Positions 1 to 64,000 of a stretch of DNA of 64,000 nt are shown here, in pieces. Numbering within the stretch: the first letter of the stretch is position 1; each line of letters starts with the position of its first letter. This DNA is from Candidatus Falkowbacteria bacterium S5_I03 (GTDB lineage Bacteria > Patescibacteriota > Patescibacteriia > Patescibacteriales > UBA12465), in NCBI GenBank assembly GCA_019248265.1, contig JAEHGX010000004.1:9495-73494 (forward strand), written 5' to 3'. The notes below the pieces were generated by a model, which saw nothing but the letters and a program-made list of their open reading frames with translations, had not been told where the DNA came from and did not search any database. Position numbers and translations under genes: made by a program.

Positions 1-1125
1 GGAGGCATTTAAAGTATGAACAAATTCATTTTTACCGGTAGCTGGGTTTTTATAACGAACTTGGCCGCGACGGGCCTGGTAATCGAGAGCATTGGAGGCG
101 CTGCTAACTTCTTTATAAATACCCATACTAGGAATATAAACCTCAATATCATAAGTCTTGGCCATGGCGGCACTCGAATCGCCGGCAGCTAATTTAGAAA
201 TTTGGAAATTAAGATTTAGACCTTCCATCAACTTTTGCGCATTATTTACCATCTCGGCAAACATCTTCCAACTTTCTTCCGGTTTGGAAAAAATAAACAT
301 TTCAATTTTATTGAACTGATGGCCGCGAATCATACCCCGTTCTTCTTGGCGATAACTGCCCGCTTCCCTTCTAAAACAAGCCGAGTAGGCAAAATATTTT
401 TTAGGCAATTCTTCAATCGGCAAAATTTCATCGCGATGGTAATTACCGAGCATCATTTCGCTAGTCGCGTTCAAACAGAGCGCGTCCTGGGTCCAAAATA
501 AATCATCACGAAATTTTGGTAAATGGCCGGAAGTATAAGCCGACTTTTCAGTTAGTAAAAATGGCGGAATCAAAAATTGATAACCATTCTTGGTGTGAAA
601 ATCAATAAAATAATTAAGCAAAGCCCATTCTAATTGCGCGCCGACTCCGGTATAGCACCAGAATCCGGAGCCGGACATTTTAGCTGCCCGCTCGTAGTCA
701 ATCAAACCCAAAGAGGTGGCTAGCTCAACATGATCTTTGGGCTCAAAATCAAATTTTGGTTTTTGACCATAAGTATGGATAACTTCGTTATTTTCTTTTC
801 CGCCAGGCAGAACATCAGCCGCCGGTATATTTGGTAATTCCGACATTGCTTCTAAAAACTCGGTTTCAGTCGCATTCAGCTCTTCTTCCAGCTTCTTAAT
901 TTTTTCACCCAAAGTTTTCATCTCCGCTATGGTTTCCGGGGTCGGTTTACTTTTAGAATTCCGATTACGTTCGGCTTTTAATTCTTCTGAGGCCGCGATC
1001 AGTTCGCGGCGCTTATCGTCAAGAGCAATCACTCCTTCCAAATTAAGCTTATCCGCCGGCATTCTTTTTAAAAGCCCAGTTTTAACTTCAGTCAAATTTT
1101 CTCTGATAAATTTAATATCCAACAT
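1..1125 (-). CDS. serS: seryl-tRNA synthetase; C-terminus cut by the window edge
   Basis: Absent from the ORF track because no stop lies in the window. Minus-strand translation from ATG at 1125 gives MLDIKFIRENLTEVK... with an N-terminal coiled-coil arm. Class II core strings include FRREAGSYRQEERGMIRGHQFNKIEMF and YKEVSSASNALDYQARRGQVRY..FVHTLNAS. Confidence 0.9.
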   Translation of the reverse strand, partial: MLDIKFIRENLTEVKTGLLKRMPADKLNLEGVIALDDKRRELIAASEELKAERNRNSKSKPTPETIAEMKTLGEKIKKLEEELNATETEFLEAMSELPNIPAADVLPGGKENNEVIHTYGQKPKFDFEPKDHVELATSLGLIDYERAAKMSGSGFWCYTGVGAQLEWALLNYFIDFHTKNGYQFLIPPFLLTEKSAYTSGHLPKFRDDLFWTQDALCLNATSEMMLGNYHRDEILPIEELPKKYFAYSACFRREAGSYRQEERGMIRGHQFNKIEMFIFSKPEESWKMFAEMVNNAQKLMEGLNLNFQISKLAAGDSSAAMAKTYDIEVYIPSMGIYKEVSSASNALDYQARRGQVRYKNPATGKNEFVHTLNAS

Positions 1126-1144
1126 ATTTTTAAGGGTTAATTAT

Positions 1145-2857
1145 TTAATTGATTACTTCGCCACCGAAAGCTTTGAGAAGATTATCCATCATTGCTCCGG
1201 AATCCTTTTTAATATCCGCCGCCCCGGCGGATGAAGGCGCTGAAGAACTGGAAATATTGCTCGTTTCTGAACTCACTGGCGCAGTCGGCACAATCGAATC
1301 AGTCATTACTCCAAAACCGGAAGCGCTCTGACTTTTTTTAATTTCTAAATTTTCATCTAAACGGGAATCAAGCGCTACCGCCCCACCAAATACTTCGGCC
1401 AATGTACTTTCTACAATACTTTTAATGCTATTATCATTAACCCGATCTTGATGAAACTTATACTTAAACAACAAGCACAAAATGCCATTATGGAGCGACT
1501 GCGGTTCGCAATTCTGCAATACGAAGGATAAAGAATGATTATGTTTTTTAATTTTTACCAAAAATTCCGGCCATTTTTCCAAAATATCAGATTGGTTTAA
1601 ATCGGCCGCCGGATTAGAAAGTTTAATTTTGGCAGTTTCTGTTTTTAGCGGACCGGGATTTAATTTTGGCGCCGGGGTCGAATTTAAATTAGAAGCAGTT
1701 GTCTTTTTAGAATCATAAACCGGGGCGCTAACTATTTCCTCGCTAACTAAACGCGAACTATTTTTTTCACCCAGACAAATTTCAATTACGGCCAACTCTA
1801 AAGGTAATTGGAGAATAAGCTGATTCTTTTCATTGTAGGCTTCCAGTAATCTTCGGGCGTAAAAAATTAAGTTATCAAGCGTCAATAATCCTAAAATTCC
1901 GTTAACTCTGATTTCTAGACTGTCGCCTAAATTTAAACCAAAGCTATCGGAAAGCTCCGGATTAACTTTACTCAGAATCATCTTGCGCAGCAAACTAATC
2001 AAGTCGCTGTTAAAGTTGCGGATGTTAGTTCCGCTGTCTATGAGCGAATTAATCAAACTGATAGCCTTGGCGGCATCTTTACGCGCTAAATGTTCTAACA
2101 AATCAACGCCTTCACTACTGTTGTAGTGTGGGATTACCAGCTCGGCCTGCTCTAATGTTATTCGTTTGTCGCCCAGAGAAAAAATCTGTCCCAATAGGCT
2201 TTCGGCATCGCGCAGATGCCCGCCGCTTTTTCGAGCCGCCGCCTCTAAAACTTCGTCATCAATTTCTATTTTTTCTTTATCGGAAATATAACGTAATTTC
2301 TTAACAATTTCGGAAATACTAATGCGTCGGAAATCAAAACGCTCGCAACGAGAAATAATTGTCAGCGGCACTTTATGAATTTCCGTCGTGCATAAGATAA
2401 AAATCACATAACTTGGCGGTTCCTCAATTGTCTTTAAAAGAGCATTAAAAGCGGAGGGTGAAAGCATGTGCACTTCATCGATAATAAAAACTTTATATTT
2501 AGTTACTGAGGGCGCCAATCTAGAAAAAGAGATAATATTTTCACGCACATTATCAACCCCGGTATTAGAGGCCGCGTCAATTTCAATGATATCCAAATTA
2601 TTACCGCTCGCAATTGATAAGCAATTAGCACAATGGCCGCAAGGCTCATACTCCCCGTCCTTTCTCTCTAAACAATTTACTGATTTAGCCAGAACTCGAG
2701 CCAAGGTAGTTTTTCCGACTGCACGGGGACCGCAAAACAAAAAGGCTTGCGCTAATTTGCCCGCGCCAATTTCATTTTGCAGAGTAATTTTGATGTGTTT
2801 CTGTCCCAGAACTTCGGAAAAATTTTGCGGACGATAATCACGATATAAAGTAGACAT
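1145..2857 (-). CDS. dnaX: DNA polymerase III subunit gamma/tau
   Basis: YRPQNFSEVLGQ start, Walker A GPRAVGKTT, Zn module CGHCANC, DEVHML, and the SRC motif IISRCERF. Confidence 0.9.
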   Translation of the reverse strand: MSTLYRDYRPQNFSEVLGQKHIKITLQNEIGAGKLAQAFLFCGPRAVGKTTLARVLAKSVNCLERKDGEYEPCGHCANCLSIASGNNLDIIEIDAASNTGVDNVRENIISFSRLAPSVTKYKVFIIDEVHMLSPSAFNALLKTIEEPPSYVIFILCTTEIHKVPLTIISRCERFDFRRISISEIVKKLRYISDKEKIEIDDEVLEAAARKSGGHLRDAESLLGQIFSLGDKRITLEQAELVIPHYNSSEGVDLLEHLARKDAAKAISLINSLIDSGTNIRNFNSDLISLLRKMILSKVNPELSDSFGLNLGDSLEIRVNGILGLLTLDNLIFYARRLLEAYNEKNQLILQLPLELAVIEICLGEKNSSRLVSEEIVSAPVYDSKKTTASNLNSTPAPKLNPGPLKTETAKIKLSNPAADLNQSDILEKWPEFLVKIKKHNHSLSFVLQNCEPQSLHNGILCLLFKYKFHQDRVNDNSIKSIVESTLAEVFGGAVALDSRLDENLEIKKSQSASGFGVMTDSIVPTAPVSSETSNISSSSAPSSAGAADIKKDSGAMMDNLLKAFGGEVIN

Positions 2858-2863
2858 GAATTT

Positions 2864-5332
2864 TTATAATTTAATTTCTGTGCGCCTAGCTATTTCAGCT
2901 TCCACTAAACGCGCATTCTGACCATATTTTAAGCGCGATAATGATCTAATTTTATCTTTCATCCCCTCACGCTTAACGCCGATTAGCGGCCAAACGGTAT
3001 GCAGAGAAAACGGCCGAGCAGCACTATTGTCAATTAATAATTTAATACAAGCTGTTCCTTTGTCAACATTTATCAAATCGTATTCGTTGAAAACAGGAGC
3101 AAATTCTTTAACTAAAAATTCTGCATCCTCAGAACCAATCTTAAAACTGACCATAGTGCCAACGTTACCAAACACCGCATCCTTAATTTCCGTATTATTA
3201 TTTTTGGATAACTGGCCGATATACTGATGGGCCACAATTAAATTAAGTGCGTATTTTCGCGCCTCGGATAGAATTTGGCAGATTGAATTGGTGGTGAAGT
3301 TTTGAAATTCATCAATATACAGATAAAAATCTTTACGCGCCTCGCTCGGCATATCGGTGCGCGATAAGGCGGCCATGAGAATTTTGCCGACCACAATCAT
3401 TCCCAGCAAATAAGCATTCATCTCGCCAACCGTTCCTTTAGGCAAGTCGATAAGTAATATCTTTTGCTTATCCATCACATCGCGCAAATTAAAGGCGCTG
3501 TGCTGTTGGCCGATAATCGGCCGCATCATATCATTGGAAATAAAAGAAGTCAGTTTGGAAGTAATATAAGGGACAATGTTAGCCAAGGCAGCCTCACCGC
3601 CAGCTTTTTCCGCCTCTTTAACCCAGAAATCAACGACTGTCTTGTTGCGGCAATTTTTAAGTTTTAAGCGGCGAAAATTTTCATCAGCCAAAACTTTAGG
3701 AATTTCCATTAAAGTTGAGCCGGTTTCTGGATCGTCCATAATGAGCAACATCGCGTTTCTCATATATTGCTCAAACATCGGTCCGCCAGTCGCCTTTAAA
3801 TCATAAAGCTTATCAAAGATACCAATCATTTCATTTATTACAAAACTCTTTTGTTCCGGATAACGCGGATCATACTCTAATAAGTTTAGGGCTAACGGCC
3901 GCTCTAAATCAGCCGGTGAAAATATAATAACGTCCTCAGCTCTCTCCGGTGGGATTCTCTCCAAAATATCGGTAATCAAATCACCATGCGGATCAAGTAC
4001 GCACACGCCTTCCCCGTTTTGAATATCTTGAATGGCCATATTGGCCAACAAAACTGATTTACCGACACCGGATTTACCGATAATATAAGTATGGCGTCTA
4101 CGGTCAGCGCGCTTAATTCTAATGTCCTTTTTGATACCACGATAAAGATTAGTGCCCAAAGAAATCCCCTCCTCAGGAACATTGGCCGGCGCGGGCGCCG
4201 ATTTGGCAGTCAACCACAAAATATTTGGTGTTTCGGTGGTACTTAGCGGAAAATGAAAAACACTGGCAAGCTCTTCACTATTTAATAAAAAACTTATATT
4301 TTCTCGAAAATGACGATAGATAAAATCTTTAACAATCCGGTCTTGATTATTTTTGCGAGCGCGGGAAAAAGAATTGCCATAACTAAAATTATTATATTCT
4401 GCAAACGCGCTAGCGATATTTTCTAAATAGAGATTAGCTCTCTCTTTGGTCTTGGCAAAACTCAAAACTCTAATATTAACATCTAAGCCCGCTTTTAAGT
4501 TTTTTTCTTCCATGGTTTTAACCATTTCTTCTTCAACGGCGCTCAACCTTTTCAGCGGCTTCCCCTGAGCGTTCATGCCCGATGGCCCGTCATTTTTAAA
4601 ATTAACATGGAACAGAGCGCGTATTGGATTGCTATATTTAAGTCCCAAGGCAACAGAATTTTTACGGTGAATCATAAAAACCACCTTGCGAACTTTGGCA
4701 TGCCAAGATCTTTTGGCGCTTCGAACTAAATATTGAATCGCTAAATTTTCGCCCTTTTCCAATTTGGACAAAACATTAATCAAAGAATTCATGGGGTCAA
4801 TGTCCATTTTTTGATAAGTCTTGAGCGGGAAAATAAAACTTTTAGTTGTTCTTAAATAAGCAGCCGCCACCGAACCGTTTAGTCCGAAAGAATTGTAATC
4901 TTCAACCTGTTCAATTACCGCCGCCGGATAATGAGCCTGGATTTGTTGCTCCAAATAGCGAACATCGTCTTGCGGGGAGGCGAAATAAAAAGTAATGTGT
5001 TTGGAATCGGCCACTATTTCAAAAGAAATATGATCATCGCGACCAAAAAGCCAGGATTTAAAACTTTTTTGGGCGCTCATGCCGCCAATGGAAGCAAAGA
5101 TTGTTTCCCCCTTGGCAATTTCTTCCTTTAAACTTTGCACCGATTGAGTTTTATCTTCTTCATTTGGTTTTTCTTTCGGCAATCTGACTGAAAAAACATG
5201 ATGTGAAGTATATTTACGCGAAGAAAAAATTAAACGTAAAATATTAAGAATCGCAAATACAAGAACGACCGTTAAAGAAACAGTTAGCAAAATCGGCATA
5301 ACTAAACTAAAACTTGTAACGTTGAAATCCAT
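2864..5332 (-). CDS. membrane-anchored P-loop ATPase, TraD/VirD4/HerA-FtsK-like (DUF87-type)
   Basis: N-terminal TM helix, Walker A YIIGKSGVGKSVLLANM and Walker B FYLYIDEFQNFTT. Size is 822 aa. Confidence 0.6.
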   Translation of the reverse strand: MDFNVTSFSLVMPILLTVSLTVVLVFAILNILRLIFSSRKYTSHHVFSVRLPKEKPNEEDKTQSVQSLKEEIAKGETIFASIGGMSAQKSFKSWLFGRDDHISFEIVADSKHITFYFASPQDDVRYLEQQIQAHYPAAVIEQVEDYNSFGLNGSVAAAYLRTTKSFIFPLKTYQKMDIDPMNSLINVLSKLEKGENLAIQYLVRSAKRSWHAKVRKVVFMIHRKNSVALGLKYSNPIRALFHVNFKNDGPSGMNAQGKPLKRLSAVEEEMVKTMEEKNLKAGLDVNIRVLSFAKTKERANLYLENIASAFAEYNNFSYGNSFSRARKNNQDRIVKDFIYRHFRENISFLLNSEELASVFHFPLSTTETPNILWLTAKSAPAPANVPEEGISLGTNLYRGIKKDIRIKRADRRRHTYIIGKSGVGKSVLLANMAIQDIQNGEGVCVLDPHGDLITDILERIPPERAEDVIIFSPADLERPLALNLLEYDPRYPEQKSFVINEMIGIFDKLYDLKATGGPMFEQYMRNAMLLIMDDPETGSTLMEIPKVLADENFRRLKLKNCRNKTVVDFWVKEAEKAGGEAALANIVPYITSKLTSFISNDMMRPIIGQQHSAFNLRDVMDKQKILLIDLPKGTVGEMNAYLLGMIVVGKILMAALSRTDMPSEARKDFYLYIDEFQNFTTNSICQILSEARKYALNLIVAHQYIGQLSKNNNTEIKDAVFGNVGTMVSFKIGSEDAEFLVKEFAPVFNEYDLINVDKGTACIKLLIDNSAARPFSLHTVWPLIGVKREGMKDKIRSLSRLKYGQNARLVEAEIARRTEIKL

Positions 5333-5339
5333 AGACGCT

Positions 5340-5834
5340 TTATTTTAGACGCATTATTTTGTCAGCTTTTATTTTTGCTTCTTGCTCCAAGAAAAATTTA
5401 TTAACCCCCGGAATAATCTTAAGCCACTTTTTAATGAGATCGATTATCTTGCTAATCTTAACCTTCCCTTTATCTAGCATGGCCACAATTTTAACGGTAG
5501 TTTCCTCGCCCACCCGTTTAAATTCTTTCTGTTCTTGCGGGTTCATCTTTAAAAAAACATCATGCAGACCGGCGGAAAGAATATTGTCAATTTCTTGAGC
5601 GCGTTGGTTATGAAAAGAAAGCGCTTGACCGCCAACTGGCGGCAAGTTGGAGTTAATTTTTTCGGTAGTTCCGCTTGTCTTGGATTCCAAACCTTTTTCC
5701 GATTCAACGTTCTTTTCCGGGAGTGACTCAAAACGCCGCTCCAAAGATACCGGAGCCTCCGGCTGCTTATTGGCAGTCGGCCTTTCCGGCAATTTATCTA
5801 AATCAATTTTACCGGCGATATTTTCGGTCGCCAT
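5340..5834 (-). CDS. hypothetical protein (charged N-terminal region, 164 aa)
   Basis: Long ORF 7 nt upstream of, and co-directional with, the ATPase gene. No motif recognised. Confidence 0.5.
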   Translation of the reverse strand: MATENIAGKIDLDKLPERPTANKQPEAPVSLERRFESLPEKNVESEKGLESKTSGTTEKINSNLPPVGGQALSFHNQRAQEIDNILSAGLHDVFLKMNPQEQKEFKRVGEETTVKIVAMLDKGKVKISKIIDLIKKWLKIIPGVNKFFLEQEAKIKADKIMRLK

Positions 5835-5844
5835 ATATTTATAA

Positions 5845-6015
5845 TTAAAGCGTTATTGCTTCTACGGGACAATTTTCCGCAGCATTTTTAGCACAATCAG
5901 TAACCGCGTCATTTAAAACCTCGCTTTTACCGTCGGCATTCATCTGGAAAGTTTCCGGGCATAAACCCGCGCACATCCCACAGCCGATACACTTATTTTC
6001 GTCAACTTTTACCAT
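5845..6015 (-). CDS. small 4Fe-4S ferredoxin (56 aa)
   Basis: Below the ORF-track size cut-off. Minus-strand ATG at 6015 gives MVKVDENKCIGCGMCAGLCPETFQMNADGKSEVLNDAVTDCAKNAAENCPVEAITL, with CxxCxxCxxxCP plus a distal ..CP motif. Confidence 0.8.
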   Translation of the reverse strand: MVKVDENKCIGCGMCAGLCPETFQMNADGKSEVLNDAVTDCAKNAAENCPVEAITL

Positions 6016-6118
6016 AAAATTAATAATTATTTTTTAATTATTTTATGTTCCTATTATAGCATATTATAAAAAAATTAAAACCACTTTTATTGCTAAAATA
6101 TAGCCAAATAAACGACAT

Positions 6119-6147
6119 TTGACAATTTAAGAAGCTTTTGTTATATT
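6119..6147 (+). promoter_or_regulatory. sigma70-type promoter for rpmA
   Basis: TTGACA (6119-6124), 17-nt spacer, TATATT (6142-6147), preceded by TGt (extended -10). Confidence 0.55.
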
Positions 6148-6175
6148 AAGTAAATAAAACCTAAGCTAATCACAA

Positions 6176-6207
6176 AAATACGAGCCTTAAGGCCAGCGTA
6201 TTTTTTA
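6176..6207 (+). promoter_or_regulatory. terminator-like hairpin plus U-run in the rpmA leader
   Basis: AAATACG..(GCC TTAA GGC)..CGTATTT stem followed by TTTTTT. It ends about 16 nt before the rpmA ATG. Confidence 0.4.
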
Positions 6208-6222
6208 TGAAAAAACACAAAT

Positions 6223-6633
6223 ATGGCACATAAGAAAGCCGCCGGCTCAACCTCTCTCGGACGCGAATCAGAGAGTAAGCGTCTTGGCGTAAAACTAACA
6301 GATGGCGAATGGGCAAAAACCGGCTCAATCATTATCAGACAACGTGGAACTAAATATCATCCTGGCGTTAATGTCAAAAAAGGCAATGATGATACTTTGT
6401 TTGCTATGCAGTCCGGTTTCGTTAAGTTCTCCACTAAAAAATTAAAGAAGTTCGACGGTAATTTAAAAACCACCAAAATTGTTGGTGTTTATCCAATGAC
6501 TGAAGCCAAGCGCGCTGAATTAAAGAAATTTGCCGAAGCTGCCTTAGAAAGAAAAAAGAAATCAGCCGTTAAAAATGCGGCCAAAAACAAAACTGTTAAA
6601 AAGGTTGTCAAAAAGAAGGCTGTTAAAAAATAA
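6223..6633 (+). CDS. rpmA: 50S ribosomal protein L27 with a Lys-rich C-terminal extension
   Basis: [37 protein letters not shown]. The ~45 extra C-terminal residues are rich in K/A/V. Confidence 0.9.
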
Positions 6634-6654
6634 ACCTCAATTATAGAATTATAG

Positions 6655-6683
6655 AAAAAGACCGGTATAACCGGTCTTTTTTG
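6655..6683. terminator. bidirectional intrinsic terminator (rpmA / pyrG)
   Basis: AAAAA-GACCGG-tataa-CCGGTC-TTTTTT. Confidence 0.7.
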
Positions 6684-6702
6684 TGTTTATTTTTAGCTAA
6701 GA

Positions 6703-8406
6703 TTATCGCTTTCCTTTACAAGTTTTAATAAACTCGACAAATAAAGGATGTGGGGCTAGCGGCCGAGAAATATATTCCGGATGGAATTGAACACCCACGA
6801 AGAAAGGATGATTTTTAATTTCAATCGCTTCTACAATTGTTCCATCCGGCGAAGTCCCGGCGACAATCAATCCCAGCTCGGCAAAACGGCTACGATAGTC
6901 ATTATTAAATTCATAGCGGTGGCGATGACGTTCAGAAACGGTTTTCTTATCGGTAAATTTAGCATAAGCTTTTTCTAATTTTGTCCCGGCTTGCAATTTA
7001 CAAGGCCAGCCGCCTAAACGGATAGTGCCGCCATAACCTTTTTCTTTAATTAATTTTTCCTGCCCGGGCATAATATGAATAACTGGGTCTGGTGTTTTGG
7101 GATTTACTTCAGCCGAATTAGCTTCTTTCAAACCGGCGACATTGCGGGCAAATTCAATTACGGCCATTTGCATGCCATAGCATAAACCAAAATAAGGCAC
7201 TCCTTTTTCACGGCAATACCTAATCGCCTCAATCTTGCCCTCGGCTCCGCGTCCACCCCAACCCTGAGGAATAATTAAGCCATCCAAGCCCTTAAAGGCT
7301 TTGGCTCCTTGTTTTTCGACATCCTCGGCTCCTAGCCAATGAGTTTTAACTTTGCATTTATTAAACGCAGCTGCATGTTTAATGGCTTCAATCACCGAAA
7401 TATAGGAATCACCAAGTGAAAAATCGCCGCTCGCAAAATACTTCCCGACAATACCAATATTTACTTCCGGGGTCTTAATTTTAGTGGCTTGGACCATTTT
7501 TTGCCACTCTTCATTATTGCTTTTCTTTTTTGGTAAATTGAACTTTTCTAAAATACGTTCGCTAAGATTATCTTTTTCAAAATTAAGCGGAATATCATAA
7601 ATAGAATCGGCGTCTGGGGCCGCGATTACGCTCTCTAAAGCAACATTGCAGTTAATCGAAAGTTTTTCACGGCGAGCCTGATCTATCATGCGTTCGCTGC
7701 GGGCGACTAAGAAATCCGGCTGAATACCGGCGCTTTGCAGATTACGAACGGCGTGTTGTGTCGGTTTGGTTTTCATTTCCCCAATTTTATTCGGAATCGG
7801 CAAATAAGAAACCATTACAAACAAAACGTCTTTGGGCTTATATAATTTCATTACCCGCGCCGCTTCTAAAAATAGCAAGTTTTCGTATTCACCAACCGTA
7901 CCGCCAATCTCAATAATCATAATTTCCGCCCCGGTTTTTTGAACGGCGCGCTCGATTCGATCTCTTATTTCCATCGGGATATGAGGAACTACTTGAACAC
8001 ATTTCCCTTTATATTCCAGATTTCTTTCCCGGGCGATTACTGTCTGATAAACGCGACCGGTGGTCATGTAATTTTCTTTATAAATATTTTTGTTCAGGAA
8101 GCGTTCATAATTGCCAATATCCTGGTCGGTCTCATCACCGTCTTCGGTTACAAAAACTTCACCATGCTCAATCGGATTCATGGTTCCGGCATCAACATTA
8201 ATATAGGGGTCCATTTTGATAGCGCTGACATTATATCCGCGAGCTTGTAAAATTTGACCGATGGAAGCGGTAGTTACTCCCTTCCCAACTCCAGACATTA
8301 CGCCACCGACCACAAAAATATATTTAGGATCAGGTTTTGAGTCTTTGATTTTTTTAGTTTTTGCTGGCAATTTTGACATAATAAGATATTTTAAAATAGG
8401 CGACAA
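6703..8406 (-). CDS. pyrG: CTP synthase
   Basis: GGVMSGVGKGVTTASIGQIL, and glutaminase motifs FGLCYGMQMAV and RHRHRYEFN. The true start may be the internal MSKLPAK. Confidence 0.9.
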   Translation of the reverse strand: MSPILKYLIMSKLPAKTKKIKDSKPDPKYIFVVGGVMSGVGKGVTTASIGQILQARGYNVSAIKMDPYINVDAGTMNPIEHGEVFVTEDGDETDQDIGNYERFLNKNIYKENYMTTGRVYQTVIARERNLEYKGKCVQVVPHIPMEIRDRIERAVQKTGAEIMIIEIGGTVGEYENLLFLEAARVMKLYKPKDVLFVMVSYLPIPNKIGEMKTKPTQHAVRNLQSAGIQPDFLVARSERMIDQARREKLSINCNVALESVIAAPDADSIYDIPLNFEKDNLSERILEKFNLPKKKSNNEEWQKMVQATKIKTPEVNIGIVGKYFASGDFSLGDSYISVIEAIKHAAAFNKCKVKTHWLGAEDVEKQGAKAFKGLDGLIIPQGWGGRGAEGKIEAIRYCREKGVPYFGLCYGMQMAVIEFARNVAGLKEANSAEVNPKTPDPVIHIMPGQEKLIKEKGYGGTIRLGGWPCKLQAGTKLEKAYAKFTDKKTVSERHRHRYEFNNDYRSRFAELGLIVAGTSPDGTIVEAIEIKNHPFFVGVQFHPEYISRPLAPHPLFVEFIKTCKGKR

Positions 8407-8426
8407 GAAACCTCGTCGCCTACAAG

Positions 8427-9662
8427 TTATTTTTTCTTAGGAATAATTAATTCAATCGCTTTCTGCATCTGAGGGTCTAAATCTTTATTTACATCATTTT
8501 CAGTTAATTCAACTTTTATTTCCGGCTCTATACCCTTGTCATTGATAGAATCTCCAGCCGGGGTGAGCCACTCAGCGACCGTCACTTTCAAAGAAGAACC
8601 ATCGCTTAAATCTTTAACGGTTTGGACAGAGCCCTTGCCAAAGCTTGTTTCTCCGACTAAAGTCGCCTTCTTATAATCTCTTAGGGCGCCGGCAACAATT
8701 TCTGAAGCCGAAGCACTTCCCTGATTTATTAAAACTATTGTTTTAAAATTTTTAAGTTTGGCGCTGCCGTTAGAAAAATGTTCTTCACGCTTATTTTCGC
8801 CGAATTGCTCAGCTACCACCGGTCCTTCAACTACCCATTCGCTAGCCATATTAACAGCCGCCTCTAAATAACCTCCCGGATTATTTCGTAAATCCAAAAT
8901 TAATCCCTTAGGCTGTTTGGCGACAATTTCCGCGACAGCTTTTTTCAGTAAATCATCGGTGTCGTTATTAAAACTACTAACCTTAATTACATAAATACCA
9001 TCCTTACGCATTTCCGTTTTAATACTGGCTACAAAAATTTGATCACGCGTAATTTTAATATCGGCCGGCTTGCTCTCTCCCCTGATAATAGTCAAGGTGA
9101 CTTCGGTTCCTTTAGGTCCCCTAATTTTTTTAACGGCATCATTAACAGTCAGGCCGATAGCTGATTCTCCGTTAATGGCATAAATTTTATCACCGGAACG
9201 CAGACCGGCTTTTTGGGCCGGCATGCCGTCTAGAGGCGCAATTACCGTAATAACATCATTTCTCATACCGATTTCGGCACCAATTCCTTCAAAAGTGCCA
9301 GATAAATCTCCATAAAATTCCTGGGTTGTGTCAGGATCCATAAAAACAGTATAAGAATCCTTAGTCGCTGCGGCTAAACCTTCTAAAGAACCATAGAATA
9401 AATCTTTATCAGATATCTGATTTTTATCGACATGATTGCTTTTTAGCGTATTCCAAACTTCGAAATAGAGATTGAAATCAAAGCTATCTTCTTGGCCGCC
9501 ATTAACTATATTTTTGGCGTCTTCGGAATAAGCAATGCCGGTTTTATTTATTTTATTTTGCTGGCCGCCGAAATACAGGCCGGCGGAGAAAATTCCGAGT
9601 GTTACTACCAAGAAAAAGGCGGCGCTAGTGATTTGTTGACGAGTATATTTCATTTTTATCAT
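8427..9662 (-). CDS. S41 family C-terminal processing peptidase
   Basis: N-terminal TM, PDZ-like GLRSGDKIYAINGES, and catalytic region NQGSASASEIVAGAL. Confidence 0.85.
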   Translation of the reverse strand: MIKMKYTRQQITSAAFFLVVTLGIFSAGLYFGGQQNKINKTGIAYSEDAKNIVNGGQEDSFDFNLYFEVWNTLKSNHVDKNQISDKDLFYGSLEGLAAATKDSYTVFMDPDTTQEFYGDLSGTFEGIGAEIGMRNDVITVIAPLDGMPAQKAGLRSGDKIYAINGESAIGLTVNDAVKKIRGPKGTEVTLTIIRGESKPADIKITRDQIFVASIKTEMRKDGIYVIKVSSFNNDTDDLLKKAVAEIVAKQPKGLILDLRNNPGGYLEAAVNMASEWVVEGPVVAEQFGENKREEHFSNGSAKLKNFKTIVLINQGSASASEIVAGALRDYKKATLVGETSFGKGSVQTVKDLSDGSSLKVTVAEWLTPAGDSINDKGIEPEIKVELTENDVNKDLDPQMQKAIELIIPKKK

Positions 9663-9663
9663 A

Positions 9664-10266
9664 TTATTTTCTAATTATTTTTAAACCCCCGCCTCGCAAG
9701 TCCACCAAGCGCGATGGCTTTTTTCTCCTAGCTACACCGGTATTGATTATTAAATCCGGTTTATTTTTTCCGAAAAAAATATTATCTAATTTATCAACCG
9801 CAATTAGCGGGGCTTCGCCGCTTAAATTTAAGCTGGTAGAAATGATAGGGAGATTGGCTTTCTTTATTATTTTAATTAAAAAATCAGATTTAGGCAAACG
9901 ACAAGAAAGTCCGCCAGAATCACTAATAATTTCTGCCGGCAAATTATTTTTCGCTCTTAAGATTACGGTGGTCGGCCGCGCCTTAGCGGACCATAATTTC
10001 TTTAAAAGTTCCGCCTCCGGTTTCACTAGTTGGACGTATCGCTTGGCCATGGCAACGCTGGAAACTAAAGTTATCAAAGGCTTGTGCCCTTCTCTTTTTT
10101 TTAATTTAAATATTTTTTTAATAGCCTCACGGTCAGTCGCCAAGCAACTAAGTCCGTAGATAGTATCAGTCGGCAAGACTAAAATTTTACCGGCATGAAG
10201 ATAAACGGAAATCAAATCAAAATCCGAGGGCTTAAAGTCAGCCAATTTTTTTTCTATTTTTATCAT
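9664..10266 (-). CDS. tsaC: L-threonylcarbamoyladenylate synthase (YrdC/Sua5 family)
   Basis: VLPTDTIYGLSC motif; 200 aa. Confidence 0.8.
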   Translation of the reverse strand: MIKIEKKLADFKPSDFDLISVYLHAGKILVLPTDTIYGLSCLATDREAIKKIFKLKKREGHKPLITLVSSVAMAKRYVQLVKPEAELLKKLWSAKARPTTVILRAKNNLPAEIISDSGGLSCRLPKSDFLIKIIKKANLPIISTSLNLSGEAPLIAVDKLDNIFFGKNKPDLIINTGVARRKKPSRLVDLRGGGLKIIRK

Positions 10267-10273
10267 GCTGCTT

Positions 10274-10789
10274 TTAAATAATTGACTTAAGCGCCTTTAA
10301 GGCTTCCGGCAAAACTGGCAGGATAATGTCCACAACTTTCAATAACCATGGGGCAATTACTGATTTAGTTAAACTATCACCCAATAAATTGCCGATGATT
10401 GCGTAGCGAGAAGCTACAAAAACTAGCAAACCCAAAAACAAAGAACCCTCCAGTAAACCGAGCAGGGCTCCTAAAATATTGTTGAGATAACGACTGCCGG
10501 GAATAATTGCCAGTAAATTAAAAACTTTTTCAATTAAAAAGAAGATTAAATTAGTCAAACTGCTGGCCACAATAAACAAAATAATAAAGGCGGCAATTTT
10601 GCCTCCCGCCTCATGGTTAGCGACCAATGAACGGCCCCATTCAAAAAAAGTTAAATAAAAATGACTGGCAACATAAGCGCCGATAATTAGACCGATTATT
10701 CTACCAACGGAGCGAATTAATCCTTTTTTTAAACCACTAAATACAAAGATTGCCAGAATAACGGCTAAAACGATGTCAAAAATTATCAT
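10274..10789 (-). CDS. CvpA family membrane protein
   Basis: Four TM segments and the typical start MIIFDIVLAVILAIFVFSGLKKGLIR. Confidence 0.7.
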   Translation of the reverse strand: MIIFDIVLAVILAIFVFSGLKKGLIRSVGRIIGLIIGAYVASHFYLTFFEWGRSLVANHEAGGKIAAFIILFIVASSLTNLIFFLIEKVFNLLAIIPGSRYLNNILGALLGLLEGSLFLGLLVFVASRYAIIGNLLGDSLTKSVIAPWLLKVVDIILPVLPEALKALKSII

Positions 10790-10793
10790 ATTT

Positions 10794-12233
10794 TTAAGTT
10801 AACCTCGGAAACAAAGCTGTTCCCTTGGTAATTTGTGAAGTTAAAAATTGTTTTTGAATTTTTTGCGCAGCCTCCGGAATAAAAGGTTCCAATAAATAAG
10901 CGAGATTTAAAATTGTTTGCGCCAATGGTTTTAAAGATTTAGCAATCTCTTGGCTATCGGTCATCTTCCAAGGCGTTTCCCGACTTAAAGTTTCATCGCT
11001 CGCTTTAATTTTTTCCCAAATTACTTGCAAGGCTTCATTAAATTTATAGGCGTTCATCGCCTCTTTAAAAGCCCCGATTGTTTTTTTAATATCTGAATTT
11101 TCAAGTTCAATTTTTAAATCAGTCTTAATGGCATTTTTTTCTAATAAATTAGAAACGCGCGCCGCCAGATTTCCTAAACCATTAGCTAAATCGGCATTAT
11201 AACGCGTACGAAATTTATCTTCCGAATAATCGCCATCTTCAAACGGAGACATCTCGGCAAGTAAATAATAACGCACGGCATCGCTACCATATTTCTCGAC
11301 CAATTCAAACGGATCAATCGTGTTGCCGGCGCTTTTACTGATTTTGGCGCCGTTAACCGTCAGGAAGCCAAAAACTAAAACTTGGGTAGAGTTGGCTAAA
11401 CCAGCCGACATCAACATTGCTTGCCACATAGCCGCCTGCGGACGCAGATTATCCTTACCGCAAACCTGTAATCCTGGCCAATATTCTTTAAAATTAGCTT
11501 CATCTTCCGGCCAACCAAGAGTAGAAATATAGTTAACTAAAGCATCAAACCAAACATACATTACCTGACTTTCATCTCCGGGAACAGGCACGCCATGCGG
11601 CATTTTTTCTTTCTGGCGAGAGATACTAAAATCTTGCAAACCGGAAGCGACAAAAGCTTCAATCTCCTTTAAACGGCTGGCCGGCAAAACAAAGTGTGGA
11701 TTATTTTTATAAAGCGCGCTTAACTGATCCTGGTATTTAGAGAAACGAAAAAAATAATTTTCTTCATCAATAATTTCCAAATCCATATTGGCATGCAGAG
11801 GACAGCGTCCATTTTCCAGTTCTGAATCCGTTTTTTCCATTTCACAGCCGACACAATATTTTACTTGATAGTTCTTTTTATAAATATCGCCATTTTTTTC
11901 ACAACGTCGCCAGAATTCTTGAGCGGCCGCGACATGGTGCTCATCAGTAGTGCGAATAAACTTATCATAACTCAAATTCAAAGCCTCCTTTAAAGGTTTA
12001 AATTTAGCCGAATACAAATCACAATATTCCTGGACCGGCATTTCCATTGCCTTGGCCTTCATAAATATTTTTAAACCGTGTTCATCAGTGCCGGTATTAA
12101 AAAATACCTCGTCGCCTAACTGGCGTCGATAACGGGCGATGACATCCGCCTTAATAATTTCCGCGGCAAATCCGATATGCGGCTCGGAATTAATATAAGG
12201 CAAAGTAGTTGTAATATAAAAATTTTTATTCAT
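10794..12233 (-). CDS. metG: methionyl-tRNA synthetase
   Basis: TTLPYINSEPHIGFAAE (HIGH region), Zn knuckles CVGCEM..CPLH, and KISKSAGN (KMSKS). Confidence 0.9.
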   Translation of the reverse strand: MNKNFYITTTLPYINSEPHIGFAAEIIKADVIARYRRQLGDEVFFNTGTDEHGLKIFMKAKAMEMPVQEYCDLYSAKFKPLKEALNLSYDKFIRTTDEHHVAAAQEFWRRCEKNGDIYKKNYQVKYCVGCEMEKTDSELENGRCPLHANMDLEIIDEENYFFRFSKYQDQLSALYKNNPHFVLPASRLKEIEAFVASGLQDFSISRQKEKMPHGVPVPGDESQVMYVWFDALVNYISTLGWPEDEANFKEYWPGLQVCGKDNLRPQAAMWQAMLMSAGLANSTQVLVFGFLTVNGAKISKSAGNTIDPFELVEKYGSDAVRYYLLAEMSPFEDGDYSEDKFRTRYNADLANGLGNLAARVSNLLEKNAIKTDLKIELENSDIKKTIGAFKEAMNAYKFNEALQVIWEKIKASDETLSRETPWKMTDSQEIAKSLKPLAQTILNLAYLLEPFIPEAAQKIQKQFLTSQITKGTALFPRLT

Positions 12234-12936
12234 ATTTATTTTTGGAGTTTGGTTTTTTAATAATCACCACAAATTCACCTTTTAAATTATTAGCGTCTTT
12301 GAGCAGTTCGGCTAAAATTTCCGCGGCACTGCCCTCATAAAGACTTTCAAACATTTTAGTGAGCTCGCGACCAACGCTTAACTGATAGGGATTTTTATGA
12401 TCATTAAAAGTTTCCAATTCTTCCAAAAGTTTAACAATCCGATGTTTTGATTCATAAACAATTACCGGATAGCTGCTGGCGCTAATTTCTTTGAGCATGG
12501 TCTGTCTTCCCTTCTTGTGTGGCAAAAATCCTAAGAATAAAAAGCGATCAAACCCTATGCCGGCAATAGAAATAGCTGTGGTCAGCGCGCTTGGTCCGGG
12601 GACGCTTTCTATTTTAACGCTCTCGCCTAACTTTTCCCTGACTATAGAGACTAGCTTACCTCCCGGATCAGAGATTCCGGGCGTACCCGCGTCAGTTACT
12701 AAAGATAAATTTTTTCCCTCTTCTAGAAGGGCTAGAATTTTATCGACTTTAAGTTCTCCGGAATGCTGGTGATAGGAAATAGTTGGAGTTTTAATTTCAT
12801 AATTATCCAAAAGTTTGCGGGTCACTCGCGTATCTTCGCATAAAATAAAATCCGACTCTTTAAAAATTCTTAAAGCGCGTAAACTGATATCCTCTAAATT
12901 TCCAATCGGGGTACCGACAACCCTTAATATCCCCAT
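12226..12936 (-). CDS. rsmI: 16S rRNA (cytidine1402-2'-O)-methyltransferase
   Basis: GTPIGNLEDISLRAL and CEDTRVTRKLL. Overlaps metG by 8 nt. Confidence 0.85.
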   Translation of the reverse strand: MGILRVVGTPIGNLEDISLRALRIFKESDFILCEDTRVTRKLLDNYEIKTPTISYHQHSGELKVDKILALLEEGKNLSLVTDAGTPGISDPGGKLVSIVREKLGESVKIESVPGPSALTTAISIAGIGFDRFLFLGFLPHKKGRQTMLKEISASSYPVIVYESKHRIVKLLEELETFNDHKNPYQLSVGRELTKMFESLYEGSAAEILAELLKDANNLKGEFVVIIKKPNSKNKYE

Positions 12937-12938
12937 AA

Positions 12939-14666
12939 TTATTCCATGTTATCGCGACGTTCACGGACATATTTAGTCCAGTCCTCAGCCACTTCCACCA
13001 AAATTTTAAATGGCGCTTCAATAATAAAATCGAAAATAAAGATAAAGATATTAACGCGTGACATATTATTTGACAACCAGCGTCCGACTAAAATAATCGG
13101 CATATAGAACAAATCGATAATAAAGGTGCCTAAATTTTCTTGACGCTCAATAATCATTAAATCCTTGACACCGCGGGAAACAATAATACTGAAGAAGCTC
13201 ACAAAGGCCAAAAAGAATAAGAAAATAGTAATACTTACCCAATTGAAACCAATAAAGCTTAGGCCCTTAATAATAATATAAAGCGAGAATAGAAATGAAG
13301 CCGAATAAATAAGATTAAAAATCGCGCTGGCCCAAAAACCTCTTTTGCGTTGCAGGCGTAAAATTAACGGCTGCTTCTTCTCACGGCCAATAAAAGAAAT
13401 TTCCTTGATACCCTCAACAATCATGTCAGTATTATTTTTCTGTGGCTTTTGCGTCATCAAAACAATAAAAAATAATAAAACGGCCGGAAAAGCAACATTA
13501 ATCGCCAGCGAAATTGGATTTAAAGGCTCCTTAAACCAGTGGATAGCCGGGACTTCAATCAAAAAGACGAAGATGGACTTGGTTAAGAAAATATAGATAA
13601 TACTACGCATCGCTGCCCGCCATAAACGTGATTTAGCTTTGCCATACTTTCTTTCACAGGTTTTGCGGACCAAGTTTAGAAAGCCTTTTTCGCCTTTTTG
13701 AATTTCGGCATAAACTTTAGCCGGGTCGCTTTCTACTGTTTCCAGGAGAACATTAAAATATAAAGAGTAACGTCTGACGATTTTATCCAGTTGTTTGGCC
13801 AGCGGATGAACTAACTGGGCCTCAATCTTATCATTAAGCTCTTTGATATTGGCGGCGATTTTCTGAATATTTTTCTCATCGTCGGCGCTAAATTTATCAT
13901 TATGCCCAATCTCCAGCCATGAGTCATTATAATATTTAAACAAAACAAAACTAAGCATTTCCTTATCAAATTTTAAAAACTTCCGACCAATACTCAAATA
14001 AATTTGAATTTCTAAATCATCCTCGTAAGGCAATTCTTTAGGCAGAACAATATCGCTTGATAAAATATCAAACATGTTACTGACAATCACCTGCTTAGTT
14101 TTATTGGGTGCTAAAATTTCCTCAATTTCACAAGCCGCCATATTAAGCAGCCAGCGAACCAGGCTATTTTTTTCGTTCAAATGATCCTTAGCCTCAACAA
14201 TATCGGAATGAATATTTAGAGATGGCACCAATTTAGCGGAAATTTTATTTTTTAAACTGATATATTTTTCCAACAATAAAGCTACTTCGAGAATTTTAGT
14301 TTCTGGAACTTTATTATTTGGTAAATATCCGCCTCTAATGAGTTCTACTAATAGATGATGAGATAGCGCTTCACTGCTGGCGTCTTTTAAGAAGCCCTCA
14401 ATTACCACCTGGCGGTGTAATATTCTAGCAATTGCGTTCTTGCGCAAGAGATGGTCTTCTTCGTAATCAACCGCATTTCTCACTTTTTCATAAACAAAGG
14501 CCAAGCGCGAAATTAATTGCGAAACTCTAATAACTGGGGCATCCTGATCCGGTTCCTCTTTGACATTTTGTTCGCTATAGATAACTTGAAAAAGCTTCTT
14601 AGTATTACTATTAATTTCCACGGGCTCATCGGCCTCTTTACGTCTAATCAAATTTGGGCTAACCAT
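12939..14666 (-). CDS. hypothetical membrane protein (soluble N-terminal ~350 aa plus 4-5 C-terminal TM helices)
   Basis: 575-aa ORF tightly packed with rsmI (2-nt gap). No family recognised. Confidence 0.6.
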   Translation of the reverse strand: MVSPNLIRRKEADEPVEINSNTKKLFQVIYSEQNVKEEPDQDAPVIRVSQLISRLAFVYEKVRNAVDYEEDHLLRKNAIARILHRQVVIEGFLKDASSEALSHHLLVELIRGGYLPNNKVPETKILEVALLLEKYISLKNKISAKLVPSLNIHSDIVEAKDHLNEKNSLVRWLLNMAACEIEEILAPNKTKQVIVSNMFDILSSDIVLPKELPYEDDLEIQIYLSIGRKFLKFDKEMLSFVLFKYYNDSWLEIGHNDKFSADDEKNIQKIAANIKELNDKIEAQLVHPLAKQLDKIVRRYSLYFNVLLETVESDPAKVYAEIQKGEKGFLNLVRKTCERKYGKAKSRLWRAAMRSIIYIFLTKSIFVFLIEVPAIHWFKEPLNPISLAINVAFPAVLLFFIVLMTQKPQKNNTDMIVEGIKEISFIGREKKQPLILRLQRKRGFWASAIFNLIYSASFLFSLYIIIKGLSFIGFNWVSITIFLFFLAFVSFFSIIVSRGVKDLMIIERQENLGTFIIDLFYMPIILVGRWLSNNMSRVNIFIFIFDFIIEAPFKILVEVAEDWTKYVRERRDNME

Positions 14667-14774
14667 ATTTAAATATTAAACTTAAGAAGAGAAATCAAAA
14701 AGACAGATTTCGCTTATATTTCTATTGTATATGGTTTAAAGGCAAAAGGCAATAAAACCAAGTCCCGGCAAGCC

Positions 14775-14803
14775 TTGACAAGTGTCACACTATTTTGTAT
14801 CAT
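14775..14803 (+). promoter_or_regulatory. sigma70-type promoter for secE-nusG-rplKA
   Basis: TTGACA (14775-14780), 17-nt spacer, TATCAT (14798-14803). Confidence 0.55.
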
Positions 14804-14860
14804 TTTAGTAGATAAAAAAGTGGCCAAAAGGCTATTTTTAATTACCTATTTTTAGTCAAT

Positions 14861-15040
14861 ATGAACAAATTAACCAATTATATCAAAGAGTCTATCTCCG
14901 AGATGAAAAAAGTGACTTGGCCAACCAAGAAAGAAACCTACAACTACACAATTCTAGTAATTGGGATTAGCTTAGCCGTTGCCGTCTTTTTAGGTGCGCT
15001 AGACTTCGTTTTCAATTTAGGTCTTCAACTCATCGTTTAA
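14861..15040 (+). CDS. secE: preprotein translocase subunit SecE (59 aa)
   Basis: Below the ORF-track cut-off. MNKLTNYIKESISEMKKVTWPTKKETYNYTILVIGISLAVAVFLGALDFVFNLGLQLIV carries the KVxWP motif and one TM helix, in the conserved position before nusG. Confidence 0.85.
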   Translation: MNKLTNYIKESISEMKKVTWPTKKETYNYTILVIGISLAVAVFLGALDFVFNLGLQLIV

Positions 15041-15071
15041 AAAAAATAAATAGTTCTTAAAGCAAAAATTT

Positions 15072-15617
15072 ATGGCCAAACAACTTTTAAACCAAGGCCG
15101 ACGCTGGTACGTTATCCACACTTATTCCGGTTATGAAGAAAACGTCGCGCAAAACCTAAAACAAAGGGTTGACTCCTTGGACATGGAAGATAAAATTTTC
15201 AACATTTTAATTCCAACCGAGAAAAAAATTAAAATCAAAAACGGCAAACGCAAGGTTACTGAAGAAAAAATCTTTCCCGGATATATTTTAGTAGAAATGG
15301 TAGTAACCGATGAATCTTGGTATATTGTCAGAAATACGCCGAATGTTACTGGCTTTATCGGTACCGGTACTATTCCTACCCCAATCGGCGAAGCCGAGGT
15401 TAAATCCTTGCAAAAGAGAATGGGCGTGGAAGATCCAAAATTCCAAATTGACGTGGTTGTCGGTTCCCCGGTTAAAATCAACGAAGGGCCATTTAAAAAT
15501 ATGGAAGGCAAAGTTACCGCCGTGGACGAGGCTAAGGGTAAAGTTAAGGTTTCTGTTTCCCTCTTCGGCCGCGAAACTCCGGTAGAACTTGATTTCTTGC
15601 AGATTAAAAAAGTTTAA
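15072..15617 (+). CDS. nusG: transcription termination/antitermination factor NusG
   Basis: RWYVIHTYSGYEENV and the KOW region GSPVKINEGPFKNMEGKV. Confidence 0.9.
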   Translation: MAKQLLNQGRRWYVIHTYSGYEENVAQNLKQRVDSLDMEDKIFNILIPTEKKIKIKNGKRKVTEEKIFPGYILVEMVVTDESWYIVRNTPNVTGFIGTGTIPTPIGEAEVKSLQKRMGVEDPKFQIDVVVGSPVKINEGPFKNMEGKVTAVDEAKGKVKVSVSLFGRETPVELDFLQIKKV

Positions 15618-15672
15618 TTAAGAAAATAATATAAATCCGGGCGGCGCTTCTACGTCCCAACAACACATTAAT

Positions 15673-16098
15673 ATGGCAAAAAAGATAAAAACAAAAATTA
15701 AATTACAGATTGCCGGCGGTCAAGCTAACCCAGCTCCTCCAGTCGGTCCGGCTTTAGGTCAACATGGCTTAAATATTGCCGAATTCTGCAAGCAATTCAA
15801 CGATAAAACTAAAGATAAAATGGGAGATATCGTCCCGGTAGAAATTACTGTTTACGAAGATCGAAGCTTTGATTTCATCTTAAAGACTTCCCCGGCGAGC
15901 GAATTAATTAAAAAAGCCGCTGGAATCAAGAAAGGCTCCGGCAAACCGTTAACTGAAAAGATTGGTTCCATTACTGAAAAGCAATTGGAAGAAATTGCCC
16001 TCGCTAAGATGCCTGACTTAAATGCTCGCGACATTGAGGCCGCTAAAAACATTATTGCCGGCACCGCCAGACAAATGGGCGTCGAAATTAAAAAATAA
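15673..16098 (+). CDS. rplK: 50S ribosomal protein L11
   Basis: [24 protein letters not shown]. Confidence 0.95.
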
Positions 16099-16107
16099 TA
16101 ATTAATT

Positions 16108-16154
16108 GTGGGAGTCAGGCTCTGTCGCTAAGACAGTCGCCGACGTTAAACCAC
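16108..16154 (+). promoter_or_regulatory. candidate L1-binding (autoregulatory) RNA structure in the rplK-rplA spacer
   Basis: GUGG GAGUCA GGC-U-CUGUC-GCUAA-GACAG-UC-GCC GACGUUAAA CCAC. Nested helices with GGGAG and GCCGA flanks resemble the L1 stalk and L1 mRNA operator architecture. Confidence 0.4.
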
Positions 16155-16162
16155 GAAAATAT

Positions 16163-16903
16163 ATGGCTAAAGAAAAAGCTGAAAAAGTTAAGAAAAGTTC
16201 AAAAAAAGCTGCTCCGATTGTTAAGGTGGTAGCTAAAAAGAAAGACTTCTCTGCTATTTATGACAAGAACCAGGCTTATAACATTAATGAGGCCTTGGAA
16301 ATTGTTAAAAAATTAAGTAAAACTAAATTTGACGCTTCCGTGGAAGTTCACTTCCGCTTAGGAATTAACACCAAAAAGGGTGATCAACAAGTTCGCGGTG
16401 CCGTTAGCTTGCCTAATGGAACCGGTAAAACTGTTAAAATTGCCGCTTTTGTTTCTCCGGAAAATGAAAAGGCGGTTAAGGCTGCCGGGGCTGATTTTGT
16501 CGGCGGTGAAGAATTAATCGCGGAAATCAAGAAAACTGAAAAAACTGATTTCGAAGTGGCTATTGCCGAACCAGGATTAATGAAAAATTTAGCAATTATT
16601 GCCAAAATCTTAGGAACCAGAGGTTTAATGCCTTCCCCTAAGAACGATACCGTTACCATGAACCCCGTAAAGGCCGTTGAGGAGCTCAAAAAGGGCAAAA
16701 TTAGCTTCAAAAATGACGATACCGGCAACTTACACGCCGTTATTGGTAAAATCAGTTTTGAGAGCTCAAAATTAGCTGAAAACTACCAAACTCTCTTAGA
16801 AACTGTCAGAAAAGCCAAACCAAGCTCTGCCAAAGGCAGCTTCCTAAAAAACATCAGTATTGCCGCCTCTATGACTCCAGGCGTTAAAGTCATTATTTCC
16901 TAA
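16163..16903 (+). CDS. rplA: 50S ribosomal protein L1 (Lys-rich N-terminal extension)
   Basis: VEVHFRLGINTKKGDQQVRGAVSLPNGTGK. I prefer the ATG at 16163 (MAKEKAEKVKK...); the track ORF starts at TTG 16106, inside the structured spacer. Confidence 0.85.
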   Translation: MAKEKAEKVKKSSKKAAPIVKVVAKKKDFSAIYDKNQAYNINEALEIVKKLSKTKFDASVEVHFRLGINTKKGDQQVRGAVSLPNGTGKTVKIAAFVSPENEKAVKAAGADFVGGEELIAEIKKTEKTDFEVAIAEPGLMKNLAIIAKILGTRGLMPSPKNDTVTMNPVKAVEELKKGKISFKNDDTGNLHAVIGKISFESSKLAENYQTLLETVRKAKPSSAKGSFLKNISIAASMTPGVKVIIS

Positions 16904-16905
16904 TC

Positions 16906-16934
16906 TTGACTTATCCCCATAAATAGGATATAAT
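16906..16934 (+). promoter_or_regulatory. consensus sigma70 promoter overlapping the rplA stop
   Basis: TTGACT (16906-16911), 17-nt spacer, TATAAT (16929-16934). Confidence 0.55.
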
Positions 16935-16963
16935 AGCCTATAGGTAAGCATTTTTTAAAGAAA

Positions 16964-16991
16964 GAGCGGATCCTAATCCGCCTTTTTCTTT
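16964..16991 (+). terminator. intrinsic terminator after rplA, which may also act as an attenuator in the RRM-gene leader
   Basis: GCGGAT-ccta-ATCCGC followed by CTTTTTCTTT. Confidence 0.6.
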
Positions 16992-17037
16992 AATCAAAGG
17001 TCGTCTTACATTTATAAAATAAGTATAGTCAAACAAG

Positions 17038-17295
17038 ATGAAAAAATTATTTATCGGTGGCTTGTCTTTCAAGACAACTGAAGAAGGTCTAGCTGAAGCT
17101 TTTGCTAAAGCCGGAAAAGTTCTCTCCGCCGTAATCATCACCGATCGCATGACCCATCGCTCTAAAGGCTTTGGTTTCGTCGAGATGGAAAATGACGCTG
17201 ACGCGGATGCCGCGATCGCGATGTACAACAATCAAGAATTAGACGGACGCCGTGTCGTTGTTAACGAAGCCCGCCCTCTAGAAAAGAGATTCTAA
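17038..17295 (+). CDS. RRM-type RNA-binding protein
   Basis: RNP2 KLFIGGLSF and RNP1 KGFGFVEM; 85 aa. Confidence 0.9.
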   Translation: MKKLFIGGLSFKTTEEGLAEAFAKAGKVLSAVIITDRMTHRSKGFGFVEMENDADADAAIAMYNNQELDGRRVVVNEARPLEKRF

Positions 17296-17320
17296 TAGAT
17301 CTAAATAGATTGGAAATACA

Positions 17321-17347
17321 AAAAACACCCCGTCAGGGGTGTTTTTG
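17321..17347. terminator. bidirectional intrinsic terminator (RRM gene / iscU)
   Basis: AAAA-ACACCCC-gtca-GGGGTGT-TTTT. Confidence 0.7.
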
Positions 17348-17824
17348 TTATTTCTTCTTTACTGGAGTTTTTTTCTTAATGGTTAAGTTCTTCTTGGGTG
17401 TCGGTTTCTGTTTACTGACTGCCCCTTTCTTTGAAGCCACAGGTTTAACGGTTAAACTCTTTTCATAATCAGCAATCGCTTTTTTCAGACCATCAACCGC
17501 CATAATCGAACAATGAACTTTTTGGTTAGGTAGACCGCCTAATTCGGCGACTACTTTCTGCCACGGATATTTTTTAGCTTCCGCAATTGTCATCCCCTTT
17601 ACCTTTTCCGTTAACACTGAGGCGGTAGCGATATTGGAAGCACAGCCAAAAGACAAAAATTTAACATCTTTTATTTTTCCCTTCTCTACTTTCAAGAAAA
17701 AATCTAATTGGTCGCCGCAAACCATATTGCCGATTTGCGCATAACCATCAGGTTTATTAATTTTACCGACGTTCTTTGGTTTAAGAAAGTTATCCAAAGT
17801 CTTTTTTGTATAATTTAAGGCCAT
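17348..17824 (-). CDS. iscU: Fe-S cluster scaffold (IscU/NifU N-terminal type) with a Lys-rich C-terminal tail
   Basis: VCGDQLDFFL, FGCASNIATAS and the tail KKGAVSKQKPTPKKNLTIKKKTPVKKK. Confidence 0.85.
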   Translation of the reverse strand: MALNYTKKTLDNFLKPKNVGKINKPDGYAQIGNMVCGDQLDFFLKVEKGKIKDVKFLSFGCASNIATASVLTEKVKGMTIAEAKKYPWQKVVAELGGLPNQKVHCSIMAVDGLKKAIADYEKSLTVKPVASKKGAVSKQKPTPKKNLTIKKKTPVKKK

Positions 17825-17835
17825 ATAATATTTAG

Positions 17836-18990
17836 TTAATTAATCGGTGAAAAGCTGCGTAAGCGTTTAACCGTTGCCTTTAAGGCGCGAATTGTATAAT
17901 CAATTCCCTCTTTGTTATTAAAACGACCAAGTGAAAAACGAATATTGCTGTTTAAAAAATTTTTATCCAGTCCCATTGATTTCAAAACATAGGAAGCGCG
18001 CAAATCCGAAGCTGAACAAGCGGAGCCGGTAGAAACATAAACCCCCTTATAAGACAGGTCCATCAAAATAGCTTCGCCTTCAATGTAGCCGAACATGATA
18101 TTTAAGTTGGCGGGAACGCGTTTTTTTAAGCTGCCATTAAGCTTCAATTCTGGAATTTCTTGTTGAATTTTCTGCCAAAAATAATCACGTAAAGCCGTCA
18201 CTTTTTTTAAATAAATATCTCTTTCTTTATAGGCCAGCTCCAAGGCCTCGGCCAAGCCGATAATGCCCGGTAAATTATAAGTTCCGGCTCGGAGACCGTC
18301 TTCTTGACCGCCGCCGATAATTTGCGGCTGGATTTTAATCTGCCGATTAACATAAGCAGCCCCTACGCCCTTAGGCCCATAGAATTTATGAGCCGACAAG
18401 CTTAAGAAATCAATGCCCATTTTTTTAACATCTAATTTTAAATATGGGATAGCTTGAACGGCGTCAGTATGAAAATAAGCGCCGTGGGCGTGCGCTATTT
18501 TAGCTAAAGCCGCGATATCTTGAATTGTGCCAATTTCATTATTAACCGCCATGACTGAAACTAAAATCGTCTCTTTATCAATTAATTTTTCTAATTCTTT
18601 TGCTTCAATCAACCCCTCGGAGTTAACTGGAATAAACTCCACTTTAAAACCGGCGCGGGCCAAAAATTTAGCCGACTCCATCACGCAAGGATGCTCAATG
18701 CTGGAAACAATAATTTTATTCTTTTTTTCGTTGCGGTTAGCTAGAGCAACGCCCTTGATAATTAGATTGTTAGCTTCAGTAGCGCCGGAAGTAAAAATCA
18801 CACCGTTTGTCTCGCCGCCGATTAACTTGGCGACTTTTTCTTTAGCCTTTATCAAGTCTTGAAAAGCATTCTGGCCTAAGTCATGGATAGAGGAAGCATT
18901 GCCATATTCTTTCATAAAATAGGGTTCCATCTTTTTTAAAACTCGCGGGTCCAGCTTAGTCGTGGCCGCGTTATCTAAATATACCTTCAT
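17836..18990 (-). CDS. nifS: cysteine desulfurase (NifS/IscS family)
   Basis: PLP lysine region LSAHKFYGPKGVGAAY and active-site STGSACSA. Confidence 0.9.
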   Translation of the reverse strand: MKVYLDNAATTKLDPRVLKKMEPYFMKEYGNASSIHDLGQNAFQDLIKAKEKVAKLIGGETNGVIFTSGATEANNLIIKGVALANRNEKKNKIIVSSIEHPCVMESAKFLARAGFKVEFIPVNSEGLIEAKELEKLIDKETILVSVMAVNNEIGTIQDIAALAKIAHAHGAYFHTDAVQAIPYLKLDVKKMGIDFLSLSAHKFYGPKGVGAAYVNRQIKIQPQIIGGGQEDGLRAGTYNLPGIIGLAEALELAYKERDIYLKKVTALRDYFWQKIQQEIPELKLNGSLKKRVPANLNIMFGYIEGEAILMDLSYKGVYVSTGSACSASDLRASYVLKSMGLDKNFLNSNIRFSLGRFNNKEGIDYTIRALKATVKRLRSFSPIN

Positions 18991-19055
18991 ATGTTAATCA
19001 TTAAATAATCTATAAGTAATTATATTATAGCTTTTTTAAGCAAAATTTCAAACCA

Positions 19056-19088
19056 AGAAAAAACCCGCCCTCAAAGAAGACGGGTCCA
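19056..19088 (-). terminator. intrinsic terminator after the 19109-19483 gene
   Basis: Minus-strand GACCCGTC..loop..GGCGGGT followed by TTTTTTC. Confidence 0.5.
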
Positions 19089-19108
19089 AAAATGACAAAA
19101 TTCAGATA

Positions 19109-19483
19109 TCACGCTGCTAACACCAATGCGTAATTTTTTTTCATCTGTTCAGGCATATGTCTGGAAAAATAATGCGGTTCTTTGTCTCTTTCGGACAAGA
19201 ACCATAAAACCTGCCCCTCCATATTATCTGGCGATTTACTTATTCCTAAACAGATGGACATAATCTCATCTTTGTCGATAAGTATATCACCAGGCGCGAA
19301 ATCAAAATCAGCTACGGGATAATCGCGGGCAATCTCACGATAATATCCATAGCACCTAATAATCATCATTTCAGAATTCATCGGTTTTTTCAATAAACCA
19401 TTTAATTTTTCGCGGAGGGCCTCAATGCGACCCCAAATTTTAGGGTCAATTTTCCCTACGATTTCATCTGTTCTGTCTTTCAT
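19109..19483 (-). CDS. hypothetical protein (124 aa)
   Basis: Stand-alone ORF flanked by terminators. No motif recognised. Confidence 0.5.
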   Translation of the reverse strand: MKDRTDEIVGKIDPKIWGRIEALREKLNGLLKKPMNSEMMIIRCYGYYREIARDYPVADFDFAPGDILIDKDEIMSICLGISKSPDNMEGQVLWFLSERDKEPHYFSRHMPEQMKKNYALVLAA

Positions 19484-19525
19484 TTTTATCCTTTTTTTAA
19501 AATGTACGTGGGTTTAAATATATAC

Positions 19526-19558
19526 TAAAAAACCGCTCCTGTCAATAGAAGGAGCGGC
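19526..19558 (-). terminator. intrinsic terminator after the O-antigen-ligase-like gene
   Basis: CCGCTCCT / AGGAGCGG 8-bp stem with a T-run on the minus strand. Confidence 0.65.
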
Positions 19559-19574
19559 TCTTTAAGGGATTTAT

Positions 19575-21800
19575 TTAGTTAGTTGGAAATAAGTCTTCAA
19601 TTTGTTTTTGATATTTGGCATCAATCGCAATTGTTTTTTCTGCTGCTACGGCCGCTTTATCAATATCGCCCACAATCAAGTAAAGCTTGGTTAAATTAAA
19701 CCAAACGTCAGCATTATCACCATAGCCTTCCGTTAGTTTCTCCACAACTTTTATTGCTCGCGCAAAATCTTTCTGCTCCACCAAATAAGAGGCAGCGCTC
19801 ATTAAAGAATTGCCGGAACCAAGCTGGCCGGCAGCCTCGCCATCAACGCATTTATCTAAGCTATCTTTAACTTGATCCATTTTGTCGCCCATAATATAAA
19901 CTTGGGCTAAACGACAATAAGTGTATGGGAAATTCGGATTTAAGCTGGCAGCATAATTTAAAACCTCGATTGCCTCATCAACCCGGCCGCTCAAAAAGAG
20001 GGACTGGGCTTTAGCAAAATAAACCGGAATTCGACCGGGACTGGCGTTAATTGCTTTCTCAACTTGAGCAATTGCTTTATTAAAATATTCCTGCCCCTTC
20101 GTTCCATCTTGATAAAAAATACGTCCACCTAAATCATAAACCTGGGCTAACTGCAAGTTAGCTAAGTTATCATGAGGATTATATTCTAAATTAGCCTCCG
20201 AAAGTGAAACAATATAGTTATAAGCCGCTTCAAGTTTATTAGGTTCTAGAGTTGATAAAAAATCAGGACTGCCTAGGGCTAAATTTATCAGAACTGAGCG
20301 TCCATCGCGATCCAATGGCGTACCCGTCAGACTTGCCTTAAAATCATTGATTCCTAATTCACTCTTACCGCGCAAAATTTCGGAATAACCGGTGATTACT
20401 CCGCTCATCATCTTCAAAGGCTTAACATTAAACTGAAAGATAGCAATTAAAGCGATAATTGATAGGCCAACTAAAGCTAGCCACTCCCGTTCTTCATTCT
20501 TTAAAAAACTCGACACTTGTATTTGATTTGATTCCTCTGCCGCCAGAGCCTCTTCTTTAGGCAGCCAATAAACAAACCCGAGAATTATCATTAAAGCAAT
20601 ATAAGTTACCAATGAATCAAAAACCGCAAGATTTTGGATGAAATAAGCTGCGAGTAGCCCCAGTATAAATACTATTTCTAAATTACGGCGACCGGCGGCC
20701 TCCTGGCTGATTTTAAAACCATTTTTCTTAAGTCCTAAATAAAGATAAAACAAGACAAACACAAAGATGCTCAAATAAGTAAGCAGCCCGATTATCCCAG
20801 TAGTGGAAACGATGTCAATCAAATTATTATGAGCTCTATCAAAATAAGTCTCTACCCGATCATAGTTAAGGAACTTGGGGTTAAATTGTTTGTCAAAAAT
20901 AATGGCATAATTGCCAAACCCGGTTCCTAACCAAGGATGATATTTAAAATCTCTAGCGGCCCCCTCCCAGGAAAGCAAGCGTGTCTGGAAGGTCGCTTTC
21001 TGCGCGGTTAAATTTCGTAAAAAGCTAGTCTCAAACCAAGCGGCGTGCTGCTGAGAAAATAGAAAAACTATGGCTATTACCCCTAAAGCAAAAACTCCTA
21101 ATAAACTATATTTAAGCTTCTTATTAACGGTCAAAATCCCGACGAGAAGAATAACTAAAAAGATGCTCGCCGCCAGGCCGATAATCGCACCAGACGTATG
21201 CATATTCTTAAATTGCAAAAACATCAATAACACCGGAGCTAAATAAGCAAAACGCCAATTAGAGCGGGTGCGTAAAAATAGCAGCGCGCTAAAAAATAAA
21301 TTAAAAATCAGATAGCCGCTCACATACGCGGTATTGCCGATAGTGCTATAAGAATTTTTACCCAACAATCCCCAAAGGCTGACCATCACCGCGACGACAA
21401 CTGATGAAAATAGGAGCGCGCGCCATTCCGGCCAGGTGCGAAAAACGGTAATTAAAATAAAGAAAAAAATTAGAAAATGGAAAATTTGAAAAAACCCAAG
21501 TAATCTTTCAATGTCTCCCCAAAAACTCAAATTAAAATCAACGCCGGTAAAACAAGAAAGTAGGATGGCGGCAAAATAGGCCAATAACCCATAAATCATT
21601 AAGTTAAGCCGCGGCCGAAACTCCGGATAACGCCAAATAAAAACTAACCAAATAGCGGCCAGCGCTTCCATTAAAATATTAAAAGGCAGCTGTTTGGAAC
21701 TAATGTAAGGAAACAGGAGTCCAGGAAAAACAAAGAGAACAAAAAATAATGAGGCTATCAAACCTCCCTGAAGTATGCGCAAATAAATTTTTGGAGACAT
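19575..21800 (-). CDS. O-antigen ligase (Wzy_C)-like polytopic membrane protein with a C-terminal TPR domain
   Basis: About 12 TM helices, RAHNNLIDIVSTTGIIGL, and C-terminal TPR-like repeats (..AQVY..G....A...). Confidence 0.75.
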   Translation of the reverse strand: MSPKIYLRILQGGLIASLFFVLFVFPGLLFPYISSKQLPFNILMEALAAIWLVFIWRYPEFRPRLNLMIYGLLAYFAAILLSCFTGVDFNLSFWGDIERLLGFFQIFHFLIFFFILITVFRTWPEWRALLFSSVVVAVMVSLWGLLGKNSYSTIGNTAYVSGYLIFNLFFSALLFLRTRSNWRFAYLAPVLLMFLQFKNMHTSGAIIGLAASIFLVILLVGILTVNKKLKYSLLGVFALGVIAIVFLFSQQHAAWFETSFLRNLTAQKATFQTRLLSWEGAARDFKYHPWLGTGFGNYAIIFDKQFNPKFLNYDRVETYFDRAHNNLIDIVSTTGIIGLLTYLSIFVFVLFYLYLGLKKNGFKISQEAAGRRNLEIVFILGLLAAYFIQNLAVFDSLVTYIALMIILGFVYWLPKEEALAAEESNQIQVSSFLKNEEREWLALVGLSIIALIAIFQFNVKPLKMMSGVITGYSEILRGKSELGINDFKASLTGTPLDRDGRSVLINLALGSPDFLSTLEPNKLEAAYNYIVSLSEANLEYNPHDNLANLQLAQVYDLGGRIFYQDGTKGQEYFNKAIAQVEKAINASPGRIPVYFAKAQSLFLSGRVDEAIEVLNYAASLNPNFPYTYCRLAQVYIMGDKMDQVKDSLDKCVDGEAAGQLGSGNSLMSAASYLVEQKDFARAIKVVEKLTEGYGDNADVWFNLTKLYLIVGDIDKAAVAAEKTIAIDAKYQKQIEDLFPTN

Positions 21801-21869
21801 AAAATAAATTTAAATATAAAAACTAAAGTTAAGCTTAATTATAGCAGATTTTAGGCTAAATTAAACCAC

Positions 21870-21903
21870 TTGACAAAAATTAAATAAATTGCTATTGTAT
21901 AAT
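21870..21903 (+). promoter_or_regulatory. sigma70-type promoter with no annotated gene downstream
   Basis: TTGACA (21870-21875), 17-nt spacer, TATTGT (21893-21898), overlapping TATAAT (21898-21903). Confidence 0.5.
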
Positions 21904-21907
21904 TAGT

Positions 21908-22190
21908 TCTTTCTAAAATATATATAGGGCAAACCAATGGCAGCAGCTAAAATTTGCTGGGGGTAAAAAGATATTAAATCTTTACCCCTAATCCTTAAAC
22001 ATATGTTTAAGAATTTTTTCGCTCTACTATTAGCCATTTTAGTACTCAGATGGTGTTTGCCTCCAGAGACAGTTAATCTTGCTAACGAAATTTTGGTCAA
22101 AATTTTGACTCTCATTTCCAATTCATTAGCAATGATTACACTGCCTCCTCAATAAAACAAAAAGGTATTCTTCTCAGAATACCTTTTTTA
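21908..22190 (+). ncRNA. candidate structured small transcript of ~280 nt (family unknown)
   Basis: Bounded by the promoter at 21870 and the terminator at 22159-22195. Nested helices: GGCAAAC/GUUUGCC enclosing AAUGGC/GCCAUU and hairpins GGGGUAAA..UUUACCCC and CUUAAACAUAUGUUUAAG, then AAUCUUGCUAA/UUAGCAAUGAUU enclosing GUCAAAAUUUUGAC. Confidence 0.35.
22003..22155 (+). CDS. candidate 50-aa hydrophobic peptide inside the same transcript
   Basis: MFKNFFALLLAILVLRWCLPPETVNLANEILVKILTLISNSLAMITLPPQ. The ATG lies in the middle of the perfect hairpin CUUAAACAUAUGUUUAAG. Below the ORF-track cut-off. Confidence 0.3.
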   Translation: MFKNFFALLLAILVLRWCLPPETVNLANEILVKILTLISNSLAMITLPPQ

Positions 22191-22195
22191 TTTTC
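22159..22195. terminator. bidirectional intrinsic terminator
   Basis: AAAAA-GGTATTC-ttctca-GAATACC-TTTTTTATTTT. Confidence 0.7.
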
Positions 22196-22212
22196 TAATT
22201 CTAATTCAATTT

Positions 22213-23082
22213 TTATTCCATAACTCCTTCAAGGATATCGCCGCCGCCATCTTCAACCATTAAGGCCTCAGTAGCGCTGGTGGAACTTCCGCAAACTTTG
22301 AGTTCATTAAGATAAGCGGTCCAAACCGTCTTATGGTTAGCGGCCGCCTTCTCTTTAACGCTATGAGCGCTTTCTTTAAAAGCCTGTAGGCAAAGTTGGA
22401 GTTCAGAGCGTTGCTGCTTTATTAAATCAGGAGTGGAAGTAGCTGCAACCGTAGCGTTAATTGCCGCCTCCTGACAAGTAGTGCGAGCGGAAATAGCGTT
22501 ATTAAAAGCTAAGGAAGTTGCTTCATTATTAGTTTTTAAAGCGGTGTCTTTGGTTTTAATGGCGCTAATAACACAAGCTGATTGAGCGGCCGTTATATAT
22601 TTTGGGGTAGAACTAGCCTTTTTCTGTTCTTGGTTTTTATCCATTTTCTTCAAACCCCAAAGAGCAGTCCCGACTTTTTTAATCTGTTCATACTGATTCA
22701 GCAACCAAGGGGCGGCAATCTTTTCAAATTGTCTTGATAAGTTATTGGCGTTGCCATTATTTTTTTCTAGAGTAGTACTGGCGGTGTGTTCAACTTCAGT
22801 GCTGCTAGCCATTTTTCTTACACCATAAAGGCTGTTTCCCTGTTTGACAATGTTGGTAAAATTCTTAATTTGCTCGGGTGTCAAAATTTTCTCCAAGCTA
22901 GACATTAATTGTCTGGTCTTAATGTCATTTGACTCTGGCTTAACAGTCGCAGTGGTTGTGGCTTCCCTCTCCCGCTCTTGCTCTTGCTCCTGTTCCTGAT
23001 TCTGCTCCGCTAAAATAGGAGATAAGGCGACAAAGGAAAAAATCATTACGGCCGCTAATGAAATAGCGATTAGTTTTTTCAT
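22213..23082 (-). CDS. secreted hypothetical protein with an (EQ)n/(ER)n low-complexity tract
   Basis: Signal peptide MKKLIAISLAAVMIFSFVALSPILA, then EQNQEQEQEQEREREA. Internal duplication: ..IKNFTNIVKQGNSLYGVRKM / ..YEQIKKVGTALWGLKKM. Confidence 0.6.
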   Translation of the reverse strand: MKKLIAISLAAVMIFSFVALSPILAEQNQEQEQEQEREREATTTATVKPESNDIKTRQLMSSLEKILTPEQIKNFTNIVKQGNSLYGVRKMASSTEVEHTASTTLEKNNGNANNLSRQFEKIAAPWLLNQYEQIKKVGTALWGLKKMDKNQEQKKASSTPKYITAAQSACVISAIKTKDTALKTNNEATSLAFNNAISARTTCQEAAINATVAATSTPDLIKQQRSELQLCLQAFKESAHSVKEKAAANHKTVWTAYLNELKVCGSSTSATEALMVEDGGGDILEGVME

Positions 23083-23123
23083 ATTTTTTATAATTAATAA
23101 TTATATATAAATTTAACTTTTTA

Positions 23124-24263
23124 TTATTCAAAGATGGCCCGTGCGACTGCGAGCGCGACCTCTTTATCAAAGGGGTCTGGTAAAATTAGTTCCCGACTCG
23201 GGGCAGCGACCAAAGCGGCTAAATTTTCGGCAGCCCTAACAAGCATTAGATCAGTAATCTGTTTAACTTTATTATCAAGCGCTCCTCGAAAAATTCCCGG
23301 AAAAGCCAAGACATTATTGATTTGATTTTTAAAATCACTGCGTCCGGTGGCTACAATAAAAGCGCCGGCAGCCTCAGCCACGTCAGGCATAATTTCTGGA
23401 ACCGGATTAGCAAGCGCAAAAATAATTGGTTTTTCCGCCATTGTTTTTACCATTTCCGGACTCAAAATTCCCGGGGCGCTTACGCCAATAAAAACATGGG
23501 CATTTTTAATAACTTCTTCTAAGTGGCCGGACTTTTTCTCGCGATTGGTGAAGGAGGCTAATTTAATTTTTGCTTCATTCAAGCCAGGGCGATCTTCATA
23601 AATCGCGCCCTCCCGATCAATTGCAATAATATTTACAAAACCATAATCATATAAGAGTTTAGTAATAGCATCGCCAGCCGCCCCCGCGCCACTAATAACC
23701 AGCCGTGCCTCAGTTTTACTCAGACCTCGTAATTTTAAAGAATTTATTAAACCCGCCAAAACTACGGTAGCGGTTCCATGCTGATCATCATGCATGACTG
23801 GAATATCTAATTCCGCTTTTAAACGCGCCTCAATATTAAAACAACGGGGCGCAGAAATATCCTCCAGATTAATGCCGCCAAAATTAGGCGCAATCAATTT
23901 AACTGTTTTAATTATTTCTTCCTCATCCTGGGTCGCCAAACAAATTGGAAAAGCATCAACTCCGGCAAATTCTTTAAAAAGCACGCATTTACCTTCCATA
24001 ACCGGCAAAGCGGCCTCAGGACCTAGGTTGCCTAAACCTAGAATGGCACTACCATCGCTAACAACGGCCACGGTATTACCTTTCAGGGTCAGGGTCGCGG
24101 CTAAGGATTTGTCTGCGGCGATTGCTCGAGAAATTTCGGCTACTCCAGGGCTATAAGCCAAAGAAAGTTCGGAGCGGCTGCCAAGTGGCACTTTGCTCCG
24201 AACTTCCAATTTTCCTCGATATTTTTTATGAAGCGCTAATGACTCCTGATAAATATCCATCAA
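23124..24263 (-). CDS. NAD(P)-dependent malic enzyme (short form)
   Basis: AYSPGVAEISRAI, SDGSAILGLGNLGP and Rossmann VISGAGAAGDAITKLL. Confidence 0.9.
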   Translation of the reverse strand: MMDIYQESLALHKKYRGKLEVRSKVPLGSRSELSLAYSPGVAEISRAIAADKSLAATLTLKGNTVAVVSDGSAILGLGNLGPEAALPVMEGKCVLFKEFAGVDAFPICLATQDEEEIIKTVKLIAPNFGGINLEDISAPRCFNIEARLKAELDIPVMHDDQHGTATVVLAGLINSLKLRGLSKTEARLVISGAGAAGDAITKLLYDYGFVNIIAIDREGAIYEDRPGLNEAKIKLASFTNREKKSGHLEEVIKNAHVFIGVSAPGILSPEMVKTMAEKPIIFALANPVPEIMPDVAEAAGAFIVATGRSDFKNQINNVLAFPGIFRGALDNKVKQITDLMLVRAAENLAALVAAPSRELILPDPFDKEVALAVARAIFE

Positions 24264-24274
24264 TATATTTTATA

Positions 24275-24706
24275 TTATTCGCTAGTAATCCCGGCTGGGG
24301 TTGCGACATTAAGGCCGGAAGGAATTTCCGCCGTAGTGGCGCCTAAGCAATATTTAAGAGTATAAGAGGTTTGATCACCGCTGACAGTTTGCATGGCATA
24401 TGTATACTGAGTTGAACCGGAACAACCGTCATCAGGGATTGGCGGTGCCGGAATAAGCGCCATGTAAACAACGCCATTATAGCTTATAGACGCACCCGGA
24501 GTGATACTGGCAGTTGCCGGATAAGACTGGGCATCATGCTCATACAAACCGAGAGCCGTTTGTAATTGTTTGACATCGCTCAAACGTTTAGCGTCGCGCG
24601 CTCTGGCTCGGGACGATTGCAGAGCCAAAACAGACATGGTTGTTAATAGTCCGATGATAGCAATTACCACCAAAAGTTCTATTAAGGTAAAACCCTTTTT
24701 GTTCAT
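24275..24706 (-). CDS. type IV pilin-like protein (prepilin N-terminal methylation domain)
   Basis: MNKKGFTLIELLVVIAIIGLL. Confidence 0.85.
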   Translation of the reverse strand: MNKKGFTLIELLVVIAIIGLLTTMSVLALQSSRARARDAKRLSDVKQLQTALGLYEHDAQSYPATASITPGASISYNGVVYMALIPAPPIPDDGCSGSTQYTYAMQTVSGDQTSYTLKYCLGATTAEIPSGLNVATPAGITSE

Positions 24707-24757
24707 ACTTTTTTTATTTTTTAGTTTAATATTAACTACTATAATTTTAATACTTTT

Positions 24758-25228
24758 TTAAGATAACGACAAGTTTTTTCCCCAAAGAGCGGCGCGCTCT
24801 CTCTCGCCGTCCTTAAGCGCTCCCTTCTTACCCTGAACAATAAACCCTTCTGGGGATGAGGCAGCATCCCCACCTTTAGAAACTAAGATTTTTAAAATTC
24901 GCGGAGCGGCATAACCGATTGTTTTCATTAAAATCCGCAAACCAAAGTTTTGTTCTTTAGCCAGAAACCTGGTATCAAAGGCGGCCACTCTCTTGCCACT
25001 TAAAGCGGAGCCTGGAATCATATCTAAAAATGCCTGCGTTTCTTGTTTGGGGCGGCCACCATAAGTTGGCGAACCAACAATTAACAGTTTGACTTCCAAC
25101 AAATCGGCAACCTTTACCTCTTTAACATTAAGCAAGCGTGTATCTTCCGGAGAAAAAGCCTTAGCGATATCGCGAGCGATTATTTCTGTATTCCCGTACA
25201 TTGAATCAAAAATAATTAAGGTTTTCAT
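24758..25228 (-). CDS. flavodoxin
   Basis: LIIFDSMYGNTEIIA, GSPTYGG. Confidence 0.8.
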   Translation of the reverse strand: MKTLIIFDSMYGNTEIIARDIAKAFSPEDTRLLNVKEVKVADLLEVKLLIVGSPTYGGRPKQETQAFLDMIPGSALSGKRVAAFDTRFLAKEQNFGLRILMKTIGYAAPRILKILVSKGGDAASSPEGFIVQGKKGALKDGERERAALWGKNLSLS

Positions 25229-25659
25229 ATTTTTTTATTTATTTTCTTAAAATCACCAGGTAATATTTTATTAATATTATCGTCATTAATTTCTACCCAA
25301 ATTGCCTCAAACTCCTCGCTACTATCAATAATTTTAAAGCTTTCTTGTTGATAAAGATTCTTGTCGACGAATTCCGCTACATAAACAAACGAAATCTCGT
25401 GGCCAGCTTTACCATTATAATTAAAAATATTTTCCACTACTTCTAATAATCTAATATGTTCTAATTCCGCCCCTAGTTCTTCATAGATTTCCCTTTTTAC
25501 TGCTTCCAAACTAGTTTCTCCAAATTCAATTCCCCCACCAGGCAGGCGGTAAAAATTTGTTCCCTGAACATCGTCGTGGCCCGGAGATACTAAAACCTGA
25601 TTACCTCGCTTAATTATAACGACTGATAAACCCCTAACTTCACCTTCATGTACTGGCAT
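25225..25659 (-). CDS. NUDIX hydrolase
   Basis: Nudix box GGGIEFGETSLEAVKREIYEELG. Confidence 0.85.
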   Translation of the reverse strand: MPVHEGEVRGLSVVIIKRGNQVLVSPGHDDVQGTNFYRLPGGGIEFGETSLEAVKREIYEELGAELEHIRLLEVVENIFNYNGKAGHEISFVYVAEFVDKNLYQQESFKIIDSSEEFEAIWVEINDDNINKILPGDFKKINKKI

Positions 25660-25690
25660 AAACTTAAATTAAACTAAAACAATTTTAAAC

Positions 25691-25720
25691 TAAAAACCGC
25701 CCCTTTAAAGGAACGGTTTT
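25691..25720 (-). terminator. intrinsic terminator after the helicase gene
   Basis: Minus-strand AAACCGTTCC-tttaaa-GGGGCGGTTT (two G-U pairs) followed by TTTAGTTT. Confidence 0.5.
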
Positions 25721-25732
25721 ATTTTAGCATAT

Positions 25733-27202
25733 TTATCTGCTTCTTTTAAATTTCGGTGCCACCGCTTTTCCAAAAAAAGGCTGGCCGGTCGGACGTCTAT
25801 TAGCCGCCGGACGCCCACTACCAGATGTTGGGTGGCTGCGTCGAGCCGCCGCGCTGGCTGAAAGCTTGGGGCGAAATGGTTTGGCATCTGCGCTTCGTTC
25901 GCGAAATGGTTTGGCGTCAGCACTACGACTACGAAATTGTTGTGCTCCTCCAGTTTTATGGCTAACAAATGGCTTGCCGGAAAAAGATTTTCTTCTTACT
26001 TGGCTGGAATTATTGGAACCAGAAACGGCCGCTCTTTCCTTGGAAAAAGCGACAAACTCTGTTCGTTTAATACTTTTATTAATCAATTTTTCAATCGCCA
26101 TAATTTCTTTGCGCTCATCCATTGTCGCGAAACTGATGGCCTTACCCGACTTCCCGGCCCTAGCCGTTCGTCCGATACGATGAACATAATCTTCAGAATT
26201 ATCGGGTAGATTATAATTAACTACCAGCTCAATTCCGTTAACATCCAATCCGCGAGCAGCCACATCGGTTGCTACTAAGATGCGCTCTCTTTGAGATTTA
26301 AAGGCATCAAGCGCAGCGCGACGACGGCTTAAGGATAAATTGGAATGAATCTCGGTCGCTCGTTGTCCTAATGCTTTTAATTTCGTGGTTAATGTTTTAA
26401 CTCCGTGCTTAGTCCGAACAAAAACTAAAACTGAACCGGAATAAGTAGTCAAAACTTTTACCAAATGTTCAAAGCGTTCATCGCCTCTGATAATAAAAAT
26501 TTCTTGATCAATTTGAGCGGCGGTAGTGCCCTGAGGAGCGACTTCAATGCTAATCGGCAATTTCATATAGTTAGCGGCAATTTTTACAATTGCGGCCGGC
26601 ATGGTTGCGGAAAATAACATCGTTTGGCGAACTGTTGGCATCTGATCTAAAATTTCTTTGATTTGCGGCGCAAATCCCATATCAAGCATCATGTCCGCTT
26701 CATCGAGCACTAACACATTTACTTGGTCCAACTTAAAAGTATGTCGCTTTAAATGGTCGATTAAACGTCCGGGAGTGGCTACCACAATATGCGGTTTCTT
26801 GCGCAGATGAAAAAGCTGGCGGTCTAGAGATTCGCCGCCAATTAAAACCGCGGTTCTCAACCCCAAAGACTGTCCTAATTTTTTAATACTTTCCTCAACT
26901 TGCAAAGCTAATTCGCGAGTTGGCGCTATAATTAAGCCCTGGCCTTTAAGCTTACCGAGTCTTTCTAGCATCGGAATGCCAAAAGCAAAAGTCTTACCAG
27001 TTCCAGTCTGGGCGATACCAATAATATCCTGGCCAGAAATAGCGGCTGGGATAGTTTTAGCCTGAATCGGGGTTGGAGTATCCAAATTAAGTTTTTTGAG
27101 GATTTCCAAGATTGAATTACTGATTCCTAAATCAGCAAATGATTGTTCTTCTTTAAAAGAAGAAGCAACCGTTTGACGCTGAGCGTCATCGTTTTTTGTC
27201 AT
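25733..27202 (-). CDS. DEAD-box ATP-dependent RNA helicase with a basic repeat tail
   Basis: AQTGTGKT, DEAD, SAT and HRIGRTARAG. C-terminal RSRSADAKPFRERSADAKPFRPK. Confidence 0.9.
   Translation of the reverse strand: MTKNDDAQRQTVASSFKEEQSFADLGISNSILEILKKLNLDTPTPIQAKTIPAAISGQDIIGIAQTGTGKTFAFGIPMLERLGKLKGQGLIIAPTRELALQVEESIKKLGQSLGLRTAVLIGGESLDRQLFHLRKKPHIVVATPGRLIDHLKRHTFKLDQVNVLVLDEADMMLDMGFAPQIKEILDQMPTVRQTMLFSATMPAAIVKIAANYMKLPISIEVAPQGTTAAQIDQEIFIIRGDERFEHLVKVLTTYSGSVLVFVRTKHGVKTLTTKLKALGQRATEIHSNLSLSRRRAALDAFKSQRERILVATDVAARGLDVNGIELVVNYNLPDNSEDYVHRIGRTARAGKSGKAISFATMDERKEIMAIEKLINKSIKRTEFVAFSKERAAVSGSNNSSQVRRKSFSGKPFVSHKTGGAQQFRSRSADAKPFRERSADAKPFRPKLSASAAARRSHPTSGSGRPAANRRPTGQPFFGKAVAPKFKRSR
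25871..25930. repeat. 2 x 30-bp tandem repeat within the helicase tail coding region
   Basis: gcgaaatggtttggcatctgcgcttcgttc / gcgaaatggtttggcgtcagcactacgact. Confidence 0.8.
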
Positions 27203-27368
27203 AAAAAAAATAAGTGACCCGATTATCTTTCAGGCCACTTAATATATGACAGAAATACTTGATATTCGAATCTTGATTTAATAACTTAATAATAGCACAT
27301 AATTTAAATTAAGTCAAGATATTTATCTAGAGTAATTTTGGCTTATATTAGCCCCTAAATCGCAAAAT

Positions 27369-28295
27369 TTAAATTATTTTTTTCTTTCGCAAGAAAATCA
27401 ATAAAACGCCGATTAAAATAACGATTGAAGTGATTATTCCCCAATAAGCCTCTGGGCTCTGATCATAAGGCAGACGAACATTCATACCATAAAAACTGGT
27501 AATCATAGTTGGCAAAGCCAGAATAACTGTGGAAACGGTCAAAACTTTCATAACTCTATTTAAACGGTTAGTAGAAATAACTTCGTGCGCCTGGCGAATA
27601 TTGACGATATTAGTAAGATTGCTTTTAGAGCGTTCGATTAGCTGTTCATTATTAAGCTGTAAATCTTCAACTAGCTCTTTATCGTCTTGATATAGCTCTA
27701 AAGTTTTTCCTCCCAGAATATTAGTCAAAACATGACGCAAAGGTAAAAGCGCGTTAATAAAATCATTCAAGACCACTTCGTAGTTAACAAAATTGATGAT
27801 ATCTTGATCTTTGAAATTACCGACATTGAGGGAAAAATAATTTATTCGTTTATTTATTTTGTTCAATAAGTCGCTATATAGACCTTCCATTTCGGAAAAC
27901 AAACGTAAAAATAATTTAGTCCTCTGAGTTGTAAAATACTTTTTGCGCTTATCAACTACGGAAATTAAAAAATCGGGGTTCTTACGCGACACAATCATTA
28001 AAAAATCCTTACCGACGCAAAACATTACCGGGAAAGTGGAAATTTGCCGCAGACTCTCTTTGAGTTCAGGAATACGCGAAAAAATATAAGCGGCATTTTT
28101 CTTAATTTCCATGCGCGGCGATTCGTAAGGGTCAAGCGCATCCATAATCAGGCCTTCTTCCAGGGAAAATTTTTTAGAAATTAATTTCACCTCATCTTCG
28201 CTGGGATCACTAACATATACTAAACTGCCGATTTGAAACTCGGCCAATTTTTTAAGCTTATTGTCTTTAACGGTGCGTTGGTAATATTTAATCAT
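27369..28295 (-). CDS. corA: CorA family magnesium/cobalt transporter
   Basis: FYGMNVRLP (GMN motif) followed by two C-terminal TM helices. Confidence 0.85.
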   Translation of the reverse strand: MIKYYQRTVKDNKLKKLAEFQIGSLVYVSDPSEDEVKLISKKFSLEEGLIMDALDPYESPRMEIKKNAAYIFSRIPELKESLRQISTFPVMFCVGKDFLMIVSRKNPDFLISVVDKRKKYFTTQRTKLFLRLFSEMEGLYSDLLNKINKRINYFSLNVGNFKDQDIINFVNYEVVLNDFINALLPLRHVLTNILGGKTLELYQDDKELVEDLQLNNEQLIERSKSNLTNIVNIRQAHEVISTNRLNRVMKVLTVSTVILALPTMITSFYGMNVRLPYDQSPEAYWGIITSIVILIGVLLIFLRKKKII

Positions 28296-28421
28296 AAAAT
28301 TGCTATAAAAATATTTACAAATTTATTATAACTCTAAATAAACAGAAATACTAATAAAAAATAAAAGCGGCCTCTAAATAAATAAAGACCGCTCAAAAAT
28401 TTTAAAAATTACATTACAATA

Positions 28422-29117
28422 TTAACGCATCATTTGATTGATAATTTTAGCCACCTCCGCTTTATTGGCGTCGGCGGTTATAATTATGGAAGTAACTTTG
28501 GGATAAATTTTCCCATTGTTTTCTTTGCGCCTAACAGACTGGACACAATACGTGCCCCCGATAACTTGAATAGTCGCTTCACTAATCGGGCAGAATTTGC
28601 CGCGGGGATGCTTGCCAAAGACTTGGCGCCGCAATTCCGCGATGTTTCCGTCAGTAGCATAGGAATAGCAATAATCACCAGCACGTGAATGCTCGCACAG
28701 ATTACCGCCCTCATAAACTTTAACATCGATTTCAGCGACTGTCTGTAAAAAATTTGAAGGTAGTTCGTGAGACCATAGAGAAATCAAAATCGGATCGCTA
28801 ACATTTTTTAATAAATGCCAAACGCCGCGATGCGCACTGCCGTAAGAAGTAGCCCATAAACCTTTTCCGGGTTTCAAAATAAAACCTTTCTGGCGGCTTC
28901 TTTTTAAATTCCGGATTTTTTGAACGTTCTCATTAGGGCCGAGAGTGATCAGCGCGATAAACGGTTGGCGACTCCACCAAATTTTTTTGGCAAAGTAGCT
29001 GATAAAATCACCGATGCCAAAAATAGTATTTGGCTCTATCCGCTGATAAACATCCCCATTTTCTTTTCGCAACACGAAGGCTTCGCCTTCGTAGCTGCCA
29101 TGTAACAGGACTCGCAT
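28422..29117 (-). CDS. hypothetical protein (231 aa, Cys/His-containing, no recognised family)
   Basis: Long ORF with its own terminator-like hairpin at about 28356-28394. Adjacent to a lipoprotein gene (2-nt gap). Confidence 0.55.
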   Translation of the reverse strand: MRVLLHGSYEGEAFVLRKENGDVYQRIEPNTIFGIGDFISYFAKKIWWSRQPFIALITLGPNENVQKIRNLKRSRQKGFILKPGKGLWATSYGSAHRGVWHLLKNVSDPILISLWSHELPSNFLQTVAEIDVKVYEGGNLCEHSRAGDYCYSYATDGNIAELRRQVFGKHPRGKFCPISEATIQVIGGTYCVQSVRRKENNGKIYPKVTSIIITADANKAEVAKIINQMMR

Positions 29118-29119
29118 GA

Positions 29120-29449
29120 CTAATACTTTTTAATGATGACAGCGCGATTATAGGTAGCTCCGGAAAGCAGGCGCTGATAAGGCGTGTTGGTTTTAGTCCA
29201 AATAAAAACTTTCTTTAAGCGCTGCTGCGATTCCCTTTTGGTAACAATTCGGCGCTCTTCTTGGCGATAATTATCGGAATAATTGAACCAGTAATATTCC
29301 ACGATACACGTATCGCGGAGTGAGAGGTTAAGGCGGTTTTCTAAACGTGGAATAGTGTCATTGCTGTCCACTAATTTTACGTCAACTTGTCCGGAGGAGC
29401 AGCTTAATAAGCTCCCCGCTAATAAAAGCAGAAATACAAGAATTTTCAT
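29120..29449 (-). CDS. putative lipoprotein (109 aa)
   Basis: MKILVFLLLLAGSLLSCSS: signal peptide with a lipobox-like L-L-S-C. Confidence 0.6.
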   Translation of the reverse strand: MKILVFLLLLAGSLLSCSSGQVDVKLVDSNDTIPRLENRLNLSLRDTCIVEYYWFNYSDNYRQEERRIVTKRESQQRLKKVFIWTKTNTPYQRLLSGATYNRAVIIKKY

Positions 29450-29557
29450 TGCTAAAGATTTATCGGTAAATGTTTAAATTATTAAAGGTCTAATAGCCAA
29501 AAATTATCATAAAGATATAATTATGTCAATACTAGCTCAATTATGACTATTGCGCGC

Positions 29558-29585
29558 TTGCAAATAATTTAATATTTGCTAAAAT
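29558..29585 (+). promoter_or_regulatory. sigma70-type promoter with an extended -10
   Basis: TTGCAA (29558-29563), 16-nt spacer, TGcTAAAAT (-10 at 29580-29585). Confidence 0.5.
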
Positions 29586-29591
29586 AGCTTT

Positions 29592-29672
29592 ATGTTTAAT
29601 TTATCGCTGAACAACTACTACAATAATCAATTTAATTTCTGGAGCAATCTCCGGCAAATTTTTATTGATTAA
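29592..29672 (+). CDS. candidate leaderless 26-codon ORF (leader peptide or micropeptide)
   Basis: MFNLSLNNYYNNQFNFWSNLRQIFID. The ATG lies 7 nt after the -10 element. Codon run: AAC AAC TAC TAC AAT AAT. Confidence 0.3.
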   Translation: MFNLSLNNYYNNQFNFWSNLRQIFID

Positions 29673-29718
29673 ACCTGTTGAATAAACATCCCAAAAATAA
29701 AAAAAATCAATAAATAAC

Positions 29719-29757
29719 GACCGGATTCACTACCAGAATCCGGTCTTTATTTGTTTT
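29719..29757 (+). terminator. strong intrinsic terminator closing a ~160-nt stand-alone transcript
   Basis: GACCGGATTC-actacca-GAATCCGGTC (10 bp) followed by TTTATTTGTTTT. Confidence 0.7.
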
Positions 29758-29807
29758 AATAGAACTTTAATAATTAAATATTTGTTTCACTCTTAAAATT
29801 AAGATTT

Positions 29808-30533
29808 ATGAAAAGTAAAAATCAAAACTCCGGAAGAAAAGTAAAGTTTGTAAGTTCCAACAACATTATGGAATTAGACGACTTCCATGCCGTCAAGGCT
29901 AATGAACTGGTGGCAAAGTTGCGAACCAATGTTAAGGAAAGTATTTTTGTGGAAATTGATTGCGCGCCCAATGGCAGTTTGAATGCTTTCAACTATGGTA
30001 ACGGGCTAAACTCGGTAAAAATTATCAAAGAAATCGGTCTGCCTTTACTGCGCAATGAACTCGCCGAATGGGAAAGAAAAATTAAAGCCGCATCCAATTC
30101 CTCCTTTCAAACCGATTTTGCTTTAGGGGAAATTGCCGGCCTCTGGAAAAGAATAAGCATGGCTAATTATTCAGAAATGCTTGATTGGAACCAGCCATTT
30201 TGCCTTAAAAACGAAAAAGGATTAACAAGGATCTGGCATCCCGAATGGCGGCTCTTAGGATTTAAAAACGGCTTCTCTACCCGCAGTGCGATAATGAAAT
30301 TCATTGCCGCCGGAAATGTTTACTGGCAAAAATTTTACATGCCCCTTTCCACACCAGAATGCGGTTTAAATTGGCGCATGTATTATCGCTTGGTGTTTTT
30401 TTCTCCGGCCGACAGTTTCGATTTGGAACTGATGGGCGGATTATGGATTAGTCGTCCGGGATATAAAATTTATCCCGAAGAAAACGCTTTAGTCGGCTTG
30501 GTGTCGCCCCTAACAACGGCGGAATTTATTTAG
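29808..30533 (+). CDS. hypothetical protein (241 aa, Trp-rich, no recognised family)
   Basis: Long ORF followed by the terminator at 30570-30603. Confidence 0.55.
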   Translation: MKSKNQNSGRKVKFVSSNNIMELDDFHAVKANELVAKLRTNVKESIFVEIDCAPNGSLNAFNYGNGLNSVKIIKEIGLPLLRNELAEWERKIKAASNSSFQTDFALGEIAGLWKRISMANYSEMLDWNQPFCLKNEKGLTRIWHPEWRLLGFKNGFSTRSAIMKFIAAGNVYWQKFYMPLSTPECGLNWRMYYRLVFFSPADSFDLELMGGLWISRPGYKIYPEENALVGLVSPLTTAEFI

Positions 30534-30569
30534 GAGTGAAATCGCTCTTTACTAAAGAACCTAAAAACA

Positions 30570-30603
30570 AAAAAGACGGGAAACAAAATCCCGTCTTTTT
30601 CAT
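30570..30603. terminator. bidirectional intrinsic terminator
   Basis: AAAAA-AGACGGG-aaacaaaat-CCCGTCT-TTTTT. Confidence 0.7.
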
Positions 30604-30622
30604 TTATCTCCAACTTTTAATT

Positions 30623-32074
30623 TTAAAATTTTCCTAAATCTAACTCATCGGTGAATTTAATCTGAGCAACAAATTCGGGCATATGGCTAACCATCATAAT
30701 TGTTCCCGGAAATTTGTTAATTGCTTCGGCTAACACCGGCAAATGGCGGAAATTAATATGATTGGTCGGTTCATCTAAAATCAACAAGCTGGGCTGCATC
30801 AAAGTTAATCTCGCAAATGCCAATAAACCTTTCTGACCCTCGGAAAGAGCGCCTATTTTTTGACCCATCAATTCACCGGTAATTAAAAATCCGGCAGCGG
30901 TAGCACGCATTTCCTGTTCGCCCAAGCCATCAGCCAAACAACCCATCAAGGAATCAAAAACTGTTTGTTCAAAGTCTAAATTAGAAAAATCCTGGCTATA
31001 ATAACCGACCTTAGCTCCAGGGAGAATCGTCTGTCCTTCCTGCTTGCCGGAAACCAGCGAACGCAAGAGCGTACTTTTGCCAATCCCGTTAGGCCCGGTA
31101 ACAAGTAAGCGGTCTTTCTTTCTCAAAGAAAAATTAATTTCCTTGGTGGCCGGTTCATGATTTTTAATGATTTTTATCTTTTTTAAACTGACAATTTCAC
31201 CGGTAATATCTTGCATCGGTATTTCAAAATTGCGGATAGTTTTGTCTTCACGGCGGACATCAACTTTGTTTTCTTCAAGCTCTTCAGTTTCCTCTTTCAT
31301 CTTCGCCGCTAACTTACGCATCTTGCCGCCCTTATGGGCAAAGAAGTTAACTTTTTCCTTGCGATCTTTAATCTGTTTTTCCATTTGCGCATTTTGGCGC
31401 TGCTCCCTTTCCACCCGGCGGGAAATTTCTTCCACCACCGAATAATAATCACCGACGTACATTTCCGTCTTATGAGTGAAGCTATCCAAATAAATAACTC
31501 CTTCGGTAAAACAATTCAAGAAGTCGGCATCATGCGAAATTACCAAAACAGTTTTATCATAAGTCAATAAGAAACCGATTAAATGATCGATCCCGTCTTT
31601 ATCTAAATTATTAGTCGGCTCGTCAAGCAACAAAATATCCGGATTTTCTACCAAGGAATAAGCGAGCAGAATTCGCGCTTGTTGGCCGCCGGAAAGATCG
31701 CCGACTTTTCTATCAAGCGGAATAGAAAAATTAACCGCGTCCAAAGCCTTGGCAATCAGACTTTTGATATTTCCCGGAACTTCGTGAAAACTTTTAGAAA
31801 AATATTGTTCCACGTTTAAATCTAAATCTTCACGAGCGATTGTTTGTCGCGCGGTGCCGATAGTTGCTCCCGAAGACACAGAGATAGTTCCTTTTTGCGG
31901 GCTCAACTCTTTTTTAATTAAACCAAAAATTGTGCTCTTACCGGCACCATTCTGGCCCATTAAAGTTATTTTTGCCCCCTTGCGCACACTGAAAGAAGCC
32001 TCGTCTAGAACGGGCTTCTTATGGATATATTCAAATTTAACGTCATCAAATCTCAAGACTACTTCTTCGGCCAT
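30623..32074 (-). CDS. ABC-F family ATPase (two ABC domains, no TM domain)
   Basis: GQNGAGKST / LSGGQQARILLA and GPNGIGKSTLL / LSEGQKGLLAFA, with a charged inter-domain linker. The start is taken at MAEEVV (the track ORF extends to 32101). Confidence 0.85.
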   Translation of the reverse strand: MAEEVVLRFDDVKFEYIHKKPVLDEASFSVRKGAKITLMGQNGAGKSTIFGLIKKELSPQKGTISVSSGATIGTARQTIAREDLDLNVEQYFSKSFHEVPGNIKSLIAKALDAVNFSIPLDRKVGDLSGGQQARILLAYSLVENPDILLLDEPTNNLDKDGIDHLIGFLLTYDKTVLVISHDADFLNCFTEGVIYLDSFTHKTEMYVGDYYSVVEEISRRVEREQRQNAQMEKQIKDRKEKVNFFAHKGGKMRKLAAKMKEETEELEENKVDVRREDKTIRNFEIPMQDITGEIVSLKKIKIIKNHEPATKEINFSLRKKDRLLVTGPNGIGKSTLLRSLVSGKQEGQTILPGAKVGYYSQDFSNLDFEQTVFDSLMGCLADGLGEQEMRATAAGFLITGELMGQKIGALSEGQKGLLAFARLTLMQPSLLILDEPTNHINFRHLPVLAEAINKFPGTIMMVSHMPEFVAQIKFTDELDLGKF

Positions 32075-32078
32075 ACGC

Positions 32079-32666
32079 TTATTTCTTTTTTTTCTTAGCA
32101 ACCGGCTTAGCTTTAGCGGCTACTGATTTTTTAATAATCTTTTTAGCTTCCTTTTTTATTTCTTTAACAATCGGATTAACTTTAATTTCTATTTTCTTCG
32201 CCGCCTCTTTTAATGTCTCACTAATCTGAGCTGCTTTTGGAGCGAAATTTGTCGGCGCAGAACTTAAGGCGCGTAAAATTTTATCGAGCTTGGCATTTAA
32301 AGTTTCAAACTGTTCATTAGAAAAGTTGTTGTTAACAACTGGTTTGCTAAACTCGTGTTTTTCTGGACGGCCATCAAAACGGCTTTCGGCACGATGTTCA
32401 TGTCTATCATCGCGTCTAGGAGCGCCTTCGTCTCTATTCTTAAAACAATTGCTGCAATAAACCGGTCTTTCGCCAGTCGGCTTAAATGGCACTTCGCAAC
32501 TTTGGCCACATTCGGCGCAAGTAGCTTGATGCATGGCTGGACGATCAAAACCGCCGCCACTACCACCACGGTTAAAACCACCGCCACGGCTACCGGAATC
32601 TCGGCGTTCAAAACCGCCGCCGCCTCTTTTATCTCTAAAACCTCCCCCACGATTAAAATCTTTCAT
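32079..32666 (-). CDS. RGG-rich CxxC-x17-CxxC zinc-ribbon protein with a Lys-rich tail
   Basis: N-terminal RGGGF repeats, CAECGQSCEVPFKPTGERPVYCSNCF, and tail ..AAKAKPVAKKKKK. Confidence 0.75.
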   Translation of the reverse strand: MKDFNRGGGFRDKRGGGGFERRDSGSRGGGFNRGGSGGGFDRPAMHQATCAECGQSCEVPFKPTGERPVYCSNCFKNRDEGAPRRDDRHEHRAESRFDGRPEKHEFSKPVVNNNFSNEQFETLNAKLDKILRALSSAPTNFAPKAAQISETLKEAAKKIEIKVNPIVKEIKKEAKKIIKKSVAAKAKPVAKKKKK

Positions 32667-32729
32667 AATAATTTTATAGTTTAATAATATCTAATTTTTT
32701 AATATTTCAATTTAAAACTTATCGGCTTC

Positions 32730-32765
32730 CAAAGAAAACCCCGCCGCAATAGAATCGGGCGGGGC
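32730..32765 (-). terminator. intrinsic terminator after the csp gene
   Basis: CCCCGCC / GGCGGGG stem with TTTTCTTT on the minus strand. Confidence 0.65.
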
Positions 32766-32788
32766 CCTCTTTAATTCAGGAGTTGGTA

Positions 32789-32986
32789 TTAAGCGCGTTG
32801 AACATTAACGGCATTCATACCCTTAGGGGACATTTCTGTTTCGAAAGAAACAGTGTCGCCCTCACGTAATTCACTGAATTGAACACCAACTAAAGCATTG
32901 CTGTGGAAGAATAAATCCTTCTCTTGGCCTTCAGCGGTGATGAAACCAAAACCCTTATCGGTTAAAGTTTTAATAGTACCAGTCAT
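32789..32986 (-). CDS. cold-shock protein (CspA family)
   Basis: GTIKTLTDKGFGFITAEG..DLFFHSNAL. Confidence 0.95.
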   Translation of the reverse strand: MTGTIKTLTDKGFGFITAEGQEKDLFFHSNALVGVQFSELREGDTVSFETEMSPKGMNAVNVQRA

Positions 32987-33107
32987 AATTTAAGACTTAG
33001 TTTATAAGATTGCAATTTAATAAAGAGTTTAAAAATCGACCACTTTTTTGACACACGATATCGTTGCCCCCTTAGTTTGACATATAAAAATAAAAATGTC
33101 AATGATT

Positions 33108-33147
33108 TAAAAAAACCGTCAACTGAAAGCTGACGGTTCTAAAAAAA
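33108..33147 (-). terminator. intrinsic terminator after the 33157-33888 gene
   Basis: AACCGTCA-loop-TGACGGTT, flanked by A/T runs. Confidence 0.65.
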
Positions 33148-33156
33148 CAAAATTTT

Positions 33157-33888
33157 CTATTTATAAATCGCGTAGTTTTTTAAATCTTTAGACGATTTAT
33201 TGACTAAATCATAGGAGAATCTCTTATGATACTTAACTTCCGGAAATAAAATCATTTTGGTCATAATATTAGCTCCCGGATCAACTAAAAGATTAACCGC
33301 CAAATCATCAGGACGATAAAGAGCAAACGCTCTAGTATCTTCCACGGTCCAACTTTTTGGCATCAGATTCCAAACTAATTCCCCGGTCTGAGCAATAAAC
33401 CAAGATTCTTTAACAAAGTTGCTTTGTAAATCGCGATGCCTATTTTTTACCGCTTTCCTGGTTAAGCTAACCCAAAGCATAATAAATTGGTCGCGCTCTA
33501 AATCCTTAAGACTATCGCCAAACAAACAGACTGCCACTCCCTCAGCTAAATGGGCTACACGTTGGGCGGCTTTCTTTTCAGTTAGGGTGAGCGGGTATTC
33601 ATGGTTAGTTTTTTTCCGCCAGTCATCAAGTTCTTCACAAAGGAAAAATCCTTCTGGCTGAGTAATTGTCGGCTCGCTGTCCATAAATTTTTGGAAAGTA
33701 ACGGTTCTCACCGGATTCTTTTCCAAAAAATTAGTCCCCAAACTAAGAGCCTTGGCTCTAATGTTCAAACAGTCTTTTCCATTAACCTGAGTAATCTTCA
33801 AATAATCATACTTATTCTGACTATCTTGAGCAGATACTCCAAGAACAAAAAGAATTAATACTCCGAAAACAAACAGATTTTTTTTCAT
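33157..33888 (-). CDS. secreted hypothetical protein (243 aa)
   Basis: Signal peptide MKKNLFVFGVLILFVLGVSAQ. Overlaps the upstream gene by 4 nt. Confidence 0.55.
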   Translation of the reverse strand: MKKNLFVFGVLILFVLGVSAQDSQNKYDYLKITQVNGKDCLNIRAKALSLGTNFLEKNPVRTVTFQKFMDSEPTITQPEGFFLCEELDDWRKKTNHEYPLTLTEKKAAQRVAHLAEGVAVCLFGDSLKDLERDQFIMLWVSLTRKAVKNRHRDLQSNFVKESWFIAQTGELVWNLMPKSWTVEDTRAFALYRPDDLAVNLLVDPGANIMTKMILFPEVKYHKRFSYDLVNKSSKDLKNYAIYK

Positions 33889-34745
33889 GCTGAATTCTTT
33901 TTAGCGCGCGGTGATTCTTTAAGAGAAATTGTACACTGCAATTTTTCAGAAATTGCTTTGATATTAACCCCATCTTTACCAATAACGAGGCCCCGAAATT
34001 TTTCCGGAACCTTGATATAGACAATCGAGTGGTCCTGAGTGCGGCTCGTATTTAACAATACAAGCTGGTAGGTAGAGCTCAAATTTTGGCGGCTGTCGCG
34101 AGAATAATAAAGCAAGCGCCGACCAAGTTCTAAAAAATGCGAGGGGATGTCTTCCATTTCAAAACCGGTTTCTCCGCCGACATCCATGACGGCACTAATG
34201 CCGAAATCAAGAGATTTCTGAAAAAATAAATCCTTGAAACACTCTTGAAGCCGGCGCTTCCATTCGCTATGGGCGACTTCGATGGTTTCCTTTGCTTCCT
34301 GGGTTTCCTTCTCAGAAACTATTTGGCCGGTATATTCTTCGCCGGTTTCCACAATAAAACGATCATGGAAATAAAGTTTCTTTTCCAAGCCGAGAGCTTC
34401 TTTTTGGCGACCGCGTAAAGCCCCAACAATTAGGAGCGGCGCGCGAAACTCAACAGTTTCCGGATTAGGTTTCCTAACAACATAATGGTTATGGCATTCA
34501 AAGGCGGAATTGCCTTGATGCTCTACTTCATAACCATATTCTTGTAGAACGGAGGCGAGTCCGCCTTTATCAGCGGTAATTAGCGGCCAGGCGACTATCG
34601 CCGGTTCTACCTGGAATTTCTCTTTGAGGTATCCAAGCACCGGCTTGCCAACCGGTAAGACTTGCCAGGGGCCATCGGTGTTTAAACACTGGAGCTGTAT
34701 CCAATACAGTTTTCCAGCTACTTCGGTTACGGTTTTGCTTTCCAT
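33885..34745 (-). CDS. hypothetical protein with a C-terminal KH domain
   Basis: ..IYIKVPEKFRGLVIGKDGVNIKAISEKL (GxxG loop GKDG). The N-terminal ~220 aa are unrecognised. Confidence 0.6.
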   Translation of the reverse strand: MESKTVTEVAGKLYWIQLQCLNTDGPWQVLPVGKPVLGYLKEKFQVEPAIVAWPLITADKGGLASVLQEYGYEVEHQGNSAFECHNHYVVRKPNPETVEFRAPLLIVGALRGRQKEALGLEKKLYFHDRFIVETGEEYTGQIVSEKETQEAKETIEVAHSEWKRRLQECFKDLFFQKSLDFGISAVMDVGGETGFEMEDIPSHFLELGRRLLYYSRDSRQNLSSTYQLVLLNTSRTQDHSIVYIKVPEKFRGLVIGKDGVNIKAISEKLQCTISLKESPRAKKNSA

Positions 34746-34866
34746 TTTTCTCCATTTTTAATGATTTTGGTTATTATTTATTATTTTTAAAGTTCTTAAT
34801 TCACAATTAACTAAACTACTATAAAATTTGTGGTTAGTCAAATAAAAATAGGCAATTAAACAAAGC

Positions 34867-35121
34867 CTATTTTAAATAACCCTCTTTTTTTAAAATCTTA
34901 ACTTTTTCACCAGCCAGACCATTATACCCGCCTGTCTTCCCGTCTGAACGAATAACCCGATGGCAAGGTATTTGAGGATTATTATTTTTATTAAGAATAT
35001 TTCCGACGGCGCGATAAGCATTCGGTCTACCGGCTAAAGCGGCGACTTGTTTATAGCTTAAAACTTGACCAGCTGGAATCTGGCTTACTATTTGATAAAC
35101 TCGGACGCTGAAATTAGTCAT
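34867..35121 (-). CDS. MGMT family protein (methylated-DNA-protein-cysteine methyltransferase, DNA-binding/active-site domain only)
   Basis: IPCHRVIRSDG; 84 aa. Confidence 0.8.
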   Translation of the reverse strand: MTNFSVRVYQIVSQIPAGQVLSYKQVAALAGRPNAYRAVGNILNKNNNPQIPCHRVIRSDGKTGGYNGLAGEKVKILKKEGYLK

Positions 35122-35151
35122 ATAATTATTATTGCTACATTATAACTCTGT

Positions 35152-35180
35152 TTGACAAAAAACCAAAAAAATCATAATAT
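35152..35180 (+). promoter_or_regulatory. sigma70-type promoter for the PNP gene
   Basis: TTGACA (35152-35157), 17-nt spacer, TAATAT (35175-35180). Confidence 0.5.
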
Positions 35181-35232
35181 TGGGGGAAACAAAAAAGTAC
35201 ATTTACAAGTTTAAACCTAAAAAATAGAAATC

Positions 35233-36117
35233 ATGAACAAAAAAAGAATGAAAGCGGCTTGGGCTGTTGTAAATTTTATTAACAACGTCCGCAAGATTGA
35301 AGAGTTGCCAATTGGTATTATACTAGGCACTGGCTGGGGCGACACTCTAGAATTTGAAGAGAAAATTGAAATCCCTTTTACGGATATTCCTGGATTCAAA
35401 AATCTGCCGACTGTCGTTGAGGGTCATAAAAGGACTTTAATTATTGGCAAAATTGCCGGCAAGCAAGTTCTTGCTTTAAACGGACGTCTCCATCTCTACG
35501 AAAAACCATTCAGCAAAAGTTGGTTAAAAATGGTTCGCTTGCAAACCGAAATGTTAATTCAATTGGGAGTTAAAGAATTAATTATTACTAGTGCTGTGGG
35601 AACCTTAAAATGCTTACCGGAAAAATTCTCTCAATTAGCTGATGAATTTTGGAAAGCTGGCGGGACATTTCCTTTCCCCAATCCCGAACTTCAAGTTGGC
35701 GACATCGCTGTAATTGATGGCTTCGTAAGCGTTTTCGCGCCAGTAATGTCTTTATGGGGTGACGAATTTTGTTCGGCTGACGATGCTATCAGTAAAGACT
35801 TGATTGATCTTGCTCTTAAATCCCAGGGTGATTTAGTTATCGCTAAAAAAACTGGACACGTCATGTTGCGCGGCCCTCAATTTGAGGGCAACAAATATGA
35901 TAAGGAAATTTTAAGCCGAACTGGTGCTGGCGTTGCCGGCATGAGCATGCTCCCGGAGGCATATATTGCCTCCCTATACGGAGCAGAGATACTGGGTCTG
36001 GGGTTTGTAACTAACGACTACAAGGAGAAGCACTCGCATGAAGAAAATTTAGCTCGCGCTAAAGAAGCTTCCGCTCATTTGGGCGAATACTTAAAAAGTA
36101 TAATTTCTCAAATGTAA
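35233..36117 (+). CDS. purine nucleoside / methylthioadenosine phosphorylase family protein
   Basis: ILGTGWGD.., EGHKRTLIIGKIAGKQVLALNGRLHLYE, ..VAGMSMLPEA. Trimeric PNP/MTAP-like pattern. Confidence 0.7.
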   Translation: MNKKRMKAAWAVVNFINNVRKIEELPIGIILGTGWGDTLEFEEKIEIPFTDIPGFKNLPTVVEGHKRTLIIGKIAGKQVLALNGRLHLYEKPFSKSWLKMVRLQTEMLIQLGVKELIITSAVGTLKCLPEKFSQLADEFWKAGGTFPFPNPELQVGDIAVIDGFVSVFAPVMSLWGDEFCSADDAISKDLIDLALKSQGDLVIAKKTGHVMLRGPQFEGNKYDKEILSRTGAGVAGMSMLPEAYIASLYGAEILGLGFVTNDYKEKHSHEENLARAKEASAHLGEYLKSIISQM

Positions 36118-36135
36118 AAACAAAACGTACATTTC

Positions 36136-36169
36136 AAAAAATCGTCTCCAAACAGGAGGCGATTTTTTA
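36136..36169. terminator. bidirectional intrinsic terminator
   Basis: AAAAA-ATCGTCTCC-aaaca-GGAGGCGAT-TTTTT (9-bp stem). Confidence 0.7.
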
Positions 36170-36179
36170 TTTTCTTTAA

Positions 36180-36734
36180 TTAGATATATTGACTAATTAT
36201 TTTATCAAAATCTTGAGTATAATTATGACCCGCTTCGGCAGCTTCAATGACTTTTATTCCCCGCGCCTTTAAGCTTTCGCCAATCGCCTTGTCATAAAGA
36301 TGGTGGTCGTGGGCGCCGTAGATAATTGTTAAATTTTCAGGAGATAACCCCTTTAAAATATCGACTGCAGGAATTTTTAAAATTTTATTCAAATTAAATA
36401 AAGCGGGGATGATAGCTAAAATGGGTAACGCTTTTTTAAATGGGGCCGGGAGTCCTTCCTGAAAACAATATCGTAACCAGTGCCAAAATAATTTTTGATT
36501 GGATAAAACCGGATTAATTAAAATGATTTTAAAATTACGATGTAAATGCCAATTATAAAGTGCAACCATCGCTCCCAAGCTATGAGCAATAACCGTCTCT
36601 ACTTGAAAATCCTTATTAATATCAGTTCTTGACCGCCAAATATCTAAATAATTAACATAGCCAAGTCGACGACCGCTATCCAGCCAGCCGGGAATAAATA
36701 AAATTTTATTACTTTCTTTAAAATTTTCCATCAA
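36180..36734 (-). CDS. alpha/beta hydrolase (184 aa)
   Basis: Nucleophile elbow IAHSLGAMVA. Confidence 0.65.
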   Translation of the reverse strand: MMENFKESNKILFIPGWLDSGRRLGYVNYLDIWRSRTDINKDFQVETVIAHSLGAMVALYNWHLHRNFKIILINPVLSNQKLFWHWLRYCFQEGLPAPFKKALPILAIIPALFNLNKILKIPAVDILKGLSPENLTIIYGAHDHHLYDKAIGESLKARGIKVIEAAEAGHNYTQDFDKIISQYI

Positions 36735-36739
36735 TCAAT

Positions 36740-37282
36740 TTATAAATTTTTACTTAATTCTATTAAAATAGTTTTACTAAAATCTAAGGTGTAAGGAATG
36801 AAGCGGGATTTTTCTTCATCATTTAAATCCATTAACTTATCAATCGCCCAAGTTTCAAAACCAACCGCCTTACCGGCCTCAACTTTTAAATCATTGGCAT
36901 CTCCCTTAAATATATAAGCATAGCTCTCACCAAAAACATTATTTATTTTGCCGGTGGCCGGATCTTCGGAGTGACGCCGAGTTTTGTTGATAAAAATAAA
37001 ATCTTCCGGTTTTAAATTTAAACCGGTTTCTTCCCTAGTTTCTTTAATGGCGGTTTCTAAATAAGAATCACCAATTTCCACGTGGCCACCAACAGTCGCA
37101 TCTAACAAATCGGGGTAGGAATCTTTATCAGGCGCGCGATGTTGAAAAATAAATTTTTTATCCGGCGTCAAAAAATAAACATGGATTTCGCGATGCAGCA
37201 AACCGCGGCGATGAATTTCTTCCCGCTCCTCTGTCCCGATTATTTCGTCATTCTCATTAACGATGTTGAGCAAAGATTTCAT
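36740..37282 (-). CDS. NUDIX hydrolase
   Basis: GGHVEIGDSYLETAIKETREETGL. Confidence 0.85.
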   Translation of the reverse strand: MKSLLNIVNENDEIIGTEEREEIHRRGLLHREIHVYFLTPDKKFIFQHRAPDKDSYPDLLDATVGGHVEIGDSYLETAIKETREETGLNLKPEDFIFINKTRRHSEDPATGKINNVFGESYAYIFKGDANDLKVEAGKAVGFETWAIDKLMDLNDEEKSRFIPYTLDFSKTILIELSKNL

Positions 37283-37769
37283 AAGCTTCTTTTAAGAATA
37301 AGGAATCACGAATTTTAATAAATTGGCCTTCATAATCTTCCGGATTATCAGCATCCAATAATCTAATTGCCTCTTCAAAGCTGACCCATTTTATTTTAAA
37401 ACCATTAGCAAGTTCATCTGGGGTAAAATCCGGCTTGCCTTTAGCGCCAACGACCTTAGCTAAAAAACAAAAAGAGTCATTTCGTAAAGACCACTTATCG
37501 CGATATTCAATAATTTCTCCGACTTCGGCAAATTGTTCTACTTGGCAACCAATTTCTTCCTGACATTCTCGAATTAAAGCCTCATTAATAGTCTCGCCCT
37601 CATCAACTCCGCCACCCGGTAATTTATGCCGGTTATGTTTAGCAACATAAAGCAAGGCGACATTTTTATCATCATCGAAAACTACCGCTCGCGCCGCGGC
37701 GCGTTTTTCAAATTTCTCTAATTCCTCAGCCGGCAAATCTTTAAACTGAATGGTTTTTAGGAGCTTCAT
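37257..37769 (-). CDS. NUDIX hydrolase
   Basis: PGGGVDEGETINEALIRECQEEIG. The start is taken at MKLLKTIQ (the track ORF extends to 37841). Confidence 0.8.
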   Translation of the reverse strand: MKLLKTIQFKDLPAEELEKFEKRAAARAVVFDDDKNVALLYVAKHNRHKLPGGGVDEGETINEALIRECQEEIGCQVEQFAEVGEIIEYRDKWSLRNDSFCFLAKVVGAKGKPDFTPDELANGFKIKWVSFEEAIRLLDADNPEDYEGQFIKIRDSLFLKEAYEIFAQHR

Positions 37770-38646
37770 ATTGATTTTGATGTTTATAATTTCTATTTTT
37801 AAGCTTGGAAATGATAAAGCGATAAATGACGATAAAAACAAAAACAGAACTGGTGCTGATATAGACCAAGCGCATAGCTAATGTCTGGGAATCGGTTCCG
37901 AGAAATAAACCATGAACGAAAGAAAAGGTAAATAAAACATAAACAAAATAGTGAACACTGCGCCAAGCGCGCTTATACTTTAAGCGGAACCAGATAGAGG
38001 TAAAGATAACCGCCAACAAAATATAAAAGCCAAGAATCCCTAAACTTAAAAGCCAAGGGCTGAAATCTGAATAAAAAGGAATTAAAATATCTTTAAGATG
38101 AAGATTAATAAAATTATCAAATAGCAAGGCGGTCATATGAGCTAAAAGCACCAAAAACATCGCCAAACTCAAATATTTATGAGTAATCCAGGAGCGCACG
38201 GGGTTAAGATATTTATATAGATAGCCGGTAGTCATGCCAGCGCCTAGAACTACTATTAAAAACATCAAAATATAGGCAGAAATGCCGGCGGCGCGCGTAA
38301 TATACCAAGGGATACTGCTGGGCGCCTCATTTTCTTCCGACTCGGAGTTTTGCTTAACTAAACTAGCAGCGGGATCAGAAGAATTAAGAACATCACTACC
38401 GCTTAAAACTTCCGCCGCATCCAGATAGCCATCACCATCAGTATCCACCTTCAGCGGATCGCTGTGATAAGTATTAGTCTCCACTTGATCGGATAAACCG
38501 TCATAATCACTATCTTTAGTATAGTCCCCGACAGAGTTTGTTTGAGCAGTCGCAATCAAAGTATATCCCCAAAAAGCTAAGCTGAATATTATGAGCCCCC
38601 AGCCCCAAAAGCGAATTTTTTTCACTTTTTTAGTATTTTGAATCAT
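37741..38646 (-). CDS. ferric-reductase-type (MsrQ/NOX-like) di-heme transmembrane domain protein with N-terminal DxDxDG repeats
   Basis: TM core with paired His residues (THKY../LLAHM.., SVHYF../FVHGL). N-terminal DSDYDGLSD and DTDGDGYLD. Confidence 0.7.
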   Translation of the reverse strand: MIQNTKKVKKIRFWGWGLIIFSLAFWGYTLIATAQTNSVGDYTKDSDYDGLSDQVETNTYHSDPLKVDTDGDGYLDAAEVLSGSDVLNSSDPAASLVKQNSESEENEAPSSIPWYITRAAGISAYILMFLIVVLGAGMTTGYLYKYLNPVRSWITHKYLSLAMFLVLLAHMTALLFDNFINLHLKDILIPFYSDFSPWLLSLGILGFYILLAVIFTSIWFRLKYKRAWRSVHYFVYVLFTFSFVHGLFLGTDSQTLAMRLVYISTSSVFVFIVIYRFIISKLKNRNYKHQNQYEAPKNHSV

Positions 38647-38650
38647 ATGT

Positions 38651-39598
38651 TTATTTCTTTAAATAATTATTGGCACGCGAAGATATAAGCGTTCCTTGAT
38701 CTTTAGTAAATATTATACAGGCTGAATCTTTTTCATTTTCAATAAACTCTAAACCTTTTTCTGTTCCTAAAATTAAAACCGTTTTAGCATAGATGTCGGC
38801 TTTAACGGCATCGGCGGAAATAACCGTCACCGACAAAATATTATTTTCTACCGGCAAACCTGAACCGGGGTCAATAATATGATGGGCTTCAAAATTACCT
38901 CTCTTCCAAGTTCTTTCTAAAATTCCAGAAGTAGCAATTCCTAAACGTTTACCGCGCGTGTTAAGAAAAAAAATATTTTCTTCCGGAGTAAGCGGATTTT
39001 GTACGGCTACATCCCAACCCTGAGCGCCTTCCTGATTACCGACCGCCCAAATATCACCACCGGCGGAAATAAGAAAATTTTTCACTCTTTGAAAGATTGT
39101 AGCTCCCAGTAAGTCAACGATATAACCTTTGGCAAAACCGCCTAAATCAACTCTAAATTCGCGAGGCCGATAAATTATACGGCCGACAACTTTTAAAGTT
39201 TCCATTTTGGGACGCGCCGCAAATTCCGTCTGAATTTTTTTTAAATTAATTTTATCAGATTCTGCCTGGATATTATTAGCTCCTAAATCAAGAAAGTTTT
39301 TATCATATCCGATTCCTTCCAGACTACTGATAACCGTCGGGTCAAACTTGCCTCCAGTTTTTAAATAATAGTATTTGGCCAAGCGCAACAGCTCAGCCAT
39401 AGTTTCGGTGACTTCGATTTCCGTCTCCGGCGAAGCGTTGAAATTATCAAGTTCATTGCCGGAAATAAAACGACTGAATCTTTTTTCAAAGTCCAATACC
39501 GCTTTCTCCGCTGCCGCTAATATTTTATCGGATTCCGACACTTCCGGCAGAAAGAAAATAATATCGGTTCCTAGAGCTTTAAATTCGCGCCACATCAT
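38651..39598 (-). CDS. apbE: FAD:protein FMN transferase (ApbE family)
   Basis: FDPTV, DLGGFAKGYIVD, ATSGILERTW and HHIIDPGSGLP. No obvious signal peptide (starts MMWREFKALGTD). Confidence 0.85.
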   Translation of the reverse strand: MMWREFKALGTDIIFFLPEVSESDKILAAAEKAVLDFEKRFSRFISGNELDNFNASPETEIEVTETMAELLRLAKYYYLKTGGKFDPTVISSLEGIGYDKNFLDLGANNIQAESDKINLKKIQTEFAARPKMETLKVVGRIIYRPREFRVDLGGFAKGYIVDLLGATIFQRVKNFLISAGGDIWAVGNQEGAQGWDVAVQNPLTPEENIFFLNTRGKRLGIATSGILERTWKRGNFEAHHIIDPGSGLPVENNILSVTVISADAVKADIYAKTVLILGTEKGLEFIENEKDSACIIFTKDQGTLISSRANNYLKK

Positions 39599-39603
39599 TC
39601 AAA

Positions 39604-40032
39604 TTATTTTAATAATTTTTCTAAATCGTCGCCAACCCCATTTTTATTTTTATCTATCAAAAAATAGGCAAAGTCATCTTCACTGGGATATTTATCGTAC
39701 GAATCTATAACGCCGTCCTGATCAGAATCTACCAAGGCAGCCAAGTTAAAAACTCCGCTAACGGCATTGGTAATTGTTGGGGTCTGAATAATATTTTCAG
39801 TGTCTGACTCTTCCCACTTATCTTCATCCTCGTCCTCATATTCTTCACGATCTTCTTCGTCATCCTCCCATTCGTCTTCTTCCCTTTCTTCTCTTCCTAA
39901 AAACCAAAAACGCTCGCCATCTTCTTCATCATCTTCGGCATGACTCAAAGAGGCGAAAGAAAAGGCGGAAATAAATAGCATTAATATTATAAAAAATGGC
40001 AGTAATATTTTTTTGAAATTAATCTTTTTCAT
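39604..40032 (-). CDS. secreted, highly acidic protein with DxDxDG-type motifs
   Basis: Signal peptide, an E/D-rich tract (EDEWEDDEEDREEYEDEDEDKWEE), DSDQDGVIDSYD and DKNKNGVGDD. Confidence 0.6.
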   Translation of the reverse strand: MKKINFKKILLPFFIILMLFISAFSFASLSHAEDDEEDGERFWFLGREEREEDEWEDDEEDREEYEDEDEDKWEESDTENIIQTPTITNAVSGVFNLAALVDSDQDGVIDSYDKYPSEDDFAYFLIDKNKNGVGDDLEKLLK

Positions 40033-40052
40033 AAATAAAGTAATTAATTAAA

Positions 40053-41177
40053 TTATCTCGCTCGGCTAACACCGGTAGTGGGAGTTGGCGATGTTTTTGG
40101 GGGCGTATAAACCGGGGCCGGAACATAAACGGTGGCTGGAGTGTAGACCGGAGTGGCTGCTGGCGTGCTCGAAGAACTTGCCACCGGCGTAGTAGCTGAA
40201 TTTGTGGCTGCACTTTTAGCCGCTAAAATTTGCTGATTCAAATCAGACAGCGCCTTGTTCTTGGAATCATAAATAGTAATCATCCGTTCATAAGTTGCTG
40301 AATTTATCATCGCTAGTTGATTGGCATCGTAGTTCTTCTTAGCAGTCTTGGGGGTCGGTTCATAAATAAAACTAAAAAAGATAATGGCCGCGACTAAGGC
40401 GGAGAAGGCTAAAGCATAAGAAATGTTTTTTAAACGCGCCCCCCATGATTTATCGGGAATCATGGAAAATTCTTCCATCTTAATCTGCGCGCGCGATACC
40501 CCCAATCTTAGGAGATTGGCAACCATGGAGGCCATAAACAAGCTGGGACCACAGATAAAAAAAGTTTTGCCGCTAACATCACCGACAAAATTTTTAATTT
40601 GCTCGGCGCTAATTCTAGTATTTATTACATTAGTCTCAGTCGCTCCGGTTTCTTCCGTAAAAGAAAAAAGAGTCCTTAGATTAGAATTTCTGGTTTGCAA
40701 ACTTCTTATTTCCGGATAAAAAGTAGCCCCCGATTTGGTGCGGGCACTATAAATGAGCGCCAACTTATTACTGAGCTTAAGATCGTTAGCATAATTCAAG
40801 GCGCTAAAAAAAGGCGTAATGCCAATCCCGCCGGCAATCATTACGGCATCCGGATATTTATTAGCTTGATAGCAAAAATTTCCATAAGGACCAAATACCC
40901 GCAATTCATCTCCGACTTGCAAATTTAAAAGACCATGCGTAAAAGCGCCTTCAATTTTAATACCGAAAGAAATGCTTTGGGAGCCAGTCGGAGAGCTAGC
41001 CAAAGAAAAGGCGTGCTTATCCTCCATCTGCCCTAACCGATTACGATACGAAATCATGGCGTACTGCCCTGGTTGATAGTTAAAAACTGGACGTTCTGAT
41101 TTATCGCCAGCCTCAATAATCACTTGATTCGGGGCTGGTTGAAAAATTTTCTTGATATAGTACTTATACTCAGACAT
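40053..41177 (-). CDS. FNR-type FAD/NAD(P)-binding oxidoreductase with one TM helix and a Thr/Pro-rich C-terminal tail
   Basis: YQPGQYAMISY, HAFSLASSP and MIAGGIGITPF. TM ISYALAFSALVAAIIFFSFIY. Tail ..TPVYTPATVYVPAPVYTPPKTSPTPTTG. Confidence 0.75.
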   Translation of the reverse strand: MSEYKYYIKKIFQPAPNQVIIEAGDKSERPVFNYQPGQYAMISYRNRLGQMEDKHAFSLASSPTGSQSISFGIKIEGAFTHGLLNLQVGDELRVFGPYGNFCYQANKYPDAVMIAGGIGITPFFSALNYANDLKLSNKLALIYSARTKSGATFYPEIRSLQTRNSNLRTLFSFTEETGATETNVINTRISAEQIKNFVGDVSGKTFFICGPSLFMASMVANLLRLGVSRAQIKMEEFSMIPDKSWGARLKNISYALAFSALVAAIIFFSFIYEPTPKTAKKNYDANQLAMINSATYERMITIYDSKNKALSDLNQQILAAKSAATNSATTPVASSSSTPAATPVYTPATVYVPAPVYTPPKTSPTPTTGVSRAR

Positions 41178-41185
41178 AGGCTTGC

Positions 41186-42022
41186 TTATGGTTTTTCTTT
41201 ATTATAACTGTTATTACTACGTTTGTCAGCTTCATTATCTTCTTGATCGCCCCCATTAGCCCGCCCGCGATGATTATCGCGATTGTCATCTTGATTATTA
41301 TCTTGTTTGCCATCCGACTCATCCTTTTCTTCTTCATCATCCAGGTCCTCACCTTGATATTTATACTTTTGATTATTAATTATGTTTTGCGCCTGATTAA
41401 CAAGTTCTAATATTTGATTATCTTCACTTAATTCCGCATATTCGGCAATTTTATCCAGGTATTCACTCTTAGCTTTATCCGCCTCCTTAGCCTGAAGCGC
41501 GGCGGCGCTGGCTTTTTGGTAATCGCCTAATTTATTAATAGACTCAAGAACCGCCTGTTGATTATTAACCACCTCCGAAATATTTTTCTCTATATTATTA
41601 CTAACGCTTGTTTTGACGTTCTTGGTGGCCGGGGTGGTGCTAGAATTCTTCTGGCTTAAATTGACGGCTTCTTCCAAGCGGCGGACGGACTGCTTCTCGT
41701 AAGCGGCAATTTTAGCAGTTTTATTCGGCGCGATATTCTGTTCTATTTTTTCAACTGCTTTTTTTAAAGGATAAATAATATTTCCAGGAACTACGCTGTC
41801 ACTGGCATAGGCAAAAATAGAGGTCGCACTAAAAATAAGCACTAAGACCATGGCGGCCACTAATCCCTTGTTGAGAAAGCTCAATTCATGATTAAAGACA
41901 AACAATCTTTTTAGATAAGCAAAAACCATTAAGCGATAAAGCTGGAATCTTATTTTTAAGTCAGCGCGACGGCTTAACTTATTTTTAGGCAGATTGTTTA
42001 AAATTTTTTCTAAATTGTCCAT
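41186..42022 (-). CDS. putative anti-sigma factor (single-pass membrane protein)
   Basis: Follows the ECF sigma gene by 11 nt. Short cytoplasmic N-terminus, TM GLVAAMVLVLIFSATSIFAYA, helical ectodomain and an acidic/basic tail. Confidence 0.55.
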   Translation of the reverse strand: MDNLEKILNNLPKNKLSRRADLKIRFQLYRLMVFAYLKRLFVFNHELSFLNKGLVAAMVLVLIFSATSIFAYASDSVVPGNIIYPLKKAVEKIEQNIAPNKTAKIAAYEKQSVRRLEEAVNLSQKNSSTTPATKNVKTSVSNNIEKNISEVVNNQQAVLESINKLGDYQKASAAALQAKEADKAKSEYLDKIAEYAELSEDNQILELVNQAQNIINNQKYKYQGEDLDDEEEKDESDGKQDNNQDDNRDNHRGRANGGDQEDNEADKRSNNSYNKEKP

Positions 42023-42033
42023 ATTTATTTTTC

Positions 42034-42531
42034 TTATATCTTCTTTAATTTTTGACGCAACTTCTCTAAACTGCGACTGACCTGCGTCCGAACTGCACCC
42101 TCTTCCTTACACAAAATATCCGCAATCTCGCGATAATCAAGTTCATCCACAAAGCGGAAACGGAGGATATCGCGATCACTAGCGGCCATTTCATCAATTA
42201 CTTGCAAGACTTGTTCCGCTTCGTATTTTTCCTCAAACTGATTGTTGTTAGTATCCGGAATAAAATCCTCTAATTCTTCCAAAGGGACTGTGGTTCTGCC
42301 GGCGCGCACATAATGATTTATTAAATGATTATGAGCAATCGCGTAAATCCAAGACTGAAATTTTTGATTCTCGTCAAAACTGGCGAAAGCCTTCAAAGCC
42401 TTAATAAAAACCTCGGAAGTCAAATCTTCAGCAAGAGCTTTATCAAAACCAACTCGATATAAAAAATAATTAAAAATTTTATCCTTGAATTGGTTGTAAT
42501 AAGCAAGAAAATTGTCTTGTTTTGTAGCCAT
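42034..42531 (-). CDS. ECF-type RNA polymerase sigma-70 family factor
   Basis: 165 aa. Region 2 is like ..FQSWIYAIAHNHLINHY and region 4 HTH is YREIADILCKEEGAVRTQVSRSLEKLR. Confidence 0.85.
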   Translation of the reverse strand: MATKQDNFLAYYNQFKDKIFNYFLYRVGFDKALAEDLTSEVFIKALKAFASFDENQKFQSWIYAIAHNHLINHYVRAGRTTVPLEELEDFIPDTNNNQFEEKYEAEQVLQVIDEMAASDRDILRFRFVDELDYREIADILCKEEGAVRTQVSRSLEKLRQKLKKI

Positions 42532-42603
42532 GTCTACTTATAACTATTAATACCCCGGATTATGGAAACCGTTACAAAATTGTTTATATATTATATCTGG
42601 AGA

Positions 42604-42643
42604 TGTAACAAAAAACAATCTAACTGGTACTAGTATGTGTAAG
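42604..42643 (-). promoter_or_regulatory. copy S of the shared promoter motif, upstream of the ECF sigma operon
   Basis: Minus strand: CTTACA (42643-42638), N17, GATTGT (42620-42615), then TTTTTGTTAC. The 15-mer ATTGTTTTTTGTTAC is identical to copy A. Confidence 0.5.
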
Positions 42644-42663
42644 TTGGAATTTTAAAAATTAAT

Positions 42664-42692
42664 TTGACGAATTTATTAAATTGTTTTATTAA
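42664..42692 (+). promoter_or_regulatory. sigma70-type promoter for the FN3-repeat gene
   Basis: TTGACG (42664-42669), 17-nt spacer, TATTAA (42687-42692). Confidence 0.5.
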
Positions 42693-42712
42693 ATCTCGTC
42701 TCCAATAAACAT

Positions 42713-43813
42713 ATGACAAAAAATAACAAAATTATTTCTGGAGTCATTGCCCTGTTTCTAGTGGCAACTCCAATTTTTGCTCTTAGAGCCTTAGCGGTCA
42801 CAGATACCACGCCGCCTAGCCAGCCCAATGGTTTAACGGCCGCACTTAATGTCGGTAACCAAGTAATTCTCTCTTGGAATCCGGCGACTGACAATACTGG
42901 CGTTATCGGTTACACTATTATAAGAAATACAGACATTCTCGCTAATGCTGCAAATACTAGCTATATTGATATCAATGTTCTCGCCAGCACTAATTATTCT
43001 TATTCCGTTCTGGCTTATGACGCTGCCGGAAATGTTTCTTCTTTATCCAGTTCGGTTTCTATAAATACGGCGAGCTCAAGCGATGTGACTGCACCGAGCG
43101 CCCCTAGCAATTTAAGTGCCAATGTTATTTCTTCAAACCAAGTGAACCTAAATTGGACCGCCGCTACCGATAATGTCGCGGTTGTCGGGTATACTATTCT
43201 AAGAAACAATGTAATTATTGCCAACTCGGCCACCAACAGCTTCTCGGATTTATCGGTTTCTCCAAATACTAGTTATTCCTACGCAGTATTAGCCTATGAT
43301 GCCGCCGGTAATCTTTCTCTACAATCGAATACGGCAGCGGCTACTACTCCAGCAACCGCAACCGACACCACTATTCCCAGCACTCCCGGAGACTTATTAG
43401 CAACCGCCATTTCTCCCAGCCGAATAAATCTTTCATGGTCAGTCGCTAACGATAACGTCGGCGTTACCGGCTACAACATTTATCGCAATAATGTTTTAAT
43501 CGCTACTTCCAGTGTTAACAGTTTTGCAAACATCGGTTTAAGCGCCTCAACTTCATATACCTTTTACGTGAAGGCTTACGATGCTGCCGGCAATATCTCC
43601 GCGCAGTCAAATGTTGCCACTGCAACAACCTTAGCCATTCCTAGCCATCGCGATGATGATGAGGATGAGGATGAAGATGTCAACTGTCATGAGGACAACG
43701 GCAAACATCTTGGACAATTAAAAGAACATGAAAATAACGGCAAGCATCTCGGACAACTAAAGCTTCGCCTTAACGCTCAGGTTGGACGCGATCATGGTCA
43801 TAAGAATAAATAA
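42713..43813 (+). CDS. secreted protein with three fibronectin type III repeats and an acidic/His-rich tail
   Basis: Signal peptide, then three ~95-aa repeats (..LSWNPATDNTGVIGYTIIRN..YSYSVLAYDAAGN..). Tail DDDEDEDEDVNCHEDNGKHLGQLKEHENNGKHLGQLK. Confidence 0.8.
   Translation: MTKNNKIISGVIALFLVATPIFALRALAVTDTTPPSQPNGLTAALNVGNQVILSWNPATDNTGVIGYTIIRNTDILANAANTSYIDINVLASTNYSYSVLAYDAAGNVSSLSSSVSINTASSSDVTAPSAPSNLSANVISSNQVNLNWTAATDNVAVVGYTILRNNVIIANSATNSFSDLSVSPNTSYSYAVLAYDAAGNLSLQSNTAAATTPATATDTTIPSTPGDLLATAISPSRINLSWSVANDNVGVTGYNIYRNNVLIATSSVNSFANIGLSASTSYTFYVKAYDAAGNISAQSNVATATTLAIPSHRDDDEDEDEDVNCHEDNGKHLGQLKEHENNGKHLGQLKLRLNAQVGRDHGHKNK
42830..43630 (+). repeat. three tandem ~285-bp coding repeats (FN3 modules)
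   Basis: The recurring protein blocks TDN.(G/A)V.GY.I.RN and AYDAAGN(V/L/I)S are visible at DNA level (gcttatgacgctgccggaaat / gcctatgatgccgccggtaat / gcttacgatgctgccggcaat). Confidence 0.75.
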
Positions 43814-43850
43814 CAAGTGATTTGAAATTGATCACCCGCAAAGTGAATCT

Positions 43851-43880
43851 AAAAAACTCGGTCAGACGATCGAGTTTTTT
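43851..43880 (+). terminator. intrinsic terminator after the FN3 gene
   Basis: AACTCGGTC-agac-GATCGAGTT followed by TTTT. Confidence 0.65.
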
Positions 43881-43954
43881 AGTTAAATATTTATTGATTT
43901 TTTGGTAAATAAATGGTATTTTAATAATGATTTTATTATTAAGCGTTAAATAAA

Positions 43955-44695
43955 ATGGCCAACAAAATAAAAGAAGATTTAAGCAGAAGGCTGAAAGAGA
44001 TTCAAAAAAACTTAGAAACCAGCAAGGACGTCCGCATCAAAAAATTAGAAGAATGGAGTGAAGAAGTTAAAAAGTCTTTTGATAATGCCATTAACTCGCT
44101 TGATTTTAAAATAAATATTTTACAAGAGTTAAAAGCGCAAGCCAATAATCTAAGGGCCTGGAAACTGAGCTCGCTAAAAACTCTTTTTCCTCTTAACTTT
44201 AAATATATCTTAAGCATGCCTTTCATCTATGGCATGATAATCCCGGGCTTCTTTTTCCATCTTTGTCTAGAAATATATCATCAGGTTTGTTTTCGAATTT
44301 ATGGCATTCCGCGGGTTAGACCGGGTGATTACTTTATTTATAATCGCCGCCTGCTTCCCTACTTAAATTGGATAGAAAAATTAAACTGCGTCTACTGCAG
44401 TTATTTCAATAATCTCTTGCAATACGCCGTGGAAATATCCGGCCGCACTGAACGCTATTGGTGCCCGATTAAATATGCGACCAGGGTCGAAAAAACTCAT
44501 TCCCAATACAATAAATTTGTGGACTATTTGGATGCTAAAAACTTCCGCGAAAAATGGGAAGACTTAAGAGATTTTTCTGACATTGAAAAAGCAGAAGCGC
44601 AAATCGCGGCTAGAAAAAAAGAACTGCTAAAAGACGAATGCTCGGAATGCGATTTTATAAACAAAAAAAACGAGGAGCCTAAAAAGAGAGCCTAA
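43955..44695 (+). CDS. hypothetical protein (coiled-coil N-terminus, hydrophobic hairpin, Cys-rich core)
   Basis: 246 aa, with ..LNCVYCSYFNNLLQYAVEISGRTERYWCPIKYA.. and C-terminal CSECDF. No family recognised. Confidence 0.55.
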   Translation: MANKIKEDLSRRLKEIQKNLETSKDVRIKKLEEWSEEVKKSFDNAINSLDFKINILQELKAQANNLRAWKLSSLKTLFPLNFKYILSMPFIYGMIIPGFFFHLCLEIYHQVCFRIYGIPRVRPGDYFIYNRRLLPYLNWIEKLNCVYCSYFNNLLQYAVEISGRTERYWCPIKYATRVEKTHSQYNKFVDYLDAKNFREKWEDLRDFSDIEKAEAQIAARKKELLKDECSECDFINKKNEEPKKRA

Positions 44696-44698
44696 TTT

Positions 44699-45226
44699 TT
44701 ATATTTTATAAAAATATATTTTTTTATTCTTAACGGCTATGGTCTTCTCGGGAACAAATTGAGGAATCGGAAAACTGCGACTGATAATCTGAGTGCCTGG
44801 ACGGCACTCTTTTTTGAACTTATCTCCTAATTTCCGCATGGTTTCATTATTCAAGTAACAATAAATCAAATCGGCGTCTTGCAGATTAAGCGTCAAAAAA
44901 TCTTTTTTCCATAATTTTATTTTACTTAAAGAAAGCTTTAGCCTTAACCAGTTAATGTAATAGAGGCTGGCTAAATTTTCTACGCCGATTAATTTAAGGC
45001 CTGGAAAAGTTTTCTCGGCGATTCTTAAAAATCGAGCGCGGCCACAACCGAGTTCATAGATTAGTAAAGGTGGATTAATGGAACTGGCCGCCAAGATAGT
45101 TTTAATAGTTTCTCTATCGGTAGAAATAAAGGGGGCATATCCTTTAAAAAAAACATTATAAAATTGAGAAACAAAAAAGACAAAATAAATAAGCAGGGCT
45201 AAAACGATGATAAGTAATAAATACAT
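44699..45226 (-). CDS. class I SAM-dependent methyltransferase with an N-terminal TM anchor
   Basis: Motif I IYELGCGRARF. Confidence 0.65.
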   Translation of the reverse strand: MYLLLIIVLALLIYFVFFVSQFYNVFFKGYAPFISTDRETIKTILAASSINPPLLIYELGCGRARFLRIAEKTFPGLKLIGVENLASLYYINWLRLKLSLSKIKLWKKDFLTLNLQDADLIYCYLNNETMRKLGDKFKKECRPGTQIISRSFPIPQFVPEKTIAVKNKKIYFYKI

Positions 45227-45295
45227 ATTTTAATATTATATTAGTAATTATAGCCTGGCGAGAAAATAAAAAGAAGCTTTGGACTGGCAAGCGCT

Positions 45296-45889
45296 ATGAG
45301 CCTTTGCTATACTATATATATGAAAACTAATTATCAAAGCTCAAAGTTAACCGCTATTATTAAATATTTTATCGCTCCCGTAATTACCGGACTGTTTATC
45401 TATATGCTCTTTTTGGTTGCTCGCGGCGGCGATTTGGAAGATTTTTCTTTAGCCGAACTGCCGCTGATGGCCTGGGCGGTCGGGATGGCGGTCGCGAGCG
45501 CCATTTATTTTAAGGCCGTAAATATAAGCGAACAAAATATTACAGTTGGTCACGGTATTAATAAAAAAATTATAGACTATAAGAATATCTCTTGGGTAGC
45601 CCAAACTTATATCGGTCGAACATCGGTATTTTTTAAATATCTAAATCCGGAAACTAAGCGCACGCAGATTATCAGCTTCATCCCTGAAATCTACACCGAC
45701 ACTCAATTCCCTAAAATTATCCGCCATCCTTATAGCGAATTAGAGGTCACTGATTTTATTAGAGCTCAAATCAAACTAGCCAAGGGAGAATATAATTCTC
45801 AGGCAGAGCCTTCGCAATGGACATTTCTGTGGTTAATTTTATTATCAATCCTTCCTTTTGCCTTAATTTCAATTTGGCTCATAAAATAA
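45296..45889 (+). CDS. hypothetical membrane protein
   Basis: Three to four TM helices. The likely true start is MKTNYQ at 45320. The stop abuts the next gene. Confidence 0.55.
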   Translation: MSLCYTIYMKTNYQSSKLTAIIKYFIAPVITGLFIYMLFLVARGGDLEDFSLAELPLMAWAVGMAVASAIYFKAVNISEQNITVGHGINKKIIDYKNISWVAQTYIGRTSVFFKYLNPETKRTQIISFIPEIYTDTQFPKIIRHPYSELEVTDFIRAQIKLAKGEYNSQAEPSQWTFLWLILLSILPFALISIWLIK

Positions 45890-46732
45890 ATGAAAAAATC
45901 TCTGTTAATTATTATTGTTTTAATTGCTGCCAGTGCCTTTTTATTTTACACCAAAAAAGAAACACAAATTATTATTGAAGAGCCTAAAAAGTTAGAGACG
46001 GACGAAATAATATTAGCCAGTAGCACTGAACCTATTGTTTCAGAAACCGACGAAGAAGAACCCGCGCTAGAACCAATCGCCGCAAGCACAGAGACCGCAA
46101 CTACAACCACGACCAAAACGGAAAAAGAAACAGAAATCAAAACTACGGAAATTAATTTAGATGTGCCCTTTTCTTCACAGGCTCCATTTAGTGACTGGTC
46201 CGAGCCTTATCAAAATGCCTGCGAAGAAACGGCTAGTCTAATGGTTGCTAAATATTATCAAAAAGCCACACTGACGCCAGCAATCGCCAAACAAGAAATC
46301 CTGGATTTAGTCGCCTGGGAAAATAAAACTTTCGGCTATTACGAAGATACAACCGCCCAGGAAACGGCTCAAATTTTACAGGACTATTATAATTTTAAGC
46401 GCGTAGATGTCATCTATGATTTCAGCCTGAATGACCTTAAGGCGCAGCTTCTGGCCGGCCGACCAATAATCATTCCCGCCTCTGGACAGATGTTAAAAAA
46501 TCCTAATTTCAAGCAACCGGGACCGATTTACCACATGCTAGTTATAAAGGGCATAACAAAAACTGGTGACTTTATCACTAATGATAATGGCACCAGAAAA
46601 GGTCATAACTATATTTATAAGCCGGACATTCTTTACGCGGCAATTCATGACGCGCCTCAAGGCGGACACTCAATCAACAAGGCAGACTTAGATAGCAATC
46701 GGAAAGCAATGATTGTCGTTTATCCCAATTAA
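45890..46732 (+). CDS. secreted C39-like (papain-fold) peptidase domain protein
   Basis: Signal/TM, acidic Thr-rich linker, then DVPFSSQAPFSDWSEPYQNACEETASLMVAKYY (Cys nucleophile context) and a distal ..HMLVIKG. Confidence 0.5.
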   Translation: MKKSLLIIIVLIAASAFLFYTKKETQIIIEEPKKLETDEIILASSTEPIVSETDEEEPALEPIAASTETATTTTTKTEKETEIKTTEINLDVPFSSQAPFSDWSEPYQNACEETASLMVAKYYQKATLTPAIAKQEILDLVAWENKTFGYYEDTTAQETAQILQDYYNFKRVDVIYDFSLNDLKAQLLAGRPIIIPASGQMLKNPNFKQPGPIYHMLVIKGITKTGDFITNDNGTRKGHNYIYKPDILYAAIHDAPQGGHSINKADLDSNRKAMIVVYPN

Positions 46733-46747
46733 GGAATTTAACAAAGT

Positions 46748-47182
46748 TTATTTTATCTTAGAAGCTAAGGAAATAATTTTAGCCGATAAAGACTTGATTT
46801 CCGAAGCTGTTAATATTTTTCGCGGAATTCCGTGAGCATCAACATCACCAATACGGATATTCGGTATTAAATGATAATGCAGATGTTTGATGCTTTTATC
46901 AGAATCCGGCCCCTCTCTAACTAAAATTGAGAAACTGTCATATTTCAATTTTTTTAATATCTGTGCCCCGATTTTTACCAAAGCGGCAATATCTTTATCT
47001 TCCTGGGCGCTGAGATTAAAAAAAGAAACAACATGTCTTTTAGGAATAACCAGCAAATGATGTGAGTGATAAGGCGCCTTGGAATAAGTTAAATAAGCGC
47101 TTTCATTATCAATAAACATGCGCTTCTTGGCTTTGCAAAATGGGCAGGACTTAATCTTTTTTAAATAATCGTGGTAGAACAT
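46748..47182 (-). CDS. HIT family protein
   Basis: IKHLHYHLIP histidine triad and N-terminal CPFC. Confidence 0.75.
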   Translation of the reverse strand: MFYHDYLKKIKSCPFCKAKKRMFIDNESAYLTYSKAPYHSHHLLVIPKRHVVSFFNLSAQEDKDIAALVKIGAQILKKLKYDSFSILVREGPDSDKSIKHLHYHLIPNIRIGDVDAHGIPRKILTASEIKSLSAKIISLASKIK

Positions 47183-47235
47183 ATAATTTTTTAATACTTA
47201 AATATTATCATTAATAAAACGGAAAGTAAAAAAAT

Positions 47236-47268
47236 AAAAAAAACGGGTCTGGTTGAGATCCGTTTTTT
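47236..47268. terminator. bidirectional intrinsic terminator
   Basis: AAAAAA-AACGGGTCT-ggttg-AGATCCGTT-TTTT. Confidence 0.7.
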
Positions 47269-47297
47269 ATTATCCTTGAAGGCGGATAACTTGCCTT

Positions 47298-47909
47298 TTA
47301 ACAGTTCACATCAAATTCGCCAATCTCAGTCCAACCCCCTATTTCATCAGGGTTCATTTTTTGAAAATCTTCACGGCTGACAATTGTTCCTCGCTTCTTT
47401 TCTGGGTCAGAATAAAATATCTTCCCCAAGTCCTCCTTACAAATTTTCATTTCTCTTAGAAGACGCTTAGTCGAACCAAAGCTGTCTAATTTCATGTCCA
47501 ATAGCTGCCAGTTTTGCAGTGGCGGTTCTTGCGGATTTTGCAAAATTGCCATAACTGCTCCGGCATACAAAATGTCAGCTATTTCTTTTTTCTTTGGAGT
47601 GTCTGGCCCGCCAACAGCTTCATAAATCTTATTCATTAACAAATTAAGATTGAGCTTATCGCAGGGTAAGTTGGCATCTAATAAATCGTTGCCAGCTTTA
47701 AGATCATAGAGGACTAAAGCGCTGTACCGTTCTCTTTCGGGAAACCTCCTAATAAGTTCCAGAGTTTGAACCAAAACTTCGTGTGGGTCGGTTGATTCAA
47801 ATTGAATCAGGGTGCAGCGCTCGCCGAGCCAAATCTTTATTCTGAGCAAGGACTCAAAATCTTCTCCGGTTACTTCGGAGCCTAAAACAAAAATAATTCT
47901 TTTTTCCAT
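47298..47909 (-). CDS. hypothetical protein (203 aa)
   Basis: Last gene of the unit-A operon; no terminator lies between 47910 and 47983. No motif recognised. Confidence 0.5.
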   Translation of the reverse strand: MEKRIIFVLGSEVTGEDFESLLRIKIWLGERCTLIQFESTDPHEVLVQTLELIRRFPERERYSALVLYDLKAGNDLLDANLPCDKLNLNLLMNKIYEAVGGPDTPKKKEIADILYAGAVMAILQNPQEPPLQNWQLLDMKLDSFGSTKRLLREMKICKEDLGKIFYSDPEKKRGTIVSREDFQKMNPDEIGGWTEIGEFDVNC

Positions 47910-47983
47910 GACTAATTGATTTTACTAACGTTTCTTTTGTTTATTCCATACCGATTTTAAATTTTGCCTCAACGCTAAAATCC

Positions 47984-48520
47984 TTAAAACACTGTTCGCA
48001 AAAAATTTGCAATCTTAGCCCAAGTAATTCGCCAACGCTTGGCGTAGACATAAATTTCCGCGTTAACGTTATCGTGGTCGTAATGCCCGCGATAAACAAA
48101 ACCGGAGTTTTGCAAATTTTTAACTGGCTGATTATTCCCGTCTTTAACTAAAGTGCGGATTTTAAACAAACCATTTTGCAGGCAAAATTTAAGGCGATGC
48201 TCAATTAATATCCGATGATATCCGCGCTGGCGAAAATTCGGAAAAACATAAGCATTGGTCAAAACCGCCACCTCAGCTTTAAAATAAAAAGCTTGATTGC
48301 CATCCTGGTCGTAGAAACTAAGACCGCCTAAAGCTGCCAACTGACCATTCTTGATAACGGCAAAAAACTTACTGCCTTTTTTCTGCCACTCGCAACAATC
48401 GTGAATATTGTTCTGATAAAAGAACTCTCGATCATGAGCGGCAAAGAAGGCTAGGGTCCGTCTTAGCTCGCCGAGGCTTAGCTCGGAAATTTCTGAAGCT
48501 CGGACATTAGAGGTGTTCAT
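47984..48520 (-). CDS. GNAT family N-acetyltransferase
   Basis: ..YVFPNFRQRGYHRILIE.. (acetyl-CoA loop). Overlaps the upstream gene by 4 nt. Confidence 0.7.
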   Translation of the reverse strand: MNTSNVRASEISELSLGELRRTLAFFAAHDREFFYQNNIHDCCEWQKKGSKFFAVIKNGQLAALGGLSFYDQDGNQAFYFKAEVAVLTNAYVFPNFRQRGYHRILIEHRLKFCLQNGLFKIRTLVKDGNNQPVKNLQNSGFVYRGHYDHDNVNAEIYVYAKRWRITWAKIANFLRTVF

Positions 48521-49431
48521 TGTTTTCGGAAATTAAAATCCGATTCTAACACCGGCTCGATGGCCATCAAAGTAATGTAGGTTGTTTCTTCGCCATCGAT
48601 TGCGGCCAACATGATGCTCATGGAATTTAGGCCGAGAAAATATTCCCGCCCCTCAAAAGTGACTACCGCCGAACCGCCATACATGCCGATTATTTCTTCA
48701 GACATAATATTGGGGATACGGACAACATACATCCCTGATTTTGATTTAGCATTTTCTTCGGCGCCTTCGTAAGGATAGCGAGCAGAACGCTGAATGAGTT
48801 TTTGATCATGCGGATTAAGATAATAGACCGTCCCTCTAATTGTGTAGCGATAGACTTGTTTATCTCCGCGAAAACAATTAAGCAACTTAATTGTGCAAGG
48901 AGAATCATCCAGCCTGGGATTAACTTTTTCCAGGAGCGGATAAGAAATCGGAGTCTGTTCAAAATTATTAGCAGCAAACATGATTAGGTCTCCCTTAGAA
49001 AAAATTTTAAATTCATTTTGCTTTAAAGCGTCTCCTAAATCTAAATTTTCGCCACGCATGCGTTTAGGCATAACGGCGTAAGCGGAGCTATCAACTGCCA
49101 ACAAAGTTAGGTTGCAATGATTCATCAGATTCCAAATACTATCCTGTCCTTGGGATAAGCTCCTGAGATTAGGAATAGCCGTCAAAGCCTTATTATCTTC
49201 CGGCCAAGTGACCGCAAAAACTAGACTTCCAGGAAAATCCTGAATCATTTCCTCGTTCAAAACTTCCTTAGCGATTGAAGCTTCGGAAAAGTTAGTAATT
49301 CGGTTGATGCTCTCCAGAGAGAATTGGGGCACAATCTTTTCTGTCAAAGAAAACATGAAAATAACTATGGCGATGATTAAGCACACGCCAGTAATCATAG
49401 CTAAAGGACGTAAAGGTTTTTTTGCTTCCAT
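48517..49431 (-). CDS. hypothetical membrane-anchored protein (304 aa)
   Basis: N-terminal TM PLAMITGVCLIIAIVIFMF. First gene behind promoter module A. Confidence 0.55.
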   Translation of the reverse strand: MEAKKPLRPLAMITGVCLIIAIVIFMFSLTEKIVPQFSLESINRITNFSEASIAKEVLNEEMIQDFPGSLVFAVTWPEDNKALTAIPNLRSLSQGQDSIWNLMNHCNLTLLAVDSSAYAVMPKRMRGENLDLGDALKQNEFKIFSKGDLIMFAANNFEQTPISYPLLEKVNPRLDDSPCTIKLLNCFRGDKQVYRYTIRGTVYYLNPHDQKLIQRSARYPYEGAEENAKSKSGMYVVRIPNIMSEEIIGMYGGSAVVTFEGREYFLGLNSMSIMLAAIDGEETTYITLMAIEPVLESDFNFRKQ

Positions 49432-49510
49432 TTTAGAGAATTTTTATTGGTGAATATTAATTTTTTAAGGTAACAAAAAACAATACCACAATGTATTGTT
49501 TTTGTAAATA
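49432..49510 (-). promoter_or_regulatory. copy A of the shared promoter/leader module
   Basis: Minus strand: TTTACA (49508-49503), N17, TGgTATTGT (-10 at 49485-49480), then TTTTTTGTTACCTTAAAAAATTAATATTCACCAA..ATG. Confidence 0.6.
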
Positions 49511-49567
49511 GATATTTAATAAGCGGCTAGGGAGACAAAAAACAATAATTTATGCTAAAATATTTAT

Positions 49568-50029
49568 ATGCTTAATCAAAAGAATAACAAAAGGCTATCT
49601 GCACTAATAAAAATAAGGTCTGGTAACCAGGCTGATTTCCGTTTTATTTGTGCCTTAAGCAGGCGCAACATGGAAAAATACACTAAGGAAATTTGGGGCA
49701 ACTGGGATGGTTCAAGGTTCAAAGCGAATCTTAATCCAAAGCGGCTAAAATTAGTAATAAAAAACGGCAGACGAGCAGGCTTCTTCGATATAGAGACTAA
49801 AGGAGCAGAATCTTATCTGCATAATATTCAGCTATCGCGCCCTCTACAAGGCAAGGGATTGGGAAAAATGTTAATGTCAAAAATAGAGGCGGCTGAAAAA
49901 AAAGCGGGCGCCAAAAAAATCACAGCCAACGTCTTTAAAAACAACCCCGCTAAAGAATTTTATAAAAAAATCGGCTACAAGATAATAAAACAAAAAGGGG
50001 CCGTCCTAACTATCGGCAAAGATTTATAA
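49568..50029 (+). CDS. GNAT family N-acetyltransferase
   Basis: ..LQGKGLGKMLM.. acetyl-CoA loop; 153 aa. Confidence 0.75.
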   Translation: MLNQKNNKRLSALIKIRSGNQADFRFICALSRRNMEKYTKEIWGNWDGSRFKANLNPKRLKLVIKNGRRAGFFDIETKGAESYLHNIQLSRPLQGKGLGKMLMSKIEAAEKKAGAKKITANVFKNNPAKEFYKKIGYKIIKQKGAVLTIGKDL

Positions 50030-50617
50030 ATTTTTAAAGAAAATGGATTTAGCGGCGTTCACTAGTCCCTTTCTTATTTCAACATCATAAATAGCAAAAA
50101 ATTTAGATTTAATTCCTTGAAAAGATTTTTGATTATGATAGTTTAGCTTGTTAACTGCTACACAAACGGACGAAACCTTAATTCCTAACTTATCAAAAAC
50201 TTTTACGGCTGCCTCGATACTGCCGCCCGTAGAATAAAGACAATCAACAATCGCGACTTTTCTCACTTTAAGATTATCCAAAGAAAAAAATACATCCCGG
50301 CTATAATAACCGGTTTTTTGTTTAAACTTAATAATTTTCTTAAGATTATAGTGAAAAGGTTTTGCGCAGACAAATGGCTTACCAAGCAAAGCGGCAACTT
50401 TATAAGCCAAAAAGGCGCCATCCATTTCAAAAGAAAAAATTAAATCCGCTTCCCCGCCTATCTTTTTAGCCATCTGCTTGGCCAAATAATCTAGCTCCTT
50501 TGGGTTAGTGGGCACTAATCCCTTATAAGGATAAACGAAATATTCGTAAGCGTTATCGGTTTTATAAACCGGCGCACGCTCTAAATTCTTTCTTATTGTT
50601 TCAAAAGTATTAGCCAT
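50024..50617 (-). CDS. phosphoribosyltransferase (type I PRTase fold) family protein
   Basis: PRPP-binding-like loop VAIVDCLYSTGGS. The start is taken at MANTFE (50617), 1 nt after the upstream stop. Confidence 0.65.
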   Translation of the reverse strand: MANTFETIRKNLERAPVYKTDNAYEYFVYPYKGLVPTNPKELDYLAKQMAKKIGGEADLIFSFEMDGAFLAYKVAALLGKPFVCAKPFHYNLKKIIKFKQKTGYYSRDVFFSLDNLKVRKVAIVDCLYSTGGSIEAAVKVFDKLGIKVSSVCVAVNKLNYHNQKSFQGIKSKFFAIYDVEIRKGLVNAAKSIFFKNL

Positions 50618-50618
50618 A

Positions 50619-51401
50619 TTATTTTTTAATATTTTGCTTATAATAATCAACCAGAGCGCCCAAAACTAAAGGCAAGATAATACTAAAAGCGGCCTCTAAT
50701 TTCTGTCGATGATCACGACGAGTCGGAACACCTTTTAAATCGTCTTCACCTTTTTCATGCGCCGGCAAATCTACCGGAATATTAACCGCAGCAACTGGAA
50801 TTTTTCTAAATTGACAGACAGAAAAGATGGCCGCCGTATCCATTTCAATAGTTAACACGCCAAGTTGGGCGAGTTCTCGTAAAAGGGCGGGATTTTCACG
50901 CCAGCGCCCGTCAGTGGTAACTGTAATACCGAATTGAAAAGGGAGATTATTTTTTTTAAAAGAAGTGGCTAAAGCGGCATTCAATCCTGCATCGGAAATA
51001 ATCGGAAAACCGGCCGGCAGATAATGCTTAGATGTTCCTTCATCACTAAAACAAGCGGTACTAATAACCGGATGAAATAATTTTAAATTAGCAGAAAGTC
51101 CGCCGCAAGTTCCAACACGAACAATCGCCTTGGCTCCATAAACCCGCAAACGCTCGGTTATGCAGGCCGACATGCTTGCGCCCCGATCGGCAATACAAGC
51201 AATATCTAAACCGCCGAGGTTGATATGTAAAACCTCATCTTGACTATGATCATAAGAAATACGAAGACTTTTCGGATATAAGCGCTGTAATAAATCAAGC
51301 CAAAAAGGAGTTTCTAAAACCAAACCGATATCTGTTTTCCTTTTTACTTCAATACCATTTTTACGCATAATTTTATTTTTAAAATAAAAGGCGCCAAACA
51401 A
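50619..51401 (-). CDS. nucleoside phosphorylase-fold (PNP_UDP_1 family) protein
   Basis: RVGTCGGLS, IEMDTAA. An alternative start is MRKNG at 51368. Confidence 0.65.
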   Translation of the reverse strand: MFGAFYFKNKIMRKNGIEVKRKTDIGLVLETPFWLDLLQRLYPKSLRISYDHSQDEVLHINLGGLDIACIADRGASMSACITERLRVYGAKAIVRVGTCGGLSANLKLFHPVISTACFSDEGTSKHYLPAGFPIISDAGLNAALATSFKKNNLPFQFGITVTTDGRWRENPALLRELAQLGVLTIEMDTAAIFSVCQFRKIPVAAVNIPVDLPAHEKGEDDLKGVPTRRDHRQKLEAAFSIILPLVLGALVDYYKQNIKK

Positions 51402-51413
51402 ACAGCGCCCTTT

Positions 51414-52400
51414 TTAAGTTATTAATTTAATCGCATTCTGAAAAAAAATTGCATTACGATTATAATCGCTATCAGCCCCAGAGGCTTGCAAGGCGGCTCT
51501 AATCGCCGAGAGAGATTGCAGAAAAACCATGTTTCCTGGCTTTAGTGCCAATTTAGAAAACCTAGAATCAAGCCAGGGCCAAGCAAATCCCGGTAAAAAC
51601 AAGGTTTGTTCTTCGTGTCTGATAAATTCCCCCCTTAAATACCCGAAGGGGGCGTCACTCCCAAATATAATTCTCTTACAGCCAATAATCTTAACTGCCG
51701 CCAAAACCGACTCGGGGTCAGTAACCATGGCGGTATCAAAGAAAACATTGCTAAAGGGTCGGAGTGTTTCCAGCGCAGACGGCAACTGTTCATTAAATAA
51801 GAAAGCGCCGCCCAAATGAGCAATAATAAAATTAATCCATCGGTATTTATTAGCTAAAAATGCCAACTCCGAGGCGTTCTGCCAAACATTCTGCGGCAGA
51901 TGAATAATAAGAAACCGGTTCCCAAAATTAAGCCATTCCCAGGTCTCTTTAGAAAAATGCTTAGAAATTTCATCGTTCCCTCCCTGTGTTCGGATTTTTG
52001 TCTTAATTCCGTTAACATTTCGGAAGGGCTGCCAGTCAACCTGGTTTACCAAAGAAGATGTTAAACAAGGAATAGGATAAATTTCCATCGGCCTTGGTCT
52101 GAGACGATAAAGATTAAAATTATTCTGACTTTCATCAGGAGAAAATGGTAAGCCGAAAGCCACCGCCTGATAAAAAGATGGAACAAAATCAAACTTTTCT
52201 AACACTAATCGATGAGTATTAAGATCAAACCAATTAAATGTCTGCCCCGGATTTTTGGCTGAATGATTAAATATATCCAACCCGTCATTATTAAGATGAA
52301 GATGAAAATGACAATCAATAATACGATGAGGCAACCAATTCTTTAAACCGGCAAACAATTCTAAATCGTTCGCCATCGGCAATAATTTTGATACATCCAT
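51414..52400 (-). CDS. amidohydrolase-fold (TIM-barrel metal-dependent hydrolase) protein
   Basis: IIDCHFHLHL (HxH), ..IIAHLGG.., ..FGSDAPF. Confidence 0.65.
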   Translation of the reverse strand: MDVSKLLPMANDLELFAGLKNWLPHRIIDCHFHLHLNNDGLDIFNHSAKNPGQTFNWFDLNTHRLVLEKFDFVPSFYQAVAFGLPFSPDESQNNFNLYRLRPRPMEIYPIPCLTSSLVNQVDWQPFRNVNGIKTKIRTQGGNDEISKHFSKETWEWLNFGNRFLIIHLPQNVWQNASELAFLANKYRWINFIIAHLGGAFLFNEQLPSALETLRPFSNVFFDTAMVTDPESVLAAVKIIGCKRIIFGSDAPFGYLRGEFIRHEEQTLFLPGFAWPWLDSRFSKLALKPGNMVFLQSLSAIRAALQASGADSDYNRNAIFFQNAIKLIT

Positions 52401-52434
52401 GATTATTTTGTTTTTAAAGAAATTACTATTTAAA

Positions 52435-53487
52435 TTACTTACTATACTTCCAACAATAAGGATCTTCAGCTAACAAATCATTATTAATAAGCAAGGCTCT
52501 AGCTCGACAACCGCCGCAGATAAAACGATCGCAACAAGAACCGCAGTGGCCGGAGTATTCCCGGCTCAAGAGCTGTTTTACTCCTTTAATTTTTTCTCGG
52601 TCATTCCAAATATCAACTAATGACTGCTGATAAAAATCACCTAAAACTATATCCTGGAGAAAAGTACAAATTCCAATTTTACCGTCACATCTAACATGAA
52701 TCATGTCCTGGCCAGCTGTACAGCCACTAATCACTTTACCAGAATAAACATCGCCGAACTCTTTTAATTTAGCCATAATCTTAGGATCAGCCAAATGATA
52801 AAGAGGGTCCTGGCAATTTATTACCATCTTAATTTTTCTTTTTTCCCTCTGAACGCTCAGCTCTTCTAAGAATTTGCGATATTCTTCCGGTGTAATAACA
52901 AAAATTGGATTGGCGCCATTGGCGCGCCCGGTAAAAATAGCCGCTCTGGCTAGGAAAGTATCTACTCCAAGTTCCTCTAACATGTCTAAGGTTGAGGATA
53001 AATCATTCATATTAAGCCGAGTGACCGTGAATTCCACATGGACTTTTATACCCAGCTTCTTTAAGATTTTTATAGAATTAATTGCTTTCTGCAAGGCGCC
53101 ATCTAAATTTCTGATTTTATCGCTTATTTCCGGCTTGGAGCCATCCAGACCAACGCCGAAAGAATAGAGGCCGGCATCTTTAAGTTTCTTAGCCAAGTCC
53201 TCAGTAAGTAATAAGGAATTACTTTGAATTCTAACCTTAATCCCTTGTTTAGTTGCTTCCTTAACAATCTCTACAATATCAGGTCGCAAAAGAGGCTCAC
53301 CGCCAGTAAGGGCGAGAGTCGGACAGCCAAGCTCTTTCAATTCTCGAATGAGCCTAACCATGTCCTTCCCTTTTATTAAATTATTCTCTAAAGTCTGAGG
53401 CGAAGCGGCTGCACGACAATGGATACAACACAAATTACATCTTTGAGTAAGTTCCCAAAGAGCGTAGTGCAAATTATTATTTGCCAT
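52435..53487 (-). CDS. radical SAM enzyme with a C-terminal SPASM-type auxiliary-cluster domain
   Basis: WELTQRCNLCCIHC (CX3CX2C), GGEPLL, and C-terminal GCTAG..CDGKIGIC.. and CGSCCDRFICGGCRA. Confidence 0.85.
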   Translation of the reverse strand: MANNNLHYALWELTQRCNLCCIHCRAAASPQTLENNLIKGKDMVRLIRELKELGCPTLALTGGEPLLRPDIVEIVKEATKQGIKVRIQSNSLLLTEDLAKKLKDAGLYSFGVGLDGSKPEISDKIRNLDGALQKAINSIKILKKLGIKVHVEFTVTRLNMNDLSSTLDMLEELGVDTFLARAAIFTGRANGANPIFVITPEEYRKFLEELSVQREKRKIKMVINCQDPLYHLADPKIMAKLKEFGDVYSGKVISGCTAGQDMIHVRCDGKIGICTFLQDIVLGDFYQQSLVDIWNDREKIKGVKQLLSREYSGHCGSCCDRFICGGCRARALLINNDLLAEDPYCWKYSK

Positions 53488-53503
53488 ATTAAATTATACA
53501 AAA

Positions 53504-53531
53504 ATGACTTATTAATTTCTTAATAAGTCAT
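53504..53531 (-). terminator. intercistronic hairpin plus U-run between the peptide gene and the rSAM gene (probably a leaky terminator)
   Basis: Minus strand: ATGACTTATTAA-gaaa-TTAATAAGTCAT (12-bp perfect stem) followed by TTTTGT. Confidence 0.55.
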
Positions 53532-53537
53532 CGCTAT

Positions 53538-53651
53538 TTAGTCAAACAGACAGGAGCATTCTCTAACAACAATAGTGGAGGTGTCTTTATCAGACTCAGT
53601 TGTTGTGCCCAGCCATTCTTGCTGAACAGTTGTTGCTTGAACTTCTTGCAT
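53538..53651 (-). CDS. candidate RiPP-type precursor peptide (37 aa)
   Basis: Below the ORF-track cut-off. ATG at 53651, TAA at 53540-53538: MQEVQATTVQQEWLGTTTESDKDTSTIVVRECSCLFD. Own promoter upstream, rSAM/SPASM gene 50 nt downstream. Confidence 0.55.
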   Translation of the reverse strand: MQEVQATTVQQEWLGTTTESDKDTSTIVVRECSCLFD

Positions 53652-53676
53652 ATATTTTTTATTAAATTATAATTTT

Positions 53677-53704
53677 ATTTTAATACTTGCAATATTTTTG
53701 TCAA
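53677..53704 (-). promoter_or_regulatory. sigma70-type promoter for the peptide-rSAM operon
   Basis: Minus strand: TTGACA (53704-53699), 16-nt spacer, TAAAAT (53682-53677). Confidence 0.55.
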
Positions 53705-53705
53705 G

Positions 53706-53734
53706 TTGACAGAAACATTAAATAATTATAAAAT
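53706..53734 (+). promoter_or_regulatory. sigma70-type promoter for the PheS-like gene
   Basis: TTGACA (53706-53711), 17-nt spacer, TAAAAT (53729-53734). The two -35 boxes form the palindrome TGTCAAgTTGACA. Confidence 0.55.
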
Positions 53735-53780
53735 AATTTGAATATTTAAATTTGGACATTAACAATAAAAAACCATAATC

Positions 53781-54890
53781 ATGCAAGAGGTAATCAAAAA
53801 AAGCTTGGAGCTGAGAGACTTATCAGATCCTGCTCAAGGAAAACACGCGATCAACCTAATGATTGATCTTATCTACCAGAAGTTGGAAGAAATTCCCGAT
53901 TGTCCTAAGCCGGAAATAAGGCGTTCCAGCCCCATAACAACGGTGGCTGATAACTTTGACCGGCTCTACTTCCCGCCAGACAATTTAAGCCGTTCTAAGA
54001 CTTATACCAGATATCTGGACGAGAAAACACTTCTGCGAACTCACACCACTGCGCAAATTCCAGAAATTTTGGAAGAATTAAGCTTATCACGGCCGGATGA
54101 TTTCTTGGTTATGTGCCCAGGAATTTGTTTCCGACGCGATGTCATTGACCGAAAACATGTCGGCGAGCCGCACCAAATGGATATTTGGCGCATAAAAAAA
54201 GGGCTTCCCCGTATAACCAGAGAAACCTTGTTGACATTCGTCCAATCGGTAGTAGAAGCAATAAAACCTGGAGCGAAATTCCGCGCCAACGAAGTTGAGC
54301 ACCCTTACACCGATCGAGGATTAGAAATCGAAATCCTCATCAACGGCGACTGGCTGGAAATAATGGAATGCGGCGAAATTAAAAGCCGCCTACTCTCTGA
54401 TTCCGGATTAAATCCGGAAGAATATTCAGGCCTGGCAATGGGCTTGGGCTTAGACAGGCTGGTAATGATTATCAAACGGATAGACGATATCAGATTACTA
54501 AGAGCCTCTAATCCTAAAATTAAGGCTCAGATGGAAGACTTATTAGTCTATCGCCCAGTTTCAAAATTCCCGCCGATTAAACGCGACATTTCAATCTCTG
54601 TAGACGAAAATCAAACCGAAGAAGATGTCTGCGAATCAGCCAGAGAAACCCTGCAAAACCGGATAGAGGCTTTGGAAGAATTACAAATAATTTCTACAAC
54701 TGCCTACACCGAGCTTCCGCCGCAAGCGATTGAAAGATTAAAAATCTCTCCCGGACAAAAAAATCTCCTGTTGAGATTAACTTTCCGCTCGCACGAAAAA
54801 ACGCTTTCCCAAGAAGAAGCTAATGAAATGCGGGATGCAATCTATCGCGCCCTGGATCAAACCGAAGGCGGCGGATATATTAAAAAATAA
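53781..54890 (+). CDS. PheS-like class II aminoacyl-tRNA synthetase catalytic core fused to an FDX-ACB-like C-terminal domain
   Basis: LRTHTTAQIPE, motif-2-like ICFRRDVIDRKHVGEPHQMDIW and motif-3-like GLAMGLGLDRLVMI. C-terminal SKFPPIKRDISISV...LTFRSHEKTLSQEEAN resembles the ferredoxin-fold anticodon-binding domain. Confidence 0.65.
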   Translation: MQEVIKKSLELRDLSDPAQGKHAINLMIDLIYQKLEEIPDCPKPEIRRSSPITTVADNFDRLYFPPDNLSRSKTYTRYLDEKTLLRTHTTAQIPEILEELSLSRPDDFLVMCPGICFRRDVIDRKHVGEPHQMDIWRIKKGLPRITRETLLTFVQSVVEAIKPGAKFRANEVEHPYTDRGLEIEILINGDWLEIMECGEIKSRLLSDSGLNPEEYSGLAMGLGLDRLVMIIKRIDDIRLLRASNPKIKAQMEDLLVYRPVSKFPPIKRDISISVDENQTEEDVCESARETLQNRIEALEELQIISTTAYTELPPQAIERLKISPGQKNLLLRLTFRSHEKTLSQEEANEMRDAIYRALDQTEGGGYIKK

Positions 54891-54906
54891 AAAACACTTT
54901 CTTTTG

Positions 54907-54937
54907 AAAAAGCTAACCAGAATGGTTAGCTTTTTTA
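54907..54937 (+). terminator. intrinsic terminator after the PheS-like gene
   Basis: AAGCTAACC-agaat-GGTTAGCTT followed by TTTT. Confidence 0.7.
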
Positions 54938-55061
54938 ATATGACATCATGGCTAATTATTCTTATATTAAATTTTAACCAAAACAAAAAGGGCCTTTAAA
55001 TTAAGACCCTTTTTTAAAAGTACGATTGAAATAATAGGTGGCAAACACATAATGTCCAAAA

Positions 55062-55808
55062 TCAGATGATATGCATCATTTGATAAATGGTGCCCTCGAC
55101 GACAATCAAGCCCCGGGCTTGCAAGTAGAGTACAACAGGAACGGTATTAACAACAATGTTATCGCCCGGGAAATCCACACAAATGAATATTTTTCCGGTT
55201 TCATTTATGACTAAACAGCGATCAAGAATTTCTTTGCCATTCTCCTTAAAATACACCTGAATACATTCACCCAAATTTTCAAAACGCCCAAATGTCAATC
55301 CGAGCAGATGGCAAATAAATGCTAAATCTTCCTCATTGATTTCATCAACCTTGATAACTCTCTTGTCCGCAGTTTCCGTTTCCGCCGCTTCTGCCGATTC
55401 TTTATTAAGACCAAGAGACAAAAAGATGCCCACCATTTCCTCAACAGTGTTATCGCTGCCCCAGCTCTTTTTATAAAAACCGTCGATGTGTTCCGGTCGG
55501 GGATCATACATGGAGAACACATAAACTTTAGCTGCGGGGTTAATCTTCTTAATTTCTTCCGCCAGCTTAGAACCATCCTTTTCCTGATCGGAAAATTTTA
55601 CATTACGCTCATCATGGAACTGATCGCTAGTGATAACCACCAGCTCGCAATCTTTCGGAACCTCATTTAGAGTATTCTCGAAATCTCGCTGATAAGAGAT
55701 GACGTCATTTAATTCCGGAAAAACGGTCCGCAGTTTCTCGCGAATAAGCTTCAACGCCTCGGGGTTAGATTGAACAATAATAATTTTTCGCATTGTTAAC
55801 TCCTCCAA
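55062..55808 (-). CDS. hypothetical protein with a degenerate receiver (CheY-like)-looking N-terminal half
   Basis: KIIIVQSNPEALKLIREKL.. has a flavodoxin-like beta-alpha pattern but lacks the acidic pocket (QS instead of DD). Second gene of unit B. Confidence 0.45.
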   Translation of the reverse strand: MEELTMRKIIIVQSNPEALKLIREKLRTVFPELNDVISYQRDFENTLNEVPKDCELVVITSDQFHDERNVKFSDQEKDGSKLAEEIKKINPAAKVYVFSMYDPRPEHIDGFYKKSWGSDNTVEEMVGIFLSLGLNKESAEAAETETADKRVIKVDEINEEDLAFICHLLGLTFGRFENLGECIQVYFKENGKEILDRCLVINETGKIFICVDFPGDNIVVNTVPVVLYLQARGLIVVEGTIYQMMHII

Positions 55809-55811
55809 ATT

Positions 55812-56294
55812 TTAAGGTAAATCAAAAATCTTTTCTTCATCAGCCAGAGGGCCGGTTCTGGTCCAAGTGTTATTATAACGAATTAAAAGTGACTTATTGT
55901 CATCAAGTAACTTGAGATAACGGATTGTAACCGCATTAAACTTATAAGAAGCGACGCGACGGTAATCTTTCAAGATAATTAATTCGGTACAACTCAAACC
56001 AGATTGGCCGATAATAATAATTTGCATATCCGGCTTAAGTTTGCCAAAAAATATTTTGGTTTTAACTAAACCGCCGCCATATGAATACGAATCATAAAGC
56101 CAATTATAAACCAGGGTTTCCGGATGTAAATAAATAACCGTGGCTTTCTTGGTTATATCGTCAGCAAAAACAATCGGCGTCGGAACCGCGCGGGCATCAA
56201 TAAAAGGAATGATTTTCCCTTCCGGCTCGAAGTCAATGCGCTCGCAACTATTAAAAATAGCGGCCAGCAAAAGCAATAAAATAAATTTTTTCAT
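55812..56294 (-). CDS. putative lipoprotein (160 aa)
   Basis: MKKFILLLLLAAIFNSCE (lipobox-like). First gene behind promoter module B. Confidence 0.6.
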   Translation of the reverse strand: MKKFILLLLLAAIFNSCERIDFEPEGKIIPFIDARAVPTPIVFADDITKKATVIYLHPETLVYNWLYDSYSYGGGLVKTKIFFGKLKPDMQIIIIGQSGLSCTELIILKDYRRVASYKFNAVTIRYLKLLDDNKSLLIRYNNTWTRTGPLADEEKIFDLP

Positions 56295-56373
56295 GACATT
56301 TCTCCTTTGTTGGTTAATATTTGATTTTTAAGGTAATAAAAAATAATACCACAAGGCATTGTTTTTGTAAATA
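56295..56373 (-). promoter_or_regulatory. copy B of the shared promoter/leader module
   Basis: Minus strand: TTTACA (56371-56366), N17, TGgTATTAT (-10 at 56348-56343), then TTTTTTATTACCTTAAAAATCAAATATTAACCAA..ATG. Confidence 0.6.
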
Positions 56374-56381
56374 TACCATCA

Positions 56382-56410
56382 TTGACGACCAAATAATTTT
56401 ATCATATATT
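56382..56410 (+). promoter_or_regulatory. sigma70-type promoter for the 56445 gene
   Basis: TTGACG (56382-56387), 17-nt spacer, TATATT (56405-56410). Confidence 0.5.
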
Positions 56411-56444
56411 ATCTAGAATATTGTTTAACCCTTAAACACAACCC

Positions 56445-56741
56445 ATGAAAGACAAGGATGGCTGGAAATTTGTTTTCAAAATTGAAATTGAAGGCGAAGA
56501 TTCCATAGGAGAGGGGTTTAACCATGACGGAAACGTCTCTATTCCCCTGTTGGCACAAACTGCCGACGAAGCACGCATTGAATCCGAAAAACATATTGAG
56601 CGTTTAAAGAATGCTGATTTGGAAGATTTGCGAATGCTTAATAAGCACATTAACAGCGAAGACGTTGTTTCATTAAGTAATTTCCGGCTGGTCTATACAG
56701 AAAAAATACAGCAGGAAAAAATCGTTAGGGGCGGAATATAA
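56445..56741 (+). CDS. hypothetical protein (98 aa, acidic)
   Basis: ORF with its own promoter and the terminator at 56761-56790. Confidence 0.5.
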   Translation: MKDKDGWKFVFKIEIEGEDSIGEGFNHDGNVSIPLLAQTADEARIESEKHIERLKNADLEDLRMLNKHINSEDVVSLSNFRLVYTEKIQQEKIVRGGI

Positions 56742-56760
56742 AAAATTATTATTCCCCGCT

Positions 56761-56790
56761 AAAAAAGCTTGGCCAAACCAAGCTTTTTTA
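56761..56790. terminator. bidirectional intrinsic terminator
   Basis: AAAA-AAGCTTGG-ccaaa-CCAAGCTT-TTTT. Confidence 0.75.
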
Positions 56791-56832
56791 TTTGAAAATA
56801 TTTATCTTTCCCCTACTTAAAGTCAAACCAAC

Positions 56833-59322
56833 CTAAACGTAGACATCCATAATTTCTAACAATCGTTTCTTTTGTTTTAAAGTAGAGTTTTCCCAAAGCT
56901 GCATAATTCTCTCCACTGCCGGATCGCTGGCCACTCTTTTCTCCTGCCATTCTGTACTGACTTTCTTTAAATATTGATCAATCTCGGAAGTCGTTGGTGT
57001 GGTTATCATCGCTTTCACAAATCCGCGATTCTTAGTGCTGGTTAAGTCATTAGCTAAATTATATTTGAATTGAATCAAATCAGCGTCAAATTCATTTATT
57101 GAGCCGCCGCCTTCATTAGAATAATAGGCGTCAAAATCGCCTTTCTTATAGCCTCCCAGAAAACTGGTCAGCGTATCTTGATAGGCATTCATATCTGCTT
57201 TCAGGTTCATACTTGGATAAGCATGCTGTAACACATGCTTCATTTCATGAGCCGCGGCGACTTCCGGCACCATGCCGGATGTCCGAGCGGAGAAATTAGC
57301 AACATTTGTTTCCGCTAACTTAGAGACATCAATGCCTCCCATCTGTAAAATATCAATCGGAACCGACATCGCGGCATCCAAGGGCACACCTAAGCGATAA
57401 TTACCAACAATCTTGCCAATTGGACTTCTAAGCAATTGTTCAATCTGACAATCGCGTAAATAAGTATACTCTCTTAAAACATTCTGATATTCACCCCATT
57501 TCGGGTCATTACCAAACTTCGGTGTTATGGAGTCCAAATATTCCTCGCCGCGATGACGGGCAATTAACTTGGTAACATAACGCGGGTCTTTCATATAGCT
57601 GAGCATTTCATCTCTCACTTTATAATCACTCTCCAAAGCATCGGCTTTAAACATTTCCGTATTAATAACTTTCATATCTTCCGCCGTTAATTTTTGTTTA
57701 GCGACAAAATCTTGCAGGGTTTTACCTTTTTCACTAAAAGGAATCATTTCCGAACCTTCATATAAACCGCTAAAAAGCGAAGGGACCCTGTCCATCATTT
57801 TTTCTAAAGGCGTTTCATCTAATTTAAAAATAGTCGGATATTTCCCCGCTTTTATTTTCTCAACTAAAGTTTTAATCTGCGGGCGATAATCGGGATTTTC
57901 CGGATATTTTTTATATTCTAAGTCCAATTCTTTATTTTGGTTATAGCCTTCACGCTTATTAACCGGATAAGTACAGGTGATATATTTAGCGCCTTTAGCA
58001 ATTTCAGATTGAATCAGCTTGATAACTTCAGCCTCTTTTTTGTCTATTTCTTCCCGTGAACTATGCTCATAATCAAGACCTAGGCCCATGCACACCGACA
58101 TAAAAAGGCCGGTGCCGGGTCCGCCATTCTGATCTAAAGGTATACCATCATAGATTAACGGGATGTCCTGTTTAATGTCCCCTGTTATTCCGGCCTTATC
58201 CTTCAACCATTGCGGCAAACAAGCTATTTCATCCATACTTAAACCCTGTTTTGCTTCTCGGCCATTAGTCTGATTTCTTAAAACGCCTAAATTATTCATA
58301 TCAGCATATTTAGGCAGGCGGCCAAGCGTTTTCCAATGGACAGCAACTCGGGGATCAAGTACCAGTTCCGTGCGTTTGTCCAACAAGTTAAAATCATACA
58401 AGGTATTTTTATAAACTTTGGCATCAACACTTTCGTTGTCCGGCAATTCTCCATTCATTACTTTTTCATCCTGCATTGCATATTTGCGCAAAGTTCGACC
58501 GGCAACATCATATACTGTTTCATGTCCCTTAACTTTTGGCATTAAACCCTCTTGAGAAGTTAAGATTTTTTTAGCTAAACTTTCTTTGGCAACTTCCGGA
58601 GCTGATTTTTTATCTAAATTCAACATCTCCGAATCTATCTTTGGTATTCGCCCCTGTTTATAAGGCAGATAACTTTCAACGAATAGAGCGGCCTTCTCCC
58701 GGGCACTCATATTTTCAAAACCATCTTTAGAAAAATCAAGCGTCGGCAAGTTATTCCACATCAAATCTTTCTGGGTATAGCTATATCCGGAAAAATCTCT
58801 CATCGGTATTTCATAAGCCGGCTCAAAATCAGGCATGTCCTCTGGATTTACCGGCTCGTTATTCTCCACCTTCCATTGCCAATTATAATACTTTTCACGA
58901 TCCAGTTCGCCCATGGTCGGGATTCTCTCTCCGGGTTGCTGAGGATTACTTTCAGCAGAAACTTTTTGCTTATCATCAATTTTTGGTTCTCGGGCTTCTG
59001 CTTTTTGGGCGACAGTCGCCACCAAGCCCAAGCCAACCATAAACTTGGAGACGAGTTTGTTCTGTGCCAGATTATTTAAAAATCCTTTTGGTTTTTCCGC
59101 AACAACAATGGGCTTAGTTTCCGGAACAGCATTAAAATCAGCTATCTCGCTTTGAATTTTGGCAATTTGCGAAGCTTCTTCAATTTTTATTTGCTTAACT
59201 TGCTCGGGAGTTATTTCTTCTGTTTTTGAAGATTTAAAAGCAAGCGATTCATCTGCTGAAATCTTTTTATCCTTGGTTTTGATTAATTCCTGACTAGCAA
59301 AATCAGGTTTTTCAATTTTCAT
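56833..59322 (-). CDS. large (829 aa) membrane-anchored hypothetical protein with a C-terminal HExxH motif
   Basis: One TM near residue 95 (FMVGLGLVATVAQKA) and AAAHEMKHVLQH near residue 690. Otherwise unrecognised. Confidence 0.55.
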   Translation of the reverse strand: MKIEKPDFASQELIKTKDKKISADESLAFKSSKTEEITPEQVKQIKIEEASQIAKIQSEIADFNAVPETKPIVVAEKPKGFLNNLAQNKLVSKFMVGLGLVATVAQKAEAREPKIDDKQKVSAESNPQQPGERIPTMGELDREKYYNWQWKVENNEPVNPEDMPDFEPAYEIPMRDFSGYSYTQKDLMWNNLPTLDFSKDGFENMSAREKAALFVESYLPYKQGRIPKIDSEMLNLDKKSAPEVAKESLAKKILTSQEGLMPKVKGHETVYDVAGRTLRKYAMQDEKVMNGELPDNESVDAKVYKNTLYDFNLLDKRTELVLDPRVAVHWKTLGRLPKYADMNNLGVLRNQTNGREAKQGLSMDEIACLPQWLKDKAGITGDIKQDIPLIYDGIPLDQNGGPGTGLFMSVCMGLGLDYEHSSREEIDKKEAEVIKLIQSEIAKGAKYITCTYPVNKREGYNQNKELDLEYKKYPENPDYRPQIKTLVEKIKAGKYPTIFKLDETPLEKMMDRVPSLFSGLYEGSEMIPFSEKGKTLQDFVAKQKLTAEDMKVINTEMFKADALESDYKVRDEMLSYMKDPRYVTKLIARHRGEEYLDSITPKFGNDPKWGEYQNVLREYTYLRDCQIEQLLRSPIGKIVGNYRLGVPLDAAMSVPIDILQMGGIDVSKLAETNVANFSARTSGMVPEVAAAHEMKHVLQHAYPSMNLKADMNAYQDTLTSFLGGYKKGDFDAYYSNEGGGSINEFDADLIQFKYNLANDLTSTKNRGFVKAMITTPTTSEIDQYLKKVSTEWQEKRVASDPAVERIMQLWENSTLKQKKRLLEIMDVYV

Positions 59323-59390
59323 ATAATCTAGTTGGTTATTTTATCTCTATTGCTTTATTATAACAAAAAATAAGCTAATCTAAAAAAAAT

Positions 59391-59933
59391 CTATTCAAAC
59401 AATTCCGGCTTCTTAAAGCGCGACAAAGCACAGATAGTAGGATTTTTGAAAGATTCCTCGCGGTCAATTAGGTTGTCGGTAAAATAACCGACACAGCCTT
59501 CATGTTGTTTGCTATTCGTTACTCCGCGCAACTCATCCATCACTTCCCCTAGTTCTTTGCCACTTTCCTTAACCGCCCGAACGATCTTATCCGGCATATA
59601 AAGTCCCTCGCCGCCTGAATAACCCCATTTTCCTGCCTTATCAACAATCGCCACAAAACCCATGAGTAAAGTTCCAATATTCGTCTCATTTAGGCCGCCC
59701 TCCAAACCAACGCCATAATCAGCCTCCCCGACTTGAAGTGCCGCTAGTGCCCGATTTTTCGCCCCCTGGGTAATCTCCATAAAAGACATCGGCATATCAG
59801 AAACTCCCGAAGGCACAGAAAAACCAAGAACTTCGCATTCTCCCAGCATGGCTGTAAAAGCTGATTTCACCGCGTTTACTTTAACCGGATTCAAAGACCC
59901 GACGGCAACTTTAAGCATATGGCTATTATTCAA
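59391..59933 (-). CDS. inosine/xanthosine triphosphatase (YjjX / DUF84 NTPase family)
   Basis: KVAVGSLNPVKVNAV.., ..GVGLEGG..; 180 aa. Confidence 0.7.
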   Translation of the reverse strand: MNNSHMLKVAVGSLNPVKVNAVKSAFTAMLGECEVLGFSVPSGVSDMPMSFMEITQGAKNRALAALQVGEADYGVGLEGGLNETNIGTLLMGFVAIVDKAGKWGYSGGEGLYMPDKIVRAVKESGKELGEVMDELRGVTNSKQHEGCVGYFTDNLIDREESFKNPTICALSRFKKPELFE

Positions 59934-59964
59934 ATATTTATATCTTAATTCTATTAGAATCTAA

Positions 59965-60001
59965 GAAAAAAAGAAACCCCGAAACTAACAGCTTCGGGGT
60001 T
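59965..60001 (-). terminator. intrinsic terminator after the repeat-protein gene
   Basis: AACCCCGAA-loop-TTCGGGGTT with TCTTTTTTTC on the minus strand. Confidence 0.7.
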
Positions 60002-60021
60002 AAAACAAGATTTTTAAACAC

Positions 60022-61677
60022 TTAGGCGATTGCCAGGCTCTTAACAGCCGCTATCCGTTCCGGCCGAAATTTAGCCCTTTGAATTCGGTCATGCAAACGA
60101 TTGGCAAGAACTTTAACATCAGGATTACGTTCATGGAAGCGACAAGTAAATATTTTGTCGGAATAGCGCTTCAGCTTCTTAGCATCCCAATACATAATAG
60201 CTCTTAAAGCCAACAAAGAATGAAGTCCAAAATAGCCACTGAGCTCAAACATTCTTTCCGGGTTAAACTTATTGGGCTTAATCCGAAAAGCCAGCGTCTT
60301 TAAATACTGATATTTATCAGGATCACAATGGTCATCAACCAATTTTCGCAAATCTAATAAAAGTTCATCGGCCTGAATTTTAAAACATAAGGCCAAGCTC
60401 ATGTGCCTAAGATTAAATTCGGGAACCTGGGAGGCAAAGGCTCTTTGAACTATCTTTATAGCCTTTCCTTTTAAATCTCGCCTCTTAATGGAGCGAGCCA
60501 ACTTTTTAGCTTGCGCCTGGATATACGGGTCTGAATGGTTATGACAAGTAAAAATAGCCTGGATGTTGGCTGACAACGAGCTTGAATTCAAGGCGCTCAG
60601 TAATTTCATCTTCAACTCCAGGGTCAAAAAAGAAAAATAGTAGCCGGATAAATTGGAGAGTTCAGCCATAATGGCATCGATTTTCCGCTCCCAAACTTCC
60701 AATTCTGAAACTTTGATAGACAAAGCTAAACGCTTAGCCTGCGGTCGCAGTTTCGGAAAATCCTGGCAAGCGATTAGGGCATCGACATATTCGGCTAATT
60801 GAGCCGTTGGTAAAGGCGCAATAATCTTAAGAATAAGTTTAAGCGCCTGTTCAGCATCTTCGTTTAAACGCCAACACTTTAGCAAATAAGCGAGATGAAG
60901 TTTTTGCTCCTCATCCGGAAGAGACGCAATAACACGCATTGCCAGTTTTGTGGAGCCATTCATCGGCCAGTCATGAACACTGTCCCGACAAGCAAGCAGA
61001 TAATTAAAATGGGGCTTAATTTTTTCAGCGGGCCAAAAATACATTGCCTTAAAAGACAATTCCTTGGCGCGACCAAATTTATCATCTTCCAAAGCGCAAT
61101 TCATAATGAAATCGAAGCGAGATTCAAGCTCTTCATTCTTTACAAAATGCTGACCTAGGGCCCCAATAGCTCGACTACGCGCAAAAGTACGCACATTGGC
61201 ATTGCCATCCTGCGCCCAAATTACCAAGGAATCAAGATAAGGATAATACAGAGCGTAATCAATGCCATCCACCAAATAATCGGCTTGCTTGCGTTTTTTT
61301 TCATCTGGCGAACGATAGCAAGCGATTAAATAATCAATTTTATCCAAACGATACTTGCGATCCTTATTTTGTATCGCTTGATAAAGCAGGGTTTCAGCCA
61401 ACTTTACGACTTGGGCGTTTTCCGAATGCTCACATTCAAGCAAATAATCAAAATTTTGCCAAAGCAAATCTTTTCTGATTTCATCAATCGCCAGTTCCCA
61501 GGCCAAATCACGAACCTTGGAACTTTTAGATTTTTGGCAATCCAGAAAATAGCGCAGGAACTTTTCATCATCGCGAGCCTCTAAACTTTTAAAAGCTTGT
61601 TTAATCTCGGCGGCGGAATAATTTTTTGCCAAACAGGCACTTAAAAAATCAGTACTTACAGGTTTCGGGTTTTTCAT
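60022..61677 (-). CDS. alpha-helical repeat protein (about 11 x 38-45 aa units, HEAT-like) with a conserved Cys per unit
   Basis: Recurring unit starts: YFLDCQKS, YLLECEHS, YLIACYRS, FIMNCALE, YLLACRDS, YLLKCWRL, ALIACQDF, IFTCHNHS, IFTCRFHE. Confidence 0.6.
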   Translation of the reverse strand: MKNPKPVSTDFLSACLAKNYSAAEIKQAFKSLEARDDEKFLRYFLDCQKSKSSKVRDLAWELAIDEIRKDLLWQNFDYLLECEHSENAQVVKLAETLLYQAIQNKDRKYRLDKIDYLIACYRSPDEKKRKQADYLVDGIDYALYYPYLDSLVIWAQDGNANVRTFARSRAIGALGQHFVKNEELESRFDFIMNCALEDDKFGRAKELSFKAMYFWPAEKIKPHFNYLLACRDSVHDWPMNGSTKLAMRVIASLPDEEQKLHLAYLLKCWRLNEDAEQALKLILKIIAPLPTAQLAEYVDALIACQDFPKLRPQAKRLALSIKVSELEVWERKIDAIMAELSNLSGYYFSFLTLELKMKLLSALNSSSLSANIQAIFTCHNHSDPYIQAQAKKLARSIKRRDLKGKAIKIVQRAFASQVPEFNLRHMSLALCFKIQADELLLDLRKLVDDHCDPDKYQYLKTLAFRIKPNKFNPERMFELSGYFGLHSLLALRAIMYWDAKKLKRYSDKIFTCRFHERNPDVKVLANRLHDRIQRAKFRPERIAAVKSLAIA

Positions 61678-61756
61678 TTTTTCGTGTGTTTATGGTTAAT
61701 ATTCAATTTTCAAAGTAATAAAAAACAATACCACAAAGGTATTGTTTTAGTCAACA
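61678..61756 (-). promoter_or_regulatory. copy C of the shared promoter/leader module
   Basis: Minus strand: TTGACT (61754-61749), N18, TGgTATTGT (-10 at 61730-61725), then TTTTTTATTACTTTGAAAATTGAATATTAACCAT..ATG. Confidence 0.6.
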
Positions 61757-61771
61757 GATATCCGATGGGGC

Positions 61772-62206
61772 TTATTTCAAATCTTTAGCCACGAAAAAGG
61801 CAATTTCCCGTCCCTGATTATCATAATAGCGGTCATTGAAGCCGCAGATTCGGAAATTGTTTTTTAAATATAAAGTTAAGACGCCGCTAAGCGATGGGGC
61901 TTCGGCGATAATCGCCCGCGCTTTAGTCAGCCGCACCTGGCTAATTATTTTCTTAACTAGCTTATCGCCATATCCACGGCCACGAAGCTTGGGATGGATA
62001 AAAATATCAATAATAGAAGCGGTATTATTCCAAGCATAATAATGAAAACCACTGAAGCCAATTACTTTTTCATTTTGGGTGGCCACATAAAAATAATCAT
62101 TCGGGCCGGTAATCACTTTAGCAAAATCTCGCACTTCTTTAAAATAAGTTTTATTTAATTTATTTATTTCCGGTAAATGTTTAGTTGTGGCTTTAACGAT
62201 TTTCAT
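61772..62206 (-). CDS. GNAT family N-acetyltransferase
   Basis: ..LRGRGYGDKLVKK.. acetyl-CoA loop; 144 aa. Confidence 0.75.
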   Translation of the reverse strand: MKIVKATTKHLPEINKLNKTYFKEVRDFAKVITGPNDYFYVATQNEKVIGFSGFHYYAWNNTASIIDIFIHPKLRGRGYGDKLVKKIISQVRLTKARAIIAEAPSLSGVLTLYLKNNFRICGFNDRYYDNQGREIAFFVAKDLK

Positions 62207-62321
62207 AAAGATAATTTTATTTTATCCTAATTTTATAATCCCATAAAAACGGCCTAAAGTCAAAATAAAAAGCAGACAGAATGTCTTCTGAATGCTTTGT
62301 GTTCTTGGATGATTCCGTTTA

Positions 62322-62609
62322 TTAAAGATTAATAATAATCGGAACATCTTCCTCTTGCATAATCACAATCTGATCGGTTTGCATGGAAAATATTTTTCCA
62401 AAATGACCGTAGCTAATCACTTTCTGGCTTTTGTCTTGGCAGTTTTGAAGGACAACCTTCATTTCTTGGCGGCCAAGATCGAGCACGACTTTCCAATAGG
62501 AATTGGCAGGGATTACTGCCGTCGTTTGGCTTGAAAAAATAAAGTGTTCAGTTAGCTCAAAGCCAGCGGCGAAAAATATCACCATTTTGTTTAAAGGGAT
62601 TGATTTCAT
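62322..62609 (-). CDS. hypothetical protein (95 aa)
   Basis: Own promoter (minus strand TTGACA-17-TATTAT at about 62655-62683). No motif recognised. Confidence 0.45.
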   Translation of the reverse strand: MKSIPLNKMVIFFAAGFELTEHFIFSSQTTAVIPANSYWKVVLDLGRQEMKVVLQNCQDKSQKVISYGHFGKIFSMQTDQIVIMQEEDVPIIINL

Positions 62610-62694
62610 CTATATCGATTTTATGATTTTAAAGGACTTTGGTGTTCAAAGTATAATATCATAAAAACTTGATTGTGTCAATACAAGCAAAAGC

Positions 62695-62726
62695 AAAAAG
62701 ACTGTCCCCAAAAGGATAGTCTTTTC
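62695..62726. terminator. intrinsic terminator after the HIT gene
   Basis: AGACTGTCC-ccaaaa-GGATAGTCT, flanked by A/T runs. Confidence 0.65.
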
Positions 62727-62742
62727 ATTTTGTGAAGTATAT

Positions 62743-63135
62743 TTAATAAGCAATACTAGGCCTTTTATTTGTTTCCTGCTTGAAAGCGTATCTAATCCCC
62801 TTGCCCCTTAACGGCTCGTCAGAAAATCTGGCAATTACATGAAGATGGACATGATTTACATTCTGTCCGGCGTCATCACCAATATTCCAACCTATATTAT
62901 ACCCGGAAGGATTATACTTATCTAAAATCTCTTTAACTTCTCTAAGAAGATTTTTCATAGACAGCCATTCTTCATCACTAAGCTCAAACGGCGTTAAAAC
63001 ATGTCTATAAGTTATTATCATTCCGGCGTGCTTTATAACAGGATCGATACTTTCGACAAAATAACAAAGATCATTTTTTGCTAAAATTTCCCCTTTAAGT
63101 GTATTATTTTCTAAACAAAAATTGCAATTTTCCAT
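62743..63135 (-). CDS. HIT family protein
   Basis: NVNHVHLHVIARF histidine triad. Confidence 0.8.
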   Translation of the reverse strand: MENCNFCLENNTLKGEILAKNDLCYFVESIDPVIKHAGMIITYRHVLTPFELSDEEWLSMKNLLREVKEILDKYNPSGYNIGWNIGDDAGQNVNHVHLHVIARFSDEPLRGKGIRYAFKQETNKRPSIAY

Positions 63136-63199
63136 ATTTTTTATATTATCATCTATAATAATTAAAAAATAACAATAAAGTCAAACTAGCGATGTTTTG

Positions 63200-63556
<357 letters not shown>

Positions 63557-63562
63557 TTAAAA

Positions 63563-64000
63563 TTAATCAATTCCTTTTGGAGAGGCGACGTGAGCGCCGG
63601 CCGTGACTTTGCTAGTTTCGTGATCCAGACAATATGTCAAAGTATAATCTTTTTCATTTTTATATGCATATTTATATTCATAATCCGTAGCACAAATATC
63701 CGTTTCCCCTTTTCGAGCCGCCGGAATCTTAGAAATAAATGTATTACCATTAGCAACAACAGGACTGCCGGTGACAATACTTTCCGGGTACTTACCAACT
63801 TCATTATAATATAATTCAAGAACAGTTTGTATAATTCTAACATCTGAAAGAGTGACCGCGTCCCTATCTACAGGCTTATTTTCATCCGCTATTTCTTCTT
63901 CAAGCTCTTTACATTCATCGTCTAATTCAGGATAATCATTCCCCATTACTTGGCAGGGCTTTAAATTCCCTTTTTTATACGCCACTCCAACCAAACATTG
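63563..64000 (-). CDS. pilin-like protein, paralog of 24275-24706; the 5' end may lie beyond the window
   Basis: RDAVTLSDVRIIQTVLELYYNEVGKYP...YTLTYCLDHETSKVTAGAHVASPKGI aligns with RDAKRLSDVKQLQTALGLYEHDAQSYP...YTLKYCLGATTAEIPSGLNVATPAGI. The frame is open to position 64000. Confidence 0.6.
   Translation of the reverse strand, partial: QCLVGVAYKKGNLKPCQVMGNDYPELDDECKELEEEIADENKPVDRDAVTLSDVRIIQTVLELYYNEVGKYPESIVTGSPVVANGNTFISKIPAARKGETDICATDYEYKYAYKNEKDYTLTYCLDHETSKVTAGAHVASPKGID

What the first reader, a model, noticed from the sequence alone, without database searches (positions are those of the whole stretch)
42604..61756. Conserved promoter/leader module is shared by three orphan gene units and the ECF sigma operon, suggesting a candidate regulon
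Three intergenic segments are about 80% identical over 65-80 nt, each immediately upstream of a minus-strand start codon: A 49432-49510, B 56295-56373 and C 61678-61756. In gene orientation they read TTTACA/TTGACT-N17/18-TGgTATTGT-TTTTTTRTTACYTTRAAAAWYWAATATTMACCAW...ATG. That is a -35 box, an extended -10 and a conserved ~50-nt leader. The spacer carries a palindrome (ACAATacATTGT in A). A fourth site (S, 42604-43) lies upstream of the ECF sigma/anti-sigma operon. It has the same spacing (CTTACA-N17-GATTGT) and an identical 15-mer, ATTGTTTTTTGTTAC. By my rough base-composition estimate, a chance match of that kind in a 64-kb AT-rich window is unlikely. A weaker relative (TAACAAAAAATAAGC...GGTTAT) precedes the 829-aa HExxH gene at 59323-59390. 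Inference: ECF sigma factors are typically autoregulated and control envelope or secreted proteins. The downstream genes here are a TM-anchored orphan+GNAT+orphan, a lipoprotein+receiver-like orphan, and a Cys-containing helical-repeat protein. The shared module may therefore define this sigma factor's regulon, or the operator of a common repressor.
Basis: partly seen in the sequence, partly recalled or inferred. Interest (0 to 1): 0.7.

Follow-up and report, generated by a model that had tools for sequence, protein, structure and literature searches.

The report
Hairpin-carrying housekeeping promoter family
Three orphan gene units in this candidate-phyla-radiation (Patescibacteria) genome share a reused housekeeping-type promoter plus leader whose -10 box sits inside a conserved hairpin; it is not the ECF sigma factor's regulon, whose likely promoters carry a different motif.

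Summary
The three 80-nt segments A, B and C are real: 82-86% identical, with nhmmer E values of 1e-21 to 7e-23. Sites S and W are not members. An exact 15-mer match like S arises in about 20% of shuffles.

The module is a near-consensus sigma-70-type promoter: TTGACA/TTTACA, 17-18 nt, TRTGn-TATTRT. A T5 tract, a purine and a 42-43-nt leader follow.

Its spacer is complementary to the extended -10, the -10 and the T tract, giving an 11-13-bp hairpin. About 40 such promoters occur in related Patescibacteria (Falkowbacteria-like) contigs, mostly before orphan genes. When the -10 varies (seven dinucleotide types), the left arm co-varies: 62 of 70 positions against about 26 expected. This holds between orthologous promoters too. 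It points to base pairing, not a sequence-specific operator.

The ECF idea fails. The sigma locus carries its own conserved motif, TGTAAC-N17-GTAY, twice: once before the sigma gene and once before the divergent fn3 gene. The S 15-mer is that second motif read backwards. A relative that lacks fn3, sigma and anti-sigma at the syntenic locus keeps the hairpin promoters.

Most likely this is a reused promoter-leader cassette with a built-in terminator-like hairpin. The hairpin's function is inferred, not shown.

The parts
49432..49510 (-). Module A. -35 TTTACA 49508-49503; left arm AAAACAATACA 49502-49492; loop TTGT 49491-49488; right arm GGTATTGTTTTT 49487-49476, containing -10 TATTGT 49485-49480; candidate +1 G at 49474; 43-nt leader; ATG at 49431.
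   Evidence: RNA hairpin -9.9 kcal/mol, z -3.0
56295..56373 (-). Module B. -35 TTTACA 56371-56366; left arm AAAACAATGCC 56365-56355; loop TTGT; right arm GGTATTATTTTT 56350-56339, containing -10 TATTAT 56348-56343; candidate +1 A at 56337; 43-nt leader with GGAG; ATG at 56294. The hairpin has one C.A mismatch and one G.U pair.
   Evidence: -7.6 kcal/mol, z -1.7
61678..61756 (-). Module C. -35 TTGACT 61754-61749; left arm AAAACAATACC 61748-61738; loop TTTGT; right arm GGTATTGTTTT 61732-61722, containing -10 TATTGT 61730-61725; candidate +1 A at 61719; 42-nt leader; ATG at 61677. The stop codon of the upstream co-oriented GNAT gene lies 17 nt before the -35 box.
   Evidence: -12.2 kcal/mol, z -4.5
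47298..49431 (-). Genes behind A: a 304-aa membrane-anchored orphan (48517-49431), a GNAT (47984-48520) and a 203-aa orphan (47298-47909).
55062..56294 (-). Genes behind B: a 160-aa lipoprotein-like orphan (55812-56294) and a 248-aa protein (55062-55808) with a CheY-like receiver fold and an unmatched C-terminal domain.
60022..61677 (-). Gene behind C: a 551-aa orphan with no Pfam hit. Orthologues in four other genomes also sit behind hairpin promoters.
42546..42576 (-). NOT part of the module. Candidate ECF-type autoregulatory promoter: TGTAAC (42576-42571), N17, GTATTAAT (42553-42546), before the sigma gene ATG at 42531.
   Evidence: ECF promoter features from PMC5758882
42604..42634 (+). 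NOT part of the module. Site S read on the + strand: TGTAAC (42604-42609), N17, GTACTAGT (42627-42634), pointing at the divergent fn3 gene 42713-43813. On the minus strand the same bases (GATTGTTTTTTGTTAC) precede a conserved TATAAT at 42595-42590.
41186..42531 (-). ECF sigma factor (42034-42531) and DUF5667 anti-sigma factor (41186-42022). This is context for the rejected regulon idea.

Best explanation
A, B and C are copies of a reused expression cassette. It consists of a near-consensus housekeeping (sigma-70/SigA-type) promoter with an extended -10 box (TTGACA-N17/18-TRTGn-TATNNT), a T5 discriminator, a purine start and a fixed 42-43-nt A/U-rich leader.

The cassette belongs to a promoter class that is widespread in this Patescibacteria (Falkowbacteria-like) lineage. 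In this class the promoter spacer is kept complementary to the extended -10, the -10 and the T tract. A single strand therefore folds into an A-tract / 11-13-bp stem / 3-5-nt loop / T-tract hairpin, the same outline as this lineage's intrinsic terminators.

Most likely mechanism (inferred): RNA polymerase arriving from the upstream gene or tRNA terminates at the hairpin and U tract. Housekeeping holoenzyme then starts afresh a few bases further on. Each accessory gene unit is thus transcriptionally insulated and gets a standard 5' UTR.

The ECF sigma factor is not involved.

Shown: the sequence family, its promoter-like anatomy, its fixed position before start codons, the co-variation of the arms, and its independence from the ECF locus. 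Inferred: promoter activity, the start site, and the hairpin acting as a terminator or insulator. Rough confidence is about 0.85 for 'housekeeping-type promoter-leader family, not ECF' and about 0.4 for the terminator/insulator role.
For: Promoter anatomy and position:
- Searches show the boxes and spacing.
- The distance from stem end to ATG is 44-47 nt in most of ~35 members.

Family beyond the window:
- 3 copies in MAG CAZCQW01.
- 10 metagenome contigs.
- Diverged copies found by profile search.
- A structure-aware scan gives 46 raw hits, about 35 of them true, in 296 kb. The window alone gives 9 hits, against 1.4 per window in shuffles.

Co-variation:
- With the register fixed on invariant positions only, the two variable -10 positions pair with the left arm in 62/70 cases. 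Slid partners give 4-30; permutation gives mean 25.9, maximum 41.
- One search gives 57/60.
- Seven pair types occur.
- Five orthologous promoters of the 551-aa gene show -10 boxes TATTGT, TATATT, TATATT, TATTAT and TATTGT with left arms CAATA, ATATA, ATGTA, CAATG and TGATA.

Two promoter populations: hairpin-type and plain promoters coexist. The T tract goes with the hairpin class.

Terminator-like features:
- RNA stems of -7 to -13 kcal/mol.
- Same A-tract/stem/T-tract outline as bona fide terminators here (54904).
- The hairpin starts within 10 nt of a tRNA-Gln 3' end in L007.
- In 10-14 cases the upstream co-oriented stop codon is 9-55 nt away with no other terminator.
- Hairpins with internal non-wobble mismatches, or lost altogether, number 1/14 where the hairpin is the only candidate terminator. 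They number 8/19 where the neighbour is divergent or a canonical terminator precedes. Fisher p=0.03, from manual classes.

Not ECF.

Precedent: RNA polymerase can re-initiate at nearby promoters after intrinsic termination (PMC6978380).
Against: - No transcript data exist. Promoter activity and the start site are inferred from consensus only.
- The core stems are A/T-rich, with 2-3 G-C pairs and A-U pairs next to the U tract. That is weak by canonical terminator standards.
- Several members sit just after a strong canonical terminator (L040 10716, L041 4166, L037 675, L004 3618).
- Several sit in divergent intergenic regions with intact hairpins, where no termination is needed (window A, L007 6586, L043 7946).
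- The automated test of hairpin stability against context was not significant (Mann-Whitney p=0.09). The significant Fisher test uses post hoc manual classes.
- The orthologue of the A operon in L046 works with a plain promoter and the same leader, so the hairpin is dispensable for that gene.
- Arm homogenisation by template switching could mimic compensatory change.
Confidence: 0.6

Rival explanations
1. The module marks the regulon of the neighbouring ECF sigma factor.
For: The 15-mer ATTGTTTTTTGTTAC is shared by A and S. The reverse strand of A reads GGTAAC-N18-GTAT, a near miss to the ECF-type motif. The downstream genes are envelope-type orphans.
Against: - The boxes are TTGACA / TGnTATNNT, not the AAC-type -35 box (PMC5758882).
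- The sigma locus has its own motif, TGTAAC-N17-GTAY. It is conserved in 5 species and occurs only twice per locus, both times in the sigma-fn3 intergenic region.
- B and C read GTAAT, not GTAAC.
- The 15-mer match is expected in ~20% of shuffles.
- S scores E=4-6 against the module profiles.
- L050 (CP066698.1) lacks fn3, sigma and anti-sigma at the syntenic place but keeps two hairpin promoters.
Confidence: 0.03
2. The inverted repeat is the operator of a dimeric repressor or activator that co-regulates the units.
For: The palindrome overlaps the -10 box and the spacer, a classic repressor position. Inner half-sites ATACC/GGTAT are fairly constant. A receiver-fold protein is encoded behind module B and its orthologues.
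Against: - The arms co-vary through seven sequence types, several within one 8-kb locus (L007). A sequence-reading protein would fix these positions or leave them free to vary independently.
- Even the inner pairs co-vary: CC/GG, TC/GA, GC/GC and CT/AG.
- The distance between the arms varies from 3 to 5 nt within genomes.
- The right arm is fully explained by promoter function.
- The C-terminal domain of the receiver-fold protein has no match to DNA-binding folds.
Confidence: 0.1
3. The hairpin acts at the DNA level. It could be a cruciform that makes the promoter sensitive to supercoiling. Or it could be a fold-back on single-stranded DNA that rebuilds a duplex extended -10 promoter, so that genes are expressed from incoming or replicating single strands (a miniature Frpo-like ssDNA promoter).
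For: - The repeat spans exactly from the 3' edge of the -35 box to just before +1, and always includes the extended -10 box, which can work without a -35 box.
- The A tract is kept paired with the T tract, so the long stem itself appears to be selected.
- Hairpins persist where termination is not needed.
- The promoters sit in accessory islands next to tRNA genes, IS elements and defence genes.
- ssDNA promoters are established for F and ColIb-P9 plasmids (PMC9849209).
Against: - Frpo-type elements are long stem-loops that rebuild both the -35 and -10 boxes. Here the -35 box stays outside the stem.
- The loci are chromosomal and syntenic across species, not obviously transferred as single strands.
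- Arms of 11-13 bp are short for cruciform extrusion in vivo.
- There is no direct evidence.
Confidence: 0.12
4. It is simply a duplicated or mobile promoter (promoter reuse, or a small repeat element). The palindrome has no function of its own and is kept by descent and by template-switch homogenisation of the arms.
For: - Homologous promoter-leader units sit before non-homologous genes, as described for putative mobile promoters (PMC3575422).
- Promoter cores are exchanged between orthologues while the leader stays.
- tRNA-3'-end-like fragments and IS200/IS110 genes lie next to copies in L007.
Against: - No terminal repeats or target duplications are seen, and the upstream flanks are unrelated.
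- Orthologous promoters keep the hairpin over about 20-25% protein divergence, with compensated changes.
- Site distribution is bimodal, with a distinct hairpin class.
- Decay is concentrated in contexts where a terminator is not needed.
Confidence: 0.15

Closest known systems
Extended -10 (TGn / TRTGn) sigma-70/SigA promoters
   Same: TTGACA-like -35 box, 17-18-nt spacer, TRTG-n-TATNNT, and a purine start a few bases downstream. Plain promoters of the same consensus occur elsewhere in the window.
   Different: The spacer is not free sequence. It is kept complementary to the extended -10, the -10 and the discriminator. The discriminator is always T5-6, and a conserved leader is attached.
Intrinsic (rho-independent), often bidirectional, terminators
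   Same: An A tract, a stem, a 3-5-nt loop, a stem, and 6 or more T. This is the same outline as the canonical terminators of this lineage (e.g. window 47238-47268, 54904-54934). The hairpin often lies directly behind a co-oriented gene or tRNA.
   Different: The stems are A/T-rich (2-3 G-C pairs). The 3' arm is a -10 box, and a consensus -35 box abuts the 5' arm. Some copies stand where nothing needs terminating.
Putative mobile promoters / promoter reuse (Nijveen, Matus-Garcia and van Passel; PMC3575422)
   Same: Highly similar promoter regions sit before unrelated genes, within and between genomes.
   Different: Here the shared unit has a defined internal structure with co-variation. Orthologous positions are stable across species, and no mobility signature was found.
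Frpo-type single-stranded DNA promoters of conjugative plasmids (PMC9849209)
   Same: A promoter whose boxes lie in a fold-back structure of one strand.
   Different: Frpo is a long stem-loop that rebuilds both boxes, and it is active only as ssDNA in a plasmid leading region. Here only the -10 side is in the stem, the element is also a normal duplex promoter, and it is chromosomal.
T7 class II terminators that double as E. coli extended -10 promoters (bioRxiv 10.64898/2026.02.12.705533)
   Same: One short sequence has both terminator and sigma-70 TGn-promoter properties.
   Different: Those are hairpin-less class II signals in phage or synthetic contexts. Here the element is a natural hairpin family in a bacterial lineage.
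ECF sigma-dependent promoters (AAC -35 motif, -35-proximal T tract, CGT-type -10; PMC5758882)
   Same: Nothing in modules A-C. The neighbouring sigma locus does carry such a motif: TGTAAC-n-TTT...N17...GTAT.
   Different: The modules have TTGACA/TTTACA and TATNNT boxes.

Membership tests
Sigma-70/SigA housekeeping promoter with extended -10 | -35 hexamer close to TTGACA | tested here: met
   TTTACA, TTTACA and TTGACT in A, B and C. TTGACA in most of about 35 relatives.
Sigma-70/SigA housekeeping promoter with extended -10 | 17 +/- 1 bp spacer and a -10 hexamer TAnnnT preceded by TGn | tested here: met
   Spacer of 17 or 18 nt; TGg-TATTGT or TGg-TATTAT.
Sigma-70/SigA housekeeping promoter with extended -10 | Oriented towards, and at a short fixed distance from, a start codon | tested here: met
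   42-43 nt from the conserved purine to the ATG in A, B and C. 44-47 nt from stem end to start in most relatives.
Sigma-70/SigA housekeeping promoter with extended -10 | Transcription starts mapped downstream of the -10 box | not testable with these tools
   No transcript data are available.
ECF sigma regulon promoter | AAC motif in the -35 box and a group-specific -10 box (PMC5758882) | tested here: not met
   The modules lack it. TGTAAC-N17-GTAY occurs only in the sigma-fn3 intergenic region, in 5 species.
ECF sigma regulon promoter | Co-occurrence of the motif with the sigma factor across genomes | tested here: not met
   L050 (CP066698.1) keeps hairpin promoters while fn3, sigma and anti-sigma are absent from the syntenic locus. 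No hit from that 977-kb contig appears among the 120 best sigma homologues. The rest of that genome could not be scanned.
Intrinsic terminator | A stable stem-loop immediately followed by a U tract | tested here: met
   11-13-bp stems, -7 to -13 kcal/mol as RNA, z down to -4.5 to -6, followed by 6 or more T.
Intrinsic terminator | A G+C-rich stem, especially at its base | tested here: not met
   2-3 G-C pairs near the loop, with A-U pairs at the base.
Intrinsic terminator | Located at the 3' end of a co-oriented transcription unit | tested here: inconclusive
   True for C and for about two thirds of relatives (including after tRNA-Gln). False for A, B and about 6 others. Stability against context gives p=0.09. 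Manual mismatch counts give p=0.03.
Palindromic operator of a dimeric transcription factor | Conserved half-site sequence and fixed half-site spacing | tested here: not met
   Seven co-varying arm variants. Inter-arm distances of 3, 4 or 5 nt occur 2, 10 and 18 times among 30 members.
Mobile repeat element (MITE, Correia, REP/REPIN) | Terminal inverted repeats or target duplications, a cognate transposase, and many near-identical copies | tested here: not met
   No shared flanks or duplications. Only 3 copies in 64 kb, at about 80% identity. No transposase in the window. IS200/IS110 genes lie near copies in L007 only.
Frpo-like ssDNA promoter | A long stem-loop that rebuilds both the -35 and -10 boxes (PMC9849209) | tested here: not met
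   The -35 hexamer lies outside the stem, or only its last 3 bases pair.
Known RNA family (Rfam) | A match at the gathering score | tested here: not met
   No Rfam hit in the window. In related loci only tRNA and one SAM riboswitch were found.

The most novel reading that the evidence does not exclude
The hairpin is a working part of a dual element that has not, to my knowledge, been described as a class. It would be a natural, lineage-wide 'terminator inside a promoter': the spacer of a consensus housekeeping promoter is evolved to pair with its own -10 box and discriminator. Polymerases arriving from upstream would be released at the very point where new initiation occurs, possibly being recycled there. 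Alternatively, the fold-back could make the promoter respond to DNA strandedness or supercoiling. Either way, this would be a general way in which tiny CPR genomes with few regulators insulate and drive accessory orphan genes.
Probability: 0.35. Interest if true: 0.7.

Novelty: new variant of a known kind. Interest (0 to 1): 0.5.

Why it matters
Almost nothing is known about transcription signals in Patescibacteria (CPR), which cannot be grown alone and encode few regulators. This result gives:
- a concrete, testable housekeeping-promoter consensus for the lineage;
- a distinct promoter class in which the normally unconstrained spacer co-evolves with the -10 box;
- a likely two-promoter mini-regulon (sigma operon plus fn3 surface protein) for a widely conserved CPR ECF sigma factor.

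If the hairpin does terminate and insulate, it would be a compact natural design for independent expression of accessory genes. It would also be a natural case for studying coupling between termination and re-initiation. If not, it remains a clear example of promoter-leader reuse before orphan genes.

Tried and rejected
- Rfam at gathering score on the whole window found nothing. tRNA/tmRNA search found none.
- A viral-contig scan for the core pattern found nothing.
- blastn of a class II module against 50,697 phage records gave only weak A/T-rich matches inside coding genes.
- In the genome-collection scan, 3 of 6 hits were chance (Roseburia, Bacteroidota, Pelagibacterales). In the metagenome scan, about 20 of 30 hits were chance matches inside genes.
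- MAFFT alignment of the promoter cores (A2) put the gap inside the left arm, so it was not used for pair counting. Registers were instead anchored on invariant positions.
- Wobble-orientation test (G.U in the sense strand against A.C): the observed ratio of about 14:3 equals what random transitions in the A/C-rich left arm would give. It cannot tell RNA from DNA, or one strand from the other. This was reasoned by hand from the list.
- Hairpin stability against genomic context, automated: p=0.09. The terminator detector missed three obvious terminators.
- Bidirectional-promoter idea: the bottom strand has a -10-like hexamer but no TG and no -35 box. Rejected by inspection.
- attC (integron) and dif/pdif recombination sites were considered. 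No GTTRRRY box and no integrase are present. The arm sequences vary, and the position is fixed relative to start codons, not gene ends.
- IS200/IS605 or REP-like hairpin with a TTAC cleavage site was considered. The hairpin sequences are too diverse for one transposase, and the window has no transposase.
- LytTR-type DNA-binding domain in the 248-aa protein: no significant fold match for the C-terminal domain.
- Pfam at E<=10 on the module-driven proteins gave nothing credible.
- Paper searches for the assembly accessions and for promoter motifs in Patescibacteria returned nothing.

Full report
OBSERVATION

Read in gene orientation, the three minus-strand segments A (49432-49510), B (56295-56373) and C (61678-61756) are clearly homologous. 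Pairwise identity is 82-86% over the ~66 nt from the -35 box to ...ACCA, and 74-77% up to the ATG. A 26-nt core pattern finds exactly these three sites, with none expected. An nhmmer profile of the three gives E = 1e-21 to 7e-23, and the next best hit in the window has E~1.

Site S contains the 15-mer at 42605-42619 but otherwise does not match. It scores E = 4-6. It has no hairpin and no shared leader, and it lies 74 nt from its ATG rather than ~40. An exact 15-mer shared between any part of the modules and the rest of the window arises in 59 of 300 dinucleotide shuffles.

Site W (59323-59390) is a separate plain promoter, TTTAGA-N16-TGtTATAAT.

ANATOMY

Each module reads as follows:
- an A/T-rich stretch;
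- TTGACA-like -35 box;
- 17-18 nt spacer;
- TRTG-g-TATTRT;
- T5 tract;
- a purine;
- TTACYTTRAAAA..AATATTMACCA..ATG.

That is a near-consensus housekeeping promoter with an extended -10 box. A purine lies 6 nt after the -10 box, and the leader is 42-43 nt long.

Other promoters in the window share the boxes but not the rest. Examples are TTGACA-N17-TGaTATTAT at 62681 and TTGACT-N18-TATTAT at 63184.

The spacer directly after the -35 box (AAAAYAATRYC) is the reverse complement of GGTATTRTTTT, that is, of the extended -10, the -10 and the T tract. Folded as one strand, this gives an 11-bp stem with a 4-6-nt loop. Energies are -12.2 kcal/mol (C), -9.9 (A) and -7.6 (B), with z-scores of -4.5, -3.0 and -1.7.

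WHERE IT COMES FROM AND HOW FAR IT REACHES

The window matches NCBI MAG contigs (GCA_019248335/255/385). Homologues of its proteins are labelled Patescibacteria group and Candidatus Falkowbacteria.

Scanning one genome per species for TTGTGGTATTNTTTTTTNTTAC found three true copies in another MAG, CAZCQW01, which is labelled Gammaproteobacteria but has CPR-like gene content. A metagenome scan found ten more true members on different contigs.

Profile searches and a structure-aware scan of all fetched loci then found diverged members. About 35-40 non-redundant hairpin promoters were found in ~300 kb. The raw scan gave 46 hits in 296 kb. The window alone gave 9 hits, against 1.4 per window in dinucleotide shuffles.

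The window itself holds only A, B and C. All lie in the 12-kb accessory stretch; none is among the housekeeping genes at 1-42 kb.

The genes behind these promoters are unrelated to each other and mostly orphans. Nine of ten first genes in L040, L041 and L043 have no Pfam hit, and none of the window's three does.

Several leader types are attached to the same promoter core:
- the window type;
- TTAACAATTTGTTTAACTAAAATAGGAG;
- GATTGTTAAAATCATATTTTTGAAC;
- a long structured leader.

THE HAIRPIN IS MAINTAINED BY COMPENSATORY CHANGE

In the diverged members the -10 hexamer differs: TATTAT, TATTGT, TATATT, TATACT, TATGCT, TATGAT, TATTCT. The left arm changes with it.

To avoid circularity I selected sites by the boxes alone. 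I then fixed the pairing register on the invariant positions alone and scored the two variable -10 positions. They are complementary to their partners in 62 of 70 cases (n=35). With the partner slid by 1-3 nt the count is 4-30. Permutation gives mean 25.9, sd 4.1, maximum 41 of 5000. An earlier version gave 57/60.

The inner pairs co-vary too: CC/GG, TC/GA, GC/GC and CT/AG. Invariant-position pairing is bimodal, with a chance peak at 3-5 and a second peak at 8-9 of 9. So hairpin promoters are a distinct class next to plain ones.

Orthologous promoters of the 551-aa gene in five genomes show the same pattern:

| Genome | -10 box | Left arm |
|---|---|---|
| window C | TATTGT | CAATA |
| L040 | TATATT | ATATA |
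| L043 | TATATT | ATGTA |
| L050 | TATTAT | CAATG |
| L051 | TATTGT | TGATA |

Four different arm sequences occur within the single 8-kb locus L007. The distance between the arms is 3, 4 or 5 nt in 2, 10 and 18 of 30 members.

These facts fit intramolecular base pairing. They do not fit a dimeric protein that reads a fixed palindrome.

THE ECF SIGMA FACTOR

The sigma factor (42034-42531) and its DUF5667 anti-sigma factor are widely conserved in Patescibacteria. I aligned the region upstream of the sigma gene from five species, spanning 65-100% sigma identity. Two blocks are conserved.

The first is TGTAAC-N17-GTATTAAT, just before the sigma ATG. It has the AAC -35 motif and the -35-proximal T tract described for ECF promoters (PMC5758882).

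The second is GATTGTTTTTTGTTAC, which is the S 15-mer. Read on the + strand, it is again TGTAAC-N17-GTAC/GTAT, pointing at the divergent fn3-domain gene (42713-43813).

GTAAC-N17-GTAY occurs exactly twice in each of the five loci. Both copies lie in this intergenic region, and the motif occurs nowhere else in the 64-kb window.

The likely ECF targets are therefore the sigma operon itself and the fn3 gene. This is an inference from conservation and resemblance. Modules B and C read GTAAT at the corresponding place. Only the reverse strand of A gives a near miss, GGTAAC-N18-GTAT.

In the complete Falkowbacteria genome CP066698.1, the syntenic locus goes straight from the 238-aa gene to the NAD-binding gene. 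It has no fn3, sigma or anti-sigma genes, yet two hairpin promoters are present nearby. No hit from that 977-kb contig appears among the 120 best sigma homologues.

The regulon hypothesis is therefore not supported.

WHAT THE HAIRPIN DOES (INFERENCE)

Its outline is A tract, stem, short loop, stem, then six or more T. This is the outline of the canonical terminators of these genomes, for example 47238-47268 and 54904-54934.

Observations that favour termination:
- In C and about a dozen relatives, the stop codon of a co-oriented gene lies 9-55 nt upstream with no other terminator in between.
- In L007 the hairpin begins within 10 nt of the 3' end of tRNA-Gln.
- Hairpins with internal non-wobble mismatches, or lost altogether, number 1 of 14 where the hairpin is the only candidate terminator. 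They number 8 of 19 where the neighbour is divergent or a canonical terminator precedes. Fisher one-sided p=0.03, or 0.047 after merging one orthologous pair. The classes are manual and post hoc.
- The orthologue of the A operon in L046 sits in a divergent context. It has a plain promoter with the same leader.

Observations against termination:
- The stems are A/T-rich.
- Several members follow a strong terminator or stand in divergent regions with intact hairpins, window A among them.
- The automated stability test gave only p=0.09.
- The ratio of wobble pairs to A.C mismatches is what random transitions in the left arm would give, so it does not identify the nucleic acid or the strand.

I therefore favour a fused terminator/insulator-promoter at about 0.4. 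Post-termination re-initiation by RNA polymerase (PMC6978380) is a possible bonus. Three rivals remain open: a DNA-level role (cruciform or single-strand fold-back; compare Frpo, PMC9849209), a structure-blind mobile promoter (PMC3575422), and a protein operator.

COMPARISON AND NOVELTY

As a promoter, the module meets every sequence criterion of an extended -10 housekeeping promoter. Only start-site mapping is missing. It fails the tests for an ECF promoter, a fixed palindromic operator, a MITE/REP-type repeat, a Frpo-like ssDNA promoter and any Rfam family.

I did not find a description of a class in which the spacer co-evolves with the -10 box to keep a terminator-shaped hairpin. The nearest published idea is that some T7 class II terminators are also TGn promoters (bioRxiv 10.64898/2026.02.12.705533).

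I rate it a new variant of known kinds (promoter reuse plus intrinsic-terminator architecture). Interest is moderate, because the function of the hairpin is unproven.

Noticed in passing
window 42546-42634 (both strands): Two divergent copies of TGTAAC-N17-GTAY lie between the ECF sigma gene and the fn3-domain gene. They are conserved in five species and absent elsewhere in the window. They probably form an ECF mini-regulon: autoregulation of the sigma operon plus the fn3 surface protein. A sigma-70-like TTGTTT-N17-TATAAT overlaps them on the minus strand.
   Followed up: yes
window 53781-54890 (+), with 52435-53487 (-) and 51414-52400 (-): The 369-aa protein matches NCBIfam NF051887, 'PheS-related mystery ligase SrmL' (E 7.6e-135). 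It sits next to a radical SAM protein gene in what appears to be a small biosynthetic cluster.
   Followed up: no
window 55062-55808 (-): The 248-aa protein behind module B is the most conserved module-driven gene. Its N-terminal domain has a CheY-like receiver fold (RcsB REC, E 2.8e-6). It lacks the usual acidic pair after strand 1 but keeps D62, S99 and K114. Its ~100-aa C-terminal alpha/beta domain has no significant structural match.
   Followed up: partly
L004 3540-3600 (-), L008, L010, L014, L032, L033: The second leader type, TTAACAATTTGTTTAACTAAAATAGGAG, shares an exact 11-mer (TTTGTTTAACT) and the following GGAGA with the phage T7 gene 10 leader (NC_001604 22930-22966). This may mean it acts as a translation-enhancing leader, or the match may be chance.
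   Followed up: partly
L040 10716-10850 (+), L007 1438-1585 (+), L004 4263-4113 (-): Some hairpin promoters are followed by a ~110-130-nt leader with a long co-varying inverted repeat (TTATTGGATTATC...GATAATTCAATAA). There is no Rfam match at gathering score. It may be an undescribed cis-regulatory RNA.
   Followed up: no
L007 1362-6700; L033 1150-1193; L010 3390-3420 and 2890-2915 (-); L008 7620-7650 (-): In the second sub-lineage, the hairpin promoters are preceded by fragments that resemble tRNA 3' ends (TTCGAA...CCGAGCA). L007 is an island that starts at tRNA-Gln and holds four such units plus IS200-type and IS110-type transposase genes. This suggests stepwise accretion of units at a tRNA site.
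   Followed up: partly
L002 1-6000 (sequence beyond window position 64000): The window's accessory stretch continues into a defence island with DUF87, DruA, SduA (Shedu), MazG-like, SLFN-type helicase and HD-domain genes.
   Followed up: no
L046 1085-1173 against window 49432-49510: In a species with 93% identical sigma factor, the A operon keeps the same leader, but the promoter core is a plain TTGACA-N18-TGtTAATAT with no hairpin or T tract. Promoter cores are thus exchanged independently of leaders.
   Followed up: yes
window 2864-5332 (-): An 822-aa protein shows weak TraD/VirD4-type coupling-protein similarity among housekeeping genes.
   Followed up: no
L004 6794-6900 (-): A SAM riboswitch (RF00162, 61 bits) is present in the related MAG.
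   Followed up: no

What the first reader, a model, noticed from the sequence alone, without database searches (positions are those of the whole stretch)
50024..53704. Unannotated 37-aa Cys-containing peptide gene heads a radical-SAM/SPASM operon with amidohydrolase, nucleoside-phosphorylase-fold and PRTase-fold genes
Seen in sequence: a minus-strand ORF below the track cut-off (ATG 53651 to TAA 53538) encodes MQEVQATTVQQEWLGTTTESDKDTSTIVVRECSCLFD. It has an acidic, Thr/Gln-rich leader-like part and a C-terminal ..RECSCLFD. A near-consensus promoter (TTGACA-16-TAAAAT) lies directly upstream. A radical SAM gene starts 50 nt downstream (CNLCCIHC) and has a Cys-rich SPASM-type C-terminus (CGSCCDRFICGGCRA). 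Three further genes follow with gaps of 34, 12 and about 1 nt and no terminator: an amidohydrolase fold (IIDCHFHLHL), a PNP_UDP_1 nucleoside-phosphorylase fold (RVGTCGG, EMDTAA) and a PRTase fold (VAIVDCLYSTGGS). Established knowledge: a SPASM radical SAM enzyme beside a short Cys-bearing ORF is the hallmark of RiPPs and peptide-derived cofactors (sactipeptides, ranthipeptides, PQQ, mycofactocin). C-x2-D and C-x4-D spacings recall the Cys-Asp thioethers of ranthipeptides. Inference: pairing this with glycosyl/phosphoribosyl-transfer folds and a hydrolase does not match any RiPP class I know. It suggests a peptide-derived small molecule that is crosslinked, excised and then ribosylated or phosphoribosylated. 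This is the strongest candidate for an undescribed system in the window.
Basis: partly seen in the sequence, partly recalled or inferred. Interest (0 to 1): 0.85.

Follow-up and report, generated by a model that had tools for sequence, protein, structure and literature searches.

The report
Conserved peptide–radical SAM–PheRS-like ligase module
A real 37-residue peptide gene heads a seven-gene module, apparently undescribed and found mostly in candidate-phyla-radiation (CPR) bacteria, that pairs a peptide-modifying radical SAM enzyme with a phenylalanyl-tRNA-synthetase-like "mystery ligase", giving the first genomic clue to what that ligase does.

Summary
The 37-aa ORF (53651..53538, minus strand) is a genuine gene. 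Homologous peptides lie directly upstream of every member of one monophyletic SPASM radical-SAM clade (rSAM identity 39-100%). They share the leader TVQxEWMG and the C-terminus E-x-x-C-x-F-[D/N]. Substitutions are biased to third codon positions.

The PNP-like and PRTase genes are accessory: the pair occurs in 3 of about 14 loci.
- The divergently transcribed gene at 53781-54890 is NCBIfam's "PheS-related mystery ligase SrmL". It is present in every CPR-type locus where the contig allows a test.
- The convergent GNAT acetyltransferase at 49568-50029 is fused to the rSAM in three relatives.

A locus with different flanks reproduces the same seven-gene block, which fixes the module at 49568-54890.

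My best reading is a RiPP-type or peptide-derived-metabolite pathway. The rSAM would modify the invariant Cys/Phe/Asp end. An amidohydrolase, the GNAT and the ATP-dependent SrmL would finish the product. PNP and the APRT-like enzyme would salvage adenine. The main rival is that SrmL is a self-protection gene, because it also occurs alone on plasmids, twice inside antibiotic-resistance islands. I found no publication describing the system.

The parts
53538..53651 (-). Precursor peptide gene (37 aa). Leader motif TVQQEWLG; conserved C-terminal core ...VVRE-C-S-C-L-F-D. The Cys at -4 is invariant; the Phe at -2 and the Asp/Asn at -1 are nearly so.
   Evidence: ORF and sequence. Homologues upstream of the rSAM in 13 loci. 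Family searches. Codon-position bias 170/98/387.
53677..53734 (.). Back-to-back near-consensus sigma-70-type promoters. The minus-strand one (53704-53677) faces the peptide operon. The plus-strand one (53706-53734) faces SrmL. Their -35 boxes form a palindrome.
   Evidence: both match 11 of 12 positions. Consensus matches only; no evidence of function was obtained.
53498..53537 (-). Hairpin followed by a U-run between the peptide stop and the rSAM start. It looks like a leaky terminator or attenuator of the kind common after precursor genes.
   Evidence: -14.8 kcal/mol, z = -5.9. Equivalent hairpins occur in L001, L002 and L106, a weaker one in L003, and none in L105.
52435..53487 (-). Radical SAM/SPASM enzyme (350 aa) with CxxxCxxC at residues 17-24 and a seven-Cys SPASM region. 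It has no N-terminal RRE domain. It belongs to a distinct clade whose closest named relatives are AhbD and NirJ.
   Evidence: (best hit AhbD, 222 bits vs cut-off 500).
51414..52400 (-). Amidohydro_2 metal-dependent hydrolase or decarboxylase fold (328 aa) with an intact HxH / H / H / D metal site.
   Evidence: Pfam. Invariant D29, H31, H33, H167, H195, D222 and D249 in six orthologues. Nearest PDB entries are uncharacterised hydrolases (3ij6, 3cjp). Present in the window, L001, L003, L014, L015, L105 and L108.
50619..51401 (-). PNP_UDP_1 nucleoside phosphorylase or nucleosidase fold; probable ATG start at 51368. An accessory member of the module.
   Evidence: (AMP nucleosidase, DeoD and uridine phosphorylase models, all below cut-off). 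Orthologues only in L003 and L108.
50024..50650 (-). Type I phosphoribosyltransferase, closest to adenine and hypoxanthine PRTases; probable ATG start at 50617. An accessory member, always directly downstream of the PNP gene.
   Evidence: Orthologues in L003 and L108; a 27%-identical PRTase in the distant L017.
49568..50029 (+). GNAT N-acetyltransferase (153 aa, RimI/Naa40-like). It is convergent with the PRTase gene and abuts it.
   Evidence: Orthologues directly follow the rSAM in L003, L004, L014, L022 and L105, and the gene is convergent in L108. It is fused to the rSAM in P0010, P0017 (L015) and P0027.
53781..54890 (+). SrmL, the 'PheS-related mystery ligase' (369 aa). It is a monomeric mitochondrial-type PheRS architecture: a class II catalytic core plus an FDX-ACB anticodon-binding domain. 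It is transcribed divergently from the peptide operon.
   Evidence: NF051887 449.5 bits vs cut-off 300. Pfam tRNA-synt_2d plus FDX-ACB. Human mitochondrial PheRS E = 1.7e-26. Motif 2 and 3 arginines invariant, and HPYT/ECG/GLAMG in place of FPFT/GCG/G[WF]AFG. Present in L001-L004, L014, L015, L105 and L108.

Best explanation
The region 49568-54890 is one seven-gene module: SrmL | peptide-rSAM-Amidohydro_2-PNP-PRTase | GNAT. It encodes a RiPP-type, or peptide-derived small-molecule, pathway.

**Shown**
- The 37-aa gene is a translated, strongly conserved precursor. It has a recognition-type leader (TVQxEWMG) and a nearly invariant C-terminal core, [VI]V[VI][RK]E-x-[SA]-C-x-F-[D/N].
- The peptide is always coupled to one clade of SPASM radical SAM enzymes that derives from the AhbD/NirJ branch.
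- In the CPR-type loci the pair is joined by SrmL. Most of these loci also carry a GNAT (sometimes fused to the rSAM) and an Amidohydro_2 enzyme.
- SrmL keeps every ATP-binding and adenylation residue and its anticodon-binding domain. Its amino-acid pocket is remodelled.

**Inferred**
1. The rSAM acts on the C-terminal Cys(-4)/Phe(-2)/Asp-or-Asn(-1) motif. Either it forms a Cys thioether cross-link, or, as AhbD and MftC do, it oxidatively decarboxylates the terminal residue.
2. The metal-dependent amidohydrolase cuts after the conserved VV[RK]E junction, or otherwise trims the product.
3. The RimI/Naa40-like GNAT acetylates the new amino group.
4. SrmL performs an ATP-dependent ligation or aminoacylation on the modified peptide or its released fragment. 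The precedent is aaRS paralogues that acylate proteins, such as EpmA on EF-P and the SerRS-like carrier-protein ligases.
5. The optional PNP-like and APRT-like pair removes and recycles adenine from adenine-containing by-products (5'-deoxyadenosine from the rSAM, AMP from SrmL). It does not decorate the product.

The near-invariant core, and the absence of an exporter or a dedicated protease in the block, favour an intracellular metabolite or cofactor-like product over a bacteriocin.
For: - **Peptide is real and conserved:**
- **Peptide is specific to the clade:** no such ORF occurs in 79 AhbD-like loci. The peptide-linked rSAMs group together in an NJ tree, 42 of 42 plus one extra sequence.
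- **Module boundaries:** L108 has the identical seven-gene block with different flanks, LeuRS/NIF3 on one side and AspRS on the other.
- **SrmL linkage:** it sits beside the pair in four different arrangements. It is divergent in the window, L001 and L108; co-directional upstream in L105; co-directional downstream in L015; and convergent in L002, L003 and L004. The minimal locus L002 has only peptide, rSAM and SrmL between housekeeping genes.
- **GNAT linkage:** rSAM-GNAT fusions exist.
- **Enzymes look catalytically intact:** the amidohydrolase metal site is intact. The SrmL motif 2 and 3 arginines are invariant in 115 sequences, with HPYT replacing FPFT.
- **PNP/PRTase character:** they are nearest to nucleoside phosphorylases, AMP nucleosidase and APRT, and they occur in only 3 loci.
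- **Regulatory signals:** shared back-to-back promoters and a post-peptide hairpin.
- **No exporter in the block:**
Against: - No chemistry was tested. Every step after 'peptide plus rSAM' is inference from folds and gene linkage.
- SrmL is much more widespread than the peptide/rSAM pair. It occurs without the pair in L018-L021. It occurs as a lone gene on plasmids, twice inside antibiotic-resistance islands. It therefore does not need this peptide, which weakens the idea that the peptide is its substrate.
- In L004 the rSAM lacks its radical-SAM cluster motif, yet the peptide, GNAT and SrmL are intact.
- The amidohydrolase and GNAT are missing from L002, and the amidohydrolase from L004.
- The PNP-like protein is closer to AMP nucleosidase, PNP and uridine phosphorylase than to MTA/5'-dAdo nucleosidases.
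- PNP-then-PRTase stay together with the module across a rearrangement (window vs L003), and a PRTase recurs in the distant L017. A direct role in product formation is therefore not excluded.
Confidence: 0.4

Rival explanations
1. The biosynthetic core is the same, but SrmL is a self-protection or resistance gene rather than a biosynthetic enzyme. The peptide product, or a processed fragment of it, would inhibit an aminoacyl-tRNA synthetase or another translation component. SrmL would be an insensitive PheRS-type enzyme, or an enzyme that binds or modifies the toxin. The GNAT might be a second immunity factor, as MccE and RimL are for microcin C.
For: - SrmL keeps the complete architecture of a stand-alone monomeric PheRS, including the anticodon-binding domain and all adenylation residues.
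- It is far more widespread than the peptide/rSAM pair.
- Bona fide SrmL genes (515-524 bits) occur alone on an Azotobacter megaplasmid among IS elements, and on a Glutamicibacter plasmid in a resistance region that carries cmx and tet(33). A truncated copy lies between erm(X) and tet(65) on a Corynebacterium diphtheriae plasmid. This recalls plasmid-borne resistant IleRS genes.
- Divergent co-regulated promoters are typical of immunity genes.
- SrmL and the module often sit among aaRS genes.
- The peptide ends in Asp or Asn, as microcin C precursors end in Asn.
Against: - The pocket residues that cage the Phe ring are replaced throughout the family: FPF becomes HPY, GCG becomes ECG, and G[WF]AFG becomes GLAMG. 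SrmL scores well below the PheRS cut-offs (115 vs 237 bits and 149 vs 258 bits). It is therefore unlikely to be simply a drug-insensitive PheRS.
- No exporter lies in the seven-gene block.
- The peptide core is almost invariant, not diversified as in toxin arms races.
- Placement in a resistance island may be hitch-hiking; it rests on only two related actinobacterial plasmids.
Confidence: 0.3
2. The peptide is cross-linked by the rSAM and excised by the amidohydrolase. The fragment is then ribosylated or phosphoribosylated by the PRTase and the PNP-like enzyme, giving a peptide-derived nucleoside-like molecule.
For: - PNP and PRTase are adjacent in that order, and in operon with module genes, in three loci with two different arrangements. 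In the window and L108 they follow the amidohydrolase. In L003 they precede SrmL.
- A 27%-identical PRTase follows the rSAM in the distant L017 variant.
- HpnH/HpnG in hopanoid synthesis set a precedent for an rSAM product being processed by a PNP_UDP_1 enzyme (my own background knowledge; HpnG and HpnH appear as weak hits).
Against: - Both genes are absent from most loci that keep the peptide, rSAM, SrmL, GNAT and amidohydrolase: L002, L004, L014, L015 and L105.
- The PRTase is closest to ordinary adenine and hypoxanthine PRTases.
- The second acidic residue of the PRPP motif is Cys (VAIVDCLYSTGGS, read directly from the sequence).
Confidence: 0.15
3. This is a pyrrolysine-like logic. The rSAM pathway makes a non-canonical aromatic amino acid on the peptide scaffold. 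SrmL then loads it onto a tRNA for use in translation or as an aminoacyl donor.
For: - SrmL has an intact catalytic core plus an anticodon-binding domain, and an aromatic but more polar pocket. H and Y replace the two Phe residues, while the Thr and Ala that set ring size are retained.
- PylRS is the closest relative of PheRS and is encoded beside the radical SAM enzyme PylB (my own background knowledge).
- SrmL lies close to rSAM operons in L018 and L021, and an rSAM gene lies nearby in L019.
Against: - No tRNA gene lies next to SrmL in the window or in 17 loci. The few tRNAs present are ordinary and not adjacent.
- SrmL also occurs alone on plasmids with no biosynthetic genes.
- No precursor-like small ORFs were seen in L018 or L021.
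Confidence: 0.05
4. The rSAM is an ordinary tetrapyrrole enzyme (AhbD/NirJ type), and the small ORF and neighbouring genes are unrelated.
For: The best NCBIfam and database matches outside the clade are AhbD 'heme b synthase' proteins, at about 35% identity and 222 bits.
Against: - Scores are far below the AhbD and NirJ cut-offs of 500-650 bits.
- The clade is separate from the AhbD-like set: mean distance 0.73 between groups, against 0.44 and 0.34 within them.
- The peptide is present upstream in every clade member examined and in none of 79 AhbD-like loci.
- No other haem or sirohaem genes are in the module.
Confidence: 0.02

Closest known systems
Mycofactocin pathway (MftA peptide, MftC rSAM/SPASM, MftE peptidase, MftF glycosyltransferase)
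   Same: Both have a short precursor with a strongly conserved C-terminal core. Both have a SPASM rSAM acting at the C-terminus, a metal-dependent hydrolase that could release the modified end, and small-molecule-type tailoring enzymes. Neither has an exporter. In both, the core is conserved like that of a cofactor precursor.
   Different: - The rSAM scores 106.8 bits against an MftC cut-off of 265.
- The core is C-x-F-[D/N], not ...GVY.
- There is no MftB-type RRE chaperone.
- The hydrolase is Amidohydro_2, not the creatininase family.
- There is no MftD.
- An aaRS-like ligase and a GNAT are present here instead.
Sactipeptide and ranthipeptide maturases (AlbA, PapB, CteB)
   Same: Both involve a SPASM rSAM next to a Cys-bearing peptide. 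A single invariant Cys two residues from Phe and three from a terminal Asp/Asn is compatible with a Cys thioether to Phe (as in subtilosin) or to Asp (as with PapB).
   Different: - No model of these families is near its cut-off. PapB, AlbA and CteB are not among the 25 best hits.
- The enzyme has no N-terminal RRE domain.
- There is only one conserved Cys, not a Cys-rich repeat.
- Asn can replace Asp.
AhbD and NirJ (haem b and haem d1 radical SAM enzymes)
   Same: These are the closest named sequence relatives, with the same length and SPASM layout. Their oxidative decarboxylation of a carboxylate side chain is a plausible chemical model for action on the C-terminal Asp/Asn.
   Different: - The score is 222 bits against a cut-off of 500.
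- The enzyme belongs to a separate clade.
- It is always peptide-linked.
- No tetrapyrrole genes are nearby.
aaRS paralogues that acylate non-tRNA acceptors (EpmA/PoxA on EF-P; SerRS-like amino acid:carrier-protein ligases; MshC). Known aaRS-like enzymes in natural-product pathways: AcmF, SbzA (PMC12945691)
   Same: These are class II or class I synthetase folds recruited to ligate an activated carboxylate onto a protein, thiol or small molecule. SrmL keeps the adenylation residues, as EpmA and MshC do.
   Different: - SrmL derives from PheRS. No PheRS-derived example appears in the literature I could search.
- AcmF has lost its ATP-binding residues and uses pre-charged tRNA. SrmL has kept them.
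- SrmL's acceptor is unknown.
Resistant aaRS copies in or near antibiotic gene clusters and on plasmids (e.g. mupM/mupA IleRS for mupirocin). This comparison rests on my own background knowledge.
   Same: An extra synthetase-type gene lies beside biosynthetic genes, shares a promoter region with them, and also occurs alone on mobile elements and in resistance islands.
   Different: Resistant copies normally remain recognisable members of their aaRS family. SrmL fails both PheRS models, and the residues that cage the Phe ring are replaced.
Microcin C-type peptide-nucleotide antibiotics
   Same: Both have a ribosomal peptide ending in Asn/Asp, an adenylate-forming enzyme, and a RimI/RimL-like GNAT. 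MccE is a GNAT immunity factor. Nucleotide-handling genes are present in both.
   Different: - There is no ThiF/MccB-type enzyme, no MccC exporter and no MccF peptidase.
- The peptide is 37 aa with a leader, not a heptapeptide.
- An rSAM is present here.

Membership tests
Generic RiPP / rSAM-SPASM peptide maturation system | A short ORF adjacent to and co-oriented with the maturase, conserved in relatives and under purifying selection | tested here: met
   Present in all 13 related loci plus the window, in 28 called homologues and in 27 clusters at 50% identity. Codon-position bias is 170/98/387.
Generic RiPP / rSAM-SPASM peptide maturation system | A radical SAM CxxxCxxC motif plus the SPASM auxiliary-cluster cysteines | tested here: met
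   C17, C21 and C24, plus C256, C274, C315, C318, C324, C327 and C345, are conserved in 26 sequences. Pfam SPASM scores 34 bits (>21.5).
Generic RiPP / rSAM-SPASM peptide maturation system | A leader-recognition element (RRE domain or partner protein) | tested here: inconclusive
   The rSAM starts at the cluster motif, so it has no N-terminal domain. No RRE-type Pfam hit was found in any module protein. A conserved leader motif exists, so something must read it, but which protein does so is unknown.
Generic RiPP / rSAM-SPASM peptide maturation system | Demonstrated post-translational modification of the peptide | not testable with these tools
   This needs co-expression and mass spectrometry.
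Ranthipeptide (PapB/SCIFF type) | A PapB-family maturase and a precursor with repeated Cys-X3-Asp/Glu motifs | tested here: not met
   PapB is not among the 25 best NCBIfam hits, all of which are below their cut-offs. The peptide has a single conserved C-x2-[D/N].
Mycofactocin | MftC equivalog score, an MftA ...GVY core, and MftB/MftD/MftE partners | tested here: not met
   TIGR03962 scores 106.8 against a cut-off of 265. The core is C-x-F-[D/N]. The partner proteins are not in the module.
PQQ biosynthesis | PqqE equivalog score and a PqqA E-x3-Y core | tested here: not met
   TIGR02109 scores 107.6 against a cut-off of 381. The peptide has no Glu/Tyr motif.
AhbD/NirJ tetrapyrrole radical SAM enzymes | A score above the equivalog cut-off, and a haem or sirohaem gene context | tested here: not met
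   The score is 222 against 500 for AhbD; the NirJ-type models score 157-194 against cut-offs of 500-650. The enzyme belongs to a separate clade, and no tetrapyrrole genes are nearby.
SrmL (NCBIfam NF051887, PheS-related mystery ligase) | A score above the curated cut-off over the full length | tested here: met
   449.5 bits against a cut-off of 300, matching profile positions 1-348 of 349. The family signature residues HPYT, ECG and GEPHQ.D are present.
Phenylalanine--tRNA ligase (bacterial PheS or mitochondrial type) | The equivalog score, and the Phe-caging FPF and G[FW]AFG residues | tested here: not met
   TIGR00468 scores 114.8 against 237. TIGR00469 scores 148.8 against 258. The residues are HPY and GLAMG instead.
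Pyrrolysine-like aaRS/tRNA/rSAM cassette | A dedicated tRNA gene, typically a suppressor, next to the synthetase | tested here: not met
   No tRNA occurs in the 64-kb window, and none lies adjacent to SrmL in 17 loci.
Microcin C-like peptide-nucleotide systems | An MccB (ThiF/E1-like) adenylyltransferase and a short peptide ending in Asn | tested here: not met
   No ThiF-like protein is in the module. The peptide is 37 aa and usually ends in Asp.
Known anti-phage defence systems (PNP or PRTase effectors, viperins) | A match to a PADLOC system model | tested here: not met
   The only match is a generic radical-SAM core similarity to pVip (82 bits). There were no hits for PNP, PRTase, SrmL, GNAT or the amidohydrolase.

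The most novel reading that the evidence does not exclude
The peptide serves as a scaffold on which the rSAM builds a non-canonical aromatic amino acid or cofactor from the invariant C-x-F-[D/N] end. SrmL, a catalytically intact monomeric PheRS-type enzyme with a remodelled pocket and a retained anticodon-binding domain, then loads that product onto a tRNA or a tRNA-mimicking acceptor. This would be a ribosomally templated route to a new aminoacyl substrate. It would also be the first PheRS-derived enzyme in a RiPP-type pathway.
Probability: 0.07. Interest if true: 0.95.

Novelty: new variant of a known kind. Interest (0 to 1): 0.7.

Why it matters
- Patescibacteria (CPR) have tiny genomes and almost no characterised specialised metabolism. 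A conserved, strongly constrained peptide-modification module there is likely to matter for their biology.
- The module gives the first concrete, testable context for SrmL. NCBI curators name this protein family a "mystery ligase". It is spread over several phyla and sits on plasmids, including corynebacterial and Glutamicibacter resistance plasmids.
- If SrmL acts on the peptide, it would be a new kind of RiPP tailoring enzyme derived from PheRS.
- If SrmL is an immunity gene, the peptide product is probably a new translation-targeting compound, and SrmL is an unrecognised mobile resistance determinant.
- In either case a five-gene co-expression experiment could decide the matter.

Tried and rejected
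- **Metagenome scan with the rSAM alignment:** it was swamped by AhbD-like proteins at about 30% identity.
- **Viral-contig scan and phage search:** no clade members.
- **AlphaFold2 of the amidohydrolase as a single sequence:** mean pLDDT was 35.7, which is unusable, so no fold search was run. Homologues from the loci could not be submitted to that tool. The second structure job was not used, because the sequence evidence for SrmL and the rSAM was already clear and the tool returns no coordinates for pocket analysis.
- **Literature searches:** searches for SrmL, PheRS-like paralogues, and aaRS-like enzymes with RiPP, SPASM or Patescibacteria found no description of this system.
- **Rfam:** nothing credible. 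One sub-threshold sRNA hit overlaps the peptide gene and hairpin (30.9 bits against a gathering score of 56).
- **PADLOC:** no defence system.
- **Dedicated tRNAs:** none.
- **Precursor-like ORFs in other SrmL-linked rSAM operons:** none convincing.
- **Other window genes as module members:** I considered h304 (48517-49431), the second GNAT (47984-48520), h203, HIT (46748-47182), Peptidase_C39_2 (45890-46732) and h248 (55062-55808). I rejected them because none is conserved next to the module elsewhere.
- **SerRS (L107) and LysRS (L018) as SrmL substitutes:** rejected, because both score as genuine housekeeping enzymes.

Full report

Yes. The minus-strand ORF from ATG 53651 to TAA 53538 encodes MQEVQATTVQQEWLGTTTESDKDTSTIVVRECSCLFD. 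A TTGACA-16-TAAAAT promoter lies at 53704-53677 and matches 11 of 12 positions. The rSAM gene starts 50 nt after the peptide stop.

All four Pfam assignments pass their gathering thresholds:

| Protein | Pfam family | Bits |
|---|---|---|
| rSAM | Radical_SAM | 101.9 |
| rSAM | SPASM | 34 |
| Amidohydrolase | Amidohydro_2 | 31.5 |
| PNP-like | PNP_UDP_1 | 105.3 |
| PRTase | Pribosyltran | 28.7 |

With the ATG starts suggested by orthologue lengths, PNP begins at 51368 and PRTase at 50617. GC content is even across the region at 0.37-0.42. The window otherwise carries housekeeping genes: DnaX, CTP synthase, MetRS and a DEAD-box helicase. It is therefore chromosomal, with no sign of recent transfer.

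**2. The small ORF is a real gene.**

A scan of reference genomes with the rSAM found four close loci.

| Locus | rSAM identity | Record title |
|---|---|---|
| L001 | 88% | Candidatus Falkowbacteria |
| L002 | 76% | uncultured Gammaproteobacteria MAG |
| L004 | 77% | uncultured Gammaproteobacteria MAG |
| L003 | 64% | Parcubacteria group |

All four have a homologous small ORF directly upstream of the rSAM. The same holds for L014, L015, L016, L022, L105, L106, L107 and L108. It also holds for L017, whose rSAM is only 39% identical.

- A peptide profile retrieved 28 called genes of 36-72 aa from 5.8 billion proteins, with E-values down to 4e-16.
- An index-free HMMER search of 1.84 billion representatives found 27 true clusters.
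- The consensus is M-(polar)-TVQxEWMGxT-(8-14 acidic or polar residues)-[VI]V[VI][RK]E-x-[SA]-C-x-F-[D/N]-stop.
- T, V, Q and the Cys at -4 are invariant across the 27-sequence alignment. Trp is Leu or Phe in two distant members (L017, P0285). The Phe at -2 is Val in one member. The last residue is Asp or Asn.
- The first Cys of the window's "CSC" is replaced by F, A, N, Y, T or L elsewhere.
- Across nine loci, nucleotide differences in the conserved blocks fall 170/98/387 on codon positions 1/2/3, and the invariant residues show many synonymous changes.
- No such ORF occurs in the 79 AhbD-like loci that the metagenome scan returned.

**3. The radical SAM enzyme.**

It has CxxxCxxC at residues 17-24 and all seven SPASM cysteines, conserved in 26 clade members. 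No NCBIfam model reaches its cut-off.

| NCBIfam model | Bits | Cut-off |
|---|---|---|
| AhbD | 222 | 500 |
| TIGR04053 | 201.5 | 395 |
| NirJ2 | 193.5 | 500 |
| MftC | 106.8 | 265 |
| PqqE | 107.6 | 381 |

In the 5.8-billion-protein database about 50 clusters run from 97% down to about 39% identity. Below that, the hits flatten into a plateau of "heme b synthase" proteins at about 35%. In an NJ tree all 42 full-length clade members group together with one extra sequence. The mean distance to the AhbD-like set is 0.73, against 0.44 and 0.34 within the groups. The enzyme is therefore an offshoot of the AhbD/NirJ branch that is always linked to the peptide.

**4. What belongs to the module.**

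The divergent gene at 53781-54890 passes the curated cut-off of NF051887, "PheS-related mystery ligase SrmL", with 449.5 bits against 300.

Presence and absence by tblastn and Pfam:
- **Peptide plus rSAM:** 14 of 14 loci, counting the window.
- **SrmL:** the window, L001-L004, L014 (frameshifted in that assembly), L015, L105 and L108. It appears in four different arrangements.
- **GNAT:** the window, L003, L004, L014, L022, L105 and L108. It is fused to the rSAM in L015 (P0017), P0010 and P0027.
- **Amidohydro_2:** the window, L001, L003, L014, L015, L105 and L108.
- **PNP plus PRTase:** only the window, L108 and L003.
- **PRTase alone:** L017, at 27% identity.

L108 (84% rSAM identity) has exactly the window's seven-gene block with different flanking genes. 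This fixes the module at 49568-54890. L002 is a minimal version: peptide, rSAM and SrmL lie between DnaK/HrcA and GyrB.

The most distant variants drop SrmL and use other partners. L016 has an ABC ATPase in a plasmid-like context. L107 has an unknown 269-aa protein and a C_GCAxxG protein. L017 has two methyltransferases, a PRTase and an ICMT-type carboxyl methyltransferase. The peptide/rSAM pair is therefore the old core, and the SrmL/GNAT/amidohydrolase set is the CPR-type elaboration.

**5. Regulatory signals.**

Two promoters matching 11 of 12 positions sit back to back at 53677-53734, one for each transcription direction. A hairpin plus U-run lies between the peptide gene and the rSAM (-14.8 kcal/mol, z = -5.9). 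Equivalents occur in L001, L002 and L106, a weaker one in L003, and none in L105. This is the usual layout for producing more precursor transcript than enzyme transcript.

**6. The individual enzymes.**

*SrmL.*
- It is closest to human mitochondrial PheRS (E = 1.7e-26). It has the class II core plus an FDX-ACB anticodon-binding domain.
- In 115 family members the motif 2 ([YF]RRD...H.GEPHQ[ML]D) and motif 3 (SGLA.G.GLDR) residues are invariant. It should therefore form an adenylate.
- The residues that cage the Phe ring differ consistently. HPYT replaces FPFT, ECG replaces GCG, and GLAMG replaces G[FW]AFG. The Thr and Ala that set ring size are kept.
- CPR loci L106 and L021 also carry a separate monomeric PheRS-like protein with FPYT, GWAFG and GAG. 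That protein looks like a real PheRS, so SrmL is a diverged paralogue.

*Amidohydrolase.* It keeps D29, H31, H33, H167, H195, D222 and D249. Its nearest solved relatives are uncharacterised hydrolases, followed weakly by LigY, LigJ and aromatic decarboxylases.

*GNAT.* It is closest to RimI and Naa40-type N-alpha-acetyltransferases.

*PNP-like protein.* It is closest to uridine phosphorylase, purine nucleoside phosphorylase and AMP nucleosidase.

*PRTase.* It is closest to adenine PRTase.

**7. How it most likely works (inference).**

1. The rSAM modifies the invariant C-x-F-[D/N] end. One option is a thioether from Cys(-4), as sactipeptide and ranthipeptide enzymes make. The other is an AhbD- or MftC-like oxidative decarboxylation of the terminal residue. 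The second would explain why Asp and Asn are interchangeable: it would be the alpha-carboxylate that matters, not the side chain.
2. The amidohydrolase releases or trims the core after the conserved VV[RK]E junction.
3. The GNAT acetylates the new amine.
4. SrmL carries out an ATP-dependent ligation on the peptide or its product.
5. PNP and the APRT-like enzyme, being facultative and of salvage type, recycle adenine from 5'-deoxyadenosine or AMP.

The near-invariant core and the lack of an exporter point to an intracellular metabolite or cofactor, as with mycofactocin or PQQ. I put about 0.9 on "real precursor plus its rSAM", about 0.8 on the seven-gene module, and about 0.4 on the full chain as stated.

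**8. The main rival.**

SrmL is far more widespread than the peptide/rSAM pair. More than 120 clusters exceed 45% identity, including Scytonema and Longimicrobiaceae. Copies without the peptide are interleaved by identity with copies that have it. The L018 SrmL is 58% identical to the window's, against 45-47% for L002 and L003.

Strong SrmL members (515-524 bits) occur alone on an Azotobacter megaplasmid among IS elements, and on a Glutamicibacter plasmid in a resistance region that carries cmx and tet(33). A truncated copy lies between erm(X) and tet(65) on a C. diphtheriae plasmid. This is how mobile resistance genes look. It raises the possibility that SrmL protects the producer, and other bacteria, against a translation-targeting product (confidence 0.3). 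Against this stand the thoroughly remodelled pocket and the failed PheRS model scores.

A pyrrolysine-like reading is weakened by the absence of any adjacent tRNA gene. It is not excluded, because the pair stays with the module across a rearrangement and a PRTase recurs in L017.

**9. Comparison with known systems and novelty.**

Membership in mycofactocin, PQQ, ranthipeptide, AhbD/NirJ, PheRS, microcin C, Pyl and defence systems was tested and not met (see the membership table). Only SrmL membership is met. Full-text searches found no paper on SrmL, on a PheRS-derived enzyme in a peptide pathway, or on this peptide family. A 2026 review of aaRS-like enzymes in natural-product biosynthesis lists AlaRS-like AcmF and IleRS-like SbzA, but nothing derived from PheRS (PMC12945691).

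The general kind, an rSAM/SPASM peptide maturation system, is well known. The partner set and the peptide family are new. I therefore rate it a new variant of a known kind, with interest 0.7.

Noticed in passing
L106:7296-8483 (-) and L021:13152-14294 (-): These CPR loci encode a monomeric, mitochondrial-type PheRS-like protein: a catalytic core plus FDX-ACB, with FPYT, GWAFG and GAG motifs. It scores just below both the pheS_mito cut-off (234-238 against 258) and the SrmL cut-off (239-252 against 300). It may be the genuine PheRS of these bacteria and the ancestor of SrmL.
   Followed up: partly
L014:4215-5756; L018:7876-9429; L105:3937-5184; L106:5411-6610; L107:1870-3153; L108:2223-4682 and 11459-13249: Aminoacyl-tRNA synthetase genes (ArgRS, class I LysRS, a class IIa enzyme, TyrRS, SerRS, LeuRS, AspRS) lie within a few genes of SrmL or the module in about half of the loci. 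That seems more than I would expect by chance, even in small genomes.
   Followed up: partly
L004:5866-6786 (protein P0031): In one lineage (16 member sequences, 5 contigs) the rSAM lacks its first 89 residues, including CxxxCxxC. The peptide stop almost abuts residue 90. The peptide, GNAT and SrmL are intact. This is either recent decay or a function that does not need the rSAM.
   Followed up: partly
L110:8974-10092 (Glutamicibacter nicotianae pGnB68) and L111:9001-9645 (C. diphtheriae plasmid FRC0402_p2): SrmL (WP_005882727.1, annotated as hypothetical) sits in a plasmid resistance region that also carries cmx and tet(33). A truncated copy lies between erm(X) and tet(65). It may be an unrecognised mobile resistance determinant, or it may be a hitch-hiker.
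   Followed up: partly
L017:4611-8611: This distant variant (rSAM 39% identical, seen on many contigs) has the peptide MYPEEKPETVQAELLGESPSRKILNEISCFFD. It is flanked by two SAM methyltransferases, a PRTase and an ICMT-type carboxyl methyltransferase, and it lies among transposases. The ICMT gene suggests that the C-terminal carboxylate is a site of chemistry.
   Followed up: partly
L018:9422-11590 and L021:8167-13031: Other rSAM operons lie close to SrmL. In L018 two rSAMs are in operon with a genuine class I LysRS. In L021 three rSAMs, a methyltransferase-like protein and an epimerase lie between SrmL and the PheRS-like gene. No precursor-like ORF was found in either.
   Followed up: partly
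L016:1-7173 and 9101-10063: The 46%-identical peptide/rSAM pair sits next to ParA-like and DnaB-like genes and is followed by an ABC-transporter ATPase. This suggests a plasmid or phage-borne, exported version.
   Followed up: no
window 46748-47182 (-) and 45890-46732 (+): A HIT-family nucleotide hydrolase and a Peptidase_C39_2 protein lie 2.4-3.7 kb from the module. Both would fit a peptide-nucleotide or leader-cleavage story. Neither is conserved beside the module elsewhere, although a HIT gene occurs about 7 kb downstream in L014.
   Followed up: partly
window 53498-53604 (-): A sub-threshold Rfam hit (SSRC10 sRNA, 30.9 bits against a gathering score of 56, E = 0.019) overlaps the 3' part of the peptide gene and the hairpin. 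It is probably driven by the hairpin alone.
   Followed up: no
P0286 (301 aa): The weakest peptide-profile hit (E = 7.7e-5) is a repeat protein with at least five copies of ...QVVIREISCGFGFP.... It is probably spurious, but the repeated VVIRE-x-SC-x-F string is curious.
   Followed up: no
window 2864-5332 (-) and L002:5341-5727 (+): A type IV secretion coupling-protein-like gene lies in the window, and a T4SS pilin gene lies next to the L002 module. Such genes are common in CPR genomes. L002 is nevertheless labelled Gammaproteobacteria in its record title, which may be a binning error.
   Followed up: no
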